This document shows, piece after piece, positions 1 through 64,000 of a stretch of DNA of 64,000 nt. A program made the translations under genes and the position numbers. Source of the DNA: an uncultured Gammaproteobacteria bacterium (GTDB lineage Bacteria; Patescibacteriota; Patescibacteriia; UBA9934; CAZDDW01); the NCBI GenBank assembly GCA_965231015.1, contig OZ246408.1, forward strand, positions 481,237 to 545,236. Direction: 5' to 3'. The notes under the pieces are model-generated. The model had not been told where the DNA came from, searched no databases, and saw only the letters and a list, made by a program, of their open reading frames with translations. Numbering within the stretch: the stretch's first letter is position 1; the number at the start of each line of letters is the position of its first letter.

Positions 1-469
1 TACGGTCACACCACTTTATATTGGCATCGTAAGTGCGATTGTTAACACTCTGGCGGCTCTCTTGTTCTCGCGTGAGTTTGGGGTGGCCGGTCTTGGCATG
101 GCCTATTCGTTGTGGGCAGTGGTGCACATGTCTTTGCTTTGGGTAATGTTGCGCAATCGAGTGGGGAGTTTAGGGGAAGCAAGTATTATAAAATCAGTTT
201 ATGTGATTTCAGTTGCCGGGGTGGCCGCCGCAGTGATTATGCAGCTTGTCAAAACTCAGTTTGGTATTTTGCTCGAGCTCGATACTTTCTGGTCAGTGCT
301 TGCGCAAGGGGCTGCGGCCGGATTAGCTGGACTCGCTGTGTATGTGGCAGTATGTTGGGTCTTACATAGTCCTGAATTAAAAGAGGTTATTGAAGGATTA
401 AAAATCCGGTTACTTAGAAAAGCCGTTATTGAGTCACCAATCACCGAAGCTGGCGGCGGTACTGAATAA
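1..469 (+). CDS. C-terminal fragment (5' partial) of a polytopic membrane protein, MurJ/MviN-like lipid II flippase candidate
   Basis: The reading frame is open to the window edge. The hydrophobic segments with small-residue runs (GVAGLGMAYSLWAVVHMSLLWVMLR) resemble the last TM helices of MurJ. The tracked ORF 62..469 starts at an internal TTG. Confidence 0.4.
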   Translation, partial: TVTPLYIGIVSAIVNTLAALLFSREFGVAGLGMAYSLWAVVHMSLLWVMLRNRVGSLGEASIIKSVYVISVAGVAAAVIMQLVKTQFGILLELDTFWSVLAQGAAAGLAGLAVYVAVCWVLHSPELKEVIEGLKIRLLRKAVIESPITEAGGGTE

Positions 470-507
470 GTTGATTTAAATGATTTTTTTGTTAAACTGC
501 AATTGTT

Positions 508-2343
508 ATGACAACCAATGAATTACGGCAAAAATACCTGGATTATTTTAGGGCGTTTAACCATAAGGTGGTGCCGTCGTCTTCTTTGATTCCGGAAAAT
601 GATTCCACGACTTTGTTTACCAGCGCTGGTATGCAACCCATGATGCCGTACTTGCTCGGAGAATCGCATCCAAAGGGGAATCGTATAGCAGACTCCCAAA
701 AGTGTTTTCGTACCCAAGATATCGACGAAATAGGGGACAATCGGCACACTACATTTTTTGAAATGCTTGGAAATTGGTCATTTGGTGACTATTTTAAAGC
801 CGAACAGATTCCATGGGTGTTTGATTTTGTGGTGAACACGCTTGGACTTGATCCGTCTCGTCTTTACGTCACTTGTTACGAAGGAAATGATTCAATAGGG
901 ATTCCAAAGGATACTGAAGCTTTTGATTTATGGGTTGAGCAGTATCAAAAAGTTGGAATTGAAGCCAAAGAAAACGAACGAATTTATTTTTACGGGGACG
1001 ACAAAAACTGGTGGTCGCGCTCTGGTGTCTCAAGCAAGATGCCGGAAGGCGAACCTGGTGGACCGGATTCGGAAATGTTCTGGGACTTTGATCCAAATAA
1101 TGAACTGAAGCTGCACGAGAATTCTGAATGGGCAAATGAACCTTGTCACCCAAACTGTGATTGTGGTCGTTTTTTAGAGATTGGTAATTCAGTATTCATG
1201 CAGTATATGAAGACGGCAGATAGTTTTGAACCGCTCACGAATCAAAATATCGACTTTGGTGGAGGGTTAGAGCGCATGGTGGCGGCAGTAAACGATGATC
1301 CTGACATCTTTAACATTGATGTGTTTTCTGGCGTTAAAAAAGAGCTCGAACAATTATCCGGCCAGAAATATCTTGATGGGGAAGAGGATATGTTAGGAAT
1401 GCGGGTAATCATGGATCATTTGCGCGCGGCCACATTTTTAATTGGCGACGGGGCCTATCCATCTAACAAAGATCAAGGTTACTTTACACGTCGCTTGATT
1501 CGTCGCGCTGTGCGTTATGGGTCACAAATCGGAATCAAGGGTCAATTCACAACCAAACTTGCCGAGCTGTACATCGAAGTATATCGGAACACGTATCCAA
1601 ATTTACTCGAGCACAAGCAAAAAATCTTGGACGAGCTTGAAAAAGAAGAAAACAAGTTTATGAAAACCCTTGCTCGAGGTCTTAAGGAGCTAGACAAAGG
1701 ACTCGATGGTAACCTTGGTGAGCAAGCTTTTTATTATTTTGAGTCACATGGTTTTCCATTAGAGTTGTTCTTAGAAGAACTTGAGCGTCGAAATATTAAG
1801 CATGATAAGAAAAAGATTGAGTCAACTTTTAATGATTGGTTCAAGGCTCATCAGGAGATTTCTCGTGCCGGGGCAGAGCAGAAGTTTAAGGGCGGACTAG
1901 CTGATACTGGAGAAATGAGTATTAAGTATCACACAGCCACGCACTTGTTGCACGAGGCCTTGCGCCGAGTTCTGGGGAATCATGTTGAACAAAAGGGGAG
2001 CAATATCACAGAGAAGAGACTTCGATTTGATTTTTCGCATCCAGACAAAATGACGGATAAACAAACAGCCGAGGTCGAAAAAATGGTAAACGAGGTGATA
2101 GATCAGGATCTTGAAGTGGTTCAAGAAGAGGTGACCCTGGATGAGGCTAAAAAAGCTGGGGCAATCGGGTTGTTTGATGATAAATATGGTGATAAGGTTA
2201 AGGTGTACACCATAGGAAATTTTTCAAAGGAAATTTGTGGCGGTCCACATGTGGCTCGGACCGGGGAACTTGGTACATTTATAATCAAAAAGGAACAAGC
2301 TAGTTCTGCTGGAGTGAGACGTATTAAAGCAGTACTGGAATAA
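508..2343 (+). CDS. alaS: alanine--tRNA ligase (short form: catalytic + tRNA-recognition + editing domains, no C-Ala domain)
   Basis: The N-terminus (FTSAGMQPMMPYLLG, GNWSFGDYFK) matches the class II AlaRS core. The editing-domain HxxxH motif (HTATHLLHEALRRVLG) and CGGPHV are present near the C-terminus. At 611 aa it is about 250 aa shorter than typical bacterial AlaRS. Confidence 0.9.
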   Translation: MTTNELRQKYLDYFRAFNHKVVPSSSLIPENDSTTLFTSAGMQPMMPYLLGESHPKGNRIADSQKCFRTQDIDEIGDNRHTTFFEMLGNWSFGDYFKAEQIPWVFDFVVNTLGLDPSRLYVTCYEGNDSIGIPKDTEAFDLWVEQYQKVGIEAKENERIYFYGDDKNWWSRSGVSSKMPEGEPGGPDSEMFWDFDPNNELKLHENSEWANEPCHPNCDCGRFLEIGNSVFMQYMKTADSFEPLTNQNIDFGGGLERMVAAVNDDPDIFNIDVFSGVKKELEQLSGQKYLDGEEDMLGMRVIMDHLRAATFLIGDGAYPSNKDQGYFTRRLIRRAVRYGSQIGIKGQFTTKLAELYIEVYRNTYPNLLEHKQKILDELEKEENKFMKTLARGLKELDKGLDGNLGEQAFYYFESHGFPLELFLEELERRNIKHDKKKIESTFNDWFKAHQEISRAGAEQKFKGGLADTGEMSIKYHTATHLLHEALRRVLGNHVEQKGSNITEKRLRFDFSHPDKMTDKQTAEVEKMVNEVIDQDLEVVQEEVTLDEAKKAGAIGLFDDKYGDKVKVYTIGNFSKEICGGPHVARTGELGTFIIKKEQASSAGVRRIKAVLE

Positions 2344-2384
2344 TTGGCTAAAATTAGCCATGTTTAATATCCACACTATAAAAC

Positions 2385-2413
2385 TTGACAGAAATTCTAA
2401 ATAAGCTTAAAAT
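2385..2413 (+). promoter_or_regulatory. sigma70-like promoter (TTGACA-17 nt-TAAAAT) upstream of infA operon; a second candidate TTGCTA-17-TAGAAT at 2443..2471
   Basis: There is a direct hexamer match with a 17-nt spacer in the alaS-infA intergenic region. Confidence 0.45.
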
Positions 2414-2481
2414 AGGCGCGCCCTTAAATATCCACATAGGGCTTGCTATTTTTTAGCTTATTTGATAGAATTTCGGCACTT

Positions 2482-2706
2482 ATGGCCGAAAAACAAAGCA
2501 AAGAATTTATTGAAGCACGGGGTACTGTGGAGGAGCTCTTACCCTCAACTAACTTCAAAGTTCGGTTGGAAAATGGGCAGGAAGCCAAAGCTCATCTTTC
2601 CGGAAAAATGCGAAAGTTTCGCATCCGAATTTCAGTTGGAGATGAGGTAAAAGTGGAGTTGTCTCCCTACGATCTGACTCGTGGACGCATTGTCTTCCGA
2701 TTCTGA
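2482..2706 (+). CDS. infA: translation initiation factor IF-1
   Basis: The S1-like IF-1 sequence is present ([50 protein letters not shown]). The start was chosen at the internal ATG of the tracked ORF 2443..2706. Confidence 0.9.
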
Positions 2707-2735
2707 TTCGTACTACCGCGTGAATAACTTTATTT

Positions 2736-2849
2736 ATGAAAGTTCGTGCATCTGTAAAAAAGCGATGTCGTGATTGTAAAGTAATCCGTCGGCACGGACG
2801 AGTTGTTGTGGTTTGTAAAAACCCTCGACATAAACAGCGTCAAGGATAA
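2736..2849 (+). CDS. rpmJ: 50S ribosomal protein L36
   Basis: This 37-aa ORF ([37 protein letters not shown]) is below the ORF-track cutoff. The L36 zinc-ribbon pattern is present. Confidence 0.9.
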
Positions 2850-2851
2850 CT

Positions 2852-3238
2852 ATGGCACGTATCGCCGGTGTAACACTTCCAGCCGATAAACGAATCGTGA
2901 TTGCCCTCACGTATATTTATGGTATTGGATCGACCCGATCAAAGAAAATTTTAAAGGAAGCAAAAGTTGATGAAAGTGTTCGAACCAAAGATTTAACCGG
3001 AGAGCAGGAAACAGCAATTAGAAATGTTTTAGAGAAAACTTATCGTGTTGAAGGTGAACTTCGGCGCGATGTTTTACAAGATGTTAAACGATTAAAAGAG
3101 ATCGGTTGTTACCGGGGTGACCGTCACACCAAAAATCTGCCTTCCCGTGGCCAGCGAACCAAAACCAATTCACGAACTCGCCGCGGAAACAAACGGCAGA
3201 CTATGGGAAGTGGACGCCGTGCTCTTACTAAGACCTAA
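2852..3238 (+). CDS. rpsM: 30S ribosomal protein S13
   Basis: The sequence [26 protein letters not shown] with a basic C-tail matches S13. Confidence 0.95.
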
Positions 3239-3240
3239 TT

Positions 3241-3636
3241 ATGGCTCAGAAAAAGCAGGTAAAAAGCAAAAAGAAAAAAGCTGTACGGCACGTTTCACAA
3301 GGACGCGCTTACATTCAGGCTACTTATAACAACACTATCGTGACTTTGACTGACTTGAACGGTAATACGCTCGCTTGGTCAAGTGCAGGGAAGTGTGGTT
3401 TTAAGGGTCCGAAAAAAGCAACCCCGTATGCTGCTAGTGTGATCGTAAAAAATGCCGCTGAAATGGTGGCGGACAGTGGCCTGCGGGATGTATTTGTTTA
3501 TGTAAAGGGAGTTGGATCAGGACGTGATTCAGCTGTTCGTTCTCTTAACGCAAATGGATTTAATGTAACCGGAATTCAGGATATGACCCCGATTCCGCAT
3601 AATGGGTGCCGTCCACCGGGACCACGACGAGTATAA
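3241..3636 (+). CDS. rpsK: 30S ribosomal protein S11
   Basis: The motif TYNNTIVTLTDLNGNTLAWSSAG....ATPYAA matches S11. Confidence 0.95.
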   Translation: MAQKKQVKSKKKKAVRHVSQGRAYIQATYNNTIVTLTDLNGNTLAWSSAGKCGFKGPKKATPYAASVIVKNAAEMVADSGLRDVFVYVKGVGSGRDSAVRSLNANGFNVTGIQDMTPIPHNGCRPPGPRRV

Positions 3637-3638
3637 AT

Positions 3639-4250
3639 ATGGGACGAACAATGATGCCAACTTGTAAGATGTGTCGACGCGAAGGTGTTTCGCTTTGTGG
3701 TCGGGAAAAGTGTGCCGTAAAGCGTCGTTCTTTTACACCGGGTCAGCACGGTCCGGGGCGACGACCACGATTGACCCCCTACGGACAGCAGCTGCGAGAA
3801 AAGCAAAAAGCCAAGCGTTTTTATAACGTAATGGAGCGTCAGTTTAGAAATTATTTTGCTAAGGCTAACAGCATGAAAGGGAATACCGGTGAGTTGCTGG
3901 TTCGCATGTTGGAAATTCGCCTGGACAACGTGGTTTATCGACTCGGTTTTGCCAGCACTCGTCGGCAAGCACGTCAGATGGTCAACCATGCCATGTTTGA
4001 GGTGAATGGACAAAAGGTAGATATTCCTTCCTATCAAGTAAAAATCGGTGACACTATCAACATTCGAGCGAACAAAGTCGACAAAAAAGTGTTCGAAGGT
4101 CTTCAGGAGCGACTGGCTAAGCTAGAGGCTCCTTCTTGGCTTCACATGGACGCCAAAGCTCTGTCAGGTAAAGTTACATCTTTGCCAGAAGGTGAGGACC
4201 TAAAACAAGTCTTTGATACCAAACTAATCGTTGAGTTTTATTCACGATAA
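3639..4250 (+). CDS. rpsD: 30S ribosomal protein S4
   Basis: An N-terminal zinc-ribbon (CKMCRREGVSLCGREKC) is followed by an S4 domain. The start was set at the ATG directly after the rpsK stop. Confidence 0.9.
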   Translation: MGRTMMPTCKMCRREGVSLCGREKCAVKRRSFTPGQHGPGRRPRLTPYGQQLREKQKAKRFYNVMERQFRNYFAKANSMKGNTGELLVRMLEIRLDNVVYRLGFASTRRQARQMVNHAMFEVNGQKVDIPSYQVKIGDTINIRANKVDKKVFEGLQERLAKLEAPSWLHMDAKALSGKVTSLPEGEDLKQVFDTKLIVEFYSR

Positions 4251-4255
4251 TTTTT

Positions 4256-5041
4256 ATGGAGAATATTCTTCTACCCTCCAAAATTAATTTCGAGCCTGGA
4301 AGCCACGAATATGAGGCTAATCTCGTGGTTGAACCGTGCTACTACGGCTACGGTACCACGCTCGGAAATGCCCTGCGCAGAGTTTTGCTCTCATCCCTGC
4401 CAGGTGCGGCTGTTACGGCCGTCAAGATCAAAGGCGTCACCCACGAATTTTCATCTTTGGAAAACGTTAAGGAGGACGTTTTAGAAATTATTCTTAATAT
4501 AAAGGCTTTGCGCATGAAGGTTCACGTTGATGAACCGGTTAAGTTGACCCTGAAGAAAAAGGGTACCGGCGATGTGTTAGCCAAAGACATTGATGCTAAC
4601 GCCGATGTCGAGATTGTTAATCCTGAGACAAAAATTGCTACGATCACAGATGACAATTTTGAATTTGAAATGGATCTTATTGTTGAGCGAGGGCGTGGTT
4701 TTCGTCCTACAGAGGATCGCAAGAGTGAAGGTGAGTTGGGACTGATTGCGGTTGATGCTGTATTTTCACCGGTTCGTAATGTGGCCTATAAAGTTGAGGC
4801 TACTCGTGTGGGTGAGATTACGAACTTTGATAAGTTGGTGATGACTATTGAAACCGATGGTACTATCACACCTCAGGAAGCTGTAGAAGAGTCAGGAAAA
4901 ATTTTGATGGATTATTTCAGCTTGATTTCACCGGGTAGTTTTGGTTCAGATGATGCGGAAGATACCCAAGAGGCAGAAGGGCCCGTTGAAGAAACAGGTG
5001 AATCCACTATAGAAGATGAGCCTGAAGAAGATAAAAAATAA
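4256..5041 (+). CDS. rpoA: DNA-directed RNA polymerase alpha subunit, N-terminal domain only (no alpha-CTD), acidic C-tail
   Basis: The alpha-NTD signature is present (EPGSHEYEANLVVEPCYYGYGTTLGNALRRVLLSSLPGAAVTAVKIKGV...). At 261 aa it ends in a DE-rich tail and rplQ starts 6 nt later. Confidence 0.85.
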   Translation: MENILLPSKINFEPGSHEYEANLVVEPCYYGYGTTLGNALRRVLLSSLPGAAVTAVKIKGVTHEFSSLENVKEDVLEIILNIKALRMKVHVDEPVKLTLKKKGTGDVLAKDIDANADVEIVNPETKIATITDDNFEFEMDLIVERGRGFRPTEDRKSEGELGLIAVDAVFSPVRNVAYKVEATRVGEITNFDKLVMTIETDGTITPQEAVEESGKILMDYFSLISPGSFGSDDAEDTQEAEGPVEETGESTIEDEPEEDKK

Positions 5042-5047
5042 ATTATT

Positions 5048-5398
5048 ATGCGTCATCGTAACAAGACAAAAACATTAGGACGAGTAAAAGCTTCTCGCGA
5101 AGCTATGCTTAGTGCGTTGGCGCAAAATATTATTCTTTACGAAAAAGTAAAGACCACTGAGGCAAAGGCCAAGGTTGTTCGGTCAATCGTGGAAAAGATG
5201 ATCACCACTGCAAAAGCAGGGGATCTGAATGCTCGACGAAAGTTAATGAAAGACTTACGTGCTGAAGGGGCAGTGAAGAAGGCTTTGGAAGTTTTAGGAC
5301 CACGCTATAAGGATAGACAGGGTGGTTATACTAGAATTGTTAAACTTGGCACCCGGCAGGGCGATGGCGCTCCTATGGTGCAGATTGAACTTGTGTAA
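5048..5398 (+). CDS. rplQ: 50S ribosomal protein L17
   Basis: The sequence MRHRNKTKTLGRVKASREAML....GGYTRIVKLGTRQGDGAPMVQIELV matches L17. Confidence 0.95.
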   Translation: MRHRNKTKTLGRVKASREAMLSALAQNIILYEKVKTTEAKAKVVRSIVEKMITTAKAGDLNARRKLMKDLRAEGAVKKALEVLGPRYKDRQGGYTRIVKLGTRQGDGAPMVQIELV

Positions 5399-5399
5399 T

Positions 5400-5756
5400 A
5401 TGACTACCATTGATAGAACAACTCATAAGATTGATGCAACTGATAAAGCGGCCGGGCGTTTAGCCTCGGAAATTGCTCAGCTTCTGCTTGGGAAACACAA
5501 ACCGGAGTTTCAGCTCCACGTTGATATGGGAGATACAGTGGTGGTTGAGAATGTGAAGAAAATGAAGTTTACCGGCAAGAAGCTTGATCAGAAGGTATAT
5601 TACAAACACACTAATTATCCGGGCAGTCTTAGAGAAATTCCGGTTAAAAAAGTGATGGATGAAAATCCAGCCAAAGTACTTGAAATGGCGGTTAAGCGAA
5701 TGTTGCCGGATAATAAATTGCGCAAAAACCGCATGAAGCGTTTAATCATCAAATAA
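5400..5756 (+). CDS. rplM: 50S ribosomal protein L13
   Basis: The L13 pattern ...KKLDQKVYYKHTNYPGSLREIP is present. The start was chosen at the ATG overlapping the rplQ stop. Confidence 0.9.
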   Translation: MTTIDRTTHKIDATDKAAGRLASEIAQLLLGKHKPEFQLHVDMGDTVVVENVKKMKFTGKKLDQKVYYKHTNYPGSLREIPVKKVMDENPAKVLEMAVKRMLPDNKLRKNRMKRLIIK

Positions 5757-5758
5757 TT

Positions 5759-6163
5759 ATGGCTGAAACAGTAAAAAAATACATTGAAGCAATTGGGCGA
5801 CGCAAGTCTGCAGTAGCTCGAGTTCGTTTGTTTGAGAAAGGGAAGGGAACTGTGATTGTGAATGAGAAAGACGCCAAGGAATTTTTTCCAGTAGATGAGC
5901 TGCAAGCCATGATGGTTGAACCGTTTACTGCGGTTGGACTGGAAGGAAAGTTTGATGTTTCTGCTAAAGTTTCTGGTGGTGGAATTCGTGGACAGGCTGA
6001 AAGTGTGCGACTCGGAATCGCCCGAGCGCTTGTAGAACGCGATCCGGAAATGCGAACCTCGCTTAAGAAACTTGGATATTTGAAGCGTGATCCACGATCA
6101 CGAGAGAGAAAGAAGTTCGGCTTGAAAGGTGCTCGACGAGCTCCACAGTGGAGCAAGCGATAA
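5759..6163 (+). CDS. rpsI: 30S ribosomal protein S9
   Basis: The motif GRRKSAVARVRL....GGGIRGQAESVRLGIARAL...KRAPQWSKR matches S9. Confidence 0.95.
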   Translation: MAETVKKYIEAIGRRKSAVARVRLFEKGKGTVIVNEKDAKEFFPVDELQAMMVEPFTAVGLEGKFDVSAKVSGGGIRGQAESVRLGIARALVERDPEMRTSLKKLGYLKRDPRSRERKKFGLKGARRAPQWSKR

Positions 6164-6178
6164 ATTCAGAATACAAAA

Positions 6179-6206
6179 CAGACCCCGTTCGGACGGGGTC
6201 TTTTGG
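6179..6206 (+). terminator. Rho-independent terminator after rpsI (AGACCCCGTTCGGACGGGGTCTTTTGG)
   Basis: A perfect 9-bp GC stem and tetraloop are followed by a T-run. Confidence 0.8.
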
Positions 6207-6260
6207 TCATCGAATAAATCTTCGGAGAACAACTATGTATTATCGTGTTATAATACAAAC

Positions 6261-6296
6261 GGGCAAATTTTTACGATCGTGAGATTCTGCCTGGAA
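6261..6296. repeat. 36-nt repeat copy A (GGGCAAATTTTTACGATCGTGAGATTCTGCCTGGAA) immediately upstream of PaaX-like gene
   Basis: There are about 31 matches over 36 nt with copy B at 6828..6863. The two copies bracket the CDS 6316..6813. Confidence 0.7.
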
Positions 6297-6315
6297 ATGT
6301 TAATTGAATAAGAAT

Positions 6316-6813
6316 ATGTCGGAAACAATTGAAATGTTGAAGGATTTAATGCATATGACTGGAGTTGCATTATCGTCCGGTCGGCATATGCCTTCGACCT
6401 CGATTCTCAGCAGGGCTTCCTATGAGGAAATAATGGAGAAAAGGAAGCTTTATGAGTCAAGAAAATTACTAAAACGATTAAAGGATCAGAAGTTGTTAAA
6501 GATAAAAGAAAAGGGGAATAGAATAATCGTTTCAATTACAGATAAGGGAAAATACAGATTACTCAAAAGTGATGTTTTGTACGGTGCCGAGTTCCTTTCA
6601 GGGTATAAGGTGTGTCTTGTTAGTTTCGATATACCAGAACATGTCCGGGCTAGCCGTGATGTGTTGCGAGCTTTTTTAAAAGAGGCGGATTTCGAGCAGG
6701 TGCACAGAAGTGTTTGGAGGACAAAATATGACGTTGTTAAACCATTAAAAGAATTGATTGATAATCTCGGAATAGGAGATTGGGTTAAGGTTTATGTAGC
6801 TAACGAGGTTTGA
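6316..6813 (+). CDS. PaaX-like mini regulator: N-terminal winged-helix + Cas2-fold (beta-alpha-beta) domain; paralog of 16047..16541
   Basis: The N-terminus has a wHTH-like segment (LKRLKDQKLLKIKEKGNRIIVSITDKGKYRL). The C-terminal segment (VCLVSFDIPEHVRASRDVLRAFLKEADFEQVHRSVWRT) matches the Cas2/PaaX-middle-domain pattern (hhhhSYDI..RR.V.+.L...GF..lQ.SVW). Confidence 0.55.
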   Translation: MSETIEMLKDLMHMTGVALSSGRHMPSTSILSRASYEEIMEKRKLYESRKLLKRLKDQKLLKIKEKGNRIIVSITDKGKYRLLKSDVLYGAEFLSGYKVCLVSFDIPEHVRASRDVLRAFLKEADFEQVHRSVWRTKYDVVKPLKELIDNLGIGDWVKVYVANEV

Positions 6814-6827
6814 TTAGTGATAGATCT

Positions 6828-6863
6828 GGGCAAAATATTACGATCGTGAATTTTTGCCTGGAA
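6828..6863. repeat. 36-nt repeat copy B (GGGCAAAATATTACGATCGTGAATTTTTGCCTGGAA) immediately downstream of PaaX-like gene
   Basis: See copy A. Confidence 0.7.
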
Positions 6864-6982
6864 TCTGTTTAGTATTTATCTGGTCTTTAGGTATTCTAGT
6901 AAAGAATATAAAAAATAAAAACACTGAACCTCGCATGAGTGGTGCGGGGTAGTTGGCCGGGAAGGTCTAGTTGGTGACGGGA

Positions 6983-7240
6983 TTATTGTTGGAGAACAAA
7001 CCGATCACATGCAGGATGTTTGTCGGCCTGTTGAGAGGCACCTTGATCGGTTCGCCCTTGATATAGAACCATTCCTCCACATGCGTTTGCCTTCTTGATC
7101 CACCCGAAGTTATTGGTTTCCGGCTGCCTGTCACGATGCCAGTCGTGCTTCCAGGAGTTATGTTTGTCAGTCAGAGCTTGGTGGAGCCTCTCCAGCTGAT
7201 CCGCACAGAGTTCCAATTTGTCAAGGTTGTCCCTCGACAA
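6983..7240 (-). CDS. GC-rich orphan ORF (TTG start), probable gene relic of foreign origin
   Basis: This 85-aa ORF lies in a locally GC-rich ~300 bp patch between the PaaX-like gene and wzx. No recognisable domain was found. Confidence 0.2.
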   Translation of the reverse strand: MSRDNLDKLELCADQLERLHQALTDKHNSWKHDWHRDRQPETNNFGWIKKANACGGMVLYQGRTDQGASQQADKHPACDRFVLQQ

Positions 7241-7263
7241 TTAGCCCAAAAATAAGGTAAAAT

Positions 7264-8736
7264 ATGGTCATGTCTGAAGGGAATATTGCTAAAAATACAC
7301 TGTATTTAACCATTGCATCAGTAGGTCAAAAGGTGCTCGCTTTTGTTTATTTCATGTTCATTGCTCGTGTAATGGGTGTGGAAGGGACCGGAGCTTACTT
7401 TTTAGCCCTCTCAATCACCACTATTTTTTCTGTGGTGGCTGACTTTGGACTACAGCCGGTGCTGGTTCGGGAAATTGCCAAAGGGCGGGATGCGGACGGC
7501 ATGATTAAATCGATTTTGGGTGCCAAGATCGGTTTTGTTTTATTGGGGGCGCTGGCCGCTAATGCAACTGCTTGGGTGCTCGGATACAGTCCACTTGTTC
7601 TCGGGCTGGTGGCGTTGGCGTCGCTCGTTATGATTCTTGATTCACTTCACCTGACTTTCTATGGAATTCTCCGCGGTAAACAGAAGTTGCAGTATGAGTC
7701 ACTCGGCGTGTTCATTGGCCAGTTGTTGATTCTCGTTACTGGAGGAGCTGTACTCATGCTCGGACCATCGCTTTATTGGTTGATCGTGGCTTTGATGATG
7801 GGTTCTCTTTTCAATGTCGCTTATTCCTCAAGCCGAGTTGTAAAACACATCGGAACTAATGTCTTAGTCCCAACCTGGAATTGGACTTACACTAAACGCT
7901 TGCTCATAATCGCGCTGCCGTTTTTTCTAGCTGGTGCGTTCACCAAAGTCTATTCCTACATCGATACAGTTTTAATCTCGCAATATCACGGCGAGGCCGC
8001 AGTCGGTCTCTACTCAATTGCCTATAAGCTCACGTACTCGTTTCAGTTTTTACCGCTCGCGTTTGTGGCCGCATTGTACCCGGGTTTGAGCTCACTTCTT
8101 GTCACGGATAAGAAACGAGTGGCTGAAGTATTTGAAGACGCCATGTGGTACATGATGATTTTAGTGACTCCGATCGTGCTTGGAATCTGGAGTATTGCGC
8201 CTGAACTCGTGGTTGCTTTTGCAGGGTCTGAGTTCACAGGCTCGATCTTTCCACTTCAGGTCTTGATTTTCGTTCTTTTCTTCATCTTCCTAGATTTCCC
8301 AATTGGTTCACTCTTGAATGCTGCTGATCGACAGGGAACAAAAACCGCTATCATGGGAGCGACCATGGTAGTGAACGTGATTTTGAACTTTATCTTTGTG
8401 CCAACACATGGAGTGGTTGGAGCCTGTTATGCTGCACTTGGCAGCTTCTTTGTTTTATTTGCGGGTGGAATGTGTTTTGTTCCCCAGATTATTAAAATCA
8501 GTTTTTGGAGTTTAACTAAGCGATTAGCACCGATTTTACTATCCGGAATTATCATGGCTGTAACAGCATATTTTTTAAGTCAGTATTTACATTTTATTCT
8601 GGTGATTGGTGCGGCCGCAGTGGTATATTTTGCTCTATTGTTTACATTAAAAGCAGTTAATGTGGGACACGTTCGTCATGCCGCTCAACTAATAAAACCT
8701 GAAAAACATGAAACGAATCCTCCTCATAACGCCTGA
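7264..8736 (+). CDS. polysaccharide biosynthesis protein / oligosaccharide flippase (Wzx/MOP superfamily)
   Basis: This 490-aa protein has about 12-14 TM segments with the Wzx-like pattern (N-terminal KNTLYLTIASVGQKVLAFVYFMFIAR). Confidence 0.8.
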   Translation: MVMSEGNIAKNTLYLTIASVGQKVLAFVYFMFIARVMGVEGTGAYFLALSITTIFSVVADFGLQPVLVREIAKGRDADGMIKSILGAKIGFVLLGALAANATAWVLGYSPLVLGLVALASLVMILDSLHLTFYGILRGKQKLQYESLGVFIGQLLILVTGGAVLMLGPSLYWLIVALMMGSLFNVAYSSSRVVKHIGTNVLVPTWNWTYTKRLLIIALPFFLAGAFTKVYSYIDTVLISQYHGEAAVGLYSIAYKLTYSFQFLPLAFVAALYPGLSSLLVTDKKRVAEVFEDAMWYMMILVTPIVLGIWSIAPELVVAFAGSEFTGSIFPLQVLIFVLFFIFLDFPIGSLLNAADRQGTKTAIMGATMVVNVILNFIFVPTHGVVGACYAALGSFFVLFAGGMCFVPQIIKISFWSLTKRLAPILLSGIIMAVTAYFLSQYLHFILVIGAAAVVYFALLFTLKAVNVGHVRHAAQLIKPEKHETNPPHNA

Positions 8737-9808
8737 TTTTCCGCCCCGCCGAGGAGGAGTGGCGCGGTACTTAGACAGTCTTTGTCACGAATTCAAAGAC
8801 CAGGTTTTGGTTTTAGCCGAACATGAAGTGGGGGAGAAAAGTTTTGATCCCGTGGCAGGTTATAAAATCGAGCGAGTTAATCTGATGTTTAAGTATTGGT
8901 GGCCGCGGTGGAAAAAGATGTTGTGGCTCGTATTTACTCGTCTGCGCCAGTTCGATGTGATTTGGACATCTCACGTTTTACCAGTTGGTTTGGTAGCCAT
9001 GATTTCTAAGTTGGTCTATCGCAAGCCATACTTTGTGTTTTTACATGGTATGGATTTTGCTTTGGCCACACGAAACTCGTGGAAAAAGTTTTTAACTCGG
9101 CAGATCATTAAACGAGCCGAACTTGTACTGACAAATTCTTGTGCCCTAGAAAAAAGAGTCCTTAAGTTTGTACCAGGGGTTCAAACCGAGGTAATATATC
9201 CGTCCGTGTCAGCCAAACTAACCGCGGTTGATTCTGATCGAGACTATCGAGCTGATGATACTGTTCATTTACTATCAGTGTCTCGGCTGGTTGGCCGCAA
9301 AGGTCACTATAACGTTATGCGAGCTTTGCGTCAGGTGTTGCTTGAAAAACCGGACATTAAAATTCACTACAACATCGTTGGTTCGGGAATTGAATACGCC
9401 AGCTTGCTTCGTCATATGGAAAATTTAAATCTTGAAAACCAGGTTTCATTTCATCAGCACGTAGAAGATCGGGAACTACCAAGTTTTTATACGAATGCTG
9501 ACATATTTATTTTGCCAACCGAGAACATGGGAGCAGATCTAGAAGGTTTCGGGATCGTATATTTAGAAGCTGGGCTTTCCGGGCTTCCAGTAATTGCCTC
9601 GAATTTGCCAGGGGTGAATGAGGCGGTGCTTGATGGTCAAACCGGAGTGTTAGTAGAACCGGGGAATGTGGACGATATTGCGCGAGCCATTAAGATCCTG
9701 ATCGATAATCCGGATCTTTGTAAGAAAATGGGAAAGGCGGGGTATGATCGTGCTCGGACCGAGTTTACCTCTCGTGCTCAAGCGGATAAACTGAAAAAAT
9801 ATCTATGA
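8708..9808 (+). CDS. glycosyltransferase family 4 (GT-B, group 1)
   Basis: The C-terminal EX7E-like region (GFGIVYLEAGLSGLPVIASNLPGVNEAVLDGQTGVLVEPGN) matches GT4. Confidence 0.85.
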   Translation: MKRILLITPDFPPRRGGVARYLDSLCHEFKDQVLVLAEHEVGEKSFDPVAGYKIERVNLMFKYWWPRWKKMLWLVFTRLRQFDVIWTSHVLPVGLVAMISKLVYRKPYFVFLHGMDFALATRNSWKKFLTRQIIKRAELVLTNSCALEKRVLKFVPGVQTEVIYPSVSAKLTAVDSDRDYRADDTVHLLSVSRLVGRKGHYNVMRALRQVLLEKPDIKIHYNIVGSGIEYASLLRHMENLNLENQVSFHQHVEDRELPSFYTNADIFILPTENMGADLEGFGIVYLEAGLSGLPVIASNLPGVNEAVLDGQTGVLVEPGNVDDIARAIKILIDNPDLCKKMGKAGYDRARTEFTSRAQADKLKKYL

Positions 9809-10497
9809 TTAGTATAATTATTCCAACTTATAATGATGCGGAATTTTTACCTCTATGCTTAGAATCAGTATTTGGTCAGACCTTTCGGGATTTCGAGATC
9901 ATCGTAGTCAACGATGGATCAACGGACAATACTAAAGAAATTTTATCGAGCTACGAAAACCAGATTAAGGTCATTCATCAGGAAAACACGGGGCGCAATC
10001 CTGCCCGCATGCGCGGCTACGCTGAAGCGAATGGGGACTATCTATTATTTCTCGATTCAGATATTGAAATGGAACCGGACATGCTTGAGAATTTGTATCG
10101 AGCTCTTGAAACAAGCCCGGACGCGTCTTTTGCTTATGGTCAGTTCGTTTTTGGCAATAAAATGTTTTCGAGTTTTCCGTATGATCCGGAGCTTCTCAAA
10201 AAGATGAACTATATTCACACCTCAGCTCTAATTCGCCGAGCCCATTTTCCTGGGTTTGATCCAGAGATTAAAAAATTTCAGGATTGGGATGTGTGGCTCA
10301 CCATGCTCGGGCAAGGTCACACCGGAGTGTATGTTCCGAAGCTTGTGTTTAAAGCTCACGTAGATGGACAAGCCCTATCAAAATGGTTGCCCGCGTTTGT
10401 ATACAAGATTCCGTGGAAGTATCTTGGCTGGACACCAAAAAGAATTCGAGAGTATGAGGAAGCAAAAAGAATAATACAAAATAAACATAGCATATAG
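9805..10497 (+). CDS. glycosyltransferase family 2
   Basis: The motif MISIIIPTYNDAEFLPLCLESVFGQTFRDFEIIVVNDGSTD plus a DSD motif matches GT2. Confidence 0.85.
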   Translation: MISIIIPTYNDAEFLPLCLESVFGQTFRDFEIIVVNDGSTDNTKEILSSYENQIKVIHQENTGRNPARMRGYAEANGDYLLFLDSDIEMEPDMLENLYRALETSPDASFAYGQFVFGNKMFSSFPYDPELLKKMNYIHTSALIRRAHFPGFDPEIKKFQDWDVWLTMLGQGHTGVYVPKLVFKAHVDGQALSKWLPAFVYKIPWKYLGWTPKRIREYEEAKRIIQNKHSI

Positions 10498-10499
10498 CA

Positions 10500-10537
10500 C
10501 GTCGCAAATCGCTCGTCGTCCAGAAACGACATGCGAC
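10500..10537 (+). promoter_or_regulatory. palindromic leader element (CGTCGCAAATCGCTCGTCGTCCAGAAACGACATGCGAC) in 5' UTR of GT2 gene; second copy at 29627..29664
   Basis: A second copy with about 38/42 matches lies in the equivalent position upstream of another glycosyltransferase gene. It has nested inverted repeats (GTCGCA...GTCGT / ACGAC..GCGAC). Confidence 0.5.
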
Positions 10538-10562
10538 AAGCGACGCGCAACGTGTGATATAT

Positions 10563-11420
10563 ATGAACGACGTTTCGATTATTATTGTGAACTATAAAGT
10601 CGCCGATCTAGTGGAACGGTGTATTGCTTCGGTTTATGAATATACCAAAGGAGTGAATTTTGAGATCTATTTAGTCGACAATGCTTCAGGAGATGATGTG
10701 GTGCCGCGCATTAGCTCGAAATTTCCCGAGGTCAACATTGTAGCCAACAACAAGAATCTAGGTTTTGCCGCGGCCTGTGATCAGGGAATTGAGCTCTCAC
10801 GCGGTGAGTTTGTGTTGTTATTGAATCCTGATACCGAGCTCAAGGATGACGCGATCAGTCAGGTAGTCTCGAAGATGCAAACGGATAGGGAAGTTGGAGT
10901 TGGGGGTGTGCACCTGGTGAACCCGGACGGAACCCACCAGAGTTCAGGGGTGCGGCGTTTTCCGGGCGTACTCGATCAGTTGCTGATTATGCTCAAGATT
11001 CCGCATCTGTTTGGCGAAGTCGGACCGGTGAAACGGTATTTAATGTCGAATCTCGATTACGCCGAGTCGCAAGATGTGGACCAAGTCATGGGCGCGTTCT
11101 TCTGCATCCGCCGGGAGTTAATGCAAAAAATCGGTATGCTCGACCCTGGATTTTTTATCTGGTTTGAAGAGGTGGATTTTTGTAAACGAGCCGTCGATTC
11201 AGGATATCGAGTTCGTTACTATGCGGATATTGACGTCGTGCATCATCGCGGCGCGAGCTTCGGCCAAGTTGCCACGATCAAGAAACAACGCTGGATCCGC
11301 AACAGTCTGCGCAGATATATCCGCAAGCACAAAGGTGTACCTGCGTGGTTGCTCTTTGTCCTGCTCGAGCCCGTGTTTATCGTTCTCGCAATCATGGCTC
11401 AAATAATTAAACCGAAATAA
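10563..11420 (+). CDS. glycosyltransferase family 2
   Basis: The motif MNDVSIIIVNYKVADLVERCIASVYEY....YLVDNASGDD matches GT2. The tracked ORF starts at a GTG at 10554; the ATG at 10563 is preferred. Confidence 0.85.
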   Translation: MNDVSIIIVNYKVADLVERCIASVYEYTKGVNFEIYLVDNASGDDVVPRISSKFPEVNIVANNKNLGFAAACDQGIELSRGEFVLLLNPDTELKDDAISQVVSKMQTDREVGVGGVHLVNPDGTHQSSGVRRFPGVLDQLLIMLKIPHLFGEVGPVKRYLMSNLDYAESQDVDQVMGAFFCIRRELMQKIGMLDPGFFIWFEEVDFCKRAVDSGYRVRYYADIDVVHHRGASFGQVATIKKQRWIRNSLRRYIRKHKGVPAWLLFVLLEPVFIVLAIMAQIIKPK

Positions 11421-11463
11421 TTATGATTCCAATTTTGATAAAGTTTAATAGAAAAACTTAAAT

Positions 11464-11724
11464 TTGATTTTCATAGAGAAAATTACACTTGTTGTAGATG
11501 TTGTTCCGGTAGACCTGGATGTCGAATCATCTGAAGGTATTGAAGTGCATGGGGCGGTCGGTTTTTACCATTCAAAAGAAGATGTTATTACTTTTGATGT
11601 TGCTAATAATAAGAGGAAAGAGTTTGAGTTTATGGGGCGACAGTTCTCTATTCATTTAACTGATCAAATAAATGTTGCCACGCCTTTTGAGTATGTATTT
11701 GGTATATCAGAATTAGATTCGTAG
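11464..11724 (+). CDS. hypothetical small protein
   Basis: This 86-aa ORF has no recognisable motif. Confidence 0.25.
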   Translation: MIFIEKITLVVDVVPVDLDVESSEGIEVHGAVGFYHSKEDVITFDVANNKRKEFEFMGRQFSIHLTDQINVATPFEYVFGISELDS

Positions 11725-11830
11725 ACCTTGCCACGCTCTAAATCAAAAACAAAAATCACCCTACGTTCTTTAAACCCAAACCCACCCTCAATTGAAATCA
11801 ATCGAAGGTGAGTGGGTTGGACCTAAACTT

Positions 11831-11905
11831 TGGTGGACCCAACGAGAATTGAACTCGTGTTTCCCGGTACTCAAACGGGTGGGCTAACCATTACCCCATG
11901 GGCCC
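11831..11905 (-). tRNA. tRNA gene with encoded CCA; class I (short variable arm); anticodon loop UUGAGUA giving anticodon GAG by hand-fold, isotype uncertain
   Basis: The reverse complement reads GGGCCCATGGGGTAATGGTTAGCCCACCCGTTTGAGTACCGGGAAACACGAGTTCAATTCTCGTTGGGTCCACCA. It has a 7-bp acceptor stem, a D-arm with GG, a T-arm ACGAG/TTCAATT/CTCGT, and U8, A14, U33. Confidence 0.75.
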
Positions 11906-11938
11906 TGGCCCACAGCCTAGGATGTTTTTCAACAAAAA

Positions 11939-11968
11939 AACTCCTTCTGTAAAAAGGGGAGTTCTTTT
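11939..11968. terminator. hairpin (AACTCCT..GGGAGTT) flanked by A-run / T-run; bidirectional terminator-like
   Basis: It sits between the tRNA and the 12056 operon. There is an A7 run on one side and T4 on the other. Confidence 0.4.
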
Positions 11969-12055
11969 GGAGTACCGGGAATGGGACCATGAGTTGGTAC
12001 CACCCGTTCATAAATAGATTTAATCACGAAAAAGTGCTAATGTCAAGGCACTGAT

Positions 12056-12580
12056 GTGGACAATATGCCTCGATCTAAGCCAAAAAAAGTGACTGTGAAC
12101 GATAAGATGCAGAAGAGTTACCGCTACGAGCTGACGGAACCGTCAGGTCGGAATTTTGATCCCGAATTTAAGCCAGATCTCACGCCTGCGCAAATGCTTA
12201 AGATGGGCGTGTTTGGAGGGAAGTACATGACCGATTGTAAAAAAGAATTTCCGGCTAGTTGGTTTAAAGGTGCCAAGCTGAACTCGAAGCATCATGATCC
12301 GACACTCAATTTTTTCAAGATAGACGCGTCTCAACGTCTCGCGGTCTGGCAAGAAAAAGGTTGGATTCATCCGGATGACCCACGCGGCTGGTTCCAGTGG
12401 TACTGCCGGTATTACATGGGTCGACGACACGAAGATGATGAGCGACAAATCAAACGCTGGAAAGCCATGACGCGCCACGTGGCGCAGGTCAAAAAGAACT
12501 GTGCCAAGGGAGACAAAAAGTGCCACCCGCGCCAGCGCCAAGCCCTGCTTCATTGGGCGTATGATTCACGCAAATTTTAA
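12056..12580 (+). CDS. conserved-looking hypothetical protein (174 aa; motif GWIHPDDPRGWFQWYCRYYMGRR), moderately GC-rich
   Basis: It is clearly coding, with low complexity absent and conserved-looking aromatic motifs. It is 2 nt from the next gene. Confidence 0.6.
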   Translation: MDNMPRSKPKKVTVNDKMQKSYRYELTEPSGRNFDPEFKPDLTPAQMLKMGVFGGKYMTDCKKEFPASWFKGAKLNSKHHDPTLNFFKIDASQRLAVWQEKGWIHPDDPRGWFQWYCRYYMGRRHEDDERQIKRWKAMTRHVAQVKKNCAKGDKKCHPRQRQALLHWAYDSRKF

Positions 12581-12582
12581 CT

Positions 12583-14316
12583 ATGTCCAAAACCCCCAAC
12601 TACGACGCGAAAGTTAAAGCTATCCTCGACGAGCTCACGCCCGGCGAGCGGGTTTGTGAGTTGACCGGGGAGAAGTGGAAGATGACCGAGCGAGAGATTA
12701 GTTGGTACAAAAAGTTCAACGTCCCGCCATCCAAGTACTCGCCGCTCACACGATGGCGGCTCATGACGTCTTTCTTCTGTGGTTGGCAATGGTGGTATAA
12801 TCCGCACCCGAAAACAGGGAAGCCGGTGTTGAGTTATATCCATCCAGCAAGCGGATACAAGGTGCTGCCAGATAATGAGTGGTATGATACAGACTTCAGT
12901 GAAATATCTGCGAAATATAATCCCGATCGTTCGTTTTTTGAACAATTTGACGAGTTTAATAAACAAATTCCTCAATCTGCATCCAAAGATGTAAAGGAAT
13001 CCTATAATTCAATCACAGTAGTTTCGCTTGGAGATGAGGATAGCTATTTTGTTTTAGCCAGCAACACCAAGCGGTCAATCAATTGTTCTTGTGCCAAAGA
13101 TACAGAGGACTCGGCAGAAGTTTATTGGTCAACGAAGGTTCAGAAGTCATATAATATTGTTAATTCACACCGGGTTCATAATTGTAAATATTTACGTGAA
13201 TGTTTTAATTGCCTTAATTCATCTTTTTTGTTTGATTGTAGAGATTGTGAAGATTGTTTTGGGGCTGCTAACAAGCGTCACAAAAAGTACTTATGGTTTA
13301 ATGAACAATTGAGTGAGGGTGAATACCGTCAAAGATTAAAAGAAGTTGATCTCAGTTGTCGCTCCGGGCTTGAAAAATACATTGAGCGTTTCAAAACAAT
13401 GATTACCGAAGAAAGTGTTTGGCCAGAAAATTTTAATGATGCCGTTGAAAACTGTACGGGTGAATATCTTGAAGGGTGCACCGATCTTGATTATTGTTTT
13501 GCCTGCAATCCCGGATCAAGAAACTTGTATTATTGTTCCTTTGTCCACGGTGCTTCCAATGATTGTGCTTTTTGTTGTGGCCCGCACTCGAGTAATTTAT
13601 GTTATTACACCATTCCGTCAGAGTGTTCAAGATCATATTTTTGTTATGAGACTTTCAAATGCAGTAATGTTGAATATTGCATGAATTGTATTAATTGTGA
13701 ACATTGTTTTGCATGTTCCGGTTTACAACACAAAAGGTTTTGTATCTTTAATCGGCAATATCCAGAATCAGAGTATTGGCAAAAGCTCGATGAGATTAAA
13801 TCAAACATGCTCGAGCAAGGAGATTACGGCGAATTTTTTCCCGCCCAGTATGCGCCTGGTTATTTTCCTGATGCAGGGGCTCTCGTTTTTGATGCTCAGG
13901 ATATGGGCAAAAAGTTTGGTGCATTAGAATACGACCCTGAATCGCTTGGTGCTATTGGGGAAGAACTCGCCGATATCTCGAAGATGCGAGACACAAGCGA
14001 AGTACCCGACTGTATTGATGAAATGGCCTTGGATGACTGGACTGACATTCCGGTGTATGATTCAAAGATTAATCGGCGGTTTTCTTATTTGCGCCCGGAA
14101 ATAGATTTTTATAAAAAGAACAGGATCGCTCCGCCCAATGTGCATTTTATTCCACGGGTTAAGCAGTTATACTGGGAAGGGAACACAGGAGTATTTGTTG
14201 ATGCTCGTTGTGCCAAATGTGATCAGGAAATTATGGTGGCTCGAAATAAGACCTACCCAAACCGAACTATCTATTGCAAACCTTGTTACCTAGAGTATCT
14301 TGAACAATATGGGTAA
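12583..14316 (+). CDS. cysteine-rich protein with 7-residue periodic repeats (Cys at fixed heptad position) and C-terminal CxxC...CxxC zinc-ribbon
   Basis: In this 577-aa protein, residues ~165-400 form heptads with Cys repeatedly at the 4th position. Examples are INCSCAK / FNCLNSS / FLFDCRD / CEDCFGA and VENCTGE / YLEGCTD / LDYCFAC / YYCSFVH / FCCGPHS / YCMNCIN / CEHCFAC. There is no signal peptide. Confidence 0.65.
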   Translation: MSKTPNYDAKVKAILDELTPGERVCELTGEKWKMTEREISWYKKFNVPPSKYSPLTRWRLMTSFFCGWQWWYNPHPKTGKPVLSYIHPASGYKVLPDNEWYDTDFSEISAKYNPDRSFFEQFDEFNKQIPQSASKDVKESYNSITVVSLGDEDSYFVLASNTKRSINCSCAKDTEDSAEVYWSTKVQKSYNIVNSHRVHNCKYLRECFNCLNSSFLFDCRDCEDCFGAANKRHKKYLWFNEQLSEGEYRQRLKEVDLSCRSGLEKYIERFKTMITEESVWPENFNDAVENCTGEYLEGCTDLDYCFACNPGSRNLYYCSFVHGASNDCAFCCGPHSSNLCYYTIPSECSRSYFCYETFKCSNVEYCMNCINCEHCFACSGLQHKRFCIFNRQYPESEYWQKLDEIKSNMLEQGDYGEFFPAQYAPGYFPDAGALVFDAQDMGKKFGALEYDPESLGAIGEELADISKMRDTSEVPDCIDEMALDDWTDIPVYDSKINRRFSYLRPEIDFYKKNRIAPPNVHFIPRVKQLYWEGNTGVFVDARCAKCDQEIMVARNKTYPNRTIYCKPCYLEYLEQYG

Positions 14317-15895
14317 GCTGTCAAAACACTTCATTCCGAATGAACAAAGGAATCCACTGATCTCACAATTTGTTGGACCGTTGTTTTGGATTGTCTTGAG
14401 CTCGGTCTTGGTCGCGCATGTGGTTTCGTTCTTCACCCTCGGCACAGTGGCCGAATCGGTCATGGTGGTGGTAATCGGGGTTTTGGTGTTTGGTTTAAGC
14501 CTGTGGAAGCTTGAATATGGGCTTTATTTTGCCTTTGCAGAGCTATTTGTGGGCTCACATGGTCACTTATTCGATTTCGGGTGGTTCAGCGTAAGAATGG
14601 CCATTTTTGCGGCCGTGATGTTGGCTTGGTTGGTCAAATTTGTTACTCGCCGGATCGATTTCTTTTTGAAGGATTACCGGATTTATCCGTATTTACTGTT
14701 GGTTGTGTCCGTGATTATCGGAACCGCGGTCGGGCTTGTGGCCGGAAACGATAAAATGGACGTGTTTAATGACATGAACGCCTATTTGTTTCTTGGGTAT
14801 TTATTGCCAGTGCTTTCGATCCGTTGGACAGCGCTTCGTAAGCGCTCGCTTTTAGAGGTGCTGGCTGCCGGCGGAGCCTGGATCGTGGTCGAGTCACTGG
14901 CTCTGTTCTACGTGTTCACGCACGCGAGCGAAGACTTAGAGCGATTACTTTACATTTTTTTCCGTGACGCTCGTATTGCTGAAATTACACGAGTCTCCGG
15001 AGATGTGTTTCGGGTGTTCATGCAGTCACAGTTCACAGTTGTGATTGTGCTCATAATTGCCACGGCCGCACTTTTTTACTTGTGGCAACGTCACGTTAAT
15101 CGTAACTTTATTGCCTTGTCGTTGATCGGACTTTGGGCTGCAGTAATTTTGAGTATGTCACGCAGTTTCTGGGTCGGCCTCGCAGCCGGACTTGGTGTGC
15201 TAGGATTGTTTGTTCTTTTTAGTAAGGGGTATGGATTTGGAAAATTTGTCACGCGAGTTTTTCTCTCGGTTCTCATGCTTGGATCCGGCGTGTTGCTGCT
15301 TTGGAACTTGTTGGCTGTACCATTTCCGCAAGCGCTTGGGGTAGGGGACTTTGGTTCGATCTTGTCGTCCCGAGCCACAGACTTGGACGAGGCCGCAGCC
15401 CGAAGTCGTTGGAGTTTGATTGGGCCAATGATGGAACAGATTGGGCAGAGCCCGCTTGCTGGACGCGGATTTGGTACCATTGTTGAATATGAATCAGATG
15501 ATCCACGCGTACAAAAATTCTATGGTGGAGTTGCTACTACGTATGCATTTGAATGGGGGTTCCTGGATCTGTGGCTAAAGATGGGACTGCTCGGTCTGGC
15601 TGCATTTGTTTGGATCTTTGTGATGTATATTCGTTCACTCTTTGGTGCGGCTAAGACCGAGGAACACGGTTGGCTTATGCTCGCGCTTGGTTGCGGACTC
15701 ATTGCCCTTTATGCTACCCATATTTTTTCACCATACTTGAATCATCCAATCGGGCTCGGGTTTTTGGTCTTCCTAATGCCATTTTTAGATCTGACTCATC
15801 CTCATTTTTCCTTCGAATCAATTAAGGAAACCGTTAAGCAAAAAACTGCTGTGCAAACAACCACCCCGGCCATGACTTCAAAGATTGTGGATTAA
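14300..15895 (+). CDS. O-antigen ligase (Wzy_C/WaaL) family membrane protein
   Basis: It is a multi-TM protein. The central loop has an SMSRSFWVGLAAGLGVLGLFVLF motif typical of Wzy_C. It overlaps the previous gene by 17 nt. Confidence 0.6.
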   Translation: MNNMGKLSKHFIPNEQRNPLISQFVGPLFWIVLSSVLVAHVVSFFTLGTVAESVMVVVIGVLVFGLSLWKLEYGLYFAFAELFVGSHGHLFDFGWFSVRMAIFAAVMLAWLVKFVTRRIDFFLKDYRIYPYLLLVVSVIIGTAVGLVAGNDKMDVFNDMNAYLFLGYLLPVLSIRWTALRKRSLLEVLAAGGAWIVVESLALFYVFTHASEDLERLLYIFFRDARIAEITRVSGDVFRVFMQSQFTVVIVLIIATAALFYLWQRHVNRNFIALSLIGLWAAVILSMSRSFWVGLAAGLGVLGLFVLFSKGYGFGKFVTRVFLSVLMLGSGVLLLWNLLAVPFPQALGVGDFGSILSSRATDLDEAAARSRWSLIGPMMEQIGQSPLAGRGFGTIVEYESDDPRVQKFYGGVATTYAFEWGFLDLWLKMGLLGLAAFVWIFVMYIRSLFGAAKTEEHGWLMLALGCGLIALYATHIFSPYLNHPIGLGFLVFLMPFLDLTHPHFSFESIKETVKQKTAVQTTTPAMTSKIVD

Positions 15896-16046
15896 GATTT
15901 CCACAATCTTAATCTTGACGATCAGGTCAAACCGTGTTAAACAGAAAATAGATTATAAAAGACTCCCCAATTTTTTTTGCGGAGTTTTTATTTTCAAAAA
16001 CAGTTGTATAAACAGTTCGATCGCATCATATTTAGAACCAAAGACA

Positions 16047-16541
16047 ATGTCTGAAATTAAGGAAACATTTCTGGATTTGCTACACTTGGCTGGTATGGCA
16101 ATGAGTAATGGTCGGCATATGCCTTCGACCATGTTTTTAGATCGCGAGTCATATAACAGATGGTGTGAAATACAGGAAAGAAAGAAGATGAAACGCTTCA
16201 AATATGAAATAAAACGGCAGAATATTCTTAAAATAGAAGAGAGACACAATGAGATAATTTTACATATATCGCAAAAAGGAAAGCTTGAAGCCCTGAAACA
16301 GCAGATAATGAGCACAGAAGATGAACTACCAAAAGGACAATTGTGTGTTGTGAGTTACGATATTCCAGAGATTGCAAAAAAGAGCAGGGCGGTTTTTCGG
16401 GGGTTTTTAAAACGATCAGGATTTGCTCAGTTGCATAAAAGCACCTGGCATACGAGAAAAAATGTTGTTAAAACACTTAAGCAGTTGATCGATAAACTAG
16501 AGATCAATGAATGGGTTTCTGTTTTTCATGTTGTTGGTTAG
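16047..16541 (+). CDS. PaaX-like mini regulator (wHTH + Cas2-fold domain), paralog of 6316..6813
   Basis: It begins MSEIKETFLDLLHLAGMAMSNGRHMPSTMFLDRESY, versus MSETIEMLKDLMHMTGVALSSGRHMPSTSILSRASY in copy 1. The C-terminus reads LCVVSYDIPEIAKKSRAVFRGFLKRSGFAQLHKSTWHT. The tracked ORF starts upstream at 15885; the ATG at 16047 is preferred. Confidence 0.55.
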   Translation: MSEIKETFLDLLHLAGMAMSNGRHMPSTMFLDRESYNRWCEIQERKKMKRFKYEIKRQNILKIEERHNEIILHISQKGKLEALKQQIMSTEDELPKGQLCVVSYDIPEIAKKSRAVFRGFLKRSGFAQLHKSTWHTRKNVVKTLKQLIDKLEINEWVSVFHVVG

Positions 16542-16608
16542 TGGTTGTAAAAATAGTGCGATCGCGCGTTTTCTGAAACCAGATTGCGTGATTCTATTTA
16601 TTGGAATA

Positions 16609-16634
16609 ACAAAAAACCGCGGTTTAAACCACGA
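16609..16634 (-). terminator. second (backup) Rho-independent terminator of the minus-strand ncRNA (CGUGGUUUAAACCGCG + U6)
   Basis: On the minus strand, the hairpin is followed by TTTTTTGTT. Confidence 0.55.
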
Positions 16635-16659
16635 CTGCTGCAGTCACGAGTGAAATATT

Positions 16660-17183
16660 TGATTAAAAAAAGGCGGGATCGTTTCAATTCACTAGGAATT
16701 GTCGTTTCCCGCCAGAGTGAAGACCATACAGTCACAGCCTGCCCTGATAAAGTAGCTGTTTTTTGACCGTACGTGACACCTTTTTTCACCCTCGGAAGGG
16801 AGACCTGATCGTGCCAAACCAGGATTATCTTTCGTTGCCCGTTAAGGATGCGGGCCTTTGGTGGATGATTAGTCGCACAACGCTGATCGTCCTAGCTCAT
16901 GGGTGGGAACCCCCAATCATTGCCAGGCAATCGACTCTTGCCGCATCAGTTTCCCTGGTTCTCACCTGAACCATCTGATGGGCCTGTCCTTAAGGACCGG
17001 TGAGCTTATCGGGGATCTTGCCAACGTCAGGGTCGCCAGCATCCCTTGGATAAGTGTCCCGTGGTATAGTAGGTCACCCTTTTCCTGAGCCACGTCTCAG
17101 GGGGTGGGCAAGGACGGGGGGGCCGCCTTGCCTCGGCCTTTTCCACTCCGCAGAAACCCTTCAAGTTGGATTCCCACGGTGAT
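16660..17183 (-). ncRNA. candidate ~0.5 kb structured non-coding RNA of unknown class (GC-rich, no ORF over 68 aa in any frame)
   Basis: A consensus promoter lies at 17190..17218 and tandem terminators at its far end. The region is markedly GC-richer than its flanks and has many internal hairpins (e.g. GGCAAGGCGGCCCCCCCGUCCUUGCC). There is no downstream gene on this strand. Confidence 0.55.
16663..16712 (-). terminator. Rho-independent terminator (GGCGGGAAACGA....CGAUCCCGCC + U7) ending the minus-strand ncRNA
   Basis: On the minus strand, an 8-bp GC stem is followed by TTTTTTT. Confidence 0.7.
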
Positions 17184-17189
17184 GCGCCC

Positions 17190-17218
17190 AATATAACACA
17201 AAATAACACTTTTGTCAA
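17190..17218 (-). promoter_or_regulatory. consensus sigma70 promoter on minus strand: TTGACA-17 nt-TATATT
   Basis: On the minus strand the sequence reads TTGACAAAAGTGTTATTTTGTGTTATATTGGGCGCA. The -35 is perfect and the -10 is 5/6, with a 17-nt spacer. The tracked minus ORF 17027..17218 starts with the TTG of the -35 box and is rejected. Confidence 0.7.
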
Positions 17219-17270
17219 GTGTCAGACACAAAAGCGACCTCAAAAGTCGCTTATTTTAGTACAATTTTAC

Positions 17271-18188
17271 CTAATCAAATTTTACTAAGTTTTTGTGGCC
17301 GTTAGCAAATTCGCTGGCGGTCATTGGTTTTTTTCCAGCTGGCTGCAACTTTGTGACTCGGATTGGGTTACTCCCAGTTCCGACTAAGATAGAATCGTCT
17401 TCAAGCTTGATTTGCCCCGGATTTAGAGGATGAAGATCAGTAATTTCGAACTCGATCAACTTAACACGCTTGCCATCAAGCTCGGTATAAATACCAGGCC
17501 AGGCCTCAAAGGCCCGGTGCACCCGATCTATTTCCTCAGCGGTTGCCTTCCAATCGATCCGTCCATCTTCACGTTCAATCATGTGGCAATAGCTAGCCTC
17601 TTCTTCTTTTTGTACAATCGGATCAATTTTGCCCGCTATATAGTCCTCTAAACTTCGGACCAATAATTTCGGACCAACGGTGTGAACCTTTGACTCAAGA
17701 TCAGTATAGGTTTCATTGCCTTTGAGCGGAATTTCATATTGAGCCAAAATCGGACCATGATCCATTTGTTCATCCAAGAGCATGATGCTGACACCGGTTT
17801 TATTATCTCCATTCAAAATTGCGGCTTGCATTGGTGAAGGGCCTCGATATTTTGGTAAAAGGGAAGGATGAACGTTAATAAAAGGACCAAACTCGAGTAC
17901 TCCGTCAGGAATCATTCGACCATACGCCACCACAACATAAAGATCCGCCTTTAGATCCTTGAGTTTGTTTTGGGGAATCGGATGGCGTAAGGTTTTTAGA
18001 ATGAGAACCGGAAGATCTAGTTCTTCCGCTCGAGTTTTGACAGCGCTTGGTTTCATAACCTGTTTTCGCCCAACCGGCTTATCAGATTGTGTGACAACTC
18101 CCACGACTTCAAAATTAGACGCCTCATTAAGGGCGTCTAGAAAAGGAACTGCAAAACCTGGGGTTCCGAAAAATACGACCTTCTTCAT
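17271..18188 (-). CDS. fmt: methionyl-tRNA formyltransferase
   Basis: The motif MKKVVFFGTPGFAVPFLDAL....HPSLLPKYRGPSPMQAAILNGD matches Fmt, including the SLLP motif. Confidence 0.9.
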   Translation of the reverse strand: MKKVVFFGTPGFAVPFLDALNEASNFEVVGVVTQSDKPVGRKQVMKPSAVKTRAEELDLPVLILKTLRHPIPQNKLKDLKADLYVVVAYGRMIPDGVLEFGPFINVHPSLLPKYRGPSPMQAAILNGDNKTGVSIMLLDEQMDHGPILAQYEIPLKGNETYTDLESKVHTVGPKLLVRSLEDYIAGKIDPIVQKEEEASYCHMIEREDGRIDWKATAEEIDRVHRAFEAWPGIYTELDGKRVKLIEFEITDLHPLNPGQIKLEDDSILVGTGSNPIRVTKLQPAGKKPMTASEFANGHKNLVKFD

Positions 18189-18655
18189 AGCTTGGGAGGA
18201 TTGGTGTAGTTGATAACACGATCGATAAACAGAATGCCGTCCAGATGATCAATTTCGTGCTGAAAAATAATGGCCTCCATGCCACCCACCTTGCGTTTCA
18301 TTTTATGACCATGTCGATCCTTGGCCTTGATGGTAACAGATTTGTTTCGTTTTACTTGACCGTAAACTCCGGGAATAGAAAGACACCCCTCTTCCGAAGT
18401 AGTGTGCCAGATAGAACGGCGGATAATTTTCGGATTAACAAAAACTTCCGGACCGGTCTTAGTCTCAATAATTATAATTCGTTTATGAATTCCGATTTGT
18501 GGTGCGGCCAAACCAACTCCATCGGCCAGTTTCATGGTATCAATCATGTTGTCAATCAGGCTCTGGATTTTGTCCTCGGTCAGTTCTTTTTTATTGACCT
18601 CTTCAGACTTCAAACGTAAGTCATGATTGGGGTCAGTTAGAATGTTTAGTTTCAT
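18185..18655 (-). CDS. def: peptide deformylase
   Basis: The motifs GVGLAAPQIG, EGCLSIPG and QHEIDHLDG are present. It overlaps fmt by 4 nt. Confidence 0.9.
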   Translation of the reverse strand: MKLNILTDPNHDLRLKSEEVNKKELTEDKIQSLIDNMIDTMKLADGVGLAAPQIGIHKRIIIIETKTGPEVFVNPKIIRRSIWHTTSEEGCLSIPGVYGQVKRNKSVTIKAKDRHGHKMKRKVGGMEAIIFQHEIDHLDGILFIDRVINYTNPPKL

Positions 18656-20478
18656 AGTGATTCAATTGGATTTGTCTCTATAATGAAAGAATCTGGTAAA
18701 TTTTGCAAGGTTTGATTGATTCTTTCAGTTACTTCTTTGGGTGAGCGAATTTCCAAAGCATACTTTTTATTATTGGTTAAATTTTGTTTTACATTGGGAA
18801 AGGATTCAGTCAAGTGATCGGAAAGTTGGTCTATCATTTGTTGTGCCTCGGTTGGTCTTCCGCGAACCGTGATTCGCCACATACTACCAAAAGGCGGATA
18901 CGAAAAGTGGCGGCGAACCTGTGCTTCATCATCAAGGGTCGTTTTTGGTTCATTGATGATTCGACTGATTAGTTCAGGTGACCAGGTTTGAACCATGAAG
19001 TTGGCTCGAGCCCGCCAGGCTAAACCGCGCAGTTCGTGTAAACGGACCATTGTCTTTTCCACGGCGTTGTAAAACGGTTCAGAGAGACCAATGTCTGCGG
19101 CTAGTTCAGCGACTAATCCGAATTGAGGAGGATTCAAACGGTCAAGTATGTTTTCAAAGTAAAATTGGGTAGCCACTATTATCTCAGTTTCCGGATCAAA
19201 CTGCGTTCCTTTTTCCGCCACACCGATTGTTTCAGTGGGAAAGCGCTTCATTAACTGGCGTACGATTTCTCGGTTACCAATTCCACGTGAAGTTAGCTCG
19301 GTTCCGTTGCAGTTCGGGCAGTTTAAAGGAATGGGCATCAGGTGACCGCAACGGTGACACTTTAGTTCTTGCTCCCAGACCGTTGAGACTCCGTGGCATT
19401 TCGGACACTCGGCTAAATAGTTACAGTCTTTGCATACTAATCGTGGAGCAACACCCTTACGATTATAAGAAAATAACACTTTTTGACCTTTTTGTAAAGC
19501 CTCCCGAGTAGCTTTTAAGACAGGGTTGGAAAGAAGAATAAAATCTGTTGTTTCAGCTTCGGTCTTTAAGTTTAAGGGACGGGTTTTAGGAAGAAGGTCG
19601 TTTGGCAATCGGGTAATTGTGCGGAATTGTTCAGTGGTTTCAAGGGTTGGCACAACATCGAAAAAAGCTAGTGTGGCTCCGGTTGCTTTTTGCCAGGCCA
19701 AAGATAAATCCGTAGCACTGTAGCGCGGGTTCCGATCGTACTGTCGGTGCTCTGGGGAATTTGGTCTTAAAACAAAAATTGCTCCAAGCTCACACGCTGG
19801 AAGCAAAGCTCCCACCCGGGTGGCTACCATGGTCTTGATTCCTCCGGCTCGCCAAGCTGCGGCAGTATCAGCCCGACGCGTACGGGTGGTACGACTATCA
19901 AGCAGATGAACTGCATGTTCGCTTGCCAGAGCCTGACTAACTTCGTCAGCGTCATGTGTGTGGGGAACCAAGATCAGAGTTTGTCGGTTTTTATTTTGTC
20001 GTAGATATGCATCAATAGATCCAACCGCCTGAATCAAATCCGTGACTTCAAAAAAATTAGTACCCCCGTGTTGTATTTTTTTGACCAGGTTTTGCAGGTG
20101 ACTGATTTCTTCGGCGCGTAAACGAACCGCCTGTCCAGGCTGAACCTGAGGAATCGAGTAGGACCCACGTTTACGTGGTGGTAAAAACGCAGTGTCAAGT
20201 ACGGTTGATACCGACTGTACTATTTTTTCAGCCATGTCTTCATAAATTGCCAATTCATCTGAATTAAGCCAATTTTTGTCAAGTACTGATTCTACAGGTT
20301 TCAAGTTGGATTGCTTTGATTTTTCTGAGATTGCTTTTACCAATCCTCGGATTGTAATATTGCGAAATGGGATATAGACCAAAGAACCCCGTTCAACTTC
20401 TATTGAAGACGGGATCTCATAATCAAAGGCGTGAAAGCGTCGTGGTAAACGCTTGATTGGGTAAATTTGGGCAATCAT
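18652..20478 (-). CDS. priA: primosomal protein N' (replication restart helicase PriA)
   Basis: The protein has a 3'-DNA-binding N-terminus, helicase motifs and a Cys-rich zinc-binding insert (CPKCHGVS...CHRCGH...CPNCNG). Confidence 0.85.
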   Translation of the reverse strand: MIAQIYPIKRLPRRFHAFDYEIPSSIEVERGSLVYIPFRNITIRGLVKAISEKSKQSNLKPVESVLDKNWLNSDELAIYEDMAEKIVQSVSTVLDTAFLPPRKRGSYSIPQVQPGQAVRLRAEEISHLQNLVKKIQHGGTNFFEVTDLIQAVGSIDAYLRQNKNRQTLILVPHTHDADEVSQALASEHAVHLLDSRTTRTRRADTAAAWRAGGIKTMVATRVGALLPACELGAIFVLRPNSPEHRQYDRNPRYSATDLSLAWQKATGATLAFFDVVPTLETTEQFRTITRLPNDLLPKTRPLNLKTEAETTDFILLSNPVLKATREALQKGQKVLFSYNRKGVAPRLVCKDCNYLAECPKCHGVSTVWEQELKCHRCGHLMPIPLNCPNCNGTELTSRGIGNREIVRQLMKRFPTETIGVAEKGTQFDPETEIIVATQFYFENILDRLNPPQFGLVAELAADIGLSEPFYNAVEKTMVRLHELRGLAWRARANFMVQTWSPELISRIINEPKTTLDDEAQVRRHFSYPPFGSMWRITVRGRPTEAQQMIDQLSDHLTESFPNVKQNLTNNKKYALEIRSPKEVTERINQTLQNLPDSFIIETNPIESL

Positions 20479-21272
20479 TATTTTAATTCAAAGGTAGCGG
20501 TAAGGTAACCAACACCAAACGGCGCTTCGTAGGATAAGATACTGCTCCTAATATTTACTGAATCCAGAATTCCAAATAAAACAAGTAAGGGGCGCCAACC
20601 GCATTGTGCAACTTCCTTAGCGACCCTGGGATCAATACTTAATAATCCCATAGCGTTATTGCCACTTATCACTTCTTGGATTTTTTCGTCAAAGTCGTGT
20701 CCTTTTGGGTTGAATTCAACCGGGGCATCGCTGGTCAGACAGTGAGATAGATCTCCGGAAGAAATAACAGCCACTCTTTTAGGTGAGTCCTCGATAGTAT
20801 CCCGCAAAGCCTGACCAAAATGAAAATGAGTTTTTGCAGTTAAACCGGCAGTGGTATTAATCGGCACGATTTTAATGTTTGGTAACCGGTCAGTTAATCT
20901 TAAAAGAGGTACTGCCGTGCCGTAATCAAGACTATCTTCCGCGTGCAGGGAAACAGGTAAGTCCGCTTGGCGCAATTGACGTTGTAAGCGATCAATTAAC
21001 AGAAAATCAGGGCGAAATTCACGGTCTACTTCAACACTACCCAATCTTGACAGGTCTAATTTGTATGGGTCATCCATGTGAACCGTGACGGCGTCATCGT
21101 ACGCTGACCCATGGCCTGAAATGACCAAAATTACCTCTGGTTTTGCCGCATACAGTTCGTTGGCGATTTCATTTAAGGCTGCATTCGTTGCGGGTAATTT
21201 TTCTAAGTTTTCTTTCCCCACCTCCGGTAATAATAGGGGAGTGTGAGGAGTAAAGGCTGCAAAGACAAGCAT
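20478..21272 (-). CDS. class III extradiol dioxygenase-fold protein (LigB/DODA/YgiD or AmmeMemoRadiSam-B-like)
   Basis: The motifs PHTPLLLPEVG, ISGHGSAY and LDYGTAVPL match the LigB-type fold. Confidence 0.6.
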   Translation of the reverse strand: MLVFAAFTPHTPLLLPEVGKENLEKLPATNAALNEIANELYAAKPEVILVISGHGSAYDDAVTVHMDDPYKLDLSRLGSVEVDREFRPDFLLIDRLQRQLRQADLPVSLHAEDSLDYGTAVPLLRLTDRLPNIKIVPINTTAGLTAKTHFHFGQALRDTIEDSPKRVAVISSGDLSHCLTSDAPVEFNPKGHDFDEKIQEVISGNNAMGLLSIDPRVAKEVAQCGWRPLLVLFGILDSVNIRSSILSYEAPFGVGYLTATFELK

Positions 21273-21274
21273 AT

Positions 21275-22684
21275 TTATGGCGAGGTGGCGACGGTAAGAT
21301 CGTCTTGTTCAATCAGGTAGACAAAATCACCAAGCGGTTGATTAAGAACTGACCGTTCGTCTGTGACAACGATGTCTTCCCATTCATAACCAAGACCAAG
21401 AAAGACTTCTTCGCTCGGTATCGGTCGGCGCAGGCCTTCTGAAACAACAAAAACGTCCGGACTTTCCGTAGCTTTAATGAGTGTTCCGTCAAAGAATTTA
21501 ACGGGTTCACCGGTCGGATATTCTTCTAATGTTTCTGTTGCTGTTGGAACAATTGACCAAGAAGTGAAACGGTTGTTTAACACGTCTCGAGATTGCACGG
21601 CCTGTTTGATTCCATCTTCCACGTAATAAACTCCACCCGTGGTAGTATCTTGTAAAAGTGAGCCCTGTGGGTGGTCGCTTGCGGCAGTGACGGTTTCACC
21701 AACTGTGAATCCGTTAAGATCATCATTGGCAACAACAATTAATTCATCTTCTACAAAACCGATAGCTCTAAAGTCATCCATACTAGCGATTGGTTTTAAT
21801 ACGTCATCTACGAGTAAATAAATCACCCCGTCTTCGTCCTGAAGCAGGGAATAGTTGGCAAAACTAATTGGTGTTCCTTCCGGATAGGCATTTAAAACAC
21901 TTGGATCAACCGGAATGATCAGGTTTGGATTATACCGTGAAAGAAGAGCGGTTTGTGAGGTGATCGGACGTTTTTCGCCAAACTGAATTAGATACACCCC
22001 ACCGGTGGTGTTATCCTGAAGCAGAGTTCCTGATGGGTAATACAATCCGAAATACTGATTCCAAATTTTTACAAAGTTTTCATTGCCGTGCAGATGAGGG
22101 GTATAGGTGTAGAGCGCAGCAGTTGAAGCGTTTACAAAAGTGACGTCCGTGTCATCAATCTCTGCCGTCACGCCCGGACCATAGCCCATAACTGTCACAC
22201 CATCGTTTTCAATGTCTTCTAAATATCCCTCGATCATCTGAAGAGACGCACTATTTAGCTGTTTGGAAAAACCACGCCAGCGTTGGATGTTTGGGTCATC
22301 ATGAGTGCAATTGTCACATACACCGTATCCAAGAGCCCAATCAAGTTGGCTTTGGTTTGGGTCGTCATCTTCAATCAAGCTTTGCTCTTTTTGGAGCATG
22401 ACGAGCAGTACTTTCGGGTTAATCATGTGGGTGTTGGCGGTCCACCAAATAATTTCTGTGGCGGTACGGAGTCGACCGTCAATATCTTCAGTAACATAAT
22501 CAGCTAAAAAACCACGGTTTAATATGCGCTGAATATCATCCAAATCAAGGGAAAGATAATCAGTAAATTCAGCATCAGAGATCAAAAAATTTGGATTAAA
22601 AGAAGTAGCCGCAAAAGCCGGGGAAAGCGGATAAAAGGCTAAGATAAGCATAATAATAGTAAGGAAAACAGGTTTCATGTACAC
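21275..22684 (-). CDS. secreted hypothetical protein (N-terminal signal peptide)
   Basis: It begins MKPVFLTIIMLILAFYPLSPAFA followed by a cleavage-like site. It is 469 aa with no catalytic motif recognised. Confidence 0.6.
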   Translation of the reverse strand: MYMKPVFLTIIMLILAFYPLSPAFAATSFNPNFLISDAEFTDYLSLDLDDIQRILNRGFLADYVTEDIDGRLRTATEIIWWTANTHMINPKVLLVMLQKEQSLIEDDDPNQSQLDWALGYGVCDNCTHDDPNIQRWRGFSKQLNSASLQMIEGYLEDIENDGVTVMGYGPGVTAEIDDTDVTFVNASTAALYTYTPHLHGNENFVKIWNQYFGLYYPSGTLLQDNTTGGVYLIQFGEKRPITSQTALLSRYNPNLIIPVDPSVLNAYPEGTPISFANYSLLQDEDGVIYLLVDDVLKPIASMDDFRAIGFVEDELIVVANDDLNGFTVGETVTAASDHPQGSLLQDTTTGGVYYVEDGIKQAVQSRDVLNNRFTSWSIVPTATETLEEYPTGEPVKFFDGTLIKATESPDVFVVSEGLRRPIPSEEVFLGLGYEWEDIVVTDERSVLNQPLGDFVYLIEQDDLTVATSP

Positions 22685-22775
22685 TAAATATTAGCATATT
22701 TTAGCATGTTTGGCGAATTGACAGAGAAGGAAAAACATGGTTAGGTAATTAGGCTTTGTGAAAGGTGGTTCATTG

Positions 22776-23132
22776 ATGAATATCGAACACCCGAATGTGG
22801 TTGTGGCCGTGGTCTGGTGTGGTCTTGGGATCGAGCCGACCGGCAACAAGCGTTTTGCCGGGCTCTGGATCCTCGAGAACAACCTGGGGTTCGACAGAGC
22901 CGACAAGAGTTCTTACTACTTCACAGTCAGTTCTTTCAGTCCGATGATGGTGCGGGTTTTTCCTCCGAACTCGGAATATTCGATCGGGGTTTTGGAGGTG
23001 GACGGGGAAGAGCGACGCATGGCTGACAACGACCTGTTCATGCGCGCCGGAACTGACCGCGCCGCAATCATCAGCTGGGCCCAGGCCAAGTTCGAGGCCC
23101 TTGTTCGGCTGGCTACCAAGCCGCCAAACTGA
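22776..23132 (+). CDS. GC-rich hypothetical ORF (possible horizontally acquired small gene)
   Basis: There is a local GC jump, with ORFs on both strands, which is typical of GC-rich DNA. The plus-strand ORF is followed by a strong terminator. No domain was found. Confidence 0.3.
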   Translation: MNIEHPNVVVAVVWCGLGIEPTGNKRFAGLWILENNLGFDRADKSSYYFTVSSFSPMMVRVFPPNSEYSIGVLEVDGEERRMADNDLFMRAGTDRAAIISWAQAKFEALVRLATKPPN

Positions 23133-23150
23133 CACACCTTCTTAAAACGA

Positions 23151-23195
23151 AAAGCCGGAGTAGCAATACGCGCCACTCCGGCTTGATTTGTTTTG
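23151..23195. terminator. bidirectional Rho-independent terminator (AGCCGGAGT..ACTCCGGCT) shared by plus ORF and clpB
   Basis: A 9-bp stem has T-runs on both sides (AAAACGAAA upstream, TGATTTGTTTTG downstream). Confidence 0.75.
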
Positions 23196-23203
23196 AAATT
23201 TTC

Positions 23204-25876
23204 TTACGCCTTGGCTTTTACTTTTGCAGTTTTCTGTTGCTTGATACCGATCTTATCTTTTGTGGTGTCAACTTGTACCGTACTTTCTTCATTGATTTTG
23301 CCACCGATAATCATTTTGGCTAACTCGTCTAGAATTTCAGACTGAATTAAGCGTTTCAAAGGCCGAGCGCCGTAAGCCGGATCGTATCCTTTTTGGGCTA
23401 AATACCCTTTGGCTTTATCTGTGATTTCAAGAGTGATTTTGCGTTGGTCCAACAGGCGTTTAGCTACACGGTTAACCTGCAACTCAACAATCGAACTGAT
23501 TTCGTCCTGACTTAAAGCGTGGAACATGATGATGTCATCGAGTCGATTTAAGAATTCCGGTCTAAATTGCTCGGTTAACATTTCCATGACTCGAGTGCGC
23601 ATGGTTTTATCTTTGGTTGTCTCGGACTCATCATCTTCAGAGAATCCCATCACCCCACTTGTTCCTTTAATAGTCATGTTCATGATGGCATCAGACCCAA
23701 CGTTCGAGGTCATTATCACTACGCAATTCTTAAAGTTCACTTTGCGACCCTTGGCGTCAGTCAGGTGTCCATCATCAAGAATTTGTAGCAGCATGTTAAA
23801 GGTGTCCGGATGAGCCTTTTCAATTTCATCAAACAGAAGTACTGAATACGGTTTACGTCGAACGATTTCGGTCAACTGTCCGCCTTCTTCATGACCAATA
23901 TAACCAGGAGGCGAACCAATCATTTTGGAGACCGAATGCTTTTCCATGTATTCGGACATGTCCAGTCGCACAAGCGCCGATTCATCGTTGAACATAAACT
24001 CGGCCAAAGCTCGGGCTAGTTCAGTCTTACCAACTCCGGTCGGACCAAGGAACAGGAACGAACCAATTGGTCGGCCTTCTTCCGAGATTCCAGCTCGGCT
24101 TCGGCGCAGGGCATTTGAAACAGCTACAATCGATTCTTGTTGACCAACCACTCGTTTCTTAAGCTCCTCTTCCATTCGGTTCAACTTCTCAAGTTCGCTT
24201 TCCAGCATCTTGGAAACAGGAATATTAGTCCAGCGCGATACTACCGCGGCTACATCTTCATCGCTCACAACTTCTTTTAAGATTCCACGATCCTTTTGCA
24301 ATTTAGCTAAGGCGGTTTCAGATTTGCGTAATTCTTTTTCTTTGGCCGGGATTTCACCATAACGAATTTCCGCCACCCGTTGCAGGTCACCTTTACGTTC
24401 TTCAATTTCGGCTTTGATACGCAGCTTGTCGATTTCTTTTTTAGTAGCCCGAATTTCAGCAATTTTATCTTTTTCGTTTTTCCATTTCATTTCCAGTTCT
24501 CGAGACGATTCCTTAGTATCAGCCAGCTGTTTTTCGATTTCAGCTAGACGAGCCTTAGAATCCTTGTCTTCTTCTTTGAGCAAAGCCTGACGCTCAATTT
24601 CAAGCCGCATAATGTCGCGCTTGGCTTTATCCAGGTCCTCGGGCATGGAATCAATCTGCATCTTGAGCGCGGAACTAGCTTCGTCAATCAAGTCCACGGC
24701 CTTATCCGGTAAAAAACGATCTGTGATATATCGGGTTGAAAGTTCAGCCGCGGCAATAATGGCAGAATCTGCAATTCTAATTCCGTGGTGCAGTTCGTAG
24801 CGGTCCTTGATTCCTCGGAGAATAGCAATAGTGTCATCAATGGAGGGCTCTTCTACAAGCACCGGCTGAAAACGGCGTTCAAAAGCCGGGTCCTTCTCAA
24901 TGTGCCGCTGATATTCTTTAAGTGTAGTGGCTCCGATAGTTTTAAACCGACCGCGAGCCAGAGCCGGCTTTAACATGTTTGACGCATCAAGCGGAGAACC
25001 ATCACTTGTTCCTGCACCAACTAAAGTATGAATCTCATCGATAAAACAAATAATCCGACCATCACTGTCTTCGATTTCCTTTATTACTGCCTTGAGCCGA
25101 TCTTCAAATTCACCCCGGTACTTTGTTCCGGCGACCAACGCTCCCAGATCCAATGAAACCAGTTCTCTGTTTTGCAAAGACTCAGGCACGTCACCACCGG
25201 CAATTCGTTGAGCCAGTCCTTCTACGATGGCGGTTTTACCAACTCCGGCCTCACCAATTAACACCGGGTTATTTTTGGTGCGGCGCGAAAGAATCTGCAT
25301 TACACGACGTATCTCTGCATCACGACCGATCACCGGATCCAGCTTTTCTTCGCGTGCCAGTTCGGTCAGGTTCTGGGCGTATTTCTCGAGCGCCTGATAC
25401 TTGGCTTCAGGTTCTGGGGAGTCAACTTTTTGGTTTCCTCGAATGTCTTTTAATACTCGCATGATCTCATCTTCCAACACACCATTTTGTTCCAAAAGTC
25501 GTCGGATGTTTTTGTCAGTCATTAATCCGAGCAATAAATGTTCAGTCGAAATATAATCGTCTTTAAATGATTTGGCGGTTTTATTCGAAGCGGCAAATAC
25601 ACGTGCCATTTGTGGAGAAAGATAAATCTGACCCACACCACCGTTTGTAAATTGGTTTTTGGGCAGAGCGTCCATGATTTTGTCGATCTGTCCGCGTAAT
25701 TCCGCTACATCAATTTCTAATTTTTCAATAGCGCTTATTACCACACCTTCATCTTGAGAAAGCAGGGAAGAGAGAAGGTGGATTGGTTCAATGGCCTGCT
25801 GACCGTTTTCTACGGCCAAATTGTGCGAATTTTGAATTGCCTCTTGAGCCTTGTGAGTGAAGTTTTGTGGGAGCAT
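23204..25876 (-). CDS. clpB: ATP-dependent chaperone ClpB (two AAA+ modules with coiled-coil M-domain)
   Basis: The 890-aa protein has a Clp_N repeat and two Walker A motifs ([30 protein letters not shown]). A long coiled coil lies between NBD1 and NBD2. Confidence 0.95.
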
Positions 25877-25976
25877 AGGGAATTTTCAGTTTTCTATTTT
25901 GCAATTTTCAAGTAAATAATTTACAGAATTGATCATTATATATTAAATGAAAAATTGGTAAATTGATAATTTTCAA

Positions 25977-26003
25977 TTAGCACTCTCAATTATAGAGTGC
26001 TAA
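25977..26003. promoter_or_regulatory. CIRCE element (HrcA operator): TTAGCACTC-N9-GAGTGCTAA
   Basis: It is an exact match to the canonical CIRCE inverted repeat with a 9-nt spacer. It lies about 100 nt upstream of the clpB start and about 80 nt upstream of the 26082 gene. Confidence 0.85.
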
Positions 26004-26081
26004 TCGATAATAGTCAAGCTGGCTAAAATGAGGGTATTTTGGTACAATTTATAGATTATAAAGTGCTTAAATTGGCTAAAT

Positions 26082-29072
26082 ATGCCTAAGGGAAGAGAAG
26101 GATACAGACCAGCCGGGGAAGAGATCCGGCCGGAAGTGGATAAGCCAAGTCTGCCTGAAGAAGCAGAACGTGTTTTGCGTGAAAATGACAAGGAAAAAGT
26201 TCTGGAAGTGGCTAAAGATTTAGATCCCAAATATCACAGCGAATTTGCCATCCGTGTTTTAAACGAATTTGATAGCATTTCTTTGTCACATTCTCTCATT
26301 CAAGAACTTCAAGGTTTAAACGCTGAGGTATCTAAGGCCTGCCAAAATTATGAATTGGTGACTCTCGTGGGTCAAAATTTAGATAATTTTCAAGCCATTG
26401 ATCAATACGCGGCTTTTGCTTTAGCTAGATATGGTTCGAAAGAAGTAAAGAAAAAGTTGTTTGAATCAGCCGACCGACTCGGTTTGGATAAAACGAAGCT
26501 CATTGAGGATTTATTATATGTGGGTCGTGGTTTTACGGTTTTGGAAAATAGGGATTTGCTCTCAGAGATCTCACCGGAGAAGCTTGTAGAAATGTTTGTG
26601 GAATCGGCTGAAACCGAAGTGTTGATTGTTAATCTGCCCAATCACCCAGAATTTGATCAAGCCATGGTGATTAAAAAAATCATGAGCTTACCTCACCCGG
26701 AAGTAGTAAAAATAATATTTGATGAGATAGATAATTTTGATCACCTTGATCATAATGAATTGGTCAAAGATATGCTCGAGGCCACAGAGGTTCATGATGG
26801 GGAGCCAGAAGAGGATGACGCAGAAAAAGAATTTATCAAGTATCAAAAGCGGCGAGTGTTTTTTGATAATTTAGGCAAGCTTGAAGGTTTAAGTTCCGAA
26901 ACAGCAGACAGACTACTCAAAACCGAAGATTACCCAATAGAAAAATTATTGAGAGACCTAAAGAGTTTTAAGGGGTTGGACATGGAAAAAATAGAAGAGA
27001 AAGCACGAAAAGAAAATAAAATATACCTGATCGCAGAAAAAATCGATCATTTTCCTCATATTGACAAGCAACAATTTGCTGAAGAACTGAAGAAAACTGA
27101 TATCCATTTATTGTTGGACAACATTAGAAAATTTCCTGAAATTGACCATGCGGCACTAGGAGACGACTTAATCGCTGAAGGGTGGGGTAAATTGTTTATT
27201 CGAACCAGTAGAAGACTGAATGCAATATCCCCTGAAGCCGCAGATTATTTATGGGATAATATGCAGTACTCCAGTTATGCCGATGCCTTACATAAATTAA
27301 CTGGAATTCCGGTGGATCGGGGGTTAGATTTAGTTGAGATTGGTTTTGTTGCTCAAGTGATCAATAATATTCACAGATTTGAATCTAGCGGTCAGTCAAA
27401 AATCATCGACGCGGTTTTAGAGGTTAATCCGGGCGCGGTAGCCGGGTACATGAACAAGATTTCTGAATTGACTCCAGATCAAGGGTATCGACTTGCTGCA
27501 ACCGGTTTTGGGGAAGTGGTTATTGCACACTTAGATAAGGTTCCCGGAATAGATCACGAAAAAATAGCTCGTTATTTAATCAAGAATGCCCAACCTGAGG
27601 TTTTGTTCAAGCACTTTGAAAAAATTCAAATTAAAGACTGGAATAAGTTGTTGGAGTTAGCTGTTAGGACAGGAAACGGATGGGATGTTTTTGCTCAACT
27701 TCATCGTTTTGAGAGCTATGATAAAGATGCCTTATTGGATGTTTTGTTAGCTAAAAATGAACTTTCTTTGGCAGCGGAATATATCCATTATTTTGAGGCC
27801 AAAAGACACCAGGAGGTAGCAATGGTTTTACTGGAAAGAGGTCATGTATCCGAGTTTCAATCAAATATAAACAAGTTTAAAGATCTAATAAATTGGCGGG
27901 AATTAATTGATAAAAATATAAAAACAGTGTTGAATATTGCCTGGCAAGTTCCGGTAGAAATAATCTCTCAACTTGATGAAAAAGACCAACAACGATTTAA
28001 GCTTCGACTTGAAAGAGGAGTCTCGGAAAAAATGTTTTTACTAAAGTATGATGAGCTTTTGCCGTATATTGAATCTGGATTGGTTGATTTAGAGCTCCCC
28101 GGGTATTCTAAAGAACAACTTCAGCGGCATATTGATCAGGTGATGGAAAACTTACAAAAAAAAGGGTTAGAATATTTAGCCGCTCAAGTGGCTGAATGTG
28201 CTGAGGCCTCAGGTCTTGAAGTAAATCATGCAGAGTTAAATAAGTTGCGGCAAGCTGAAAGGGAAGAAGAGGCAAGGAGGGAAAATCGGGAAGCCCGTGA
28301 GGTGGATCTAGGGAACCATGAAGTAGCTGATGAAATGACTCGTTTTTATGTGTATCAGTTGATCTCATCACATTTACCGGCCAAGCGGTTGAATTATGAA
28401 GCGTGGGGTATTAAATTACCTCATCGGGATCGGGTTGCCCTGAATGATATTACCCGCCAAGCCGAGCCCTTTAATGAAGAACTGTATAAATGGATGAAGG
28501 ATTATGGGGTTTTTGCTGTTGTTTCAGAGTTGTCACATCAGGCTGATGTTTTTCCAAGACAGGAATGGCTGGAACTACCTCAGATGGAGGTTCCAGAATG
28601 GGATATAGCAGTCAAGGATAGGGCAAATGTAGATGTTTTTTTAAAGTACGCAACTAAGCAAGAGATTGGTGAGTTTTTGCACCAAGCCTCATTGGTATTT
28701 AGGAAGCGCGGTTGGTACACTAGTTTTGGTGGAGAGCCTTGGGCTAAAATAGCTGAAGTGGTGGCTGAGGCCTGGCAAGAAAAGTATCCGGAAGAGGTTG
28801 TGTGTGATAGGATTTTTGACCTAGAACATAATTCAGGAATGATTTTTGATAAACGGCCGGACAGAATTCGGGCCGAAAATTCTGAACTGCAGAAGATTTT
28901 AGATTTTAAATTTAAAGCCAAGGGCGATGTGGATGAATGGCTGGAAGAAATACCGAAGATGGAAATCAGTGACCAAACAACCCGACATCTAACCAATAGC
29001 CTGAAGACATTTAAACGTCTTCAGCCACAGTTAAATAAAATGCAGGCTAAGTATACTGGTCAATTTAGTTAA
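26082..29072 (+). CDS. large hypothetical protein (996 aa, mostly alpha-helical repeats, acidic)
   Basis: It is a long uninterrupted ORF with no recognisable catalytic motif. Confidence 0.6.
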   Translation: MPKGREGYRPAGEEIRPEVDKPSLPEEAERVLRENDKEKVLEVAKDLDPKYHSEFAIRVLNEFDSISLSHSLIQELQGLNAEVSKACQNYELVTLVGQNLDNFQAIDQYAAFALARYGSKEVKKKLFESADRLGLDKTKLIEDLLYVGRGFTVLENRDLLSEISPEKLVEMFVESAETEVLIVNLPNHPEFDQAMVIKKIMSLPHPEVVKIIFDEIDNFDHLDHNELVKDMLEATEVHDGEPEEDDAEKEFIKYQKRRVFFDNLGKLEGLSSETADRLLKTEDYPIEKLLRDLKSFKGLDMEKIEEKARKENKIYLIAEKIDHFPHIDKQQFAEELKKTDIHLLLDNIRKFPEIDHAALGDDLIAEGWGKLFIRTSRRLNAISPEAADYLWDNMQYSSYADALHKLTGIPVDRGLDLVEIGFVAQVINNIHRFESSGQSKIIDAVLEVNPGAVAGYMNKISELTPDQGYRLAATGFGEVVIAHLDKVPGIDHEKIARYLIKNAQPEVLFKHFEKIQIKDWNKLLELAVRTGNGWDVFAQLHRFESYDKDALLDVLLAKNELSLAAEYIHYFEAKRHQEVAMVLLERGHVSEFQSNINKFKDLINWRELIDKNIKTVLNIAWQVPVEIISQLDEKDQQRFKLRLERGVSEKMFLLKYDELLPYIESGLVDLELPGYSKEQLQRHIDQVMENLQKKGLEYLAAQVAECAEASGLEVNHAELNKLRQAEREEEARRENREAREVDLGNHEVADEMTRFYVYQLISSHLPAKRLNYEAWGIKLPHRDRVALNDITRQAEPFNEELYKWMKDYGVFAVVSELSHQADVFPRQEWLELPQMEVPEWDIAVKDRANVDVFLKYATKQEIGEFLHQASLVFRKRGWYTSFGGEPWAKIAEVVAEAWQEKYPEEVVCDRIFDLEHNSGMIFDKRPDRIRAENSELQKILDFKFKAKGDVDEWLEEIPKMEISDQTTRHLTNSLKTFKRLQPQLNKMQAKYTGQFS

Positions 29073-29074
29073 GT

Positions 29075-29617
29075 ATGAAACGTCTATTTCTAGCTATAAA
29101 ATTGCCGCCAGAGGTTAAAGGGGTTCTTTATGGAATGCAGGATGACATGAAGAAGGTTTTTAAGCATTCTAAAATAACCTGGGTGGATCCGGAGATTGCT
29201 CATATCACGCTTCAGTTTCTTGGTGATGTGCTTGAAGAAGATCTTGAGTCATTGATCTCGGAAATTAGGGCAGGGGAGTACCCTGAACCGTTTGAGCTAG
29301 AAACGCGTAGCACATCTTGTTTTCCAAATCCGAAAAAACCAAAAACACTCTATATCGAGACCTCAAACCATACAGCCGCAACCGGGTTGCACAAAAGATT
29401 GTCAAAAATTTTGGTGGAAAACGGGTTTGAAATCGATGATCGTCCCTGGGTGCCACATATCACACTTGGACGAGTTAAGACTCAATCCGAGACATATCCG
29501 TCAGAAGGTTTCGAGGTTGAGCCGGTTAGTTTTGAAGTTGACTCGTTTGAACTTCTTGAGTCTGATCTGAGCGAAGACGGACCAATTTATACAACTCTTG
29601 AAATTTTTAAACTATAG
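29075..29617 (+). CDS. thpR: RNA 2',3'-cyclic phosphodiesterase (2H phosphoesterase, LigT/ThpR family)
   Basis: It carries two H-x-T/S-x motifs (HITLQFLG and HITLGRV) in a 180-aa protein. Confidence 0.8.
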   Translation: MKRLFLAIKLPPEVKGVLYGMQDDMKKVFKHSKITWVDPEIAHITLQFLGDVLEEDLESLISEIRAGEYPEPFELETRSTSCFPNPKKPKTLYIETSNHTAATGLHKRLSKILVENGFEIDDRPWVPHITLGRVKTQSETYPSEGFEVEPVSFEVDSFELLESDLSEDGPIYTTLEIFKL

Positions 29618-29626
29618 CCAATCGTT

Positions 29627-29664
29627 CGTCGCAAATCGCTTGTCGTTCTGAAACGACGTGCGAC
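29627..29664 (+). promoter_or_regulatory. second copy of palindromic leader element (CGTCGCAAATCGCTTGTCGTTCTGAAACGACGTGCGAC), followed by (GCGATAT)x3 tandem heptamer
   Basis: See 10500..10537. Here it sits about 21 nt upstream of the TagA-like start codon. Confidence 0.5.
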
Positions 29665-29685
29665 GTGCGATATGCGATATGCGAT

Positions 29686-30459
29686 ATGATACAAATCCTA
29701 GGAGTGAAAATTAGCATGCTCGATAAAAAAGCTGTTCGTGAGGCCTTGCGTTCTTATCTTGAGTCAGACCGTCAGTATTACGTAGTCACCCCGAATCCGG
29801 AAATGGTGGTTCGGGCTCGACGCGATAAAGAGTTTCGTGAAATTTTGAACGGGGCGGATTTAGCTATTGCTGATGGAGTCGGGTTGCAACATGCTGCGTC
29901 ACTGAATCGCGACAAGTGGCCACCACGAATAACCGGAAATGATGTCATGCAAATGTTGGCAGAAATTTGTGCGGGATCCGGCAAGAAAATTTTTTTGCTC
30001 GGCGGAGAAAAAAACGATGTAGCAAAAAAGTCAGCTGATTTGTTAAAAGAAAAATATCCCACGCTTGAGATCGGGCATGATCCAGCCGGACCAGTGTATT
30101 TTGAACATGGAGAATGGCACATGAATCCGGCAGTGATTGATCGGCTCAAAGAGTTTGAACCAGATTGTTTGCTCGTAGCCCTTGGGCACGGCAAACAAGA
30201 ACGTTGGATCACGAAATTTATGCCTCATTTACCGAGTGTAAAAGTGGCCGTGGGGATCGGTGGAGCTTTTGACTATCTGGCCGGAGCAGTAGAGCGAGCG
30301 CCTGAAGCTATGCGAAGCGTGGGGCTCGAATGGCTATTTAGGTTGTACAAAGAACCGAAAAGATTTAAGCGGATCATGAACGCGGTGCTTGTCTTTCCAA
30401 TTCTCGTTATTTGGAGTAAAATAAGACCTCAAAATAAAGTTAAAAAGGATAAAGGATAA
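29686..30459 (+). CDS. WecB/TagA/CpsF-family glycosyltransferase (N-acetylmannosaminyltransferase-like)
   Basis: The sequence MIQILGVKISMLDKKAVREAL...YVVTPNPEMVV...LGHGKQERWI matches the family. The tracked ORF starts at a GTG at 29665; the ATG at 29686 is preferred. Confidence 0.8.
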   Translation: MIQILGVKISMLDKKAVREALRSYLESDRQYYVVTPNPEMVVRARRDKEFREILNGADLAIADGVGLQHAASLNRDKWPPRITGNDVMQMLAEICAGSGKKIFLLGGEKNDVAKKSADLLKEKYPTLEIGHDPAGPVYFEHGEWHMNPAVIDRLKEFEPDCLLVALGHGKQERWITKFMPHLPSVKVAVGIGGAFDYLAGAVERAPEAMRSVGLEWLFRLYKEPKRFKRIMNAVLVFPILVIWSKIRPQNKVKKDKG

Positions 30460-30462
30460 AGT

Positions 30463-31935
30463 ATGTCAATTCGAACCAGATTTGCACCGTCACCAACCGG
30501 ATATTTGCACATTGGAGGTCTTAGAACCGCCCTTTATAACTATTTGCACGCTCGCCATGAAAAAGGGGAGTTTATATTACGCATTGAAGACACTGACCGC
30601 GAGCGTTATGTTGAAGGAGCGGTGGAGGGATTGATTGATGCTTTGAATCGCTGTGGGTTGGATTACGATGAAGGCCCGGTATTAAACGGGGACGTTGTTG
30701 AGCAAAAAGGGAAGAAGGGGCCGTATATACAATCGGATCGAGTTGATACTTATCGAGAACACGCAGAGGCCTTACTCGTTAAAGGTCATGCCTACCGTTG
30801 TTTTTGTTCGCCCGAGCGGCTTGAGTCTATGCGCAAGGAGCAACAGTTAGCCAAAATGCCAACTAAGTATGACCGGCATTGCATGAACTTGAGCGAGGAG
30901 GAAGTAGTGAAGAAAATTGAGCTCGGAGAGCCATTTGTGGTGCGGATGAGGGTGCCGGAAGGGGAGACCGTGATGGAAGATGTGATTCGTGGCAAGGTCA
31001 AGTTTCCTAATGCAGAGGTGGATGACCAGGTTCTGTTAAAGTCTGACGGTTTTCCAACTTATCATTTGGCCAATGTGGTTGATGACCACTTAATGGAAAT
31101 CACCCATGTGATTAGGGGAGAGGAGTGGTTGAGCTCAACGCCCAAGCACGTGATTTTATACAACATGCTGGGATGGGATGTTCCAACGTTTGCTCACCTG
31201 CCTTTGATTTTGAACCCGGACAAATCTAAGCTCTCTAAACGTCAGGGTGATGTAGCGGTTGAGGATTATCTGGTCAAGGGTTATTTGCCGGAAGCCTTGC
31301 TAAATTTTGTGGCCACGCTTGGGTACAACCCAAAGGGTGACCAAGAGATTTACTCTATGGACGAGCTGGTAAAATTATTTGATTTATCTAAGGTAAATTC
31401 TTCAGGGGCAGTTTTTAACACGGAAAAACTCAACTGGCTCAATGCGCATTACATCAAAGAAAAAGATATAGATGAGCTGGTTGATTTGGTTCAGTACTTT
31501 CTTATTCGCGCGAATAAGAAAGTGGAAGAGGGTAGGCTCGAGAAAATTGTCACTGTCGAACGCGAGCGCTTAACTCGGCTGGATGAAATCGTTGACCTAG
31601 TTGATATGTATGAAGGTTTGCCTGAATTTGCAGACCCGAATATTTTGGTTTGGAAAAAGTCAGACGCAGCTGACTCCAGAGCTATGCTAGAAGGTTTAAT
31701 TGAGCAGGTTGAGTCCATGAAAGATAGTGATTTTGCTGAGCTTGGCCTGGTCGAAACCGCCATAAAAAGGTATATTGAAGAAAAGGGATATGCCAATGGT
31801 AACGTTTTGTGGCCAATGCGTGTGGCATTGTCTGGGAAATCTGCTTCTCCGAGTCCTTTTGAGTTGTCTTGGGTTTTTGGAAAAAATACGACTTTAGAGC
31901 GTTTAAAGCACGCCCTGGAAACCCTAAAAAAATAA
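30463..31935 (+). CDS. gltX: glutamate--tRNA ligase
   Basis: The motifs RFAPSPTGYLHIGGLRTALYNYL (HIGH) and KLSKRQG (KMSKS) are present. Confidence 0.9.
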   Translation: MSIRTRFAPSPTGYLHIGGLRTALYNYLHARHEKGEFILRIEDTDRERYVEGAVEGLIDALNRCGLDYDEGPVLNGDVVEQKGKKGPYIQSDRVDTYREHAEALLVKGHAYRCFCSPERLESMRKEQQLAKMPTKYDRHCMNLSEEEVVKKIELGEPFVVRMRVPEGETVMEDVIRGKVKFPNAEVDDQVLLKSDGFPTYHLANVVDDHLMEITHVIRGEEWLSSTPKHVILYNMLGWDVPTFAHLPLILNPDKSKLSKRQGDVAVEDYLVKGYLPEALLNFVATLGYNPKGDQEIYSMDELVKLFDLSKVNSSGAVFNTEKLNWLNAHYIKEKDIDELVDLVQYFLIRANKKVEEGRLEKIVTVERERLTRLDEIVDLVDMYEGLPEFADPNILVWKKSDAADSRAMLEGLIEQVESMKDSDFAELGLVETAIKRYIEEKGYANGNVLWPMRVALSGKSASPSPFELSWVFGKNTTLERLKHALETLKK

Positions 31936-31939
31936 ATTC

Positions 31940-33178
31940 ATGTCAAAAAAGCTTGTTATCTTTACACTGTTTGCCACCCTGATTATACCGTTAGGTTCAA
32001 TTCAGTTATTTGCCGCTGAAACGGATGTAACTGAGGACATTGACGAAATTAATGAGGATATTGAAGAAAAACAAACTCGGATTGATGAAATTGATCGGCG
32101 CATGAATCAGTATCAAAGTGAGATTGATGCGGCTCAGGATCAGGAAATTACGCTTTCTAATGAGGTGGCCATGCTGGAAAACCAAATTGCGTTAACCGAG
32201 CTCGACATTGAGTCCACCCAGTTACAAATAGAAGAAGTAGAACTGGAAATCGCTGTTTTAGAGGTTCGGATAGGGGAGTTAGAAGATCAATTAGAACGAC
32301 AACGTGGGGTCTTAGCCTCTATTTTACGACGCATAAACGAATTTGATGATGATTCTATTTTAGAGCTTGTTTTTGGAACGGATAATTTTTCCGAACTTTT
32401 TGACCAAGTGCGTTACCTGGAAGAAGTAAACTCTGATTTGGATGATGCTTTAGAGTTGGCCCAAACCACACGAGATTCGTTTCAGCTGGAGCAGCAAAGT
32501 AGGGAAGAGCGGTTAGAGCGTTTGGTGGTGCTGGGAGAAGAACTGGAAGGGGAGCAGTTGCGTTTGGAGCATGAAATGGCGGCGAAAGAGGTTTTGATTG
32601 CCGAGGCTCAGTATTCAGAGGCTCAGTTTTCAACACTGCTTTACGAGTTGCGTCAAGAACAGCAATATGTCGATCAACAGGTGGCTCAGTTGCAACGTGA
32701 AATTGAATCTTTGCTTTATGAGCACGACGAAATTGGAGACGCTACAGTATTAACTTGGCCGTTAGATCCAAGTTATCGTGGTATTTCAGCATACTTTCAT
32801 GATCCAACCTATCCATTCCGTCATTTGTTTGAGCACTCCGGTATAGACATTCCAGCCCCACAAGGTTCAGTCATTGTATCTCCGGCACCTGGTTATGTGG
32901 CTTGGGTTAAACAGGGTCGTTCATACGGAAATTACGTCATGATCATTCATGCCAATGGTTTAGCCACTCTGTACGCCCACTTGTCTCAGCCGCTTGTGGA
33001 AGCAGATCAGTTTGTGACTCGCGGAGAGACAATTGCGTTATCAGGTGGCATGCCAGGCACAAGTGGTGCCGGGTTGTCTACCGGGCCGCATCTTCACTTT
33101 GAGGTTCGCTTGAACGGTATTCCGGTCAACCCAATGAATTACATGATTGATACTTATATTCCGGACTATCCGGGTTAA
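31940..33178 (+). CDS. M23-family metallopeptidase with N-terminal signal/TM and long coiled-coil (EnvC/NlpD-like)
   Basis: The C-terminal LytM domain carries HxxxD and HxH motifs (YGNYVMIIHANGLATLYAHL, GPHLHFEV). Confidence 0.85.
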   Translation: MSKKLVIFTLFATLIIPLGSIQLFAAETDVTEDIDEINEDIEEKQTRIDEIDRRMNQYQSEIDAAQDQEITLSNEVAMLENQIALTELDIESTQLQIEEVELEIAVLEVRIGELEDQLERQRGVLASILRRINEFDDDSILELVFGTDNFSELFDQVRYLEEVNSDLDDALELAQTTRDSFQLEQQSREERLERLVVLGEELEGEQLRLEHEMAAKEVLIAEAQYSEAQFSTLLYELRQEQQYVDQQVAQLQREIESLLYEHDEIGDATVLTWPLDPSYRGISAYFHDPTYPFRHLFEHSGIDIPAPQGSVIVSPAPGYVAWVKQGRSYGNYVMIIHANGLATLYAHLSQPLVEADQFVTRGETIALSGGMPGTSGAGLSTGPHLHFEVRLNGIPVNPMNYMIDTYIPDYPG

Positions 33179-33183
33179 TACAT

Positions 33184-33384
33184 ATGGATTCAATTTGGAA
33201 ATTAGTTTTATATCTTGGAATCGTTTTCTTCTTCTTACCGCTTTCATTATTTGTCGGTTTATCCGTGATGATGATGAAAGAGTTAATGGACGAGGAAGAC
33301 ACTGTTAAGACAATAATCATGACCGGCTTTTTTGTTATGATGGCCGGTGCGTTAATGTTGTTGCTCTACTACTTGCTACACTAA
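33184..33384 (+). CDS. small two-TM membrane protein (66 aa)
   Basis: It is a hydrophobic ORF directly after the M23 gene and is followed by a terminator. Confidence 0.45.
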   Translation: MDSIWKLVLYLGIVFFFLPLSLFVGLSVMMMKELMDEEDTVKTIIMTGFFVMMAGALMLLLYYLLH

Positions 33385-33413
33385 TATTTTCCGACACATA
33401 ATAAAACGACACA

Positions 33414-33439
33414 CCTCCCCGGGGTAGGGGAGGTTTTTT
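33414..33439 (+). terminator. Rho-independent terminator (CCTCCCCGGGGTAGGGGAGG + T6)
   Basis: A GC stem is followed by TTTTTT. Confidence 0.8.
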
Positions 33440-34044
33440 AATTGTATCGATCCTAAGTCTTAAGTATAAAAAATAAAGTTCCACATCACGAAATTTTTTT
33501 ATCTGATTTAATAGTTTCTCAAGAATCCCAAAGGGGGATAACGGGAAACACCATAATAAATAAGAAATCTAGGGTCGCACAATATATGTTAGACGACGCT
33601 TAATAAAGCGTTTAAGCCTGACGTTTTTCATGTTTATTAAGCGTTTGTCTAACATTCGGAACATTGTTACGGCACAAAAATGCAAAATAAGTTTTGTGAT
33701 CGTAAAATGTTCCTTGGCGCGTTTATATGCTTCAAATCGAAGTTTTATTTGCGGAAATACATTTTTTCACTTTATCTTTAATTCTTTATACTTTTTGTTA
33801 TTTCGAGAGGTATGTAGATACCTCCCAAATTCAAATACGGCAAATTTGAGCGTCACAAATAAACAAGTTTCATAAAAATCAAATTGAAAACCACCAATAC
33901 AAAATTAAGCTCGTATCAGTGATTATTTTGTTTTATGGTTGTTTCTAGGTATCAACAGCAATCAAAATCATTGTTTTCCATACCTCTCCTCTTCCCTGTA
34001 GGTACACCTCCTGATTATGTGTCGTAAAATACATCAATAAGTTT

Positions 34045-34527
34045 TTAATAGAACTTTAACGATTCTATTATTAAAAACATGTTGTCATTATATTCGTATC
34101 CAGAAAAGACAAACCAACCATGATCAGTCTCACGTATCACATGCGTCACTTCATTTGCTGCCGGATCCATTCCCGTTCCTACTAACCGAGTCATTTCAAC
34201 ATCATCAATCTTTGCTCCGTCTTTAGTTTCAACGTTCAGGTGTGACTCGATTAAACCGGTTGGATCGTCATCAGTGAAGACTTGCAGTGTCACAGTCTCG
34301 CTACTGGTTTTGTCATAAAACTTAATTAAACTGGCCGTGGCATCTTCTTCAAAATCCCAACCATTTGGAAATGAGAGTTCAAACGTTGTTTCGGTAAAGT
34401 CATTATTTATATAGAAAAGGCTTGAGTCAGATGGCTCGTATCGCGACACTCGAACTGGCTCGGCAGATGATTTACATCCACCCCCAAGTAAAATAAGGGC
34501 TAAACTAAAAAATATAATTTTTTTCAT
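34045..34527 (-). CDS. lipoprotein, hypothetical (signal peptide + lipobox LLGGGC)
   Basis: It begins MKKIIFFSLALILLGGGCKS. Confidence 0.65.
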   Translation of the reverse strand: MKKIIFFSLALILLGGGCKSSAEPVRVSRYEPSDSSLFYINNDFTETTFELSFPNGWDFEEDATASLIKFYDKTSSETVTLQVFTDDDPTGLIESHLNVETKDGAKIDDVEMTRLVGTGMDPAANEVTHVIRETDHGWFVFSGYEYNDNMFLIIESLKFY

Positions 34528-34618
34528 ATAAATCTATTTTAGCAGAAATCAAAAGACTCCACCAAGGTGGAATCTTTTGATCGGGCTCTTCATAACGAGA
34601 CCCTTAGCTTTTTGAGTA

Positions 34619-34768
34619 TTACTCAGCAGCAGGAGCTTCTGGAGCACCTTCAGCTGGAGCCTCAGGAGTAGCTTCACCTTCAGCAGGTGCAGCATTCTCC
34701 TCAGCTGGAGCGTCAGCCGTAGGCTGTGCGTCATCACCAGCTGGCATATCGTCGAAGAACATAGTCAT
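34619..34768 (-). CDS. small acidic Pro/Ala/Glu-rich protein (about 50 aa), hypothetical
   Basis: The sequence is MTMFFDDMPAGDDAQPTADAPAEENAAPAEGEATPEAPAEGAPEAPAAE. It is GC-rich and low-complexity, and could be spurious. Confidence 0.25.
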   Translation of the reverse strand: MTMFFDDMPAGDDAQPTADAPAEENAAPAEGEATPEAPAEGAPEAPAAE

Positions 34769-34853
34769 AATCGGGTTAATTCTTATGTTCTGGCCTACAA
34801 GAGACCGCCTGAAGTATATCATTGACTTCAAATAAGGTCAAGCTCAGTATCAG

Positions 34854-36152
34854 CTATTTTTTCCTTAAAATACGCTTAGTAAGGTCTTTGCTCACCTGTA
34901 CCCCGGGTTGATTGTATGTGTTTACACCAAGTAATTCCCCCATAAACGCTGTGGCTGTTTCATAAAACTGAAACAGTGCACCTAGTGATTCTGGGCTAAT
35001 TTTAGGTATTTCTATCGTTCCATTCGGCTGTTTTACTTTTGTAAGAGCCTTTTCAGTCCCCTTTTGCTCGGCCTGAATGATTTTACTCATTTTTTGACCT
35101 AAAAAGTATGAAATTTTGCTAATTTTAGCATATTTTTTAGGTATGACAAGGTCGGATCTGTATGATTTGGGGATAATAAAGGTAAAAACCTTGTCTGCTG
35201 GGCCATCTGTGTATAATTGGAGCTGAGAGTGCTGATCCGTAGCTCCGAGAGCCGCCACCGGAGTTGGTCCAATATTGCGTCTTCCTTTGATTTTACCCAG
35301 TGATTCCGCCCAGAGTTGTCGGTACCAGAGAGAAAACTCTCTAAGCGAATCAGCATACGGCATCAGTACATTGATTCTTTGTTGCCGTTTTTCATAAGCT
35401 AAATAATGTAGAGCGGCAAATTTGGCTGCAGAGCAGCGGACTCCTAGTTTTTTGCGTTCTTCTTCAATGGTTCGAGCACCCTTCTGAAGCCCTGATATAT
35501 TGATTCCAGCACAGGCGGCAGGAAAAAGTCCAACCGTAGAAAGAACGGCAAAACGACCACTGACATTCAGTGGGTGTGGAATCAACGTATATCCTTCTTC
35601 TTTGGCTATTTGTTCTAAGACACCACCGTTTATATCAGTTGTGGCCCAAATATGGTCTTTGTGATTTTTTTGTCCAACCTTTTTGATTAGTGCTTCTTGC
35701 AGAATGAAAAAAGCAGACATGGTTTCTATTGTAGAACCTGATTTAGAGACCACGTTAATGGCGGTCTTTTTCAGATCGATTGAGTTCATGAGGACGGATA
35801 AAGTTTCCGGGTCAGTGTTTCCACCGGCAAAATAAAGGTTTACCCCATCCGAATCTATTTTTAGTGCTTGCCAAATAGCCCGGGCTCCTAAATCTGAACC
35901 GCCAATACCTACCACGATTAAATTCTTGAACCGGGTTTGTACTTTTTTTGCCTCTTTATTGACCAGACGAGGTGTTTGTTTGTCGTATGGCAAATCCATG
36001 AACCCCTGTTCCCCACTCTCTTTTAATTTGCTCAGACTTTGGTTGGCCCGTTTTAGTTTTGGTTGGATTTTTTTTAGTTCAGTTGTTGTTGCACCGAATG
36101 ATTTAACCTGGCCAGACATCATGTTAGCGGTCTTGTATTTTAAATATGGCAT
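34854..36152 (-). CDS. pgi: glucose-6-phosphate isomerase
   Basis: It has the sugar-isomerase motifs LIVVGIGGSDLGARA and the PGI fold. The tracked ORF is longer; the start was set to avoid a 38-nt overlap with ftsQ. Confidence 0.8.
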   Translation of the reverse strand: MPYLKYKTANMMSGQVKSFGATTTELKKIQPKLKRANQSLSKLKESGEQGFMDLPYDKQTPRLVNKEAKKVQTRFKNLIVVGIGGSDLGARAIWQALKIDSDGVNLYFAGGNTDPETLSVLMNSIDLKKTAINVVSKSGSTIETMSAFFILQEALIKKVGQKNHKDHIWATTDINGGVLEQIAKEEGYTLIPHPLNVSGRFAVLSTVGLFPAACAGINISGLQKGARTIEEERKKLGVRCSAAKFAALHYLAYEKRQQRINVLMPYADSLREFSLWYRQLWAESLGKIKGRRNIGPTPVAALGATDQHSQLQLYTDGPADKVFTFIIPKSYRSDLVIPKKYAKISKISYFLGQKMSKIIQAEQKGTEKALTKVKQPNGTIEIPKISPESLGALFQFYETATAFMGELLGVNTYNQPGVQVSKDLTKRILRKK

Positions 36153-36153
36153 A

Positions 36154-36996
36154 CTATTTGAAATATATGTGGTTTCCAAAGCGTAAATCAATATAATCGA
36201 TTGTCGTTGGGTTACTTATACTCTCTCTTAGTATAGCAAATAAATGATTTGCCTGCTCCTCTACGTCTTCATCCGGATTAAAATAAATCTCATAATCATT
36301 GGTGGTCTTGGCTGCCAACCATGAGGAATGTGGGGAGTCGGTAAAAACAGTCTGTACTTGAACCCCACCCTGCTCAAGAAGTTCCAAAAAATCAAATGTG
36401 CCTTGAATACAATGTTTATTCAGCACATTGTCTCCCACGTTTATTTTTGTATTCGATCGATCAACAAAAATAGGCAGGCTGGCCAATGGTGTGTCTAGGT
36501 ATTCGAGGGACAAGCTTCTGATGACCGTACCTTCAAAATCCACAAAAAACATTTTGTCACCGCTTTGCCAGACCAGACTGGAAATACTTTCGGACACGGT
36601 TATCAGCATGGTTTGTTTCCGTTTTTCTATTAAAATGTCATTGAAAATGAATTTTTGAGATAGGGTTTGTTTAACCCAATCTTCATTGAGTAAAAACCTA
36701 TTATTACCGGGTAGCACCAGCCAGTGTCTTTTTTCCAAAGCCTTCCAACCTTGCTCAACAACCGCCTGATTGGACACAAATTCAGTGCCCTGAACCCTGA
36801 TTTCCCAAATGCCAAAACGTGGAGCTGTTAAGAGCCAGATAATGAATCCAAGTACGAAAACAACCAGTATTATAATCAACCATTTTATCCAGGGACGATC
36901 AGGTTTTTTGGTAGGTTGAAAATATGGATTACGAAAACGCCGCTCGTCATAGCGTTTAAAGTGATATCGTTTAAAAAAGTCGTGCCTCCTGGGCAT
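36154..36996 (-). CDS. ftsQ: cell division protein FtsQ/DivIB (single TM + POTRA domain)
   Basis: A basic N-terminus and one TM segment (WLIIILVVFVLGFIIWLL) are followed by a POTRA-like region. It sits between alr and pgi. Confidence 0.6.
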   Translation of the reverse strand: MPRRHDFFKRYHFKRYDERRFRNPYFQPTKKPDRPWIKWLIIILVVFVLGFIIWLLTAPRFGIWEIRVQGTEFVSNQAVVEQGWKALEKRHWLVLPGNNRFLLNEDWVKQTLSQKFIFNDILIEKRKQTMLITVSESISSLVWQSGDKMFFVDFEGTVIRSLSLEYLDTPLASLPIFVDRSNTKINVGDNVLNKHCIQGTFDFLELLEQGGVQVQTVFTDSPHSSWLAAKTTNDYEIYFNPDEDVEEQANHLFAILRESISNPTTIDYIDLRFGNHIYFK

Positions 36997-36999
36997 AGA

Positions 37000-38145
37000 T
37001 TATACTGTCCGACGAGGAAGGTGCGGACTGATTCGAGCGACCACCTCGTAATTTATGGTTTCCATGATTTTAGCCAGGTCATCGGCGGTTATGCGTCCAG
37101 TTCCCTGTTGACCGATTAGAACCACTTCTTCTTCAGGTTTTATTTGCGGTAGACTAGAAATGTCAACCATGCACATATTCATACATATTCTACCCAGTAT
37201 TTTACATCTATGTCCGCGGATTAAAACTTCTCCTTTATTGCTAAGACGTCGATCAAACCCGTCATAATAGCCAACTGGAATAACGGCAATTCTACTACGC
37301 GATGGCATGATTTCCGTACAACCATAGCCTATTGGACTACCGGCCGGAACATCTTTTATTTGAGCAAGACGGGTCTTCCAGGATAAAACAGGATTCAAGT
37401 CAATGTGTCGGCTGATATTGCGAGAAGTCGTTTCAACGTCATCAGAGGGCCACAAACCATAGGCGGCAATCCCGGCTCGAACCATGTTGCCATGGCTTTC
37501 CGGAAACAAGATGATTGCGCCAGAAGCAGCTAGGTGGTATCGCTTTGGCTTTAGACCAACTACGTGCACTTTTTGAGCTGCTTCGTTATAACGTTTCAAT
37601 TGTGTGATTGCATGGCTTGGGTCTTTGGTATCCTCAATATTGGAGAAATGGGTTGAAATACCAATTAGCTCAATATTTTGACAAAATTTGATCTCCTTAC
37701 AGACATCAACCAGATTAGCTGTCATTACGCCCTGCCGATGAGTTCCTGTCTCGATTTTCAGGTGAATCTTCGCCACCTTACCAAGTCCGGCCGCGACTTC
37801 TTGAAGTTTCCGAACCGTTTCTGTGTCGTAAACCGTTTGTTCAAAGCCAGACTTAATTAGGTCTTCAAAATTTGTGTGCAGGGTGTAGCCAAGGATTAGG
37901 ATTTGATGCTTGGGGGCAACAGCTTTTACTTCACGGGCTTCTTCAAGACTGTCCACTGCAAAATAGGTAACAGACTCTTCAGAAGAGACGATTTTTACGG
38001 TCTCTTTTAAGCCGTGGCCATAGGCGTTAGCCTTAACTACAAAACAAAGCTCGGCTTCCGGCTCTAACAAAGAACTAAGCGCTCGGAGATTGTTCCGAAG
38101 CGCCTGTTCATTGATCTCGATCCAGGTTCGATAGACCTCAGGCAT
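37000..38145 (-). CDS. alr: alanine racemase
   Basis: It carries the PLP-binding motif VVKANAYGHG. Confidence 0.9.
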   Translation of the reverse strand: MPEVYRTWIEINEQALRNNLRALSSLLEPEAELCFVVKANAYGHGLKETVKIVSSEESVTYFAVDSLEEAREVKAVAPKHQILILGYTLHTNFEDLIKSGFEQTVYDTETVRKLQEVAAGLGKVAKIHLKIETGTHRQGVMTANLVDVCKEIKFCQNIELIGISTHFSNIEDTKDPSHAITQLKRYNEAAQKVHVVGLKPKRYHLAASGAIILFPESHGNMVRAGIAAYGLWPSDDVETTSRNISRHIDLNPVLSWKTRLAQIKDVPAGSPIGYGCTEIMPSRSRIAVIPVGYYDGFDRRLSNKGEVLIRGHRCKILGRICMNMCMVDISSLPQIKPEEEVVLIGQQGTGRITADDLAKIMETINYEVVARISPHLPRRTV

Positions 38146-38150
38146 ACAAG

Positions 38151-39449
38151 CTACACTTTTGGTTTTAAAGCTTTTTGTTTGCCCATGTACGGCCGAAGAA
38201 TCTTTGGAATAGTGATTGATCCGTCTTTGTTTTGATAGTTTTCGAGGATAGCAATCAGGATACGAGGAGAGGCGATCATGGTGTTGTTCAAAGTGTGACA
38301 GTACTTGATATCTCCGTCTGCGGTTCTGTATCGAAGTCCTCCCCGGCGAGCTTGCCAGTCGGTTAGGTATGAAACTGAGTGGGTTTCACAATAGTCTTGC
38401 CGTGACGGCATCCAGGTTTCAATGTCGTACATCTTGTACTTCCCTGCTCCCATGTCACCGGTACAGATCTGGATTACTCGATGCGGCAGCTCTAAGTCGC
38501 GTAACAGTTCAAGGGCGTTTTCTTTGATGGCCTCCATCCAGTACAATCCCTCAGTCAAATCGTTTTTACATAGAACCACCTGCTCTACCTTCATAAATTC
38601 GTGGACGCGATAAATACCGCGAGTGTCTTTGCCGTAACCACCGACTTCTCTGCGGTAGCACGGAGAAAAACCGGCCAACTGAACCGCTAGGTCTTCCTCG
38701 TTCAAGATCTCACCCGCATGATATTGCAATAGAGCCGGCTCACTAGTTCCAGCTAAATATTTGGTTTCGGCAGTCTTCCCTTCTTCAGCATGATCGTGAA
38801 TTTCATAGATCTCCTCACGCTCACCCGGGAAGTGTCCACTCGTGGTTAACGCTCCTTCGCGAACAATGGCTGGAGCGGTCATGATTGTAAAACCTTTTTC
38901 AGCCAATCGAGCTGCAGCTAGGTTTATAAGTCCCAGATGCATGAGTGCCAGCTCATTCTTGAGATAATAACCACGGAAACCACCGGTTTTAACGCCTCGT
39001 TCAGTGTCTAACAGATCCAATTTCTCGGCTAATTCTACATGATCTTTAGGTTCGAAATCAAACTTGGTTGGATCTCCGCTACGGTCAATCTCCACGTTAC
39101 CATTCTCGTCTGGACCAATTGGGGTGTCATCAGAAGGAATGTTTGGTACTCGGTACATCAGAGTTTGAAAACGTTCTTCAACTTCACGAAGCTGTGGTTC
39201 GATTTCAGATAATTTTTCTTTTACCTCTTTTCCCTCTTCGGCAATCTTGGCTTTGTCTTCCGGTTTGGCAGCTTGAACTCGATCAGCCACAGCACGCTTT
39301 TCAGCATTCAAAGTTTCGACTTTTTGCAATAATTCTCGGCGCTCTCGGTCAACTTCTAATAGTTCATCCAAATCAATGTCTACCCCCTTATCCTTGGCCG
39401 CCTTTTTGACCTCGGCTGTGTTTTCACGAATAAATTTAATGTCTAGCAT
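38151..39449 (-). CDS. serS: serine--tRNA ligase
   Basis: An N-terminal coiled coil and class II motifs are present (RGIYRVHEFMKVEQ). Confidence 0.9.
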   Translation of the reverse strand: MLDIKFIRENTAEVKKAAKDKGVDIDLDELLEVDRERRELLQKVETLNAEKRAVADRVQAAKPEDKAKIAEEGKEVKEKLSEIEPQLREVEERFQTLMYRVPNIPSDDTPIGPDENGNVEIDRSGDPTKFDFEPKDHVELAEKLDLLDTERGVKTGGFRGYYLKNELALMHLGLINLAAARLAEKGFTIMTAPAIVREGALTTSGHFPGEREEIYEIHDHAEEGKTAETKYLAGTSEPALLQYHAGEILNEEDLAVQLAGFSPCYRREVGGYGKDTRGIYRVHEFMKVEQVVLCKNDLTEGLYWMEAIKENALELLRDLELPHRVIQICTGDMGAGKYKMYDIETWMPSRQDYCETHSVSYLTDWQARRGGLRYRTADGDIKYCHTLNNTMIASPRILIAILENYQNKDGSITIPKILRPYMGKQKALKPKV

Positions 39450-39843
39450 ATGATGTTTTGTAATTATCCGGTTGAAACGGTTTTAATCGCACCAGCTGAA
39501 TGTGCCTGTTTTGAGTTTTTGCTAGATACTGTTTTAGACTTTCGTAAAGTTCATCTTGATCATATCCAACAGCGATCACATCTGGTTTGACCTCCTCGAC
39601 GATCTTGAATTTTCCTCGTTGGCGATCTGACAGCCAAGCCTCATCTATGAGCGGGTAATCCTTCACTATCTGCAATCGTTCTTGCTCATCAAATTTGGGG
39701 GCCCTGTCCTTGGTTTCTCTTACATATCGATCTCGAGCAACACTAGCTATTAAATAGTCACCATGTTCTCGAGCTTCATGCATCATGGCAAAGTGCCCAG
39801 GGTGTAGCTCATCAAAGGTCCCAAAAATTAATACGCGGCTCAT
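39436..39843 (-). CDS. cytidylyltransferase-like nucleotidyltransferase (TagD/RibL-like, HxGH motif)
   Basis: The sequence RVLIFGTFDELHPGHFAMMHEAREHGDYLIASV matches the family. The protein is 135 aa. Confidence 0.7.
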   Translation of the reverse strand: MSRVLIFGTFDELHPGHFAMMHEAREHGDYLIASVARDRYVRETKDRAPKFDEQERLQIVKDYPLIDEAWLSDRQRGKFKIVEEVKPDVIAVGYDQDELYESLKQYLAKTQNRHIQLVRLKPFQPDNYKTSYARH

Positions 39844-41927
39844 AATCCAAGTTCATCTGATCCTTCTTGCATGGCCTTGAGACTGGTTTCGATTACTTCT
39901 TCTAAGCTCATACCCATTAATTCATCACACCTCGCAATTATATCTCGATTTACATTTCGGGCGAACTCTTTCTTTTTGAATTTTTTCTTGACTGATGGCA
40001 CGGTCAAAGTTGCCAGTTTCTTTTCAGGTTGTACCAGCGCGGCGGCAGAAATCAGTCCGGTAAGCTCTTCTACGCAAAACAGAGTTTTATCAAGCAGGAG
40101 TTGCAAATCAATTCCGTGCATATGGTTGTGGGCTTTGACCGCGTTGACAATTCGAGAGTCAATTCCTTCCCCTTCCAAAATTTCAGCACTGCGCAGTGAG
40201 TGTTGTTCAGGGTCATCTCTTGTTTCTTCCCAGTCGATATCATGCAAGAGTCCGGTCATGCCCCAAAGGTTCTCATTCTTGCCAAAGTGACGGGCAAAAG
40301 ACCGCATTACCATTTCAGCGGCTAAATGATGCTTGATTAAACCGTCTTGTTTAATGTGTTTTTTTAGTAATTTTAGCGCATTTTCTCGCTCCGGGATTGT
40401 TCCGGTAATATCTAAACTTTCTCCGTCATCGTCATCCGACGGAGATGAATTACTTTTTAAACCAGCTTCCGGTTTCAAAGTTGGGAACAAGATCACTTCT
40501 TTTAAGTTTGGAGAATTGGTTAGCATTTTAGCCAATCGGTCCAACCCCATTCCAAGCCCAGCGGTCGGTGGCATACCATGTTTGAGAGCGTTCAAGAAAT
40601 CCTCGTCAAAGCGTTGGGCTTCATCATCTCCAGCCGCACGTAAAGATTCCTGTTCACGGAAACGCTCTTCTTGGTCTAATGGATCATTGAGCTCAGAAAA
40701 TCCATTACACAGTTCCACCCCGGCCGCACAAACAAGTTGCATGCGCTCCACGTAACGTGGATCTTCCGGCTTTCGTTTTGCAAGCGGTGAAAGTTCAACC
40801 GGATGATCGATCATGAAAATCGGATCAATTATTTTTGGTCGAGCGAAAGTCTTGTAAATTTCATCTACCAACTTACCTCGCCCATCAGTTTCTTTGATGT
40901 CTTCAACACCCTTCTTGACGGCGGCTTTATACAAACTGGTAGCGTCAGGATAATCCTCAATATCGATTCCTGCGTGGTCGATGATTAATTGACGCATGGT
41001 AATCCGCGGATACGGTGGTTTGAAGTTAGCGGTTTTGTCTCCGGCCTTAATCTTAAAACCGAGCCCAAGTTCAGTTAACAGATACGGCAACATTTGCTCA
41101 GTCAAATCCATTAAATCGTGATAATTGGCATAGGCCCAGTAGTACTCGATTTGAGTAAATTCCGGGTTGTGTTCATTGTCGATCCCCTCATTTCTAAAAC
41201 ACCGAGCAATCTCAAATACTTTTTCATATCCACCCACAATAAGTTTTTTTAGATACAGTTCCGGAGCGATACGCATGTACATGTCAACATTGAGTGCGTT
41301 ATGGTGGGTTTTAAAAGGCTTGGCTGTAGCGCCACCCGGAATAATTTGCAGAATAGGAGTTTCAACTTCCATAAAACCGCGTTCTTCAAAAAAGTCGCGG
41401 ATTAATTTGATCATTTTACTGCGAAGACGGAAAATATTGCGCACTTGTTCGTTCGCAATCAAATCCAGATAGCGCTGACGATAACGTATTTCAACATCAT
41501 TCAAACCATGCCATTTTTCTGGGAGCGGCAACAGGCTCTTGGTCAACATGAGGTAGTCTTTGGCAAGGAGTGTGTGTTCTCCGGTTTTGGTGACAAAAGT
41601 CGTGCCATTGATCTCGATGAAGTCTCCCATGTCATAAAGATCATGGAATTGTTTATAGTTGTCGGTCCCAAGATCGTCTTTTTTAAGCAAGACTTGAACG
41701 CGAGCAGTTTCGTCTTCAACCACGATAAAAGTTAACCCGCCATGTTTGCGAATACTGCGAATCCGTCCGGTAAGATGCACATGTTCTCCGGTTTTATCTA
41801 GTTCATCAAATAAATCTAAAAACTTATCAATGGTGTGAGTTCGGGTTGTTTTACAAGGGTACGGTTCAATCCCAGCCTGCCTAGCAAGCTCGAGACGCCG
41901 CCGCCGCATGGCCTCTTCATCAATCAT
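39840..41927 (-). CDS. lysS: lysine--tRNA ligase (class II) fused to C-terminal HD-domain phosphohydrolase
   Basis: The LysRS core runs over residues ~1-500 (OB fold, motifs 1-3 incl. GMGLDRL). An Asp/Ser-rich linker follows, then an HD domain (HHLAAEMVMRSFARHFG....LLHDIDWEE...HNHMH). Confidence 0.85.
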   Translation of the reverse strand: MIDEEAMRRRRLELARQAGIEPYPCKTTRTHTIDKFLDLFDELDKTGEHVHLTGRIRSIRKHGGLTFIVVEDETARVQVLLKKDDLGTDNYKQFHDLYDMGDFIEINGTTFVTKTGEHTLLAKDYLMLTKSLLPLPEKWHGLNDVEIRYRQRYLDLIANEQVRNIFRLRSKMIKLIRDFFEERGFMEVETPILQIIPGGATAKPFKTHHNALNVDMYMRIAPELYLKKLIVGGYEKVFEIARCFRNEGIDNEHNPEFTQIEYYWAYANYHDLMDLTEQMLPYLLTELGLGFKIKAGDKTANFKPPYPRITMRQLIIDHAGIDIEDYPDATSLYKAAVKKGVEDIKETDGRGKLVDEIYKTFARPKIIDPIFMIDHPVELSPLAKRKPEDPRYVERMQLVCAAGVELCNGFSELNDPLDQEERFREQESLRAAGDDEAQRFDEDFLNALKHGMPPTAGLGMGLDRLAKMLTNSPNLKEVILFPTLKPEAGLKSNSSPSDDDDGESLDITGTIPERENALKLLKKHIKQDGLIKHHLAAEMVMRSFARHFGKNENLWGMTGLLHDIDWEETRDDPEQHSLRSAEILEGEGIDSRIVNAVKAHNHMHGIDLQLLLDKTLFCVEELTGLISAAALVQPEKKLATLTVPSVKKKFKKKEFARNVNRDIIARCDELMGMSLEEVIETSLKAMQEGSDELGL

Positions 41928-42031
41928 AAATATAGGTTTTAAACGTAGATATTTTAACTTAATTTAGGCTTATAGTCAAAAACTCACCGGGCTTTTAACA
42001 CGGCGAGTTGAGCTTAAAATTATAAACGCCG

Positions 42032-42490
42032 CTACAGGATCTTTTTTACCTTGTATGAAACGTTTCCGGATGGCAGTTCTACTTCAACGGTTTCCCCTAC
42101 CCTAGCTCCCAAAAAGGCTTTACCTACCGGGGTTTCGTTACTGATTTTGCCGCTCATGGGATCGGCTTCGGTTGAACCAACCATTTCAAACTCCTTGTCT
42201 TCTCCATTTAGTTCAGCGATAAACTTGTTTCCAATATTTACACTGTCTCCACCAGCCTTTTCTTCTACTAATACTGCGTTTTGCAGCATGTCTTTGAGCT
42301 CAATAATCCGACTCTCGTTTTGAGCCTGCTCTTCTTTAGCCGCATGATACTCAAAGTTTTCGGAAAGATCTCCGAGTTCTTTGGCTTGTTCTATTTTGCC
42401 AGCAATAATTTTGCGTCCCTCACCTTGACGGTGTTCGAGCTCTTGTTTTAATTCTTCTAGCTTTTCAGCTGAAACAAATACTGCATCCAT
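42032..42490 (-). CDS. greA: transcription elongation factor GreA
   Basis: The motif GDLSENFEYHAAKEEQ and the FKBP-like C-domain are present. Confidence 0.9.
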   Translation of the reverse strand: MDAVFVSAEKLEELKQELEHRQGEGRKIIAGKIEQAKELGDLSENFEYHAAKEEQAQNESRIIELKDMLQNAVLVEEKAGGDSVNIGNKFIAELNGEDKEFEMVGSTEADPMSGKISNETPVGKAFLGARVGETVEVELPSGNVSYKVKKIL

Positions 42491-42574
42491 ATGTTCTTTT
42501 TAAATTGAACACCCGTGGCCATGCGGACACGAGTTGGTTAAATTACTATACCAAAAACTTGTCCACAGAGCAAG

Positions 42575-43117
42575 TTAGTCCTCAATAATAGCTTGTAAGA
42601 CACTCGGCACTTCGGTTATCCCGGTATCATCGTCGTAATGACTCATGTCGTGATCGATTACGGTCGAGGCACCAAAGTGTTCTTTGGTGTAATTAGTACT
42701 GCTGGTTGGTATAAATGGATCGTTGTCAGAAAAGACCGATGATTTTTTTGGCTGAACTCGAGATCTTGGTGTCGTTGAAAGGTTGTTCAAGCCATGGGGC
42801 GATAAATTCGGGCATATCGTCAGTTAATCCGTTGATAATATCAACCGCCGGGACCACCAAAACAGCTTTGTTGATTTTATTCCTTCAAGTAGTCGCTCGA
42901 GGTATCGCGGCGCTGTTGCTCCACCCATGCTGTGGCCGACAATAATAACGTCTTCACTTGGTGTGCCGACAACCTGTTCAAGGTATGATACCCAAGCTTC
43001 CATGCGTGGATTATCCGAATCCGGCATGGAAAGAGATTCGACTTCGTAACCCTCGGCTTCGAGCTCACGCTTGAGCCATGGAAAAAAATGAGTTGTTGGA
43101 GCTCCCTTCCCAACCAT
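42575..43117 (-). pseudogene. frameshifted RBBP9/YdeN-family alpha/beta serine hydrolase
   Basis: The N-terminal part (42824..43117) has FPWLKRELEAEGYEV....IIVGHSMGG. The C-terminal part (42575..42790) is in another frame. The frameshift lies between them near 42800-42860. Confidence 0.6.
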
Positions 43118-43234
43118 GAACCAAGAATGCTTTTGGCATAAAATTTTGTTTATAGATTTAACCTTTTGGTTAGAAGATTATTCACTGGCACATTCGTGCG
43201 AATGTGAAAGTAAGATACTTGTTATTTAGTATAG

Positions 43235-43350
43235 TTGCTGTTAGGCGCTGTCGCGAGCGGAGCGAGCGGCAAAGCGCCGACAGTCGCAGCCCGTTATATT
43301 CCTCGAAGGGCTGAAATTCAGTGCAACGTCCCGAAGGGCTGGCGAGCGTA
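43235..43350. repeat. GC-rich repeat element R0 (partial; contains GTTAGGC and GTGCAACG modules)
   Basis: It shares sub-modules with R1/R2, such as agtgcaacg...cgaag and gttaggcg. Confidence 0.5.
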
Positions 43351-43366
43351 ATAAATACCATTAAAT

Positions 43367-43726
43367 TTATTGCAATTTCTTGAGCATTCTTTCAACTATT
43401 CTTTGAGCTTGTCTTCCGGCGGCAGCGTGTATAAGGTCAAACATATCTCTTGATAGTGCTTCACACTCTCCTGTTTTTGAATCGACTTTGTATCCGGTAA
43501 AATTTTCTGAAACATCTGATGTTTTTTCGATTTCTTGAAGAAAATCAATTAATTCAGATCGAGGAACACCGCCGCCTTGATCAGGATTTTGTTCTAAAAT
43601 TTTTCTTAATGCTTGAGCTCTTTCTGGACTAAAATGTTTTGTTAATTCAGATAACTCTGCCGTCTTTTCTTTTGCTTGTTCGGCAAGGTCTCTGAGCTCT
43701 GTTGGTTGTTCTGATCCTTTTTCCAT
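43367..43726 (-). CDS. hypothetical protein (119 aa)
   Basis: It is a clean ORF preceded by repeat R1, with no domain found. Confidence 0.5.
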   Translation of the reverse strand: MEKGSEQPTELRDLAEQAKEKTAELSELTKHFSPERAQALRKILEQNPDQGGGVPRSELIDFLQEIEKTSDVSENFTGYKVDSKTGECEALSRDMFDLIHAAAGRQAQRIVERMLKKLQ

Positions 43727-43754
43727 AAGTTATAAATTTAATGGTATTTATTAT

Positions 43755-44058
43755 GGCGTATAACGGCCGGCGGCTATGCGACGTGGTCCGGAGACGAGCT
43801 TGCTCGTCGACGGGCCATGTCCGCATAGCTGACTGTTGTGCGATGTCGCGTAGCGACGAGCGCAACAAAAGGCGTAGCCGCCGGCCGTTGTGGCGAAGGA
43901 GCGAAGCGATTTCGCCACAACGTTTGCGTGTATCTGATGTTTTGCGGAGCAAAATATGGGAGATCGAAGTGCAACGAGTGAACCGCATATGCTGTGTTAG
44001 GCGAGCCGAACGGAGTGATAGCGAAGTGAGAGTGCAACGTGCCTTTAGCGTATTTTTG
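43755..44058. repeat. GC-rich hairpin-rich repeat element R1 (core module A + module C)
   Basis: A ~170-bp core is nearly identical to R2 and R3: a 14-bp perfect inverted repeat ACGGCCGGCGGCTA...TAGCCGCCGGCCGT encloses ~90 nt, followed by the hairpin GTTGTGGCGAA..TTCGCCACAAC. Arg-rich ORFs inside it are artefacts of GC-richness. Confidence 0.8.
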
Positions 44059-44115
44059 AAAAAATTATCATTATTATTCTTTTGTTGTTGGTCTTTTTAT
44101 AATTGTTGATTGCTA

Positions 44116-44520
44116 TTAACCAAATACTGCAAAACCTTCCCCAAATACCCTTGATGAAACCGCACTTAATATGATAACGCCAACAAGTAATGTCACCATT
44201 ATAAAAATAACTTCTCCAAGAATAACTTTTTTATATAACTTACCCAGCTCACTCTCACACGTTTTTTTCAGAAATTCAGATAAAAATTTTTCTTTGAAGT
44301 AGAAATATAAACCTAATAATATAAATAAGGTTCCTACAAGTAAATTGATGACAAAACCAATGCGAGATAAATAAATACTACCAATGATAATCAATCCACT
44401 TGTTATCCAAAGAAAAATCGTCAAATAAGTTGCGAACTGTAATAATTTTAATTGTAAGTTATTTTTCATAATGTTTAGTCTGAATAAATTAATTTTTATA
44501 TACTCCAACAACAAAAACAT
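44116..44520 (-). CDS. hypothetical integral membrane protein (4 TM)
   Basis: Hydrophobic helices are present. The 5' end of the tracked ORF overlaps a repeat motif, so the start was trimmed. Confidence 0.45.
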   Translation of the reverse strand: MFLLLEYIKINLFRLNIMKNNLQLKLLQFATYLTIFLWITSGLIIIGSIYLSRIGFVINLLVGTLFILLGLYFYFKEKFLSEFLKKTCESELGKLYKKVILGEVIFIMVTLLVGVIILSAVSSRVFGEGFAVFG

Positions 44521-44815
44521 TTTAAAAACAAATTTTTCAAAAATATGTCGCCTAACGTTCAAGTATATGAGAAGTTTCGCACACTCCTTATTAAAATTCA
44601 ATAATGTGTGTGCGAAATTTGGGTAAAAGAAATTGCGCCCCCGCTAAAAGTTAAGAAGCGTAATTTCTTGAACCTCTTATACTTTGTTGTACGATGTTGG
44701 CTTTCCATTTTATTCGATTTTTTGGGGAGTTTTCGGTCGTTTGCAATTGACAGGCGGGGAGCAACTTGCTATTATTCAAAGTCGCAATTCCGCGACCAAC
44801 GAAGGAGGTTTATCA

Positions 44816-45102
44816 TGAGTGACAAGACGAAGAGGCGACCGGCACACGAGATCATCATGGGGATGATACACGAGGCGTACAGAGATCTGGCTTCTGCCGA
44901 TAAGGGGCAGGAAGAACGGCATGCTGTTCGGATTCAGACTCTGTGCCAGGTGATGACTGACATGTTCATCCCCGAGGAATTGATGCCTCAGCTGACCAAT
45001 CAGCTCGAAATGGCCACCCGAGTCCCCATCATCGCCGATGTGGCCTACCTGGTGCACGAGGACATTCAGCGTCTCATGGGCAGGCTCATGTACGACGAGT
45101 AG
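44816..45102 (+). CDS. GC-rich hypothetical protein (95 aa) with strong SD (AAGGAGG 8 nt upstream); only plus-strand gene in the island
   Basis: Its composition differs from its neighbours. There is an RBS, and start is MSDKTKRRPAHEIIMGMIHEAYRDL. Confidence 0.5.
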
Positions 45103-45221
45103 AACGCCCCGCCGCCATCCGCTTCACCAACCCCCGTTCGGACAACATGTCCAGCAGGGGTTCATTTTTTATAGAGAAAACTGCCCAAATAATTGAATTG
45201 GAAAAGAGAAAAATGGAAAGC

Positions 45222-45345
45222 CAATTTCGCCACAACGTTCCTGCGTATGCGATGTTTGCTAGTGGTATAATTGCACGAAGTGCTTACCACTGGCAAATAT
45301 GGGTGCAGTGAGGAGGAGGTACAACGACGAACGGAACCGCATATT
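45222..45345. repeat. partial repeat R2' (module B: hairpin CCAGTGGTATAATTGCACGAAGTGCTTACCACTGG)
   Basis: It is near-identical to the right half of R3. Confidence 0.7.
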
Positions 45346-45350
45346 CTTTG

Positions 45351-45899
45351 TTATATGATGTTTTTGTGTGACACGTCATTAAGATAAAACAATATTGCAA
45401 TCAATGATATACCGTCTGATATTTCCTTGTTTTCAATCAGTTCTTTGACTTTAGCAATAGAGAGCCAATGGATTTCATTGACTTCATCTGTATCAAAATC
45501 TATTTGTTTAGAACTATCAGCTTCACCAATAACTACATGTGTCGTTTGGTTTGACATTCCGTTTGAAGGATTGAAAGAATAATGGAGTTTTAATGCCTTC
45601 GTTCTAAACCCAGTTTCTTCTAGCACTTCGCGTTCAGCGGCTTTCAAAATATCCTCGCTTTTATCGATTCCACCGGCGGGTAATTCCCACTGAATCTGTT
45701 GGGTTGTATAGCGAAGTGCTTTTATGAAGCAAATGTCTTTTTTATCGTTGGTCAACAAAACGACTACAGAATCGTTTGGATAGTCTAAAAAATGGTATTT
45801 TTCAATAATTTTACCAGAAGGCATTAAAACCCTGTCTGTATAGAGGTTGATCCATTGGCTCTCGTAGATTGTTTTTCGCTCTAGTCTTTCAGGTAACAT
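45351..45899 (-). CDS. NUDIX hydrolase
   Basis: It carries the Nudix box GGIDKSEDILKAAEREVLEETGF. Confidence 0.85.
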   Translation of the reverse strand: MLPERLERKTIYESQWINLYTDRVLMPSGKIIEKYHFLDYPNDSVVVLLTNDKKDICFIKALRYTTQQIQWELPAGGIDKSEDILKAAEREVLEETGFRTKALKLHYSFNPSNGMSNQTTHVVIGEADSSKQIDFDTDEVNEIHWLSIAKVKELIENKEISDGISLIAILFYLNDVSHKNII

Positions 45900-45943
45900 A
45901 TCTTGATTGTATTAGTGTCACACAAAAATTTCACACAACGGCC

Positions 45944-46240
45944 GGCGGCTATGCGACGTGGTCCGGAGACGAGCTTACTCGTCGACGGGCCATGTCCGCA
46001 TAGCTGACTGTTGTGCGATGTCGCGTAGCGACGAGCGCAACAAAAGGCGTAGCCGCCGGCCGTTGTGGCGAAGGAGCGAAGCGATTTCGCCACAACGTTC
46101 GCGTATATCTGATGTTTTGCGGAGCGTAGCGGAGCAAAATATGGGAGAGCGACGGCAGGAGCGAACCAGATATACGCTGTTGTGCGAGGGTGAGCGACGA
46201 TAGGAGCGAAAGTGCAACGACCCCGAAGCGTATTTTTCAA
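45944..46240. repeat. GC-rich repeat element R2 (core module A + modules C and D)
   Basis: See R1. The core 45944..46115 is nearly identical. Confidence 0.8.
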
Positions 46241-46359
46241 TATTTTTTCATTCTTTATTATTTTGTTGAAGAATTTTATTATTATTTGGAATTTTTATTT
46301 TTTCGTTTTTCTTTTTCCAAGAGGGATTAGGGGTGAATTGGAAAAAGAAAAACACCTTA

Positions 46360-47840
46360 CTAAAAAAATCCTCTCATTTTCTCAATAGACTGTTTTAGCT
46401 GTTTTATATCGGGTTTTCCATTATCTTTTTGATGATGAATTTGATTTCTCAAAAATGTATGAATAGTTACTTCATTTTGATTTCCTTTCCATGGAGAATC
46501 TTTTGTTTCTTGTTTTTCACTTTGAAAATAATCTATATCAAATTTTTTGATTGCTTTAGTAATGGTTTCCTTTGTTCCGTCTTTTTTTTCTATTTCTTCT
46601 TGTCCATGTTTAAATATTAATTCTTCGTATAATTCGTTGTGATATTCTTCAGTTGCTAACCCAAAAGCAATAAAATTTACTTCGTTAGCTGAAACATATG
46701 GTAAAACTCTTTTTTCTAATTCTAAAATTTTTACTTCTTCATTTTCTTTCTCTAAGCAATGAATTTGAATTTTGCTATTGTCATTATTTAATGTTTGTTT
46801 AACAAAAAGTGGAGAGTGAGTAGAAAATAGAAATTGATTTTTTTCAGAAATTGAAACTATGTGGTTAATAAAATTATTTTGTAAATCTGGGTGCAAATGT
46901 AGTTCTGGCTCATCAATTAAAATCAAAATGTTTTCTTTTGAAATTTCTGCCATTGTTTCTAAAAATAATAAGGAAACAACCATTTCAACACCTGATCCAA
47001 GTTGAGATATCGGCAAATCTAAACTTTCTAATTTTTGAGAAAGAAAAGCACTATCAAAAGGTGCGTTACAATCAATTAGTGAAAGATCTGCTTTCGGTAA
47101 GCCGACTTTTTCAAGTTTTTCGTTTAATGTCTGAAATGTTTTTTGTTGTGATTTTTCGTCAATTTTTTCTAAAACGCTTGTTTCAAAATTATTTTTTTGA
47201 GTTGTAAATTTTTCTCCGTCAAAATCTTCCTTTGTTTCATTTTTTTTATTTCTTTATTAAATCTCCAATTAAAATCTTCAAAAACTGACGAAATGGAAGA
47301 ATTAAACCCTCTCTGTAATTGTTTTTCTCTGTTTTTTGGAAAATAAAAACTTTTTGGCAACCCTTCTGATTCCAAAGGAAAAGATAACTGTCTTTCATCA
47401 AATTTAAATTTTGTTCCTGTCCCTCTTGTTATCTCCCAGCCATTTTCATTATCTTTTTCTCTGTTTGGTAAAACATAATGAGACACAACAACAATATCTG
47501 AAAATGCTTTTTTAGGAGTTGCCCTATCTCTCTTTTTTATTTCCAAGCAAACTTTACTGCATTCAACATCTTGTTTAGTATAGCCGTCAGGTAAAAAGAT
47601 TTTAAAGTTTTCATTAAATTCTAAAATAATCTTTATTTCAACATCTTCGCCTTTATAAAAATCTGTATGTTTTATTCTTCCTGATAAAAAATAAGGAGAA
47701 AGACAAAAATTTATTGCTTCCAAAATAGAGGTTTTACTTGTTCCATTTTCACCAACAAGCAAAGAAAGATTTTTTAGTTCAAAATCTTTTAATTCTTTTA
47801 TGCCTCTAAAATTTTGGATTGTGATTGTCTTTATCTTCAT
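46360..47840 (-). pseudogene. AAA_21/ABC-like ATPase (OLD/RecF-type) disrupted by frameshift(s): N-part 47169..47840, C-part 46360..47016
   Basis: The N-terminal part has Walker A (LLVGENGTSKTSILEAINF). The C-terminal part has the signature and Walker B (SQLGSGVEMV...LILIDEPELHLHP...STHSPLF). The roughly 150-nt gap between them contains T8 homopolymers. Confidence 0.55.
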
Positions 47841-47860
47841 AACTTTTTTATTTAAAAAAT

Positions 47861-48943
47861 CTAAACTCCCACAAAATATCTATTCTCTTCTTTTGTGGCA
47901 AAAACTTTTTCTTCTTTTTTCTTGTGTATCGATTCTGTTTTTGGCGTTTGATTCATTTTTTCATTCTTCTGTATTCTTTTATTTCTGATTAAAATTCTAA
48001 AATATGGACATTTTCCATTTATAGACAAATCTTTTTCGTCATTTCCTTTTCTGAATTTAATTATTTCAAACTGATCTGGGTTGAATTTATGTAAAAAAGT
48101 TATCGGTACACCCATAACACCTGAATAATCCAAAGGAATATTTTGTGTTTTATTCACATTAATTCCATGATAATTATCATAATGAGGATACTCAGTTTCG
48201 TTTCCAAAATATTTCTTAGTAAGAGGAATATCTTCGTGTCTTTTAGAAGTATCTAAATTGGTGAGCCATAGACAATTATTTGGGGAGACTATTCTATTTC
48301 CAAAGTCATCAATACGGGCTTCTGTTCCATAAAGCTCATAATGTTCTGGAACAATAAAGCCTGAAATACCTCTACCTAGATTTATTCCTAACCACGCTTT
48401 ACTTCTCTTAATTAATTTAAAAATTTCTTTGTAGGTTATAGCATTAATATTGCCAATAATCAGAAATTTCTTATCATATTTAACCAATTGATCTACGTGC
48501 TCTCTAAATAATGAAAATGGTGGATTAGTAACAACTATATCGGATTGTTTTAATAACTGGATACTTTCCGCACTACGAAAGTCCCCATCCCCTTTAAAGT
48601 GAACAATATCATCTGAACTTGGCTTTGTTTTTTCATCTTGAGCACCTGTATATTCATAAAAAAATCCACATTCAGATACCTCAGTATTAAATAAATTTCT
48701 TTCTTGTTTTTTATAACAAGCCGCTATTAATTTTTTAAGTCCTAGCTCTTTGAAGTTTAAAGCAAAATAATGAAAAAAATTACTAATTTTTGGATCATCG
48801 CAATTACAAAAAACCACTTTGTTTTTAAAATGATCTTTATAATGTTGCAATTCGCTTTCTATATCTGAAAGTTGAGTGTAAAACTCATCACTTTTTGATT
48901 TTTTAGCTTTTTGCAGTAATGTATTTGTTGCATTTCTTGCCAT
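47861..48943 (-). CDS. N6-adenine DNA methyltransferase, M.EcoRI family
   Basis: The N-terminus MARNATNTLLQKAKKSKSDEFYTQ...VVFCNCDDP is near-identical to M.EcoRI as recalled. The NPPF motif is present (IVVTNPPFSLF), and the C-terminus reads GKCPYFRILIRNKRIQK. Confidence 0.85.
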   Translation of the reverse strand: MARNATNTLLQKAKKSKSDEFYTQLSDIESELQHYKDHFKNKVVFCNCDDPKISNFFHYFALNFKELGLKKLIAACYKKQERNLFNTEVSECGFFYEYTGAQDEKTKPSSDDIVHFKGDGDFRSAESIQLLKQSDIVVTNPPFSLFREHVDQLVKYDKKFLIIGNINAITYKEIFKLIKRSKAWLGINLGRGISGFIVPEHYELYGTEARIDDFGNRIVSPNNCLWLTNLDTSKRHEDIPLTKKYFGNETEYPHYDNYHGINVNKTQNIPLDYSGVMGVPITFLHKFNPDQFEIIKFRKGNDEKDLSINGKCPYFRILIRNKRIQKNEKMNQTPKTESIHKKKEEKVFATKEENRYFVGV

Positions 48944-48970
48944 AATCAAATTTTATAAATAAAATTTTAG

Positions 48971-49806
48971 TTATTTGCTCTTAGTTATCTGTTTAAATAT
49001 TTCACTTCCTAATACTTGAAGAGAGGTTTTTGAAATCTCAATCATAATGTTAAACATCTCTTTTGCATCCCATTTTTCTCCATTGCCTTGTGTATATATT
49101 GAAGTTGCCTGAAGCATAATTGTTTTATCTTTGTGTTTAACAAATTTATTTTTACACAGATTAGTATTAATTGGCATTCCATAATTTGCAGAGGTCAGCC
49201 TATCTAACCTATTTAACATTCCTGAATTGTATTCAAGTGTCACAACCCTTCCATCAGGTCTTTTAATTGAAATAGTTTCTGTTAAAAAATTTGACCCCTC
49301 CAAAAATAAGATATATGGAAAATGGGATTCATATAGCATAAAGTTGGCAATTTCTGATATGTTTTTATGTGATCTTTCTATCGCGTTACCGGCAGCCATC
49401 AAGTCTTGATTGTTGTTTATACCAACTTGATTTCCTTTCAGTATATTTTCAATGTCTTTCCCTTGATGTTTAGCCTCCGTTACAAGTAATACTCTCCAAT
49501 TATCGCTATCGTCTTTTACTTCTATTATTCCGCCATCAGGTTTAATGCTTGAATTTGATACAAAAATAGTTTGTCCTAACTCTGGATCAATTTTCTTTAA
49601 TGCTTCGTTTATTTCTTCCTTTTTTATGCTTGTTCTATATCTAAAAGATAATTGAGGAAATTCTTTTTCAAGTTGTTCAATTACAAGATGTGAAATTTTA
49701 CCAACACTTATATCATGCGATTTTGCGTTTTCTCCAAATATACCAACTACTCCGTGAGATTTTTATGCTGATTTGTTAATCTTTTAGATTGATTCTTTTT
49801 AGCCAT
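48971..49806 (-). pseudogene. EcoRI-family type II restriction endonuclease, N-terminal frameshift in T5/A5 run at 49760..49764
   Basis: The region downstream of the frameshift matches R.EcoRI closely: GVVGIFGENAKSHD, PQLSFRYRTSIKKEEINEALKKIDPELGQTIFVSNSSIKPDGGIIEVKDDSDNWRVLLVTEAKHQGKDI and QDLMAAGNAIERSHKNISEIANFML. The N-terminus MAKKNQSKRLTNQHKN is in the -1 frame; one extra A restores the full ORF. Confidence 0.8.
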
Positions 49807-49894
49807 ATTGTTTTTTGAATAAGTAAGGTGTCTTTATTATAGTGTTTTTTTATAAAAATTTAAAATTCATTTTTTGCGGAAGTATGAAGCAAAA

Positions 49895-49918
49895 AATACC
49901 ATATATCCCCCTCATTAA
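49895..49918 (-). promoter_or_regulatory. motif ATGAGGGGGATATATGGTA (minus sense) about 110 nt upstream of the EcoRI-like R start; related copies upstream of C gene
   Basis: The same about 19-nt motif occurs twice at 56629..56647 and 56681..56697. Confidence 0.4.
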
Positions 49919-49981
49919 AATAAAAATTCCATTCCTTTTTAAATTCTTCAACAAAATTCTTTATTTGAGAAAAAATATTGA

Positions 49982-50150
49982 AAAATATGTCGCACAACGT
50001 TAGGGCTATACGAAGTTTTTCGACCGAAGGGAGAAAAATTTGGAGAAATGGCGAGCCGAGCCATTTCTCGTATAGCCCTTGTTATACGAGGGTGAGCGAC
50101 CAACGGGAGCGAAAGCGCAGCGTCCCCTTGCGTATGACGCAGGCAGGCGA
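49982..50150. repeat. partial repeat R3' (modules sharing AAAAATATGTCGCNNAACGTT and GAGGGTGAGCGAC..GGAGCGAAAG with R2 and 44539..44600)
   Basis: The same sub-modules occur in R2 and at 44539..44600, as seen by eye. Confidence 0.5.
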
Positions 50151-50156
50151 TTTTCG

Positions 50157-50936
50157 TCAGTCCATCTTTTTCATTGGTTTATTGGGATCAACATTATCAT
50201 AATAAAAGTCAAAACCCAGCTCATCAAAAATATTCTCAAATTCTGTAAATACTTGTTCCACCACTTTCTGAAGTTTGGCAAAATTTTGGTACTCACCATT
50301 AATAATGATTTGGAGTAAGTCGTCAAAATGCTCAGGCTTCTTTTTGAATTTCTTTGCTTCTTCTATGAATTTTGCAAATGTTGTATAAGGCTTCTGATTT
50401 AGAAAAGTTAATGTTATTAACATGTAATTGCACATGTCAAATACCAAAAGGGAAATGCCAAGTTTGTTTTTTTTCGTGATAGCATTTAGAACTTTAGCAG
50501 TTGATTCTTGTAGGTCTCCGAAGTGATGAATGATCTGCTTGTGACACTTTTCTTTAAGGTTCTTAACTTTGTAATTGTTGAGACGATCTATAAAAGGTTT
50601 ATTGATGAGTGGAAGTAATTTATCAGAACCGGAAAGAAACCAATCAGGCGTGGGCTCTTTCACTGTTTTTATGTATGAGTCTTTAGTCATCCAAACCAGT
50701 TCAACCAGAAGACCATCACGGATTTTGCCCATGCCCGCCCAGGTTTTACCTCTTGGCATTTCCCGAACAAATGCAATTAACTCTAAATCAGAATAGCCAA
50801 AATCTTCGTTTCTAGCAAAAGAAGCCTGAGCCGCTAATGCAATAAGATTTTTGCCAAACTTCTTTTTGATAAGTGGAACAAGTTCTTTAACTACTTGCTC
50901 TCTTTCTTTATGAGAATATTTTTGTAGACCACGCAT
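50157..50936 (-). CDS. nucleotidyltransferase of the ANT(4')/KNTase/Lnu superfamily (NTase domain + KNTase_C-like helical domain)
   Basis: The sequence KEREQVVKELVPLIKKKFGKNLIALAAQASFARNEDFGYSDLELIAFV matches the pol-beta-type NTase motif ([GA]S...SD[LI]E[LM]). The protein is 259 aa. Confidence 0.6.
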   Translation of the reverse strand: MRGLQKYSHKEREQVVKELVPLIKKKFGKNLIALAAQASFARNEDFGYSDLELIAFVREMPRGKTWAGMGKIRDGLLVELVWMTKDSYIKTVKEPTPDWFLSGSDKLLPLINKPFIDRLNNYKVKNLKEKCHKQIIHHFGDLQESTAKVLNAITKKNKLGISLLVFDMCNYMLITLTFLNQKPYTTFAKFIEEAKKFKKKPEHFDDLLQIIINGEYQNFAKLQKVVEQVFTEFENIFDELGFDFYYDNVDPNKPMKKMD

Positions 50937-51014
50937 AGTGTTAGATAGTTTATATTAGTATATAAATATTGCTGGGTTTTGACCATCTTAGAAAATCGCC
51001 TGCCGAGTAATATT

Positions 51015-51300
51015 TCGTATAACGGCCGGCGGCTATGCGACGTGGTCCGGAGACGAGCTTACTCGTCGACGGGCCATGTCCGCATAGCTGACTGTTGTGC
51101 GATGTCGCGTAGCGACGAGCGCAACAAAAGGCGTAGCCGCCGGCCGTTGTGGCGAAGGAGCGAAGCGATTTCGCCACAACGTACCTGCGTATGCGATGTT
51201 TGCCAGTGGTATAATTGCACGAAGTGCTTACCACTGGCAAATATGGGTGGAGGCTTGCGGAGGTACGGAGCAAGCCGTAACCGCATACGCAGTGTTAGCT
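51015..51300. repeat. GC-rich repeat element R3 (core module A + module B)
   Basis: See R1. The core 51020..51185 is nearly identical. Confidence 0.8.
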
Positions 51301-51364
51301 GATGTATTCCTTTTCTTTTCGACGATAGTCGTTTGTTTTAAAAATTTTCAAATTTCTTTTTCCG

Positions 51365-51473
51365 TTTTGGGTGGTGGGCAGAGGGGAATTAAAGGGGTGA
51401 ATGCCCGCCACCCAAAACACCTATTTCTGTTTGAGGGAGGGGCAAGAGGGGAACAAAAGGGGTGAATTGCCCC
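51365..51473 (-). terminator. two tandem GC-rich hairpins directly after the Ppl-like gene stop, loops sharing GAGGGGAAYWAAAGGGGTGAAT
   Basis: Hairpin 1 is TTTTGGGTGGTGGGC..GCCCGCCACCCAAAA. Hairpin 2 is GGGGCAA..TTGCCCC. Both are flanked by A/T runs. Confidence 0.5.
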
Positions 51474-51486
51474 GACCGAAAACATG

Positions 51487-54339
51487 TTATTTGTTTAACA
51501 AATATTTCCTTTCTCGCTGTCTAAAGGCTTCCTCTCCACCTTCAAGAATATCTCTTATATTTTTGTTTATTTCTGGATTTTCAATACTGCCTGATAAATA
51601 GCCTAATTCTTGATCTAGCCTTGCTACGATTATTTGTTCGGCATCCGCATTAACTACTAGATTAGCGTTGTGGGTCGACATTATGATTTGTCTTGATTGT
51701 TTGGCCTTCCGGATGAGTGGGACAAGTTCATTCATTATGAAATTGTTATCAAGGTTGTCTTCAGGTTGATCTATAATGAAAACTTGTTTTGCCGTTGCAG
51801 TAGCTAAATAGACTTTTAGTAAAAGGGTTCCTCTTTGTCCGATAGATAAAATTTCAGTTGCCTTTCCATTTAACTTTGCAATTGCTTTTACTCCCAAGAA
51901 GTCAGCCCATTCAGTGAAAATGTAATATGTGATTCCGCTGATTCCATCACGACTAAAACATTTTTGTTCGCCTAGGTCAGTTTTTTGTATCCATACTGAT
52001 AGATTCTCAAAGGTTATTTCTCGGGGCGTTCCGTCTTCATTTGTGCCAGCTATCATTTTTTTCAGATCAGTTTCATTTGCTACTTTCCGGTTATCCAGAA
52101 AATCATCCAATACACGCTTAGCAAACTTTTTGAAATTAAATTCAATTTTTCCCTCAACTTCAATGCCATTGATAATTTTTTCGAATAGTTCCTTCTCTTC
52201 GGCTGTTGAATCATCGCGTGAATTTTGAAAATCTTTAAATGCTTGTGTGATGGCATTTCGTAGGGCAAGTAATGAATTACTGATTTGTTCCAAGATTTTT
52301 CTTTTCTCCTCATGCAAGTCCACCAATTGTGTTATTGACCGATTGTAATTCTCAAGATCTTTTCCAATGTTGCTTATTTGGCGTTGTAAATTTTCACTGG
52401 CCTGTAATAAGGTATTAACATCTTCCTTAATACCCTGTTCAATAAGTTTCTTTTTTAGAGCAATGATTTCTTCTCTCAATTTAGTCATATCTGCCTCAAT
52501 TTTTGTCTGTAATTCGCTAAGTACTTTTGTCTGTTTGCTGATATTTAGACCCTCAATCTCTTCGTTGTCGGGGTAGTGGTTTTTTAGAATAATGTTGAAG
52601 TTGGCTATTTCTTGTGTGATTGGCAATTCACGAAGGCCTAGCAGTAGTGTGTTTGCTTTTTCTTTCAACTCTTTAAGCTTAAGTCCTTTTTCAGTTTTTT
52701 TATTTATTTCATCAAGTGTCTCCTTTGTTTCTTTTGATGAGAGTCTTTTTTGTTGGTCTGTAAGTTTTGCTAAATAGCTTGCTATCCATTTTTCCAAGTC
52801 TTCGCCCTCGGTATATCCAAGCTCTTTATACCGTTCAATAATGTCTCGGGTACGTTGCTGGGTATTATCAATATCACCAAGTACATCTCGTGCTTTTGAA
52901 GTTAAAACTTCTTGGCCTATTTCGTTAACGTCAATGCCAATCAAATCGCAAACAGTTCGTGTTAGTTCAAAATCATTTGTTGCAATACCGCTTAGCCTTT
53001 CTTGTCCTAGGTACAAAAATGGTAATTCAAGATTTGTTTTATCCGAAAGTTCCTTCTCAAATTCAGACATATCACCATCTTTATCTATCAATGAAGTTTT
53101 GAATGTATAAGAAGGACGTGGCTCTGTTCTTGCTTCATTATCTCTATAATATTCAATAATCTTTTTCTTATTGTTTTGATCTAATTTTAAATGTTCCTCA
53201 TTAAGAAAAGCGAAAGTATCAAGCAGAGCACTTTTTCCACTTCCTCTACCGCCAATTAATGCTATAAGCTCTCTATTTAATAGTATTTCTAAGTCAGGCA
53301 AAACAAAATTTTTACTTCCAGTTAGTTTTATTGAATCAAAATATATTTTCTTTTTTTCTTCGTATGGGTTCTGTTCTTGAATTTTTACTCTTTCCGAAGG
53401 TTCAAATAGTAATTGTTTCAGCCCGTCAAATGTTGGGTTGGATTTAATCCATGTATATCTTTTATTGTCTGGTTCAAATAACTTTTCGTAGGTGTGGGAA
53501 TCTGACCCCCAAATGCATGGTTTAAGGCTTTTAAATTCATTAATGTATTCTTGGGGATTCTCATGCTTTCTTCCAAGACCCCAATTTATCGTAGCTTGAT
53601 TTGAACTGATAAGTACATCAGATTTTTGAATATAAATTTTTCTTACATTATGATCTTGTCCATCCCAAGAAATTTTACTTAAATCTTCATCAGAAGGTAC
53701 ACACATCATATACATGCCTGCAAATTTCGATTTCTTATTAGTTAGTATTTCTGCTATCTGAGTGTGATTTACTACCGCACACTTCATGCCGACAAATAAG
53801 TCAGTATCTGAGTTAAACTCTGCGTGCTCTTTCTTTAGACTTTGACCCAACGTTTCAAGGTTGGGAATTTTTAATTTCCATTTTTCATCAGTGCCTTGAG
53901 GATTTCCTTCATAAATAAAATCTAATTCGTGGAGGAAATTTTCTTCAATATCTGTAATTAAAACTTCATCTGAAAAAATCACATGAAAATTTACTCGGTT
54001 ACCATCTACTAACGTATCAAGGCGAAATTCTACATTTGGGAACAGTTTTATTTTTTTAATTTGCTTAATTTCTTTATCCGTAAATAGTTCAGCAAGCTTG
54101 GTGTCATTATTCAGGTACTCCTGCTTTATCTTCTTATATCCTTCAATGCAGAAGTAATCAGTAATTCCTATAACCGCTATCTGCTTTTCAATGGCAGCTT
54201 TAAAAAGCTTTTTAACATATTCATCGAAGTCATCGCCAAAGCCATTACTTAAATGCGAAAAGGGAGTATGAACCTGTAAATCCCATTTTCTCCAAATCGA
54301 CCCCCTTTGAAACTGATTGTATTTAACTTCGTCAGACAT
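51487..54339 (-). CDS. PHP-domain phosphoesterase fused to SMC/ABC-type ATPase with coiled-coil (Ppl-like single-gene defence candidate)
   Basis: The N-terminal PHP motifs are WDLQVHTPFSH, NVEFRL, NFHVIF and GSDSH. Walker A is LIGGRGSGKSALLDTF, followed by a long coiled-coil middle. The C-terminus has Walker B/D-loop FIIDQPEDNLD and H-loop MSTHN. Confidence 0.7.
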   Translation of the reverse strand: MSDEVKYNQFQRGSIWRKWDLQVHTPFSHLSNGFGDDFDEYVKKLFKAAIEKQIAVIGITDYFCIEGYKKIKQEYLNNDTKLAELFTDKEIKQIKKIKLFPNVEFRLDTLVDGNRVNFHVIFSDEVLITDIEENFLHELDFIYEGNPQGTDEKWKLKIPNLETLGQSLKKEHAEFNSDTDLFVGMKCAVVNHTQIAEILTNKKSKFAGMYMMCVPSDEDLSKISWDGQDHNVRKIYIQKSDVLISSNQATINWGLGRKHENPQEYINEFKSLKPCIWGSDSHTYEKLFEPDNKRYTWIKSNPTFDGLKQLLFEPSERVKIQEQNPYEEKKKIYFDSIKLTGSKNFVLPDLEILLNRELIALIGGRGSGKSALLDTFAFLNEEHLKLDQNNKKKIIEYYRDNEARTEPRPSYTFKTSLIDKDGDMSEFEKELSDKTNLELPFLYLGQERLSGIATNDFELTRTVCDLIGIDVNEIGQEVLTSKARDVLGDIDNTQQRTRDIIERYKELGYTEGEDLEKWIASYLAKLTDQQKRLSSKETKETLDEINKKTEKGLKLKELKEKANTLLLGLRELPITQEIANFNIILKNHYPDNEEIEGLNISKQTKVLSELQTKIEADMTKLREEIIALKKKLIEQGIKEDVNTLLQASENLQRQISNIGKDLENYNRSITQLVDLHEEKRKILEQISNSLLALRNAITQAFKDFQNSRDDSTAEEKELFEKIINGIEVEGKIEFNFKKFAKRVLDDFLDNRKVANETDLKKMIAGTNEDGTPREITFENLSVWIQKTDLGEQKCFSRDGISGITYYIFTEWADFLGVKAIAKLNGKATEILSIGQRGTLLLKVYLATATAKQVFIIDQPEDNLDNNFIMNELVPLIRKAKQSRQIIMSTHNANLVVNADAEQIIVARLDQELGYLSGSIENPEINKNIRDILEGGEEAFRQRERKYLLNK

Positions 54340-54342
54340 AAA

Positions 54343-55419
54343 CTATTTGATAAATCGTATTTGCAGGTTGAGTTTGATAAACATTTCGCCGTTTTCTTCG
54401 TAAACTGTGCCGTATCCGTGGCGTGTTGCACTTGGTGATTCCATGCGAGTGTTATTAAACAAGTAATTTCGAAACGCTTCCGCATTATAAAGATGATAAC
54501 AAACGATTTCGCCGTCTTCACGAACCACAATCACTCCACCGTGGGCACGCAAGGTACCGTCCCATGCACTGGCGGGAACCATTCCGAGAGCTGCATTATT
54601 GAGTAATGCTTTGATTTTGTAGGCGTAGTCTTCGGTGGAAAGTTTGAAATTCAAAATTTGCATTTTTTCATCTTGCAAGTGTTGCAATAATTCCGGGAAA
54701 GTTGCGCCTTTGTCAGAGAAATAAGCCAAAAGAACTTCCGCCATTATTTCTGGCATGATCGTGTCGATTTTTCGTAAGTTTCGCTCGAAAACTTCGGAAT
54801 CAATGCCGTGAAACGCAAACGCTCCGCCCGCTTCACGAATTGCGAAAAGGCGATCACGAATTTTTGCCTTTGTATCAATTGTATTTATTTCTTCAATTTT
54901 TCGTTCATCAAGTCCTGTGATTTTGTATGTAAAGTTAGTTGCTCCCGAAGCGTTGAGAAGTGTTGCGGGTGAACCGAGTTTTGATTTGATACTGAATCCT
55001 ATTTCGTGATCTCGTCCGATCGTGTGATCATGGACTTTCAAAATCAAATCTTCTTTCCGTGCATTTCCGGCATTGAGGGTTTTTATTCCAAAGCGTTCAA
55101 AAAGTTCGTCCGCAAGTGGGACGGAAAAGGTTTGTGATTTTTCTTTAATCTCCGCAAATACTTCAACGACTTTCGATTTCAAATCGGAGGTGTCTACGAT
55201 TGTGGTTTCGCCGTCAATGTGCAAGATTTTCACTTTTTCTCCTTCTTGCAATTCGTATTCCGATTTCCCCTCGGTCTCCTCACGGATTATTTTCAAAATT
55301 GGAAAAAAGACCGCTTCGATTTTTTCGAGTTCTTCATCAGCTCCGATGATTTTTTTATCGACGAGAAGTTTTATAAAAGCATAAAACTCGCTCCATTCGC
55401 CTTTATTTCCTGTGATCAT
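54343..55419 (-). CDS. type II restriction endonuclease candidate (HpaII-like family by N-terminal GNKGEWSE.Y...KLL pattern; assignment tentative)
   Basis: It lies immediately downstream of, and 3'-overlapping, a C5-MTase in a C-M-R arrangement. Motifs GNKGEWSEFYAFIKLL and SIKSKLGSPATLLNASGATNFTYKI are present. Confidence 0.5.
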   Translation of the reverse strand: MITGNKGEWSEFYAFIKLLVDKKIIGADEELEKIEAVFFPILKIIREETEGKSEYELQEGEKVKILHIDGETTIVDTSDLKSKVVEVFAEIKEKSQTFSVPLADELFERFGIKTLNAGNARKEDLILKVHDHTIGRDHEIGFSIKSKLGSPATLLNASGATNFTYKITGLDERKIEEINTIDTKAKIRDRLFAIREAGGAFAFHGIDSEVFERNLRKIDTIMPEIMAEVLLAYFSDKGATFPELLQHLQDEKMQILNFKLSTEDYAYKIKALLNNAALGMVPASAWDGTLRAHGGVIVVREDGEIVCYHLYNAEAFRNYLFNNTRMESPSATRHGYGTVYEENGEMFIKLNLQIRFIK

Positions 55420-56320
55420 AAGTATTGAGTGATTGGATAATTTGTTGAGCGACCGCTTGAATGGCAGTAACCGCAACCGCATTTCCCAGTTGCTTCATTG
55501 CTTTCATGTCTGAAACTGGAAATTCAAAATCATCGGGGAAGCCCATCATTTTTTTACCTTCAACCGGTGAAAGTCGTTTTACTTTTCCTTTTACCATGTA
55601 TGAATCCCAGTTATGGCGATCATCAATTTTTGATCCTCGTCCACCAACACGAAGTGTATATCCGATTTTCTTTTCGCAAGGTGCGCCCCAAATGTCGGAC
55701 ATGGTTTTTTCGAGTTTGATTGGTTCCGGAAATTCAAATTTTATATTTGGATCTTTGAATCCGACCATAAATAGACGGGGTCGGTGTTGCGGAAGCCCAA
55801 AATCGGACGCTTTAACTATTTTGTAATGGAATGAATAGCCAAGATCATCGGTTATTGTTTTTTTAATAACTTCAAAAGTTTTTCCGTCGTCGTGATTCAA
55901 CAAGTGTCGAACATTTTCCAAAAAGAAAGCCGTCGGTTGTTTTTCTTTGATGATTCTTACTATGTCATGAAAAAGTGTTCCGCGAGTATCTGAAAAACCT
56001 TTTCTAAAGCCGGCTTGTGAGAATGGCTGACAAGGAAAACCACCCGTCAAAATATCAAAGTCGGGGATTTCTTTTTCATCTACCTTGGTAATGTCGCCTG
56101 CAAATAATTCTTTTCCTTCCGCAAAAAGGCCTTTTTTGAAAAGCTCAGGTTGGATTTTTTTGAAATTATGCTCGTATGTTTGGCGTGCGTGTTCGTCCCA
56201 TTCACTTACAAAAACGCATTTTGCACCCGCATTGTGAAAAGCCAAATGAAAACCACCTATTCCAGCGAACAGGTCAATGAAAGTGATTTCCCGTTTTTTC
56301 TTTTGAGTTTTCGCTTTCAT
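55403..56320 (-). CDS. DNA (cytosine-5)-methyltransferase (Dcm/HhaI-type, short TRD)
   Basis: Motif I is DLFAGIGGFHLAF, motif IV is GGFPCQPFSQAG, motif VI is FFLENV and motif X is QLGNAVAV. Confidence 0.9.
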   Translation of the reverse strand: MKAKTQKKKREITFIDLFAGIGGFHLAFHNAGAKCVFVSEWDEHARQTYEHNFKKIQPELFKKGLFAEGKELFAGDITKVDEKEIPDFDILTGGFPCQPFSQAGFRKGFSDTRGTLFHDIVRIIKEKQPTAFFLENVRHLLNHDDGKTFEVIKKTITDDLGYSFHYKIVKASDFGLPQHRPRLFMVGFKDPNIKFEFPEPIKLEKTMSDIWGAPCEKKIGYTLRVGGRGSKIDDRHNWDSYMVKGKVKRLSPVEGKKMMGFPDDFEFPVSDMKAMKQLGNAVAVTAIQAVAQQIIQSLNTYDHRK

Positions 56321-56322
56321 AG

Positions 56323-56532
56323 TTATTTTATTAAGTCGTTAATGTCCACTTCAAGTGCTTGCGCAATTTTTGTCATTGTTTCGATTGTTGGGTTTCCGTT
56401 GTTTCCTGATTCTAAAGTAACAATTGTATTGAGTGCGACATCAGCAAGTTTTGATAGTCGGTCTTGCGATATCCCTTTTTCGGTACGGATCTTTTTTAAG
56501 TTCTTACCTATGTTTGCAATGTTTGGTTTCAT
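56323..56532 (-). CDS. XRE-family HTH protein, R-M controller (C) protein candidate
   Basis: The sequence is MKPNIANIGKNLKKIRTEKGISQDRLSKLADVALNTIVTLESGNNGNPTIETMTKIAQALEVDINDLIK. It lies directly upstream of the MTase. The start was set at an internal ATG. Confidence 0.7.
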   Translation of the reverse strand: MKPNIANIGKNLKKIRTEKGISQDRLSKLADVALNTIVTLESGNNGNPTIETMTKIAQALEVDINDLIK

Positions 56533-56609
56533 ATACCAGTAGAATGTAATAGTTACACTGGTTGTATTGTATCGTGTCTGAAATGCTTGGTCAATTCTTA
56601 TAAATAAAT

Positions 56610-56705
56610 GTTCCGCCGACAGGCGGAACTCCATATATTCCCCTCATCAAAAAAGCGTTTCCGTAGCTTTGCGGAGGAAACACCATATTTCCCCTTATAA
56701 AAAAG
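56610..56705. promoter_or_regulatory. two tandem units of [GC hairpin + CCATATWTCCCCT motif] upstream of the C gene
   Basis: Unit 1 is GTTCCGCC gaca GGCGGAAC + tccatatattcccctcat. Unit 2 is GTTTCCG tagctttg CGGAGGAAAC + accatatttcccctta. Confidence 0.45.
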
Positions 56706-56840
56706 AAAAAGAAATTTGAAAATTTTTTAAAACAATTGGGCGATAGCCCAGAAAAGAAAAGGAATATTTCAGCTAACTCGTTTATATGTGAAGTAAAGTT
56801 CGGATAAAGTATGGATTTAAGATAATATCCGATCCTAATC

Positions 56841-58805
56841 TTACCTATTATCAAACCACCATGTAAAGATGTCACGGGCGATAGGGACGGCCACACTTGA
56901 TCCCTCCCCTCCGTTCTCAATCAATACGGCCATGGCGATTTCTGGCGACTCATATGGTCCAAACCCGGTAAACCAGGCGTGGTTTTCTGCGTCACCTCCG
57001 ACCTGAGCGGTTCCGGTTTTACCGGCCACCTTCTCAGAAGAACCGGCCATGTAACGGGCTGAACCATCAGTTACAGTTTGCCGCATTCCCGAGCGAACGA
57101 TTTCGATTGTATTGTCTGACACCACCTGATCATTAACTATGCTTGGTGGATTTATCACTTCCCCATCTTCTGCCCAAAAAGAGCGAATTACTCTTGGTTC
57201 ATAGAGTGTTCCACCGTTAGCAAACACGGTGGTCGATAAAGCCATTTGAAGCGGGGTCACCAATATATCTCCCTGTCCAATGGCTAAATGGTAAGTGTCA
57301 CCAATGTACCAGCGTTCACCCTTGACCTCCTCTTTCCATTCTTTGCTTGGTAGGAATCCAGTTGCTTCACCGGGTAAATCAATTCCGGTTTGGGAGCCGA
57401 GTCCAAACTTGGCCGCGTACTCAGTAATACGAGCAACTCCGAGACCAATAAAGTCATAATCTTCATGCCCACCTCCGACGATGTAGAAAAAAGTATTGAC
57501 GGAGTCAGCAATGGCTTTGCGAACATTTGTTATCCCGTGTCCACCTGCCCGCCAGTCAGGGAAAAACCATTCCGTTATTCTGACTCCTCCTACAGACAAG
57601 AAGCTGGTGCGCTCATCAATAATCCCTTCTTCTAGGGCGGCGCTGGCTACGATTGGTTTAAAAGTTGAGCCCGACGGGTATTCTCCAGAAATAGCTCGGA
57701 AGAACAGTGGCTGGTTATCATCATTGATTAAAGCCGAGTAATTTTCTGTGTCGATTCCACCAGAGAAGTCATTGCTGTCAAAAGATGGAAGGCTGACCAT
57801 TGATAGTACCTCGCCATTGTTTGGATCTATTACAACCACACTGGCTTTTCGGCTATTTGATGTTTTTTGGTATTCGATTAAACGGTCTTCGATGTATTCT
57901 TGAAGATCCGCATCAATACTCAGGCGGATATTGTAGCCATTCTGTGCTTCTTCATGAGTAAGCACGGTGACTTCTTGACCGAGCGCATCCACTTCCACAA
58001 TTTTTCTTCCCGGAATTCCTCGTAAAAAGGCCTCGTATGTTTTTTCGATTCCCTGCCGACCAATTTCTTCGCTACGACGGTATCCTTGTTCCAGGTACTG
58101 ATCAATTTCTTCTGCATTGATTTTACCCATGTAGCCAAGCAGATGGGAAAGAGACAGGGCTCGATCAGTGGCATAGTCACGCTTGGTGTTCAGATAAATT
58201 TTTACACCGCGCAAAAAATGGTTTGAAGTTGCCATGCGCAAGGCAGCCTCATAATCCATGTCACGAGCCACTGGAATAGGTTCTAATGGCACGGAGGAGT
58301 ACTCGGAAAGGAGATTTTCAATATCGAGTGGGTTTTGTCCGGTGGCTTCGGCAATGGTTTGAATCACCAAGGATCGCTCGTGCTCGTCTTCGGGTAGATC
58401 AGCCGCGGTGATTGCAACCGTAAAAGTGGAAACATTGTCTACCAGGGTGGAACCGTTTCGGTCGTACACTACCCCGCGCATTGGTGAAATAACCTCAATA
58501 CGAATCCGATTCCCTTCAGCTAACACTCGATAGTTGCCCCCTTCAATAACCTGAAGTTGAGCCGCCCTCCCCATAAAAATTCCGAAAACCAGTATGGTTA
58601 TGACGAGCAAATTTCGTAAAGTTTTCTTTTTTACTGTTTTGCTGATGTACTCACTCGAACGCGTTTCTTTAGTTTCCGTGATGATAGCCTCATTAATTTC
58701 ATGTTCCCGGTCTTCCTTATCCAAATTATAATTTTTAAAAACGTCCTTTTCTATTCCAAAAGGGTTAATAGATTGGTTAGATTGTCGGTGTTTAAACCAC
58801 TTCAT
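56841..58805 (-). CDS. mrdA: penicillin-binding protein 2 / peptidoglycan D,D-transpeptidase (MrdA/FtsI class B PBP)
   Basis: It has the dimerisation domain and a transpeptidase with SxxK (PSGSTFKP) and KTGT motifs. It is adjacent to mreBCD. Confidence 0.85.
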   Translation of the reverse strand: MKWFKHRQSNQSINPFGIEKDVFKNYNLDKEDREHEINEAIITETKETRSSEYISKTVKKKTLRNLLVITILVFGIFMGRAAQLQVIEGGNYRVLAEGNRIRIEVISPMRGVVYDRNGSTLVDNVSTFTVAITAADLPEDEHERSLVIQTIAEATGQNPLDIENLLSEYSSVPLEPIPVARDMDYEAALRMATSNHFLRGVKIYLNTKRDYATDRALSLSHLLGYMGKINAEEIDQYLEQGYRRSEEIGRQGIEKTYEAFLRGIPGRKIVEVDALGQEVTVLTHEEAQNGYNIRLSIDADLQEYIEDRLIEYQKTSNSRKASVVVIDPNNGEVLSMVSLPSFDSNDFSGGIDTENYSALINDDNQPLFFRAISGEYPSGSTFKPIVASAALEEGIIDERTSFLSVGGVRITEWFFPDWRAGGHGITNVRKAIADSVNTFFYIVGGGHEDYDFIGLGVARITEYAAKFGLGSQTGIDLPGEATGFLPSKEWKEEVKGERWYIGDTYHLAIGQGDILVTPLQMALSTTVFANGGTLYEPRVIRSFWAEDGEVINPPSIVNDQVVSDNTIEIVRSGMRQTVTDGSARYMAGSSEKVAGKTGTAQVGGDAENHAWFTGFGPYESPEIAMAVLIENGGEGSSVAVPIARDIFTWWFDNR

Positions 58806-59317
58806 GAGTTTGTGCGGCGTAAGGCCAGGCTTTTACGTAAGGTTTGGTTAGTTTGAAACACCAGAAAGGTGAGAACAATGAAAGAAAATGTTTGTGCGGT
58901 TAGGTAGACTAGATTTTGGGTCAGGTTAATTTCAGTATTAAGGAAGAAGGAAGTAATGGCGTGAAAACCAAAATGAATTGCAAAAACAGCAAGCAAGGTT
59001 AGAAGTCCGCAACCTATAATTCCGTAAAGAGAGCGGTTTGAGAAAATACTTCTGGACAGCAGAAAGGCCAGCATACCAGCAACAAAATAAATAATTGTTT
59101 CTCCTGGCATGTATCCGATTTGCAATATGTCCAGATACAGTCCATAACCAACAAGCCACCAAATGCCCATGGTTGAGCCGCGGTGCTGAATTACATAAAT
59201 TGCTGCGGTAAATAATAAAGGGGTGTAAGCAAGAGGTGCACCAAGTGATGCGAAAAAACTGGTCTCTACAGCAGTGAGAAAAAGTAAGGTAAAAAATGCC
59301 AGAAAGATACTTGTCAT
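58802..59317 (-). CDS. mreD: rod shape-determining protein MreD
   Basis: It is a 171-aa polytopic membrane protein directly after mreC. Confidence 0.7.
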   Translation of the reverse strand: MTSIFLAFFTLLFLTAVETSFFASLGAPLAYTPLLFTAAIYVIQHRGSTMGIWWLVGYGLYLDILQIGYMPGETIIYFVAGMLAFLLSRSIFSNRSLYGIIGCGLLTLLAVFAIHFGFHAITSFFLNTEINLTQNLVYLTAQTFSFIVLTFLVFQTNQTLRKSLALRRTNS

Positions 59318-59318
59318 A

Positions 59319-60113
59319 TTAAGGTTCTGTAATCACGGTTACGAATTGATATCGTCGGTAATCAATGACCGGTTCAATTACCGCTGATTTAAACGGGTCA
59401 GTATCAGATGAAGTGATTGAGTTGATGATACCAATAGCCAGGCCGTATGGTACTGCTTCTTCCAGTCCTGAAGTCACCACGATTTCATTTATGTTCAATT
59501 CTGTTTCTTGAGGAATGAATTGGAAGTCAAGTAAAAATCCGGATGAACCCTCAACTAATCCCAGAGTTCGGTCTTTGTTTAAAATGGTGGCGGCTGTACT
59601 GCTAGCTCGGTCAGAGAGAAAACGTACTGTAGAGGTTGTATTAGTGGTGGCCATTATCTTGCCCAATAAAACACCACTATCAACAATGACCGGATCACCC
59701 GGTTCAATTCCTGCGTCTGACCCCTGATCAAGCGTGGCGGTGTTAGAGTTAGGAGAAATGGAACGGGTTGTGATCGCGGCAGTGATTGAATCATTTTCGT
59801 GTTCAAATAGATATTCAAGTTGTAACTTCAAAGAAGCGTTTTCATCACGTAAAGTTTCCAGTTCAGATTGGTAAACTGCGAATGACTCCAGTTTATTTTT
59901 TAGATCCCGGTTCTCACTGACCAGGGCCGACCGGGTTTGAAAAAAATCTGAGGTTCCCTGGAGCCAAGTTCCAGCACTCACCAGAGGTCGTTGAATCAGG
60001 GCTAATCCTTTGGCAGCCTGTCCACTGATTAGTAAAACCAACAATATTAAGACCGCACCAATCAACATGACGGTAAACGTCCGTCTCATTTTTTTGGCCG
60101 GCCTTATATTCAT
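59319..60113 (-). CDS. mreC: rod shape-determining protein MreC
   Basis: It has an N-terminal TM segment, a coiled coil and a beta-domain, and follows mreB. Confidence 0.8.
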   Translation of the reverse strand: MNIRPAKKMRRTFTVMLIGAVLILLVLLISGQAAKGLALIQRPLVSAGTWLQGTSDFFQTRSALVSENRDLKNKLESFAVYQSELETLRDENASLKLQLEYLFEHENDSITAAITTRSISPNSNTATLDQGSDAGIEPGDPVIVDSGVLLGKIMATTNTTSTVRFLSDRASSTAATILNKDRTLGLVEGSSGFLLDFQFIPQETELNINEIVVTSGLEEAVPYGLAIGIINSITSSDTDPFKSAVIEPVIDYRRYQFVTVITEP

Positions 60114-60121
60114 GGAATTTT

Positions 60122-61174
60122 TTAAATGATTCCCTGATCAGTGGTGGAAGGAAGGGTTACGTCAGAAAGCAACGATTGATTATCTAGTAGAGCGCCCGCT
60201 CCCCGAGCAACACAGGTGAGCGGGTCTTCAGCAATGCGTACCGGAATTTGTGCGGCTTCTGCAATTGCCTTGTCTAGTCCGCGTAGTAACGCTCCCCCAC
60301 CGGTCAACACAATACCGCGTTCATAAATGTCTGCAACCAATTCTGGTGGGGTGACTTCAAGGGTTGATTTAATGTTGTCAATGATAGTTTTGATTGATTT
60401 TCCGATTGCGTCTCTCACTTCTTCGTCAGTGACCAATAATTCTTTCGGTAAACCGGTGATCAAGTCTCGACCACGCATTTGCATCTCAAGGCCTTCTTCA
60501 AGCTCAATGATTGAGCCGATTCGTATTTTTACCTGTTCGGCTACCCGTTCTCCGAGTAAAAGATTGAAGTTTTCCCGAGCGTATTGGATGATATTTTTAT
60601 TTAATTCTTCTCCGGCAATAGAAAGTGACTTCCAGGTTACCACGCCAGAAAGTGAAATTACAGCAATCTCAGTGGTACCACCTCCAATATCAACAATCAT
60701 TGAGCCAACTGAATCAGTCACTGGTAAACGTGCTCCGATCGCCGCCAGCATTGGCTCTTCAACCAAGTGGACGGAGCGGGCTCCGGCTGAAAGTACAGCG
60801 TCTTCAGCGGCCTTACGTTCCACTTCTGTGATCTCTAAAGGCACTCCAATAACCACGTTCGGACGTGGCACAATAGTGAAAGATTCCTGGTGAACACTAT
60901 CAATGAAATACTTTAACATCTTCTCTGCTACTTCAAAATCAGAAATAACTCCCTTGTTTAGTGGCTTTGTAATTTTGATATGCGGAGGAGTTTTACCAAG
61001 CATATCCTTGGCATCCTTTCCAACAGCCACTATTTGATCAGTCCTGGTGTTGATAGCCACAACAGAGGGTTCATTTATTATGATCCCCTTCTCTTTTACA
61101 AAAACTAACGTGTTGGCGGTTCCAAGGTCTATTCCCAAATCTTTTGAAAAGCGTCCAAACAGTTTTCCAAGCAT
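60122..61174 (-). CDS. mreB: rod shape-determining protein MreB (actin homologue)
   Basis: The motifs LGIDLGTANTLVF and DIGGGTTEIAVISL match the actin fold. Confidence 0.95.
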   Translation of the reverse strand: MLGKLFGRFSKDLGIDLGTANTLVFVKEKGIIINEPSVVAINTRTDQIVAVGKDAKDMLGKTPPHIKITKPLNKGVISDFEVAEKMLKYFIDSVHQESFTIVPRPNVVIGVPLEITEVERKAAEDAVLSAGARSVHLVEEPMLAAIGARLPVTDSVGSMIVDIGGGTTEIAVISLSGVVTWKSLSIAGEELNKNIIQYARENFNLLLGERVAEQVKIRIGSIIELEEGLEMQMRGRDLITGLPKELLVTDEEVRDAIGKSIKTIIDNIKSTLEVTPPELVADIYERGIVLTGGGALLRGLDKAIAEAAQIPVRIAEDPLTCVARGAGALLDNQSLLSDVTLPSTTDQGII

Positions 61175-61277
61175 ATTTCATTAAAGTCCCGTTCGACGGG
61201 ATATAAAAAATAAAGGCATTATTGAGCCTTCATTTTAACTCATCTAAACCTTGGTGGCAAGACAAAATTGGATACAA

Positions 61278-61679
61278 TTATTGTTCAGGGGTGTGTGTTC
61301 TACTGGTTCTTTTAGCAGTCAAGAAAAATAGTTCCAATAGACTCAAAACGATGATGATGAGTAGTCCTGCCCACCAGTACAAAATATCTCGTGAAAGCAG
61401 GATAAGGGATCCTGCAAGAAGCGCCGCAAACCAAATTGCTTGGCGAAATGAGACAGTAACTTCCCTACTGATAACGTCTGGACGTTTTACTAGAACACGT
61501 AGGCTGACTCCTGCGATTGAGAACGATCCGATTAATGCGACAGCGAGAGTAAGATAAAAAAATAAAAAACCGACAATCGAAGTTTCAACCGGGTCAATCG
61601 TAAACAAAGTTACAGCCCAGGTAATCCATGCGCCGATCGTTCCAATACTCATTACTAATAAGAAATGTTTAAACGTCAT
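61278..61679 (-). CDS. hypothetical membrane protein (4 TM)
   Basis: It is a hydrophobic 133-aa ORF. Confidence 0.45.
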   Translation of the reverse strand: MTFKHFLLVMSIGTIGAWITWAVTLFTIDPVETSIVGFLFFYLTLAVALIGSFSIAGVSLRVLVKRPDVISREVTVSFRQAIWFAALLAGSLILLSRDILYWWAGLLIIIVLSLLELFFLTAKRTSRTHTPEQ

Positions 61680-62014
61680 GTGATTAGCAACCCATCATCA
61701 TCGTACCATAAATCAGCTTCAGTTTTAATACGTGTTCTGACTTGCTTCAGATTCATTTCAGGAATCGCTCGGTGCATGTAATTGCGAAGTTCATTTTCAT
61801 GGCTCACGATCTCATTAGCCACCACGCTTGAGGTACAGTCGATATTTAAAGTCCCGAATTTATAACTGCAAGCTCGAGCAAGTCGATACTGCTCCCCAAG
61901 CAAATCTTTTAAATACACATTACAGGTATCAATAATCCCAGACGCTTCAAGCTGCCGCCCAATTTTAGCGCGGTTGACAGAGTCTTGGAGGTAATTACTA
62001 AGTGGCTTCATCAT
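61676..62014 (-). CDS. DUF721/DciA-like small protein (tentative)
   Basis: This 112-aa protein has a pattern (YLKDLLGEQ...ARACSYKFGTLNIDCTSSVVANEI) compatible with the DciA/DUF721 family. The assignment is weak. Confidence 0.35.
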   Translation of the reverse strand: MMKPLSNYLQDSVNRAKIGRQLEASGIIDTCNVYLKDLLGEQYRLARACSYKFGTLNIDCTSSVVANEIVSHENELRNYMHRAIPEMNLKQVRTRIKTEADLWYDDDGLLIT

Positions 62015-64000
62015 AACTTTCTAAACTCACAAATATCCTTAAAGTCGCAGAATTGGCAGGAGAAACCTGGAGTGGCGTCGAACTTGCTCGCCTTAATCTT
62101 ATCATAAAACTGATTCATTTTGTCACGGAGCTTATCGAGCTCTTTTTCGGTTCCGAGAAACGAGATCTGCGAGTTATCCTCAAGGTAGTGAAAAGTAAGT
62201 TTAACTGGTTGGTAACCGAGCGACTCGGCCGCGGCGAGCTGGTAAATCAAGAGTTGTTCTTTGTCATCGAAGGTGAGTTTTTCTTTTGGTTTGCCGGTCT
62301 TGTAATCTATAATCTCAACCCCGCCTTCAGCTTCGTCAATCCTATCGATCCGTCCTTTGATCACCAAGTCCTCATGCTTCAAAGTGAAGCCAGCCTCAAG
62401 GGCGATTGGCTTTGGTTGCTCGGTTTCGATCTGCTTGTAAAAGTCTTTAAGGGTCTTTCTTCCGGTGGCTCGGTACTCTTCCCTGAGTCCATCATTCGGG
62501 TACCACTCATCGATCCAGTGTTCCTTGTATATTTCTAGTAGCTCATCGACTCCAACTGGAATCGCATCGGTCGGTGCTTCCTCTCCCTCACCAAATAAAT
62601 CTTGCTGTGAGTTTTTGGTCCGCTCAATCCATCGTCTAAAGTATTCTTGTAAAGTGTTGTGCATGGTTTTTCCAAAAGACATTTGATATTTACCAAGCAC
62701 TGGAATTTTAAGTAGGTGTGCGAACTTGTATTGTAACGGACAGGTATTAAAGGCTCGGATTTGGGTGAATGAGAACTGTTTTGGAAGCTGGTATGTAATT
62801 TTGTTGTACTTGCCTTCCGTAGCCTTGGCGGAGGATGGGTCTTCGAACGGCCCAACCGCTTCCGTTGGTTTGGTCGAATCATTAATTAGTCCGATCTCGT
62901 GCAGGAAGCGCGACATTTTACGCTTACGAACACCGCCATAGTCTTCTGCAGAGGTCAGATACAGCTCGTCTTTGGCTCGTGTGACCGCGACATAAAATAA
63001 TCGACGTTCTTCTTCTAGATGAACATCTCCTTCTGGTACCCTGTCTTTAATCAGTCCATCCGGTAATGGAATAGCTTCCTTGCGTTCACTTGTCGGAAAG
63101 CGTCGGTCGATCAAGTTGGTCACAAAAATATATTTGAACTCCAACCCTTTTGAACCATGCACGGTCATAATTTTCACCGTGTCCGGTCCGGTCTCAATGT
63201 CGAACTGCAGGCTTCCCTCTTCTCCGGCAGAACGTTCATGCTCAAATTCGGCTAAGAAGTTTTTAAGAACCGGGTGGTCGTGCCGGGCCTCGAATCGTTT
63301 AACGCGCTCAAAAAACTGATGCAGGTAGCGAAACGAGTCATGTTTGGTTTGTTCGTCTAGTCCGTTAATCCATTCTAAGAGCCCGGTCTTCTGCACTGTG
63401 TTCACTATAATCTCGGTAACGTTTTTGGTTTTAGCTTCTTGAGAGAGTTCGTTTGTAATCGAGATCACGTTTTCAATCTTGCTAGCAGTCTCTTCTTTGA
63501 TTCCGTCTACTGCTCGAATCGTTTTTAAGATATCGAAACTAGTCTTTCCTGCTTTATCAGCCTCTAAGTTCAGTTTCGCGATCTCTTCGTGGCTGATATC
63601 AAACATGGGGTGGGTCAGAAGGCGGTACCAAGCCGGGCTGTTGTATGGGTTGTCGATGATATTGAGATAAGCTACCAAGTCCATAACAGTGGGTTTCGTG
63701 TATAGTCCTCGCAAAGCCAGAAATTGATACGGGATACCGCGGCGTTCAAGCGCAGATAAAAAGTCGTTAGCTGCATCGTTGGCTCGAACCAGGATTCCAA
63801 AGTCGCTCCAAAGGGCATCGGGGTTCTCGGTTCTAATTTTCATGATTTGGTCAGCTACTCCTTCGATCTCTTGTTCAAGTGTTACATAGTGCAAGTGTTC
63901 AATTTTGCCCTCGTGATTAAGTTGAGATGCGAGTTCTTTGGAAAGTCCCTCCCGTTCTAAACGATTCGGGTTGTTCATCTGTATAAACTTGTAAGCATGG
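62011..64000 (-). CDS. UvrD/PcrA-like helicase C-terminal half fused to PD-(D/E)xK nuclease with Cas4/AddB-like Cys cluster (5' partial; continues beyond window)
   Basis: Helicase motifs V-VI are present (TVHGSKGLEF, FYVAVTRAKDEL). The nuclease has GRIDRID...IIDYKTGK and terminal CQFCDFKDIC. The frame is open at the window edge. Confidence 0.8.
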   Translation of the reverse strand, partial: HAYKFIQMNNPNRLEREGLSKELASQLNHEGKIEHLHYVTLEQEIEGVADQIMKIRTENPDALWSDFGILVRANDAANDFLSALERRGIPYQFLALRGLYTKPTVMDLVAYLNIIDNPYNSPAWYRLLTHPMFDISHEEIAKLNLEADKAGKTSFDILKTIRAVDGIKEETASKIENVISITNELSQEAKTKNVTEIIVNTVQKTGLLEWINGLDEQTKHDSFRYLHQFFERVKRFEARHDHPVLKNFLAEFEHERSAGEEGSLQFDIETGPDTVKIMTVHGSKGLEFKYIFVTNLIDRRFPTSERKEAIPLPDGLIKDRVPEGDVHLEEERRLFYVAVTRAKDELYLTSAEDYGGVRKRKMSRFLHEIGLINDSTKPTEAVGPFEDPSSAKATEGKYNKITYQLPKQFSFTQIRAFNTCPLQYKFAHLLKIPVLGKYQMSFGKTMHNTLQEYFRRWIERTKNSQQDLFGEGEEAPTDAIPVGVDELLEIYKEHWIDEWYPNDGLREEYRATGRKTLKDFYKQIETEQPKPIALEAGFTLKHEDLVIKGRIDRIDEAEGGVEIIDYKTGKPKEKLTFDDKEQLLIYQLAAAESLGYQPVKLTFHYLEDNSQISFLGTEKELDKLRDKMNQFYDKIKASKFDATPGFSCQFCDFKDICEFRKL

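What the first reader, a model, noticed from the sequence alone, without database searches (positions are those of the whole stretch)
16609..17218. A ~0.5 kb GC-rich structured ncRNA candidate with a textbook promoter and tandem terminators; class unknown
A minus-strand TTGACA-17-TATATT promoter lies at 17190-17218. Two consecutive intrinsic terminators lie at 16663-16712 and 16609-16634. Between them is ~510 nt with no ORF over 68 aa in any frame, high GC relative to flanks, and many strong local hairpins. There is no downstream gene, so it is not a leader.

By inspection I could not find the universally conserved blocks of RNase P RNA (GGAAAGUCCGG / ACAGAAACCCGGCUUA). The tmRNA tRNA-like 3' end and the SRP domain-IV motif were also absent, although a weak GGAAAAGGCCGAGGC resembles the RNase P CR-I. 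So this may be a divergent housekeeping RNA or a new large ncRNA.
Basis: seen in the sequence. Interest (0 to 1): 0.75.

Follow-up and report, generated by a model that had tools for sequence, protein, structure and literature searches.

The report
Orphan structured RNA gene in Patescibacteria
This is a real, separately transcribed, about 520-base folded RNA gene in a tiny-genome (Patescibacteria/CPR) bacterium; it matches no known RNA family, is known from only two related genomes, and its job is unknown.

Summary
On the minus strand a near-consensus sigma-70 promoter (17218-17190) follows the fmt terminator. It is followed by about 520 nt of GC-rich (54% vs 42%) non-coding sequence that ends in one or two intrinsic terminators.

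One relative exists (82% identical Fmt; L081). It keeps the promoter, the terminator and a 256-nt core (16809-17064). The core has eight 100%-identical blocks, while neighbouring genes are only 77-79% identical in DNA. In 97 predicted pairs, all 11 pairs that changed stayed paired (7 double compensatory changes). Indels of 1-7 nt rule out coding.

Rfam 15 gives nothing, even at E<=10. The RNase P CR-I/IV/V motifs are absent, there is no tmRNA and no intron-containing tRNA.

Five sister lineages have fmt and the Wzy_C gene directly abutting. The RNA gene is therefore a lineage-specific insertion, not a housekeeping gene at a conserved locus.

The adjacent Cas2-like (PaaX_M) gene looks like a separate cassette. 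Three homologues of it checked elsewhere have no such RNA.

No further homologue was found in any collection, so function stays inferred. My reading is an accessory RNA that acts through its fold, of a new family.

The parts
17232..17252 (-). Terminator-like hairpin that ends the upstream priA-def-fmt operon (AAGCGACUUUUGAGGUCGCUU, then UUGUGU). It separates fmt from the RNA gene.
   Evidence: A hairpin at the same place in L081 has a different stem sequence.
17190..17218 (-). Sigma-70-type promoter: -35 TTGACA (17218-17213), 17-nt spacer with TG at 17198-17197, -10 TATATT (17195-17190). The predicted start is about 17185-17183 (inferred).
   Evidence: Conserved in L081.
16665..17185 (-). Predicted primary transcript, about 521 nt, 54% GC. 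Read-through to T2 would give about 577 nt.
   Evidence: The ends are inferred from the promoter and terminator, not measured.
17084..17179 (-). Variable 5' part (57% identical to L081) with hairpins H1 (17179-17148), H2b (17132-17107) and H3 (17101-17084).
   Evidence: H1 has 3 double compensatory changes and 1 single change. For H2b I read one A-U to G-C pair change off the alignment by eye; the pairs counted for this region never vary. L081 has an extra GAAA-tetraloop hairpin here.
16809..17064 (-). Conserved 256-nt core: five consecutive hairpin domains (Ha-He) plus an invariant 23-nt strand. Eight blocks are 100% identical between the two genomes.
16939..16989 (-). Longest invariant block (51 nt). 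It covers part of hairpin Hb and all of hairpin Hc: CAUCAG-A-UGGUUC-AGGUGA-GAACCA-GGGAAA-CUGAUG.
16809..16831 (-). Invariant strand S8, AAGAUAAUCCUGGUUUGGCACGA, predicted mostly unpaired. It could form a 9-bp pseudoknot with GAACCAGGG of Hc, or pair with UCAGGA of the 5' part. No covariation is available to decide.
16771..16781 (-). Conserved island S9 (AGGUGUCACGU) inside the otherwise 31%-identical 3' part. It is complementary at 10 of 11 positions to S1 (ACGGGACACUU, 17062-17052). It is a candidate helix closing the core domain.
   Evidence: Forcing this helix costs only 0.6-1.8 kcal/mol. Not proven.
16665..16713 (-). Terminator T1: 7-bp GC-rich stem base enclosing a small hairpin, then U7.
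   Evidence: Conserved in L081.
16609..16656 (-). Second terminator-like hairpin plus T-run (T2). It belongs to a repeat (D1) whose second copy overlaps the 3' end of the Wzy_C gene.
16047..16541 (+). Convergent neighbour: 164-aa protein with a Cas2-like PaaX_M domain. It is context only and probably not a functional partner.

Best explanation
It is a genuine, independently transcribed gene for a stable, highly structured non-coding RNA of about 520 nt. It belongs to no described family.

Anatomy. A strong constitutive-type promoter drives a transcript with three parts. The 5' part has three hairpins and evolves fast, but keeps them by compensatory change. The 256-nt core is under strong purifying selection. 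It holds five hairpin domains with invariant loops and internal loops, plus an invariant 23-nt strand. A long-range helix (S1/S9) probably closes it, and a pseudoknot may be present. The 3' part is variable and ends in an intrinsic terminator.

Origin. The gene was gained by insertion between the convergent fmt and Wzy_C genes. This happened in the common ancestor of two related Patescibacteria species. It is therefore an accessory RNA, not a universal one.

Inferred mechanism (not shown). The RNA acts through its three-dimensional fold, as a protein-binding scaffold, a self-assembling or ribozyme-like 'ornate' RNA. It does not act by coding, as a cis leader, or as a simple antisense RNA. The variable peripheral hairpins would serve as stabilisers.
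For: Shown:
- Promoter quality and rarity, and its conservation with the terminator in L081.
- DNA identity of the core is 85.6% including gaps, with eight 100% blocks of up to 51 nt. The flanking genes give 77-79% (fmt, def, priA) and 70% (PaaX_M). The 5' part is 57% identical and the 3' part 31%.
- Of 97 predicted pairs, 100% are paired in both genomes. There are 7 double compensatory changes, 4 single changes and none disruptive. Controls with the partner slid by 1-3 columns give 0-1 compensatory pairs and 32-43% pairing.
- Indels of 1, 2, 3 and 7 nt fall in loops or extend helices.
- No conserved ORF.
- The fold z-score favours the sense strand.
- No Rfam match at E<=10 on 551 nt, nor in L081 at E<=1.
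- Five sister lineages have fmt and Wzy_C overlapping with nothing between them.

Inferred:
- The S1/S9 closing helix and the S4/S8 pseudoknot.
- Action through the fold.
Against: - Only two distinct sequences exist, so the covariation evidence is thin. The structure was derived from the same two sequences, which biases the pair counts.
- No expression data are available, so transcript ends and stability are predicted only.
- No homologue was found in any other collection. Family-level conservation is untested, and nothing in the neighbourhood points to a function.
- The Rfam E-value ceiling means a very weak match to a long model would not have been listed. I estimate this limit at roughly below 15-20 bits; it is not a tool output.
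- The rest of the roughly 1.0-Mb source genome could not be checked for canonical rnpB, ssrA or ffs.
Confidence: 0.72

Rival explanations
1. It is a highly divergent housekeeping RNA, most plausibly RNase P RNA, that Rfam models miss. This is known to happen in CPR bacteria.
For: - Lui et al. 2021 (PMC8172020) report that 10 of 35 closed CPR genomes gave no RNase P RNA hit at default thresholds, and that many hits needed refolding.
- The size, GC richness, strong promoter and stand-alone gene fit a stable housekeeping RNA.
- The general layout is RNase-P-like in outline: 5' hairpins followed by a roughly 290-nt domain closed by a long-range helix.
Against: - CR-I, CR-IV and CR-V are absent in both genomes, allowing substitutions in up to a fifth of each motif (3 for the 15-nt CR-I and CR-V motifs, 1 for the 8-nt ones).
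- No RNase P family appears even at E<=10 on 551 nt or in L081. The diverged CPR forms of Lui et al. were still found by RF00010.
- The gene is an insertion that five sister lineages lack at this locus.
- The conserved core is a row of hairpins, not the nested P5-P11 cruciform.
Confidence: 0.05
2. It is a degenerate or free-standing group I-like ribozyme, or an intron in an unrecognised host RNA gene.
For: - Divergent group I introns are frequent in Patescibacteria, and some escape RF00028 and ARAGORN (Nakagawa et al. 2026, PMC13011429).
- S8 begins AAGAUA, like the J8/7 consensus AAGAUAUAGUC (from my own knowledge).
- The Hc block contains GUUCAG, like the R element (from my own knowledge).
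- CAUCAG/CUGAUG and GAACCAGGG/UCCUGGUUU could form a P3/P7-type pseudoknot.
Against: - With that P3/P7 assignment, only 15 nt lie where the P4-P6 domain must be.
- There is no recognisable host gene. ARAGORN with introns up to 700 nt finds no credible tRNA, and the flanks are less conserved than the core, the opposite of exon versus intron.
- RF00028 gives no hit at E<=10.
- The motif resemblances are 6-mers.
Confidence: 0.05
3. It is the RNA partner (antitoxin, guide or regulator) of the adjacent Cas2-like PaaX_M protein, and the two form one mobile or defence module.
For: - Both genes are present in the window and in L081, and both are absent from five sister lineages.
- They are convergent, with ends only about 70 nt apart.
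- The protein has a Cas2-like fold signature: PF20803 at 1.3e-12, and Cas2 models at 1e-4 to 3.5e-4, below their cut-offs.
- The protein gene is AT-rich, like acquired genes.
Against: - In L081 the PaaX_M gene alone is bracketed by 46-nt and 37-nt direct repeats, one copy overlapping the Wzy_C 3' end. This indicates a separate insertion event next to an RNA gene that was already there.
- The protein family is large, with about 850 clusters at 50% identity. The three homologue neighbourhoods examined have no adjacent large non-coding gap and no similarity to the RNA.
Confidence: 0.08
4. It is a trans-acting base-pairing sRNA or sponge. The invariant single strand (S8) is a seed, and the rest is a stabilising scaffold.
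For: - It has a 23-nt invariant, predicted-unpaired segment.
- It has its own promoter and a Rho-independent terminator.
- GGCA(N)GAU and CAGG/CCUG motifs recur (read directly from the sequence).
Against: - At 520 nt, with 256 nt under selection and invariant hairpin loops, it is far larger than needed for a seed-type sRNA.
- No target was identified.
- S8 has three competing intramolecular partners.
Confidence: 0.07
5. It is not functional: a decaying remnant of an acquired element or a pseudogene that happens to be GC-rich.
For: Narrow distribution (two genomes) and a location in an insertion-prone convergent intergenic region.
Against: - The core is much more conserved than the neighbouring essential genes.
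- All changes in helices preserve pairing.
- The promoter and terminator are intact in both genomes.
- Frame-breaking indels exclude a recent pseudogene of a protein gene.
Confidence: 0.03

Closest known systems
Large 'ornate' bacterial ncRNAs of unknown function (ROOL, GOLLD, OLE, raiA motif RNA)
   Same: It is a stand-alone gene a few hundred to about 600 nt long. It has many hairpins with invariant loops and junctions around a conserved core, a sporadic (accessory) distribution, and no coding potential. Function is not deducible from the neighbours.
   Different: There is no sequence or structure match to any of them in Rfam 15, even at E<=10. It is not in phage or plasmid collections and not next to tRNAs. 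It is known from two genomes rather than hundreds. Oligomerisation is untested.
Bacterial RNase P RNA, including the diverged CPR forms of Lui et al. 2021 (PMC8172020)
   Same: Size class, GC-richness in an AT-rich genome, a strong stand-alone promoter, and 5' hairpins followed by a large domain closed by a long-range helix. CPR RNase P RNAs can fall below Rfam thresholds.
   Different: The P4-forming CR-I/CR-V and CR-IV sequences are missing in both genomes. There is no weak Rfam hit. The core is a series of hairpins. The gene is a lineage-specific insertion.
Group I intron catalytic core, including divergent Patescibacteria tRNA introns (PMC13011429)
   Same: An AAGAUA-initiated invariant strand followed by a strand that can pair with an upstream segment across an intervening hairpin (P3/P7-like pseudoknot). 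Peripheral hairpins have GNRA loops in L081. Group I introns are common in this phylum.
   Different: There is no room for P4-P6 in the canonical position, no host gene or exons, no identifiable splice sites, and no RF00028 hit.

Membership tests
RNase P RNA (bacterial type A/B) | CR-I (GAGGAAAGUCCGGGC) and CR-V (ACAGAACCCGGCUUA), which form helix P4 | tested here: not met
No match with up to 3 substitutions in either the window RNA or the L081 RNA.
RNase P RNA (bacterial type A/B) | Match to the Rfam covariance models (RF00010, RF00011 and clan) | tested here: not met
   No RNase P family is listed at gathering score or at E<=10 on 551 nt, nor in L081 at E<=1. A score below roughly 15-20 bits (my estimate) would not be shown.
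RNase P RNA (bacterial type A/B) | Pre-tRNA 5' leader cleavage, and being the only rnpB in the genome | not testable with these tools
   Only 64 kb of the roughly 1.0-Mb source contig is available, and no assay is possible.
tmRNA | tRNA-like acceptor and T-arm domain, plus a tag reading frame | tested here: not met
   ARAGORN finds none, including at a relaxed threshold. There is no GGUUCGAAUCC-like T-arm with up to 2 substitutions and no Rfam hit.
SRP RNA / 6S RNA | Domain IV motif, or a long irregular hairpin with a central bubble; match to the Rfam models | tested here: not met
   No Rfam hit. The SRP motif is absent. The size and architecture differ.
Group I intron | P3-P7 pseudoknot with the P4-P6 domain between P3 5' and P7 5' | tested here: not met
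   Candidate P3 (CAUCAG/CUGAUG) and P7 (GAACCAGGG/UCCUGGUUU) exist. Only 15 nt separate them where P4-P6 should be (read from the sequence).
Group I intron | Insertion in a host gene with definable exons and splice sites | tested here: not met
   No tRNA with an intron up to 700 nt. No rRNA, tmRNA or CDS flanks. The flanks are less conserved than the core.
Group I intron | Self-splicing activity; match to specialised models (gpI_bact_tRNA.cm) | not testable with these tools
   That model is not available here. RF00028 gives no hit at E<=10.
ROOL / GOLLD / OLE / HEARO / raiA and all other Rfam 15 families | Covariance-model match | tested here: not met
   Only unrelated chance hits (snoRNA, miRNA, CRISPR repeat) at E 0.14-9. 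Only two of them (DUF3800-I and aspC) are on the RNA's strand, and both lie outside the transcript.
Structured ncRNA gene (generic) | Own promoter and terminator, no conserved ORF, helices kept by compensatory change, core more conserved than neighbouring CDS | tested here: met
Cas2-like (PaaX_M) protein-RNA module | Co-occurrence of the RNA with homologues of the protein | tested here: not met
   The neighbourhoods of three homologues (34-47% identity) lack any large non-coding gap or similarity to the RNA. Separate repeat-bracketed insertion is seen in L081. Only three contexts were sampled.

The most novel reading that the evidence does not exclude
This is the founding member of a new class of large folded bacterial RNA, a ribozyme or self-assembling or protein-scaffolding 'ornate' RNA. 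A Patescibacteria lineage with a roughly 1-Mb genome acquired it by insertion and kept it under strong selection. Its 256-nt core is closed by a long-range helix and locked by a pseudoknot that involves the invariant AAGAUAAUCCUGGUUUGGCACGA strand.
Probability: 0.35. Interest if true: 0.75.

Novelty: categorically new. Interest (0 to 1): 0.55.

Why it matters
Patescibacteria have stripped-down genomes of about 1 Mb, so 0.5 kb spent on a non-coding gene is notable. Its core is also better conserved than essential genes such as fmt, def and priA, which implies a real selective benefit.

New large structured RNA classes are rare, and they have repeatedly revealed unexpected biology: RNA-guided nucleases from HEARO, and RNA nanocages from ROOL and GOLLD.

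This example also shows that such RNAs can be recent lineage-specific acquisitions, invisible to family-based annotation.

The caveat is that only two sequences are known and there is no functional hint. For now it is a well-supported candidate, not a characterised system.

Tried and rejected
**Known RNA families**
- Rfam at gathering score and at E<=10, on the window region and on L081: nothing relevant.
- ARAGORN for tRNA and tmRNA, with introns up to 700 nt and relaxed scores: nothing credible.
- Motif scans for RNase P CR-I to CR-V, the tmRNA T-arm, the SRP motif and group II domain V: none conserved. A CACGUACGGUC string resembling the domain V 3' strand is not kept in L081.

**Search for homologues**
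- 80 fmt loci from GTDB genomes, searched with nhmmer: none. There is no general GC-rich gap after fmt in other CPR genomes.
- Phage and plasmid blastn: none.
- IMG/VR motif scans: none. The one hit, L085, is a chance match inside a coding region.
- JGI metagenomes: I scanned with invariant blocks translated into pseudo-peptides. This gave 274 random candidates and 0 confirmed. An 18-mer from S8 gave 19 hits, all random.
- The 5.8-billion-protein database, searched with a six-frame chimera to catch spurious ORFs called on homologues: none.

**Other ideas**
- Association with PaaX_M: rejected.
- An apparent resemblance to the 23S rRNA GTPase-centre region and to E. coli M1 RNA fragments. The 23S comparison used a sequence recalled from memory. 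The local alignment score was 22, against a shuffle mean of 20.8, so the resemblance is not real.
- A conserved small ORF: rejected.
- Repeats, CRISPR or TIGR arrays: none.
Full report
**1. Observation**

- A terminator-like hairpin (17252-17232) closes the priA-def-fmt operon.
- Thirteen bases later comes TTGACA-17-TATATT (17218-17190), with a TG extended -10.
- Only four sites in the 64-kb window lie within one mismatch of TTGACA-N17-TATAAT. Shuffles predict 0.55.
- About 521 nt follow, with 54% GC against 42% for the window.
- The stretch ends at T1: GGCGGGA...UCCCGCC plus U7, at 16713-16665.
- A second hairpin plus T-run lies at 16636-16609.
- The next gene is convergent, so this is not a leader.
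- No ORF exceeds 68 aa.
- The sense strand folds with z = -4.1 and the antisense strand with z = -2.15.

**2. Organism and relatives**

- The flanking proteins place the window in Patescibacteria (CPR), near Uhrbacteria. The best GTDB Fmt identity is 45%. A named Uhrbacteria Fmt reaches 55%.
- An identical Fmt sits on a 1.0-Mb contig.
- Exactly one other species-level relative exists in the resources searched: Fmt 82% identical, loci L081 and L082 from Logan assemblies. It has the same gene order and the same non-coding gap.

**3. Evidence that it is a structured RNA gene**

Conservation between the window and L081:
- The promoter is kept (-35 exact, 17-nt spacer, -10 TATAGT), and so are the T1 stem base and U-run.
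- A 256-nt core (16809-17064) contains eight 100%-identical blocks, the longest 51 nt.
- Core identity is 85.6% including gap columns. The figures for neighbouring genes are 76.8% (fmt), 79.2% (def), 77.2% (priA) and 70.1% (PaaX_M).
- The 5' part is 57% identical and the 3' part 31%.

Pattern of change:
- Differences concentrate in hairpin tips and helices.
- Indels of 1, 2, 3 and 7 nt lengthen or shorten hairpins.
- In 97 local base pairs, every cell is a standard pair in both genomes. There are 7 double compensatory changes, 4 single consistent changes and no disruptions.
- With the 3' partners slid by 1-3 columns, only 32-43% of cells pair and 0-1 pairs show compensation.
- This is biased by deriving the fold from the same two sequences, and two sequences cannot give statistical covariation. 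Still, the pattern is what a folded RNA gives and a coding or neutral sequence does not.

Coding potential and fold:
- ORFs are not conserved. L081's two 103-aa ORFs are in other frames, and one starts inside the promoter.
- The only AUG-started frame in the invariant block is cut to 12 codons in L081.
- The L081 RNA folds with z = -6.2.

**4. Architecture**

Shown and inferred steps are marked.
- 5' part: hairpins H1, H2b and H3. H1 is supported by compensatory changes. L081 has an extra GAAA-tetraloop hairpin here.
- Core: five consecutive hairpin domains.
  - Ha: CUUAUC/GAUAAG, with GGGAU/AUCCC and a compensated tip helix.
  - Hb: variable length.
  - Hc: invariant.
  - Hd: invariant apart from its loop.
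  - He: branched, with compensated helices.
- After the hairpins comes the invariant strand S8, AAGAUAAUCCUGGUUUGGCACGA.
- An 11-nt island, S9, is the only conserved piece of the 3' part. It is complementary at 10 of 11 positions to S1 at the 5' edge of the core.
- Forcing the S1/S9 helix costs 0.6-1.8 kcal/mol relative to the MFE in the two RNAs. I infer that it closes the core domain.
- S8 could pair with GAACCAGGG of Hc (9 bp, pseudoknot), with UCAGGA in the 5' part, or locally. Without variation this cannot be decided.

**5. What it is not**

*Any Rfam 15 family.* Rfam gives only a tRNA elsewhere in the window at gathering score. At E<=10 on 1 kb or 551 nt, no RNase P, tmRNA, SRP, 6S, group I/II, ROOL, GOLLD, OLE, HEARO or raiA hit appears. 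L081 gives nothing at E<=1.

*RNase P RNA.* CPR RNase P RNAs can be missed by default thresholds (PMC8172020), so I checked the universal motifs directly.
- CR-I and CR-V (up to 3 substitutions) and CR-IV (up to 1) are absent from both RNAs.

*tRNA with an intron, or tmRNA.* ARAGORN with introns up to 700 nt finds no tRNA, and no tmRNA is found.

*Group I intron.* Divergent group I introns abound in this phylum (PMC13011429), and S8 begins like J8/7. However, a P3/P7 assignment leaves 15 nt where P4-P6 must be. There is also no host gene.

*23S rRNA.* An apparent resemblance to the 23S rRNA GTPase-centre region was tested against a sequence recalled from memory. It scored at shuffle level.

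**6. Evolutionary context**

- Five sister lineages (Fmt 53-57% identical) have fmt and the Wzy_C gene directly convergent, overlapping by 16-26 nt.
- The 1.4 kb holding the RNA gene and the PaaX_M gene is therefore an insertion in the window/L081 lineage.
- In L081 the PaaX_M gene alone is bracketed by direct repeats of 46 nt and 37 nt.
  - Its twin overlaps the Wzy_C 3' end.
  - This suggests the PaaX_M cassette inserted later, beside an RNA gene already abutting Wzy_C.
- The PaaX_M family is large, with about 850 clusters at 50% identity. Three homologue neighbourhoods show no adjacent RNA.
- I therefore treat the protein as a neighbour, not a partner.

**7. Search for further homologues (all negative)**

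- 80 fmt loci from GTDB genomes.
- Phage and plasmid collections.
- IMG/VR motifs and pseudo-peptide scan.
- JGI metagenomes by pseudo-peptide patterns from two invariant blocks: 274 candidates, about the number expected by chance, none confirmed.
- JGI metagenomes by an 18-mer from S8: 19 hits, all unrelated.
- The 5.8-billion-protein set, searched for spurious ORFs.

The RNA is thus rare or very divergent elsewhere.

**8. Interpretation**

Best explanation (confidence 0.72 for 'real structured ncRNA gene of a new family, gained by insertion'): an accessory RNA that works through its fold.
- Supporting 'works through its fold': selection acts on helices, internal loops and hairpin loops over 256 nt, not on a short seed.
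- Supporting 'accessory': the presence/absence pattern in the sister lineages.
- The actual activity (scaffold, ribozyme or multimer) is inference only.

Rivals:

| Rival | Confidence |
|---|---|
| PaaX_M partner RNA | 0.08 |
| Seed-type sRNA or sponge | 0.07 |
| Divergent RNase P RNA | 0.05 |
| Group I-like ribozyme | 0.05 |
| Non-functional remnant | 0.03 |

**9. Novelty and score**

- No described family fits, so at family level it is new.
- With two sequences, no expression data and no functional lead, a specialist would find it a solid candidate rather than a surprise.
- Interest is 0.55.
- The most novel reading not excluded is a new class of large ribozyme or ornate RNA kept by a minimal-genome bacterium. 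I give it probability 0.35 and interest 0.75 if true.

Noticed in passing
window 16047-16541 (+); L081 5608-5710 and 6213-6419: The neighbouring 164-aa Cas2-like (PaaX_M) gene is AT-rich. In L081 it is bracketed by two direct repeats, of 46 nt (85% identical) and 37 nt (86% identical). One copy overlaps the 3' end of the Wzy_C gene. It looks like a small inserted cassette with a long target duplication. The window keeps only a degenerate second copy.
   Followed up: partly
window 15885-16046: The mechanical ORF for the PaaX_M gene starts at TTG 15885 (218 aa). The homologue in L081 and the gene calls show that the real start is the ATG at 16047 (164 aa, MSEIKETF...).
   Followed up: yes
L083, L111-L116 and a JGI contig: In five sister lineages the fmt and Wzy_C (O-antigen ligase-like) genes are convergent and overlap by 16-26 nt. 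The LigB/Memo-priA-def-fmt order is conserved across the whole group.
   Followed up: yes
window 2385-2413 (+), 25989-26017 (-), 44747-44775 (+): Three further near-consensus sigma-70 promoters (1 mismatch each). The first lies in a 508-nt gap (2344-2851). The second lies in a 25%-GC gap upstream of the ClpB-like gene (23204-25876, -). The third is apparently inside an ORF.
   Followed up: no
window 33179-34044, 49403-50156, 2344-2851, 6814-7263: These are other long stretches without an ORF of at least 100 aa (450-866 nt, GC 0.33-0.45). They gave no Rfam hit at gathering score and are not GC-enriched like the RNA studied here.
   Followed up: no
L081 5408-5449: The 3' part of the L081 RNA carries a tandem duplication of a CCGA-GUGA-UCGG (GNRA-loop) hairpin. 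The window has a single, different hairpin (CCCU-UCCG-AGGG) at that place. This is an example of rapid turnover of peripheral hairpins.
   Followed up: partly
window 11831-11905 (-): tRNA-Leu(GAG), the only Rfam or ARAGORN hit in the window. Its GC (0.56) matches that of the new RNA, as expected for structural RNAs in a 42%-GC genome.
   Followed up: yes
window 18652-20478 (-): The PriA homologue matches the 3'-DNA-binding domain well, but the helicase domains only weakly (Helicase_C 7.9e-05, below the cut-off). It may be a divergent or reduced PriA typical of CPR.
   Followed up: no

What the first reader, a model, noticed from the sequence alone, without database searches (positions are those of the whole stretch)
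43130..56830. A 13.7 kb unidirectional defence/accessory island between greA and the PBP2-mreBCD cluster, with cassette-like architecture
The island lies between a frameshifted housekeeping hydrolase (42.6-43.1 kb) and mrdA (56.8 kb). Every gene but one is on the minus strand, in back-to-back compact units: a C-protein, C5-MTase, REase and Ppl-like gene; an ANT(4')-like NTase; an EcoRI-like R(frameshifted)-M pair plus a disrupted AAA ATPase; a NUDIX gene; a membrane protein; and a 119-aa ORF. Nearly every inter-unit gap is filled by a member of one GC-rich repeat family, while the genes themselves are AT-rich like the host. This gene-repeat-gene-repeat periodicity on one strand resembles an integron cassette array or a MITE-punctuated hotspot. 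No intI, transposase or tRNA is present at either edge, so the assembly mechanism is unexplained.
Basis: partly seen in the sequence, partly recalled or inferred. Interest (0 to 1): 0.85.

Follow-up and report, generated by a model that had tools for sequence, protein, structure and literature searches.

The report
Integron-like gene-cassette array in an ultra-small bacterium
A 13.5 kb stretch of a tiny (about 1 Mb) Patescibacteria genome is a stack of seven swappable gene cassettes, mostly anti-phage defence genes, separated by folded DNA sites; it looks like an integron but appears to use a simpler Xer-type recombinase and a new kind of site.

Summary
Window 43240-56777 is an insertion into conserved mrdA / hydrolase-greA synteny; relatives lack it.

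It holds seven cassettes, six with minus-strand ORFs. Each is bounded on the + strand by GTT-NNNN...NNNN-AAC and carries its own extended inverted repeat.

Between cassettes lie same-orientation GC-rich units:
- Six 'U3' sites are three-way junctions with invariant AAC...GTT and heavy covariation. G·T outnumbers A·C 30 to 1 on the + strand, the strand opposite the ORFs.
- Three copies each of two ORF-less units, U1 and U2.

A covariance model of U3 hits only these six sites in the 64 kb window.

The window has no recombinase. In four independent Patescibacteria contigs, however, the same arrays abut, divergently, a 270-aa Xer-like tyrosine recombinase. It lacks the integron-integrase insertion. 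The arrays end at a junction, AAC|T[AC]G..TAT, that also closes the window array at 56777/56778.

A home-made canonical attC model finds nothing in the island. Cassettes and sites also reassort independently, unlike integrons.

Verdict: an orphan array of an undescribed integron-like cassette system, a new variant of a known kind. The mechanism is inferred, not shown.

The parts
43240..43292 (+). Distal end of the array: GTTAGGC followed by a GC-rich hairpin (GCGCTGTCGC...GCGACAGTCGC with one bulged base). It is atypical in having GTT on both sides.
   Evidence: Sequence read. A similar hairpin start lies next to the NTase cassette in L006.
43293..43764 (-). Cassette c1: 119-aa ORF (43367-43726, no Pfam hit). 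Ends are GTTATAT ... GTATAAC. Private arms 43349-43370 / 43732-53 are 22 nt and 100% complementary. A T module lies at 43300-43348.
   Evidence: (I15)
43765..43886 (+). U1 copy 1: a 122-nt nested GC-rich hairpin unit. The outer stem is GGCCGGCGGCTATGC / GCGTAGCCGCCGGCC. It encloses a site-like hairpin and a 32-nt ORF-less GTT...AAC mini-unit.
   Evidence: (D1). The L002 copy is ~90% identical with compensatory changes. The short 23-nt version is in L004.
43887..43921 (+). U2 copy 1: an ORF-less 35-nt 'empty cassette', GTTGTGGCGAA-GGAGCGAAGCGAT-TTCGCCACAAC.
   Evidence: (I4-I6). The stem covaries in L002, L003 and L004 while the loop is conserved.
43922..43995 (+). U3 site (G2). This is a mosaic, weakly folding copy.
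   Evidence: R1 68.3 bits; fold z-score -0.56.
43996..44556 (-). Cassette c2: small membrane protein (44116-44469). Ends are GTTAGGC ... GCCTAAC. Arms are ~41-52 nt. It carries a T module.
   Evidence: (I1)
44557..44685 (+). U3 site (G3a).
   Evidence: R1 95.3 bits; DNA fold z-score -5.95.
44686..45236 (+). Cassette c3: the only plus-strand cargo. It is a GC-rich 95-aa ORF (44815-45102) with its own promoter-like site, RBS and terminator. Ends are GTTGTAC ... GCCACAAC.
45237..45349 (+). U3 site (G3b). It is a mosaic: its 5' half matches the G6 type and its hairpin c matches the L006b type.
   Evidence: R1 105.7 bits; sequences.
45350..45939 (-). Cassette c4: NUDIX hydrolase (45351-45899). Ends are GTTATATGATG ... 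TTTCACACAAC, with 25-nt arms.
   Evidence: (I19)
45940..46096 (+). U1 copy 2 (45940-46061) and U2 copy 2 (46062-46096).
46097..46178 (+). U3 site (G4).
   Evidence: R1 86 bits.
46179..49998 (-). Cassette c5: split AriA/PtuA-like ATPase, EcoRI methylase and frameshifted EcoRI endonuclease. Ends are GTTGTGC ... GCACAAC. Arms are ~70-100 nt, interrupted by a T module (46188-46229).
   Evidence: (I2)
49999..50080 (+). U3 site (G5).
   Evidence: R1 67.2 bits; fold z-score -5.84.
50081..51023 (-). Cassette c6: KNTase_C-type nucleotidyltransferase. Ends are GTTATAC ... GTATAAC, with a T module at 50090-50131. The same cassette (91% over 920 nt) occurs in L006-L008 with other neighbours and other end tetranucleotides.
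51024..51180 (+). U1 copy 3 (51024-51145) and U2 copy 3 (51146-51180).
51181..51293 (+). U3 site (G6), the best-folding copy. It is 96% identical to a site in L006.
   Evidence: R1 114.2 bits.
51294..56777 (-). Cassette c7 (5.5 kb): Ppl, HpaII-type REase, C5 MTase and C protein. Ends are GTTAGCTGATGTAT... / ...ATATTTCAGCTAAC, with ~80-nt arms. The arm family is shared with cassettes that carry unrelated cargo in L006, L018 and L003.
   Evidence: (I3, I7, I9)
56778..56795 (+). attI-like array-end junction, AAC|TCGTTTATATGTG. It is followed after 63 nt by the mrdA stop codon instead of a recombinase gene.
   Evidence: The same junction lies 70-300 nt upstream of the recombinase start in L018 (AAC|TAGTTTATATCTTG), L012, L013, L002 and L011.

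Best explanation
The island is an orphan (recombinase-less) array of a Patescibacterial integron-like cassette system.

Units of two kinds alternate:
- Cassettes run GTT-NNNN-GATGT...cargo...ATTTC-NNNN-AAC on the + strand. Their ends are complementary to each other over 22-100 nt.
- Between them lie folded recombination sites (U3, and the simpler or nested U1). Their base is the invariant AAC(G)...(T)GTT pairing, followed by a 3-nt one-sided bulge, a ~10-bp covarying stem and a three-way junction.

The strand that folds is the one complementary to the cassette ORFs. That is the 'bottom strand' of integron terminology.

A Xer/IntI-clan tyrosine recombinase of the 'Cand' type (about 270 aa, no IntI insertion) would carry out the exchange. 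It is encoded next to such arrays in related genomes and presumably sits elsewhere in this 1.0-Mb genome. It would exchange strands at the AAC/GTT triplets and insert cassettes at the attI-like junction AAC|T[AC]G..TAT.

In this genome an array was seeded, or stranded by loss of the recombinase gene, just downstream of mrdA. It is co-oriented with the mre-mrdA operon. It stockpiles defence genes (Ppl, two type II R-M systems, an AriA/PtuA-like ATPase) and small accessory genes.

Shown:
- the anatomy
- covariation and strand bias of the sites
- restriction of the sites to the array
- absence of the array in relatives
- one cassette in two contexts
- the recombinase/array/junction association in other contigs

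Inferred:
- that this recombinase acts on these sites
- that the DNA is folded when recombined
- the crossover position
- that the window array is still mobile
For: 1. Cassette ends. Best inverted-repeat scores flanking island gene blocks are 42-85 for 5 of 7. For 35 other genes of the window the mean is 17.5 and the maximum 30. A fixed asymmetry holds: GATGT at one end, GAAAT/GACAT at the other.

2. U3 sites.
- On the 11-sequence MAFFT alignment, 94.5% of cells are paired. There are 43 double-change cells against 15.4 in shuffles (0 of 500 shuffles reach this). The covariation score is 0.407 against at most 0.096 for slid controls.
- With 23 sites, 96.2% of cells are paired and there are 109 double changes. 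AAC/GTT and the adjacent G·T are invariant in 23 of 23.
- G·T outnumbers A·C 30 to 1 on the + strand.
- The + strand folds better than the - strand in 6 of 6 sites.

3. Specificity. Model R1 hits only the six array sites in the 64-kb window, all on the + strand. It finds none in 65 kb of syntenic DNA from relatives.

4. Insertion. L014 (MrdA 87% identical) has mrdA-[one kinase gene]-hydrolase-greA. L016 and L017 have two other genes there.

5. Mobility. The NTase cassette is 91% identical in L006-L008 with different neighbours and swapped order. U1-U2-U3 occur in a soil Patescibacteria MAG.

6. Recombinase link. All four recombinase homologues with upstream DNA available (L011, L012, L013, L018), and L002 itself, carry divergent cassettes and the AAC|T[AC]G..TAT junction. 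L018 has 12 divergent ORFs and 9 R1 hits (33-90 bits), all on one strand. The window ends with the same junction.

7. The recombinase is as close to VchIntIA (131.7 bits) as to XerA (135.3 bits).

8. In integrons, 5'-AAC-3' is the only sequence conserved among attC sites. It is the cleavage site on the folded bottom strand (PMC5027507).
Against: - No recombinase lies in the 64-kb window, and the rest of the genome could not be searched.
- No experiment or read-level evidence of excision exists.
- The recombinase family is the generic, very abundant Xer-like family of candidate phyla (7300 hits). In the literature it is presumed to be the chromosome-dimer resolvase (PMC8138268). Adjacency could therefore have another cause.
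- The integron rule that a cassette keeps its own site is violated. NTase has different sites on both sides in two contexts, and the U3 sites are mosaics.
- The end tetranucleotides of the same cassette differ between contexts.
- Two of the six window sites fold poorly.
- Two cargo genes are frameshifted, so the array may be decaying.
- Only about ten loci were examined.
Confidence: 0.62

Rival explanations
1. A canonical integron remnant (CALIN): ordinary attC sites recombined by a true IntI encoded elsewhere.
For: AAC...GTT boundaries, RYYYAAC/GTTRRRY-like boxes (GCCTAAC/GTTAGGC and others), unidirectional cassettes, and defence and accessory cargo. SCI attC sites can have branched terminal structures (PMC5027507).
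Against: A home-made covariance model of 11 class-1 attC sites scores 46-73 bits on all attCs in seven plasmid integrons. It finds nothing in the window or the Patescibacteria loci (E<=10, default filters). With filters off, only noise appears in the island (<=7 bits, E>=5). The reciprocal U3 model finds nothing in the class-1 loci. The recombinases next to such arrays lack IntI residues ~207-247. TIGR02249 scores 178.7, below its cutoff of 265. There is no 5-6-nt two-sided central spacer and no L box with extrahelical bases.
Confidence: 0.07
2. Xer/dif-module or IMEX-like system: the housekeeping Xer recombines duplex dif-like half-sites that bound each module, as in Acinetobacter pdif modules. 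The hairpins are incidental.
For: The recombinase is Xer-like. Module ends are inverted half-sites. Right ends read ATTTC-NNNN-AA; the c6 end ATTTCGTATAA is identical to the pdif XerC arm listed in PMC13141974. Units of two kinds alternate, like C and D modules. The attI-like junctions can be written as an 11-5/6-11 pseudo-dif (ATTTCCTATAA-CTAGT-TTATATCTTGC in L018). A possible terminus lies 9 kb away.
Against: No complete 11-6-11 duplex site exists at the internal junctions. The two half-sites are separated by 23-190 nt of structured DNA. Covariation and the 30:1 G·T bias show selection on a single folded strand. In L018 gene orientation diverges at the recombinase, which is an origin-like pattern rather than a terminus-like one.
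Confidence: 0.13
3. Selfish nested palindromic elements (REP/BIME/MITE-like) colonised the intergenic spacers of a defence island that was assembled by other means. They do not move the genes.
For: The units are GC-rich imperfect palindromes, nested in one another (U1), near-identical in three copies, with small inserts gained or lost (the T module). The genome has another intergenic hairpin family elsewhere.
Against: All units share one orientation, occur only in the array within 64 kb, and sit exactly at GTT/AAC cassette boundaries. Cassette ends are complementary to each other. The same architecture abuts a recombinase at a conserved junction in five loci. No transposase, TIR-plus-TSD signature or RAYT was seen.
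Confidence: 0.1
4. The conserved structures act as RNA (terminators, mRNA-stabilising 5'/3' pairing, or antisense RNAs), not as recombination sites.
For: Covariation with G·U-type pairs is also what RNA structures show. Cassette 5' and 3' ends could pair within an mRNA.
Against: The G·T-containing strand is antisense to six of seven cargo ORFs. The mRNA would therefore carry C·A mismatches at two invariant positions. No Rfam family matches. Terminator-like sites are not above chance (14 against 11.2). An RNA role does not explain cassette reassortment or the recombinase junction.
Confidence: 0.05

Closest known systems
Sedentary chromosomal integrons and CALINs (IntI + attI + attC cassette arrays)
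   Same: In related loci the array is divergent from a tyrosine recombinase of the Xer/IntI clan and ends at a conserved junction. Cassettes are compact and unidirectional. Sites are recognised by structure: stems covary and only AAC/GTT plus a few bases are invariant. The folded strand is the one opposite the ORFs. The start of each cassette is complementary to the box at its end. Cargo is defence, R-M and small unknown genes. The orphan array resembles a CALIN.
   Different: The recombinase lacks the IntI-specific ~40-aa insertion. The sites do not fit a canonical attC model: they have a one-sided 3-nt bulge, a continuous 10-bp stem, a three-way junction and the conserved motifs GATGTTT, AAATATGGG and GAACC. 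Cassette ends carry 22-100-nt private inverted repeats with a fixed mismatch. Arm families are shared by cassettes with unrelated cargo. Cassettes and sites reassort independently. ORF-less mini-units (U1, U2) and T-module inserts are present. The host is a Patescibacterium.
Acinetobacter dif modules (pdif sites, XerC/XerD)
   Same: A Xer-type recombinase. Modules are bounded by inversely oriented half-sites. Two unit types alternate. The ATTTC-NNNN-AA ends resemble the XerC arm ATTTCGTATAA. The array itself carries no dedicated transposase.
   Different: No intact 28-bp duplex sites exist. Half-sites are separated by folded, covarying hairpins. The arrays are chromosomal and lie next to the recombinase gene itself. 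Only one recombinase type was seen.
REP/BIME and MITE-like nested palindromic repeats
   Same: GC-rich imperfect palindromes in intergenic DNA, nested insertions, near-identical copies, and assembly breaks.
   Different: Confined to the array, single orientation, one set per gene junction, boundary-exact, and linked to a tyrosine recombinase rather than a RAYT or transposase.
Archaeal/bacterial single-Xer systems (XerA/dif) and the 'Cand' Xer-like subgroup of Smyshlyaev et al. 2021
   Same: The array-linked recombinase reaches the NF040815 (XerA) cutoff (220.3 against 220). Its best solved relative is Pyrococcus XerA, 4a8e.
   Different: Here the gene sits at the head of a cassette array with a conserved junction. 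That association is not described in the library searched.

Membership tests
Integron (complete, or CALIN) | An integron integrase: a tyrosine recombinase with the IntI-specific additional domain | tested here: not met
   None in the window (tblastn). The array-linked recombinase of L002 aligns to VchIntIA in two pieces that skip IntI4 residues ~207-247. TIGR02249 scores 178.7, below its cutoff of 265.
Integron (complete, or CALIN) | attC sites: R''-spacer-L''...L'-spacer-R' with R and L boxes, an unpaired central spacer and extrahelical bases | tested here: not met
   The home-made CM of 11 class-1 attCs (R2) recovers all attCs in the plasmid loci at 46-73 bits. In the window and Patescibacteria loci it finds nothing at E<=10, and <=7 bits with filters off. 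The consensus structure shows a 3-nt one-sided bulge and a continuous stem. IntegronFinder's own model could not be run.
Integron (complete, or CALIN) | Conserved 5'-AAC-3' / 5'-GTT-3' triplets at the base of a folded site, with the bottom strand favoured | tested here: met
   AAC/GTT are invariant in 23 of 23 sites. G·T to A·C is 30:1 on the strand opposite the ORFs. The + strand is more stable in 6 of 6 sites. Definition from PMC5027507.
Integron (complete, or CALIN) | Cassette start complementary to the inverse core at its own end; each cassette keeps its own attC | tested here: inconclusive
   Complementarity is met and greatly extended. Linkage of a cassette to one site is not conserved: NTase in the window against L006, and mosaic U3 sites.
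Integron (complete, or CALIN) | attI next to a divergently transcribed integrase, with cassettes oriented away from it | tested here: met
   Met in related loci only (L002, L011, L012, L013, L018). The window keeps the junction but has no integrase.
dif modules / IMEX | Complete duplex 28-bp XerC-spacer-XerD sites at every module boundary | tested here: not met
   Junction sequences read. Half-site-like ends are separated by 23-190 nt of structured DNA.
MITE / REP elements | Dispersed copies at unrelated loci, both orientations, TIR plus target-site duplication or an associated RAYT/transposase | tested here: not met
   Within 64 kb all copies lie in the array on one strand. There are no TSDs at the unit boundaries. 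The whole genome could not be tested.
Ppl defence system | A single large protein with an N-terminal PHP domain and an ABC/SMC-like ATPase | tested here: met
   PADLOC Ppl 3.6e-30. Pfam gives faint PHP, SMC_N and AAA_21.
Type II R-M with C protein (HpaII-like) and EcoRI-like R-M | Cognate REase plus MTase (plus controller) | tested here: met
   RE_HpaII 1.2e-112, DNA_methylase 1.6e-85 and an HTH C protein. EcoRI_methylase 2.2e-130 and EcoRI 4.3e-83, with the R gene frameshifted.

The most novel reading that the evidence does not exclude
Patescibacteria carry their own cassette-capture system, derived from a plain Xer-type recombinase without the integron-integrase insertion. It is either the ancestral state of integrons or an independent invention. 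Two kinds of units, palindrome-ended gene cassettes and folded three-way-junction sites, are exchanged independently at AAC/GTT. The long cassette-end palindromes may mark how genes are packaged into cassettes.
Probability: 0.4. Interest if true: 0.9.

Novelty: new variant of a known kind. Interest (0 to 1): 0.8.

Why it matters
Integrons are known almost only from Proteobacteria-like lineages and, recently, Archaea. They are defined by a specialised integrase insertion that reads extrahelical bases of attC.

This array suggests an integron-like gene-capture platform in ultra-small, host-dependent Patescibacteria. It would be driven by a plain Xer-like recombinase and a different folded site. 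If so:
1. It shows how 1-Mb genomes keep a flexible, exchangeable defence repertoire.
2. It gives a concrete intermediate or parallel for the long-open question of how integrons arose from Xer systems, and how ORFs become cassettes.
3. It explains recurrent assembly breaks and missing accessory genes in CPR MAGs.
4. It offers a new structure-specific recombination site and enzyme pair for engineering.

The U3 covariance model and the junction motif make the hypothesis directly testable on existing metagenomes.

Tried and rejected
- **Rfam.** No family matches in 40-60 kb at E<=1. At gathering threshold the whole window gives only tRNA-Leu. The repeats are not a known RNA.
- **Recombinase in the window.** tblastn with three recombinase homologues found none.
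- **Genome-collection scan with the U1 stem pattern.** Only one contig was found (L002). The window's own species is not in the representative set.
- **Metagenome scan with the U2 pattern.** Only two short contigs were found.
- **L009 and L010** (more distant recombinase homologues). The contigs start 84-97 nt upstream of the gene, so they say nothing about arrays. L010 carries a different small repeat.
- **'Same Ppl cassette in L006'.** Rejected: the 948-aa protein is unrelated. Only the arms and the site are shared.
- **Duplex dif-like reading of the internal junctions.** Considered and rejected, because the half-sites are never adjacent.
- **T module as an empty cassette.** Rejected: its ends are not complementary.
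- **Promoter and terminator scans.** Counts are not above chance.
- **Literature searches.** Integron/attC/cassette terms combined with Patescibacteria/CPR terms found no description of such arrays.
- **GC skew as a terminus marker.** It is confounded with gene strand.

Full report

Yes. From mrdA toward greA, all on the minus strand, they are:
- an HTH C protein, a C5 methylase and an HpaII-type endonuclease
- a 950-aa Ppl protein (PADLOC 3.6e-30)
- a KNTase_C nucleotidyltransferase
- an EcoRI endonuclease with a single early frameshift, and its methylase
- an AriA/PtuA/GajA-like ATPase split in two
- a NUDIX hydrolase
- a small membrane protein
- a 119-aa ORF

One GC-rich 95-aa ORF lies on the plus strand.

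The flanks are a split Ser_hydrolase plus greA on one side and mrdA-mreDCB on the other.

No tRNA, transposase or tyrosine recombinase (tblastn) is present.

The gaps are GC-rich (50-56%) against cargo of 25-38% GC and a host backbone of about 44%.

Repeats are real and all lie on one strand. The motifs GGAGCGAA, GTGCAACG, CGCCACAAC and GTTNNNNGATGT occur only inside the island in 64 kb.

Independent short-read unitigs agree with the window and simply stop at the repeats. Mis-assembly is therefore unlikely.

**2. Host and insertion site**

The window's proteins map to an NCBI contig of 1,002,985 bp. MrdA's named relatives are Candidatus Uhrbacteria and Patescibacteria.

The closest relative, L014, has MrdA 87% identical. 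Its order is mreBCD-mrdA-[one APH-like kinase]-intact hydrolase-greA-lysS. Two Uhrbacteria MAGs have two other small genes in that interval.

None of these intervals contains the repeat units.

The 13.5-kb array is therefore an insertion into a conserved but locally variable interval.

**3. Anatomy**

Read on the + strand, each gene block is bounded by GTT-NNNN at the left and NNNN-AAC at the right. The two tetranucleotides are complementary.

The complementarity continues inward for 22 to about 100 nt, with arms private to each cassette.

| Gene blocks | Best inverted-repeat score | Source |
|---|---|---|
| 5 of 7 island blocks | 42-85 | |
| NUDIX cassette | 30 when anchored at the boundary | |
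| NTase cassette | arms interrupted by an insert | |
| 35 other genes of the window | mean 17.5, maximum 30 | |

The two ends are not identical. The left reads GATGT(AT), where the reverse complement of the right reads GAAAT or GACAT. This fixed mismatch is seen in every cassette here and in the related loci.

That gives seven cassettes (c1-c7; coordinates under 'parts').

Between an AAC and the next GTT lie three kinds of unit:
- **U3** (six copies, 74-129 nt).
- **U1** (three copies, 122 nt). This is a nested hairpin. Its short ancestral form, the 23-nt hairpin GGCGGCGCC-CGATA-GGCGCCGCC, is seen in L004.
- **U2** (three copies, 35 nt). It reads GTTGTGGCGAA-loop-TTCGCCACAAC, which is formally an empty cassette.

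In addition, a ~45-nt 'T module' sits at a fixed position, right after GTTNNNNGA. It is found in four window cassettes and in L012, L013 and L018. It is absent from the L006 copy of the NTase cassette.

**4. U3 is a structured site selected on one strand**

A MAFFT alignment of 11 sites (six from the window, five from other contigs) gives an RNAalifold consensus:
- AAC pairs with GTT.
- An invariant G·T pair follows.
- A 3-nt bulge lies on the 5' side only.
- A 10-bp stem 'a' follows.
- The structure then opens into a three-way junction. Stem 'b' starts GA[T/A]GTTT / AAA[A/T]AT and carries a second nearly invariant G·T. Stem 'c' is closed by GG/CC of the conserved TGGG...GAACC.

Pair counts are summarised below.

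| Measure | 11-site MAFFT alignment | 23 sites |
|---|---|---|
| Cells paired | 94.5% | 96.2% |
| Double-change cells | 43 (15.4 in shuffles; 0 of 500 reach this) | 109 |
| Covariation score | 0.407 (at most 0.096 for slid partners) | 0.486 |
| AAC/GTT and adjacent G·T | invariant | invariant in 23 of 23 |

The 23-site alignment includes nine sites from L018 that were not used for training. It is fitted to the model.

On the + strand, G·T cells outnumber A·C cells 30 to 1. The ratio is 9 to 1 without the two invariant columns.

The + strand is more stable than the - strand for all six window sites.

The + strand is complementary to the coding strand of six of seven cassettes. That makes it the 'bottom strand' of integron usage.

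In integrons, 5'-AAC-3' is the only stretch conserved among attC sites. It is the cleavage point on the folded bottom strand (PMC5027507).

Covariance model R1, built from the 11 sites, finds only the six known sites in the 64-kb window, all on the + strand.

**5. Related arrays and the missing recombinase**

Scans with the U1 and U2 patterns retrieved three short contigs with the same architecture (L002-L004).

L002, a soil Patescibacteria MAG, also carries a 276-aa tyrosine recombinase. It is divergent from the cassette ORFs and separated from the last unit by ~300 nt.

The recombinase has these properties:
- It reaches the NCBIfam XerA / 'integron integrase' model at the cutoff (220.3 against 220).
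- It fails TIGR02249 (178.7 against 265).
- It is equally close to Pyrococcus XerA (135 bits) and Vibrio IntI4 (132 bits).
- It has no counterpart of IntI4 residues ~207-247, the integron-specific insertion.
- It belongs to the very large Xer-like family of candidate phyla. This is the 'Cand' subgroup of PMC8138268.

I then chose homologues by protein similarity alone. Every one with upstream DNA shows the same picture:
- L012 (60% identity), L013 (56%) and L011 (57%) each have a cassette with GTT.../...ATTTC-NNNN-AAC ends. It stops 70-100 nt before the recombinase start at a conserved junction, AAC|T[AC]G[TA]GG[GA]TAT.
- L018 is a 145-kb NCBI contig (54% identity). It has twelve ORFs, all divergent from the recombinase.
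  - It has nine R1 hits of 33-90 bits (E down to 3e-21), all on one strand and one per gap.
  - Its cassettes have private inverted repeats.
  - The same T module is present.
  - The same arm family as window c7 surrounds a Na/Ca exchanger.
  - The junction CCTATAAC|TAGTTTATATCTTG lies 169 nt before the ATG.
  - Housekeeping genes follow on the other side.

The window array ends with AGCTAAC|TCGTTTATATGTG (56771-56790). This is the same junction. Only 63 nt then follow before the mrdA stop codon.

The window therefore holds an orphan array. Its proximal end is intact but it has no adjacent recombinase.

**6. Evidence for cassette-level exchange**

The NTase cassette is 91% identical over 920 nt in three other samples (L006-L008). 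There its neighbours differ on both sides, its order relative to a ~950-aa gene cassette is reversed, and it has no T module.

That ~950-aa protein is unrelated to the window's Ppl. Even so, the ~100-nt arms at both ends and the preceding U3 site are 81-96% identical.

The arms thus form families that carry different cargo. The same family is also seen in L018 and L003.

Several U3 sites are mosaics of halves found elsewhere.

The three U1-U2 copies in the window are 93-98% identical. This suggests recent duplication or gene conversion.

**7. How it most likely works**

The best-supported reading is an integron-like system. The recombinase would recognise the folded + strand site and exchange strands at the AAC/GTT triplets. 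It would insert circular cassettes at the junction next to its own gene.

In a circularised cassette the two private arms would extend the R-box-like stem by tens of base pairs. The conserved GATGT/GAAAT mismatch, the 3-nt bulge and the two G·T pairs would supply the asymmetry that sets polarity. Extrahelical bases and the unpaired spacer play that role in attC.

These steps are inferred. What is shown is the anatomy, the covariation, the strand bias, the restriction to arrays, the absence from relatives, the reuse of a cassette, and the recombinase-junction association.

The window array is co-oriented with mre-mrdA and may be read through from it. Its two R-M systems could stabilise it, as toxin-antitoxin cassettes do in large integrons. 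Both points are inference.

**8. What does not fit the integron model**

1. The recombinase lacks the IntI insertion.
2. A covariance model I built from 11 class-1 attC sites recovers all attCs in seven plasmid integrons at 46-73 bits.
   - It finds nothing in the window or the Patescibacteria loci.
   - With filters off it finds only noise in the island.
   - R1, conversely, finds nothing in the class-1 loci.
   - The model is home-made and trained only on class-1 sites. IntegronFinder itself could not be run.
3. A cassette does not keep one particular site.
4. The tetranucleotides next to GTT/AAC differ between two copies of the same cassette, yet stay complementary.
5. Long private palindromic ends, ORF-less units and T modules have no integron counterpart.

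These points are listed as unexplained in the notebook.

**9. Rivals**

- **A duplex Xer/dif-module mechanism.** This is the most serious rival.
  - For: the recombinase type fits, the cassette ends resemble XerC arms (PMC13141974), and the junction can be written as a pseudo-dif.
  - Against: it cannot account for selection on a single folded strand, or for half-sites that are never adjacent.
- **Selfish REP/MITE-like palindromes.** These would explain the nesting and the near-identical copies. They would not explain the boundary-exact, one-orientation, array-only distribution or the recombinase junction.
- **An RNA-level role.** This is disfavoured because the wobble-bearing strand is antisense to the cargo.
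- **A canonical CALIN.** This is disfavoured by the model tests.

**10. Novelty**

Searches combined integron, attC and cassette terms with Patescibacteria and CPR terms. They found no description of such arrays. The library searched is open-access only.

I rate this a new variant of a known kind: an integron-like cassette platform with a different recombinase subtype and a different site.

There is a substantial chance (about 0.4) that it is an independent or ancestral Xer-based system. That would bear directly on the origin of integrons and of their cassettes.

Noticed in passing
window 10487-10560 and 29614-29687: A second, unrelated intergenic hairpin repeat (GTCGCAAATCGCT.GTCGT..GAAACGAC.TGCGAC; 76% identity) lies between housekeeping genes. 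The genome therefore has other palindromic repeat families.
   Followed up: partly
window 42575-43117: The Ser_hydrolase next to the array is split over two frames. Its orthologue in the closest relative (L014 9256-9819) is an intact 187-aa gene.
   Followed up: partly
window 33400-34045: Gene orientation converges and the GC-skew sign changes here. A 650-nt non-coding stretch holds an inverted repeat (ATGTTAGACGACGCTTAATAAA / TTTATTAAGCGTTTGTCTAACAT, ~33589-33660). This may be the replication terminus, about 9 kb from the array. The skew is confounded with gene strand.
   Followed up: partly
window 39840-41927: The lysyl-tRNA synthetase is fused to a C-terminal HD domain (695 aa). The fusion is conserved in relatives L014, L016 and L017.
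   Followed up: no
window 44686-45236 (cassette c3): This is the only cassette with plus-strand cargo: a 54%-GC 95-aa ORF with its own TTGACA-17-TATTAT promoter-like site, RBS and terminator. Similar GC-rich plus-strand ORF cassettes with related right ends occur in L011 and L006.
   Followed up: partly
window 46300-46350, 51356-51484; L003 1-47; L006 4080-4136; L018 ~3120-3159 and ~5270-5316: A hairpin with covarying stems and a conserved loop (AGAGGGGAAnnAAAGGGGTGAAT) sits just downstream of the stop codon of large cargo genes. It is part of the shared arm family, and a complementary GAGGGGAAATATGG motif lies in the other arm.
   Followed up: partly
L010 1300-4000: Downstream of another recombinase homologue, a run of small minus-strand ORFs is punctuated by a different short GC-rich motif (TAGCGGCGAGCGG). 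This may be another site type in another lineage.
   Followed up: no
L010 40-85 and L012 640-685: The palindromic pair TTGAGCGCTC ... TTAAGCGCTTTT lies immediately upstream of the recombinase start codon and is conserved between loci. It may be an operator.
   Followed up: no
L018 8998-9831: An rve-family IS transposase gene occupies the position nearest the attI-like junction of the complete array.
   Followed up: no
L005 (= window 51276-56750) and L001 (ends at window 43786): Short-read unitigs end exactly in the repeat units, and cassette c7 assembles as a stand-alone 5.5-kb contig. Such arrays are probably under-represented or fragmented in MAGs.
   Followed up: yes
L003 700-830 (minus strand): A ~130-nt GC-rich non-coding stretch lies between a bL25-like gene's terminator and the first cassette. 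It was not identified.
   Followed up: no

What the first reader, a model, noticed from the sequence alone, without database searches (positions are those of the whole stretch)
43235..51300. Novel GC-rich, hairpin-rich modular repeat family (three ~300 bp copies plus partial copies) confined to the island
Full copies lie at 43755-44058, 45944-46240 and 51015-51300. Partial copies lie at 43235-43350, 45222-45345, 49982-50150 and 44539-44600.

The shared ~170-bp core (module A) is nearly identical in all three full copies. It has a 14-bp perfect inverted repeat ACGGCCGGCGGCTA / TAGCCGCCGGCCGT enclosing ~90 nt with nested hairpins (GACGAGCTTGCTCGTC, GCTATGCG.../...CGCATAGC). It is followed by a second 11-bp stem GTTGTGGCGAA / TTCGCCACAAC.

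Copies differ by swapping 3' modules. Module B is the hairpin CCAGTGGTATAATTGCACGAAGTGCTTACCACTGG, which contains a TATAAT. Module C is ...GCGTATATCTGATGTTTTGCGGAGC...AAAATATGGGAGA... Module D is GAGGGTGAGCGAC..GGAGCGAAAG.

GC content is far above the host average. The Arg-rich ORFs inside (43741..44109, 45958..46203, 50979..51302) are artefacts. On the gene-sense (minus) strand each core sits 30-80 nt upstream of the next start codon (119-aa gene, NUDIX, ANT).

Candidate roles are: (i) structured sRNAs or cis-acting mRNA leaders; (ii) recombination sites of a non-canonical cassette system; (iii) a MITE-like element. The first 7-mers of the canonical attC core (GTTRRRY) are not present at the junctions, which argues against a classical integron.
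Basis: seen in the sequence. Interest (0 to 1): 0.85.

Follow-up and report, generated by a model that had tools for sequence, protein, structure and literature searches.

The report
Integron-like cassette array recombination sites
The GC-rich repeats are the hairpin-forming recombination sites (attC-like) that separate ten mobile gene cassettes, mostly anti-phage genes, in an integron-like array of a tiny-genome Patescibacteria (CPR) bacterium; in relatives such arrays sit next to a simple Xer-like recombinase that lacks the protein domain thought to be essential for integrons.

Summary
The repeats are real: three near-identical 189-nt copies, plus partial ones, found only in the island.

They are not a new RNA or a MITE. 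On the gene-sense (minus) strand every unit reads ACATC/CCCTC-RYYYAAC-A-[L'' 11-12 nt]-variable hairpins-[L']-(G)AAC-G|TTRRRY-GAAAT. That is attC architecture.

The island (56777 to about 43240) consists of an attI-like site followed by ten cassettes:
- HpaII R-M plus a Ppl-like ATPase
- a KNTase
- EcoRI R-M plus an AriA/Old-like ATPase
- a NUDIX protein
- three small genes

The same core occurs in two other MAGs. In one of them it ends a cassette array that runs divergently from a tyrosine recombinase.

Around 80 metagenomic homologues of that recombinase, attC signatures are 5-9 times enriched upstream on the opposite strand. L boxes covary, and a dif-like attI lies 80-160 nt from the gene.

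The recombinase lacks the IntI additional (I2) domain. The sites lack the canonical G/T extrahelical bases. Cassettes carry long terminal inverted repeats, and identical termini enclose unrelated cargo.

No recombinase gene lies in this window, so the array is CALIN-like.

Verdict: a new variant of the integron kind. Recombination was not tested.

The parts
56771..56848 (-). attI-like site. It has a distal repeat AGGATCGGATATTATC (56836->56821), a proximal repeat ACTTCACATATAAACGA (56794->56778) and the first crossover core G|TTAGCT (56777->56771). It abuts the PBP2 stop codon. No recombinase gene is adjacent.
   Evidence: It aligns with the sites found 80-160 nt upstream of the recombinase start in 14 other loci. 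Sequence read.
51180..56776 (-). Cassette 1 (5597 nt). It carries an HTH protein, M.HpaII, R.HpaII and a 950-aa Ppl-like ATPase, and ends with attC_B3.
   Evidence: Pfam and PADLOC matches. Boundaries. The homologous cassette in L024 lies in an array next to a recombinase (82-86% identity).
56699..56777 (.). 5' terminal inverted repeat of cassette 1. Its partner is 51294-51368.
   Evidence: I7 (27 nt, 93%) and I3/I6 (33-36 nt, 78-91%).
51294..51368 (.). 3' terminal inverted repeat of cassette 1, including R'' AGCTAAC (51300->51294).
   Evidence: I3, I6 and I7.
Layout: R'' AGCTAAC, A, L'' CTGCGTATGCG, a branched variable region, L' CGCATACGCAG, GTAC, R' G|TTGTGG.
51023..51179 (-). Cassette 2, an 'empty' 157-nt cassette.
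49998..51022 (-). Cassette 3 (1025 nt), carrying the KNTase/ANT gene. It has 14-nt inverted repeats at 50991-51004 and 50134-50147, module D at 50088-50150, and attC_E at 49992-50087.
   Evidence: The cargo plus its inverted repeats recur in a different attC frame in L086.
46096..49997 (-). Cassette 4 (3902 nt). It carries a split R.EcoRI, M.EcoRI and a split AAA_15 (AriA/GajA/Old-like) gene, then module D (46186-46230) and attC_C2 (46090-46185).
   Evidence: Its termini are shared with L008, which carries a different R-M system.
49917..49987 (.). 5' terminal inverted repeat of cassette 4. Its partner is 46231-46300.
   Evidence: I16 (19 nt, 100%) and I2 (41 nt, 73%).
45939..46095 (-). Cassette 5, an empty 157-nt cassette: the mini-cassette plus attC_A2 (45933-46068).
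45236..45938 (-). Cassette 6 (703 nt), carrying the NUDIX gene. It has 25-nt inverted repeats at 45915-45939 and 45350-45374, and attC_B2 (45230-45356), whose L box is degenerate.
   Evidence: (I11).
44556..45235 (-). Cassette 7 (680 nt, 48% G+C), whose ORF is on the opposite (+) strand. It has inverted repeats at 45210-45229 and 44692-44711, and an AT-rich attC at 44550-44692.
   Evidence: I19.
43921..44555 (-). Cassette 8 (635 nt), carrying a small membrane-protein gene. It has 52-nt inverted repeats at 44494-44545 and 44051-44102, module D' at 44003-44050, and a hybrid attC_C1 (43915-44002) whose L'' and L' do not pair.
   Evidence: I1.
43764..43920 (-). Cassette 9, an empty 157-nt cassette: the mini-cassette plus attC_A1 (43758-43893).
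43240..43763 (-). Cassette 10, carrying the 119-aa gene. It has 22-nt perfect inverted repeats at 43732-43753 and 43349-43370, and a module-D-like stretch at 43306-43348. Its terminal site (43240-43299) has R'' ATATAAC and L boxes but ends in GCCTAAC instead of GTTRRRY.
   Evidence: I10.

Best explanation
**What it is.** The repeats are attC-type recombination sites of an integron-like gene-cassette array in the chromosome of a Patescibacteria (CPR) bacterium. Its SerRS is closest to that of Candidatus Uhrbacteria, and the genome is about 1.0 Mb.

**Layout, shown here.** The top strand is the minus strand. An attI-like site at 56771-56848 is followed by ten cassettes. Each cassette starts with TTRRRY and ends with its own hairpin site:
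- R'' (RYYYAAC), then a 1-nt spacer
- L'' (11-12 nt), then a branched variable region, then L'
- a 3-4-nt spacer, then the G of the next G|TTRRRY

It is a 21-nt body plus the 136-nt attC_A.

**Mechanism, inferred.**
- A roughly 270-aa Xer/IntI-like tyrosine recombinase binds two duplex arms of the folded single strand or extruded cruciform. These are the R box and the L box.
- The consensus arm is 5'-AYWTC-NN-MTAA.
- The enzyme cleaves after ...RYYYAA|C on the bottom strand, which equals G|TT on the top strand.
- Strand exchange with another attC excises a cassette. Exchange with the double-stranded, dif-like attI inserts one, as in integrons.
- The enzyme is encoded next to such arrays in relatives but is not in this 64-kb window.

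**Departures from the canonical system.**
- The recombinase lacks the IntI additional (I2) domain.
- The sites have perfect L boxes without the G/T extrahelical bases, and an asymmetric 1/3-4-nt central spacer.
- In the circular cassette the hairpin is lengthened by cassette-specific terminal inverted repeats of 14-75 nt.
For: **Architecture in the window**
- R''/L''/L'/R' are present at every junction.
- The sequence-only signature C[AC]TC-NNNN-AACA hits the minus strand nine times inside the island and only three times elsewhere in the window. It hits the plus strand twice.
- In 6 of 9 cassettes the TTRRRY at the 5' end is the exact complement of that cassette's own R'', which is the integron rule.

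**Same element elsewhere**
- The attC_A stems were found in two MAGs.
- In L005 (Patescibacteria) the element closes an array of methyltransferase and HD cassettes that runs divergently from a tyrosine recombinase.

**Association with the recombinase**
- Around 80 recombinase homologues, half-signatures number 95 upstream on the opposite strand. The other three compartments hold 19, 11 and 20, over 270 kb upstream and 291 kb downstream.
- Every full site except one weak candidate (L063) has this orientation.

**Structure is conserved, not sequence**
- Sites were paired using flank motifs alone. Of 64 such pairs, 22 have perfect L stems of at least 11 nt. With swapped partners, 1.3% reach 8 nt or more.
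- In the 39-site alignment, 79.7% of cells pair, against 66.4% when shuffled (0 of 500 shuffles as high) and 22-40% when the partner is slid. Eight of 11 L-box pairs change on both sides.

**attI-like site**
- It is conserved in 14 loci and in the window.
- In L014 it reads ACTTCGCATAA-TAACGAG-TTATCGGAAAT, an 11-7-11 pseudo-palindrome.

**The recombinase**
- The catalytic residues R, K, H, R, H and Y are invariant.
- It scores 220 bits against NF040815, which NCBI names 'site-specific tyrosine recombinase/integron integrase', and 179 bits against TIGR02249.
- Alignments to VchIntIA and IntI1 skip the additional domain.

**Mobility**
- Cassette 1 recurs in L024 as a cassette next to a recombinase.
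- The ANT cassette has a different neighbour in L086.
- There are hybrid attCs.
Against: - No recombinase gene lies in the 64-kb window (tblastn). The attI-like site abuts PBP2, so this array may be a fossil or be served in trans.
- Recombination was not observed. Contigs from the same population are identical to the window.
- The defining IntI domain and the G/T extrahelical bases are absent. Canonical mechanism cannot therefore be assumed.
- IntegronFinder's attC model could not be run.
- The strand that folds cannot be inferred, because the L boxes contain 0 G.T and 1 A.C.
- Two observations do not follow the simple 'gene travels with its attC' rule. The ANT cargo sits in a different attC frame in L086. 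Identical termini enclose unrelated cargo.
- The 39 aligned sites were partly chosen by pairing energy. Only the motif-only test is free of that bias.
- Recombinase homologues below about 45% identity mostly lack such arrays.
Confidence: 0.8

Rival explanations
1. The platform is a Xer/dif system rather than a dedicated integron. On this view the recombinase is the cell's single chromosome-dimer resolvase and the 'attI' is the chromosomal dif site. The cassettes would be hairpin-carrying IMEX-like elements stacked at dif, much as CTX phage single-stranded DNA mimics dif.
For: - The enzyme is as close to archaeal XerA as to IntI, and it lacks I2.
- The family is very widespread in CPR: 7300 hits at E<1e-20, all about 270 aa.
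- Smyshlyaev et al. (PMC8138268) list a Xer-like 'Cand' subgroup for candidate phyla.
- The attI-like site has an 11-7-11 dif-like layout next to the gene. From prior knowledge, difSL/xerS and difH/xerH are arranged the same way.
- The window's site lies 23 kb from the GC-skew and gene-orientation switch at 33-34 kb. With the array removed the distance would be about 10 kb.
- The attC arms are perfect duplexes, as expected of a mimic of a double-stranded site.
Against: - In the window the site is not at the skew switch, and it has no adjacent recombinase gene.
- No second dif-like site could be sought genome-wide.
- A strict scan for arm pairs in the window found none.
- Distant homologues show no clear palindrome upstream.
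- This reading refines the best explanation rather than excluding it. Cassettes, hairpin sites and the G|TT crossover stay the same.
Confidence: 0.25
2. The modules are exchanged by conventional double-stranded site-specific recombination, like Acinetobacter pdif modules. On this view the palindromic 5' halves are incidental.
For: - The 3' half of each site resembles the double-stranded attI-like site. It reads ACWTC-NNATAY-spacer-G|TTRRRY-GAAAT.
- Each cassette is flanked by inverted arms.
Against: - L'' and L' covary while their sequences differ between sites. A double-stranded half-site would not need this.
- The spacers are asymmetric: 1 nt against 3-4 nt.
- The sites are 88-143 nt long with branched tips, not 28-bp cores.
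Confidence: 0.08
3. The repeats are structured RNAs, either sRNAs or 5'/3' UTR elements such as leaders or terminators, that are duplicated between genes.
For: - The folds are very stable, with z down to -11.5.
- Module B contains a TATAAT.
- The sites lie between genes. From prior knowledge, canonical attC sites can also affect transcription and translation.
Against: - There is no Rfam family at the gathering threshold or at E<=10.
- Both strands fold about equally well.
- There are 0 G.U-type pairs in 264 L-box pairs.
- There is no T-run after the stems.
- The sites keep one orientation relative to the recombinase gene, not to the neighbouring ORF. Cassette 7 has its ORF inverted, yet its site is not inverted.
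Confidence: 0.03
4. The repeats are a MITE/REP-like selfish repeat family that spreads by transposition.
For: - There are several near-identical copies with terminal inverted repeats.
- They are GC-rich in an AT-rich setting.
Against: - There are no target-site duplications.
- There are no copies outside the array in 64 kb.
- There is no match in plasmid or viral collections.
- Copy ends coincide with the shared AAC/GTT cores.
- No transposase is present.
Confidence: 0.03

Closest known systems
Integrons: IntI, attI and attC gene cassettes. In IntegronFinder's terms this window holds a CALIN, a cluster of attC sites lacking an integrase.
   Same: - The array consists of mostly promoterless, co-oriented cassettes.
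- Each cassette ends in an imperfect palindrome with RYYYAAC and GTTRRRY cores and a second (L) pair.
- The crossover is at G|TT.
- The 5' TTRRRY of a cassette is complementary to its own R''.
- The integrase gene is divergent, with an attI 80-160 nt from it (seen in relatives).
- Cargo is rich in defence genes, as reported for sedentary chromosomal integrons (bioRxiv 10.1101/2024.07.02.601686, abstract seen).
   Different: - The recombinase lacks the IntI-specific additional/I2 domain.
- Most sites have no G/T extrahelical bases. Where an extra base exists, it is on the L' arm.
- The central spacer is 1 nt against 3-4 nt. In the class 1 attCs folded here with the same script it is 5 nt against 6 nt.
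- Conserved flanks ACATC/CCCTC and GAAAT are present and are absent from class 1 sites.
- Terminal inverted repeats of 14-75 nt extend beyond the 12-bp R arm. Class 1 cassettes show only about 12 bp.
- A subclass of sites has a 45-63-nt 'module D' in front of R''.
Vibrio cholerae repeats (VCRs) of sedentary chromosomal integrons
   Same: Long (about 120-136 nt), highly similar attC copies recur through one chromosomal array. This comparison is from prior knowledge.
   Different: - Here only the three attC_A copies are near-identical. The other sites differ in L-box sequence.
- The integrase type and the geometry of the sites differ, as described for integrons above.
IMEX elements and CTX phage integration by XerCD at dif
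   Same: - A Xer-type enzyme without I2 acts on a folded single-stranded hairpin that mimics a duplex core site.
- Elements stack in tandem at one site.
- Escudero et al. 2020 (PMC7790495) proposed such ss-IMEX hijacking as a route to integrons.
   Different: - Here the units are single-gene cassettes in a long ordered array, with attC-type R/L boxes. They are not phages or genomic islands.
- It is not shown that the site is dif.
Acinetobacter pdif modules (XerC/XerD-dependent)
   Same: Small gene modules are bounded by inverted recombinase-binding arms and shuffled among replicons. This comparison is from prior knowledge.
   Different: - pdif sites are 28-bp double-stranded cores without covarying hairpins.
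- pdif modules do not form an array polarised from a recombinase gene.
Single-recombinase Xer systems with dif next to the gene (XerS/difSL, XerH/difH) and archaeal XerA
   Same: - The protein is about 270 aa with invariant catalytic residues.
- The best NCBIfam match is the XerA model NF040815, at its cut-off.
- An 11-7-11 site lies beside the gene.
   Different: Those systems resolve chromosome dimers and, as far as I know, have no cassette arrays attached.

Membership tests
Integron attC site | Inverse core R'' (RYYYAAC) and core R' (GTTRRRY) lie at the two ends and pair with each other. Recombination occurs at G|TT, which is AA|C on the bottom strand (PMC7439510). | tested here: met
   - All sites carry NNNNAAC ... 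GTTNNNN, for example AGCTAAC/GTTAGCT, GCACAAC/GTTGTGC and GTATAAC/GTTATAC.
- Copy identity breaks at the AAC/GTT cores.
- The consensus is looser than RYYYAAC: it is R-Y-A/C-Y-AAC.
Integron attC site | There is a second pair of binding boxes (L''/L') whose sequence is degenerate but whose pairing is kept. | tested here: met
   - Eight of 11 L-box pairs change on both sides.
- 79.7% of cells pair, against 22-40% when the partner is slid.
- The motif-only control supports the same pairing.
Integron attC site | Two extrahelical bases, typically G and T, are present in the folded bottom strand. | tested here: not met
   - 24 of 39 sites have perfectly paired 11-nt L boxes.
- Some sites (L005, L014, L038, and 44550-44692 in the window) have one extra base, but on the L' arm.
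- The class 1 aadA2 attC folded with the same script shows the expected bulge on the L'' arm.
Integron attC site | An unpaired central spacer separates the R and L boxes. | tested here: inconclusive
   A spacer exists but is asymmetric: 1 nt (A) against 3-4 nt ((G)AAC/ATAC). In attC_A it is 0/0. In the class 1 sites it is 5/6 nt.
Integron attC site | The site is detected by the IntegronFinder attC covariance model. | not testable with these tools
   The model is not available here. Rfam holds no attC family that matched.
Integron (complete) | An adjacent intI gene encodes a tyrosine recombinase with the IntI-specific additional domain (PMC9668308; PMC8138268). | tested here: not met
   - There is no recombinase in the window.
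- The array-linked recombinase of relatives scores 179 bits against TIGR02249, below the 265-bit cut-off.
- It lacks VchIntIA residues ~207-247 and the IntI1 ALERKYP region.
- Matches in the array-bearing loci span only 786-816 nt.
Integron (complete) | An attI site lies beside the integrase gene, at the head of the array. | tested here: met
   - A conserved site lies 80-160 nt upstream of the recombinase start in 14 loci. It has two direct TTCGYATAA repeats and G|TTRRRY-GAAAT.
- The window has a matching site at 56771-56848 but no gene beside it.
Integron (complete) | Cassettes are mobile units: the same cassette appears in different contexts. | tested here: met
   - attC_A with its mini-cassette occurs three times here and in L004 and L005.
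- Cassette 1 recurs in L024.
- The ANT cassette is followed by a different cassette in L086.
- Excision and integration themselves were not observed.
Rfam RNA families | A match to a curated covariance model. | tested here: not met
   - Only one tRNA in the window reaches a gathering score.
- Nothing better than E = 1.2 is found in 43000-51600.
MITE / REP elements | Terminal inverted repeats with target-site duplications, and copies dispersed in the genome. | tested here: not met
   - Copies occur only inside the array.
- The flanks are the shared AAC/GTT cores, not duplications.
pdif-type Xer modules | 28-bp double-stranded XerC-spacer-XerD sites lie in alternating orientation around the modules. 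| tested here: not met
   - The sites are 88-143-nt covarying palindromes, all in one orientation.
- No convergent arm pairs with a spacer of 4-10 nt were found in the window.

The most novel reading that the evidence does not exclude
This may be a living 'I2-less integron'. On this reading a Xer-type recombinase, possibly the cell's own dimer resolvase acting at a dif-like site, assembles arrays of hairpin-bearing cassettes. That would match the missing intermediate that Escudero et al. 2020 invoke for the origin of integron integrases.

In addition, the cassettes may be built as constant hairpin 'shells': an attC plus 14-75-nt terminal inverted repeats. Unrelated cargo would be swapped into these shells. 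If so, this offers a handle on how cassettes are made, which is an open question in the field.
Probability: 0.3. Interest if true: 0.92.

Novelty: new variant of a known kind. Interest (0 to 1): 0.77.

Why it matters
Integron integrases are thought to have gained single-stranded attC recombination by acquiring the I2 helix. No intermediates are known (PMC7790495).

Here attC-type hairpin arrays are systematically linked to a recombinase without that domain, in a major and poorly studied bacterial radiation. Two readings follow, and both are testable with a standard conjugation-based recombination assay:
- I2 is not required for hairpin recombination.
- These sites are handled as mimics of double-stranded sites.

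There are practical consequences as well:
- Standard integron finders require the IntI domain. They would therefore call these arrays at best orphan attC clusters, and gene mobility in CPR genomes would be underestimated.
- The arrays are defence islands (two R-M systems, a Ppl-like ATPase and an AriA/Old-like ATPase). They help explain how genomes of about 1 Mb keep a changing anti-phage repertoire.
- The 'same termini, different cargo' pairs bear on how cassettes originate.
- The repeats also explain why short-read assemblies break at this locus.

Tried and rejected
- **Rfam.** Searches at the gathering score and at E<=10 gave nothing relevant.
- **Exact-protein look-ups of cassette genes.** NUDIX is not on record. 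ANT is found only on 1-kb contigs identical to the window. Short-read contigs break at the repeats.
- **First strict hairpin scan.** It required perfect stems of at least 8 nt and missed sites with one bulge or a 3-nt spacer. An energy threshold of -14 kcal/mol missed AT-rich sites. I relaxed it to -9/-10 kcal/mol with shuffled controls: 191 real hits against 50 in the shuffled control.
- **Strand of folding from G.T against A.C mismatches.** This was uninformative because the L boxes are perfect.
- **dif-like pairs.** I looked for convergent arm pairs in the window and for generic 11-N6-8-11 palindromes upstream of distant recombinase homologues. Nothing stood out above shuffles, apart from the attI regions already found.
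- **Consensus fold of the four attC_A versions.** The Y-shaped fold is kept, but four sequences give too little covariation to prove the inner hairpins.
- **Other collections.** The core was not found in viral contigs or plasmids.
- **Covariance model.** None was built. Trimmed-site alignment plus motif and energy scans answered the question, and a model with a 50-100-nt insert in the loop would have been insensitive.
- **Literature.** Searches for integrons in CPR/Patescibacteria found no description of such arrays. The library lacks most papers from subscription journals, so this does not prove that none exists.

Full report
**1. Observation**

The repeats exist as described. A 189-nt core occurs at 43762-43950, 45937-46125 and 51021-51209 at 93-100% identity (alignment A1). 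Its 19-mer AACGGCCGGCGGCTATGCG is found nowhere else in the 64 kb, with 0 matches expected from shuffles. The composites fold far better than shuffled sequence on either strand, with z between -5.7 and -11.5. They are 64% G+C, against 29-38% for the neighbouring genes. No Rfam family matches.

**2. Setting**

The repeats lie in a 14-kb island between greA (42032-42490) and the PBP2 gene (56841-58805). Almost all island genes are on the minus strand:
- an HTH protein, M.HpaII and R.HpaII
- a 950-aa Ppl-like ATPase
- a KNTase-type nucleotidyltransferase
- a split R.EcoRI and M.EcoRI
- a split AAA_15 ATPase of the AriA/GajA/PtuA/Old type
- a NUDIX protein
- three small ORFs

The host is a Patescibacteria/CPR bacterium. 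The window's proteins sit on a 1,002,985-bp NCBI contig. Its SerRS is closest to Candidatus Uhrbacteria and other CPR proteins.

**3. Anatomy**

On the gene-sense (minus) strand every repeat unit has one architecture:
- ACATC or CTCACCCTC
- R'' (AGCTAAC, GCACAAC, GTATAAC, ATATAAC, GTACAAC, GCCTAAC, CCACAAC)
- A
- L'' of 11-12 nt
- a branched variable region
- L', complementary to L''
- (G)AAC or TAC
- R' G|TTRRRY (GTTGTGG, GTTGTGC, GTTATAC, GTTGTGT, GTTAGGC)
- GAAAT or GACAT

These are the inverse-core and core sequences of integron attC sites.

- Modules B and C are the variable tips of two such sites (attC_B, attC_C).
- Module A is a 136-nt site (attC_A) with a 12-nt L box, GGCCGGCGGCTA.
- The '11-bp second stem' is R' of the preceding site, a 21-nt body, and R'' of attC_A. 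That makes a 157-nt cargo-less cassette, present three times.
- Module D is a conserved 45-63-nt extension in front of R''. It belongs to a subclass of sites and is also seen in other genomes.

Cutting at G|TT divides the island into ten cassettes. In six of nine, the first six bases are the exact complement of the cassette's own R''. This is what recombination at G|TT produces in integrons.

Some sites look decayed or rearranged:
- Two sites are hybrids or degenerate (43915-44002 and 45230-45356).
- The last site (43240-43299) lacks an R'.

**4. The same element next to a recombinase**

A scan of 185,579 species genomes for the attC_A stems found two MAGs.

In L005, a Patescibacteria MAG, the layout is that of an integron:
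- A tyrosine recombinase gene (793-1623, minus strand) is followed on the other strand by about 300 nt.
- Then come a gene-less cassette, a methyltransferase cassette and an HD-domain cassette. Each ends in a site of the architecture above.
- The array ends with the mini-cassette plus attC_A. Here the R'/R'' pair has changed on both sides, GTTGTGA/TCACAAC.

The recombinase:
- It scores 220 bits against NCBIfam NF040815, at that model's cut-off. NCBI names this model 'site-specific tyrosine recombinase/integron integrase'.
- It scores 179 bits against the integron-integrase model TIGR02249, below the 265-bit cut-off.
- It aligns to VchIntIA (2a3v) in two pieces that skip residues ~207-247.
- A 30-member profile aligned to IntI1 lacks the ALERKYP-containing insertion but keeps R, K, H, R, H, Y and the C-terminal SPL.
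- The family is large and almost uniformly about 270 aa.

**5. Is the association general?**

I fetched 80 metagenomic loci encoding relatives and scanned them.

- *Counts around the recombinase gene.* Half-signatures defined by sequence alone number 95 upstream of the recombinase on the opposite strand. The other three compartments hold 19, 11 and 20, for 270 kb upstream and 291 kb downstream.
- *Close relatives.* Nearly all loci whose recombinase is at least about 45% identical, and that have at least 1.5 kb of upstream sequence, carry sites. More distant homologues mostly do not.
- *Orientation.* Every full site except one weak candidate (L063) has the integron orientation.
- *Motif-only pairing.* I paired 5' and 3' flank motifs without looking at the stems. 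Of 64 pairs, 22 have perfect L stems of at least 11 nt. With swapped partners, 1.3% reach 8 nt or more.
- *Covariation.* On 39 trimmed sites, 79.7% of cells pair, against 66.4% when shuffled (0 of 500 as high) and 22-40% when the partner is slid. There are 124 double-sided changes against 51 in shuffles. Eight of 11 L-box pairs covary. These 39 sites were partly picked by pairing energy, so the motif-only test is the unbiased one.

**6. An attI-like site**

A conserved site lies 80-160 nt upstream of the recombinase start in 14 loci. It has two direct TTCGYATAA repeats, the proximal one followed by CGA-G|TTRRRY-GAAAT. In L014 it reads ACTTCGCATAA-TAACGAG-TTATCGGAAAT. This is an 11-7-11 pseudo-palindrome in which bottom-strand cleavage at the arm border coincides with G|TT. 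That reading is my inference.

The window carries a matching site at 56771-56848, immediately after the PBP2 stop codon. No recombinase gene is adjacent, and none lies anywhere in the 64 kb. In IntegronFinder's vocabulary the window holds a CALIN with a retained attI.

**7. How it differs from canonical integrons**

I folded the three attCs of a class 1 integron (blaVIM-1, aac(6')-Ib, aadA2) with the same script.
- They show 5/6-nt central spacers.
- They show the L''-arm bulge that gives the extrahelical G.
- They have no ACATC or GAAAT flanks.
- They have only about 12 bp of R-arm complementarity.

The CPR sites differ on each point:
- The spacers are 1 nt against 3-4 nt.
- The L boxes are mostly perfect. 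In 24 of 39 sites they are fully paired, with 0 G.T among 264 pairs.
- The flanks are conserved.
- The terminal inverted repeats are long.

In canonical integrons, extrahelical bases read by the I2 region are held to be the basis of attC recognition (PMC7439510; PMC7790495). Both partners of that interaction are missing here.

**8. Cassette termini**

Every gene cassette is bounded, just inside R' and R'', by cassette-specific inverted repeats. They measure 22 nt (100%), 25 nt, 20 nt, 52 nt, about 70 nt and about 75 nt. The same is seen in L009, L013, L014, L022, L038 and L041. In a circularised cassette these repeats would lengthen the attC hairpin beyond the R box.

Two pairs of cassettes share termini but not cargo:
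- Window 49997->46096 (EcoRI R-M plus AAA_15) and L008 7926->5811 (C5-methyltransferase plus ThaI-type endonuclease). They share about 135 nt at the 5' end (87%) and about 290 nt at the 3' end (94%).
- Window cassette 1 and an L086 cassette encoding an unrelated 948-aa protein.

The converse also occurs. The ANT cargo with its own repeats sits in a different attC frame in L086. I cannot explain these exchanges. They suggest that 'hairpin shell' and 'cargo' are separable modules.

**9. Mechanism**

Shown here:
- site architecture
- covariation
- polarity relative to the recombinase gene
- an attI-like site
- the same cassettes in different contexts

Inferred:
- The Xer/IntI-like enzyme binds the R and L duplexes of a folded strand or cruciform.
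- It cleaves after RYYYAA|C on the bottom strand.
- It exchanges strands with another attC (excision) or with the double-stranded attI (insertion).
- Replication resolves the product, as in integrons.

Unknown:
- which strand folds
- what replaces the I2 contacts with extrahelical bases
- whether the enzyme is also the cell's dimer resolvase
- whether this particular array is still active

**10. Rivals**

- *RNA element.* There is no Rfam hit and no wobble pairs. Both strands fold equally well. Orientation follows the recombinase rather than the neighbouring ORF.
- *MITE.* There are no duplications and no dispersed copies.
- *Double-stranded pdif-like exchange.* This is contradicted by covariation of the 5' half and by the size of the sites.
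- *Xer/dif-IMEX reading.* This is not excluded, and it is the most interesting variant. It would put the attI at dif. The window's site lies 23 kb from the GC-skew and gene-orientation switch at 33-34 kb, or about 10 kb once the array is discounted.

**11. Novelty and limits**

I found no description of such arrays in CPR in the searchable literature. That library is incomplete. NCBI's family name also shows that the enzyme's kinship to integron integrases has been noticed. I could not run IntegronFinder, see the rest of the genome, or observe recombination.

I therefore file this as a new variant of the integron kind, not as a member of the canonical family. Two of the canonical family's defining features were tested and not met: the IntI additional domain and the extrahelical bases.

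Noticed in passing
window 33000-34500: Cumulative GC skew peaks here and gene orientation flips: plus-strand genes at 26-33 kb, minus-strand genes at 34-64 kb. This is probably the replication terminus. It lies 23 kb from the attI-like site, or about 10 kb once the array is discounted.
   Followed up: partly
window 51356-51419, 51421-51484, 46310-46350; L008 ~6060-6095; L086 4089-4138: Hairpins lie just after the stop codon of the last gene of a cassette. Their stems differ but the 21-nt loop is conserved: GAGGGGAAnnAAAGGGGTGAA on the plus strand, C-rich on the mRNA strand. No T-run follows and there is no Rfam match.
   Followed up: partly
window 56727-56740 and 51320-51332; cassette ends in L028 and L041: Small hairpins with a conserved CTATCG loop and variable stems (GGGCTATCGCCC, CGACTATCGTCG, TTTGCTATCGCAAA) lie near cassette termini.
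   Followed up: no
window 49863-49998 and 46073-46359 versus L008 7784-7926 and 5811-6100; window 56671-56760 and 51168-51431 versus L086: Cassettes in different genomes share both termini at 80-94% identity, including the long inverted repeats and the attC. Their cargo is unrelated: EcoRI R-M plus an ATPase against a C5-MTase plus ThaI REase, and HpaII R-M plus a Ppl-like protein against an unknown 948-aa protein.
   Followed up: partly
window 43175-43195; L004 ~205-225 and ~495-515: The near-perfect palindrome CACATTCGCACGAATGTG lies upstream of the serine-hydrolase pseudogene. It occurs twice in L004, flanking a small HTH gene, and is probably an operator.
   Followed up: no
window 42575-43117, 46360-47840, 48971-49800: Three genes are split by frameshifts: the serine hydrolase, the AAA_15 ATPase and R.EcoRI. 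M.EcoRI is intact. This suggests decay of some cassette cargo.
   Followed up: no
window 45933-46068 (and the other two attC_A copies): attC_A contains an internal, standard-looking site: GACATC-GCACAAC-A-GTCAGCTATGCGG ... CGCATAGC. It also contains an internal GTTGCGC...GCACAAC mini-hairpin. Both are nested in the outer CCACAAC-GGCCGGCGGCTA stem, so attC_A may be a compound or nested site.
   Followed up: partly
window 44608-45102 (+ strand): The only cassette ORF on the opposite strand lies in a 48% G+C cassette. It has no Pfam or PADLOC match, which suggests a foreign origin.
   Followed up: no
window 39840-41927: The lysyl-tRNA synthetase carries a C-terminal HD domain.
   Followed up: no
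L004 3730-3990, 4440-4610, 5230-5410, 7860-7960: A second family of repeats of about 150 nt (…AAAATGACCATAAGCGACGAAAACAAAACAGCCCTTCCGGATT…) lies between small genes, beside the single attC_A copy. It may be another type of cassette site.
   Followed up: no
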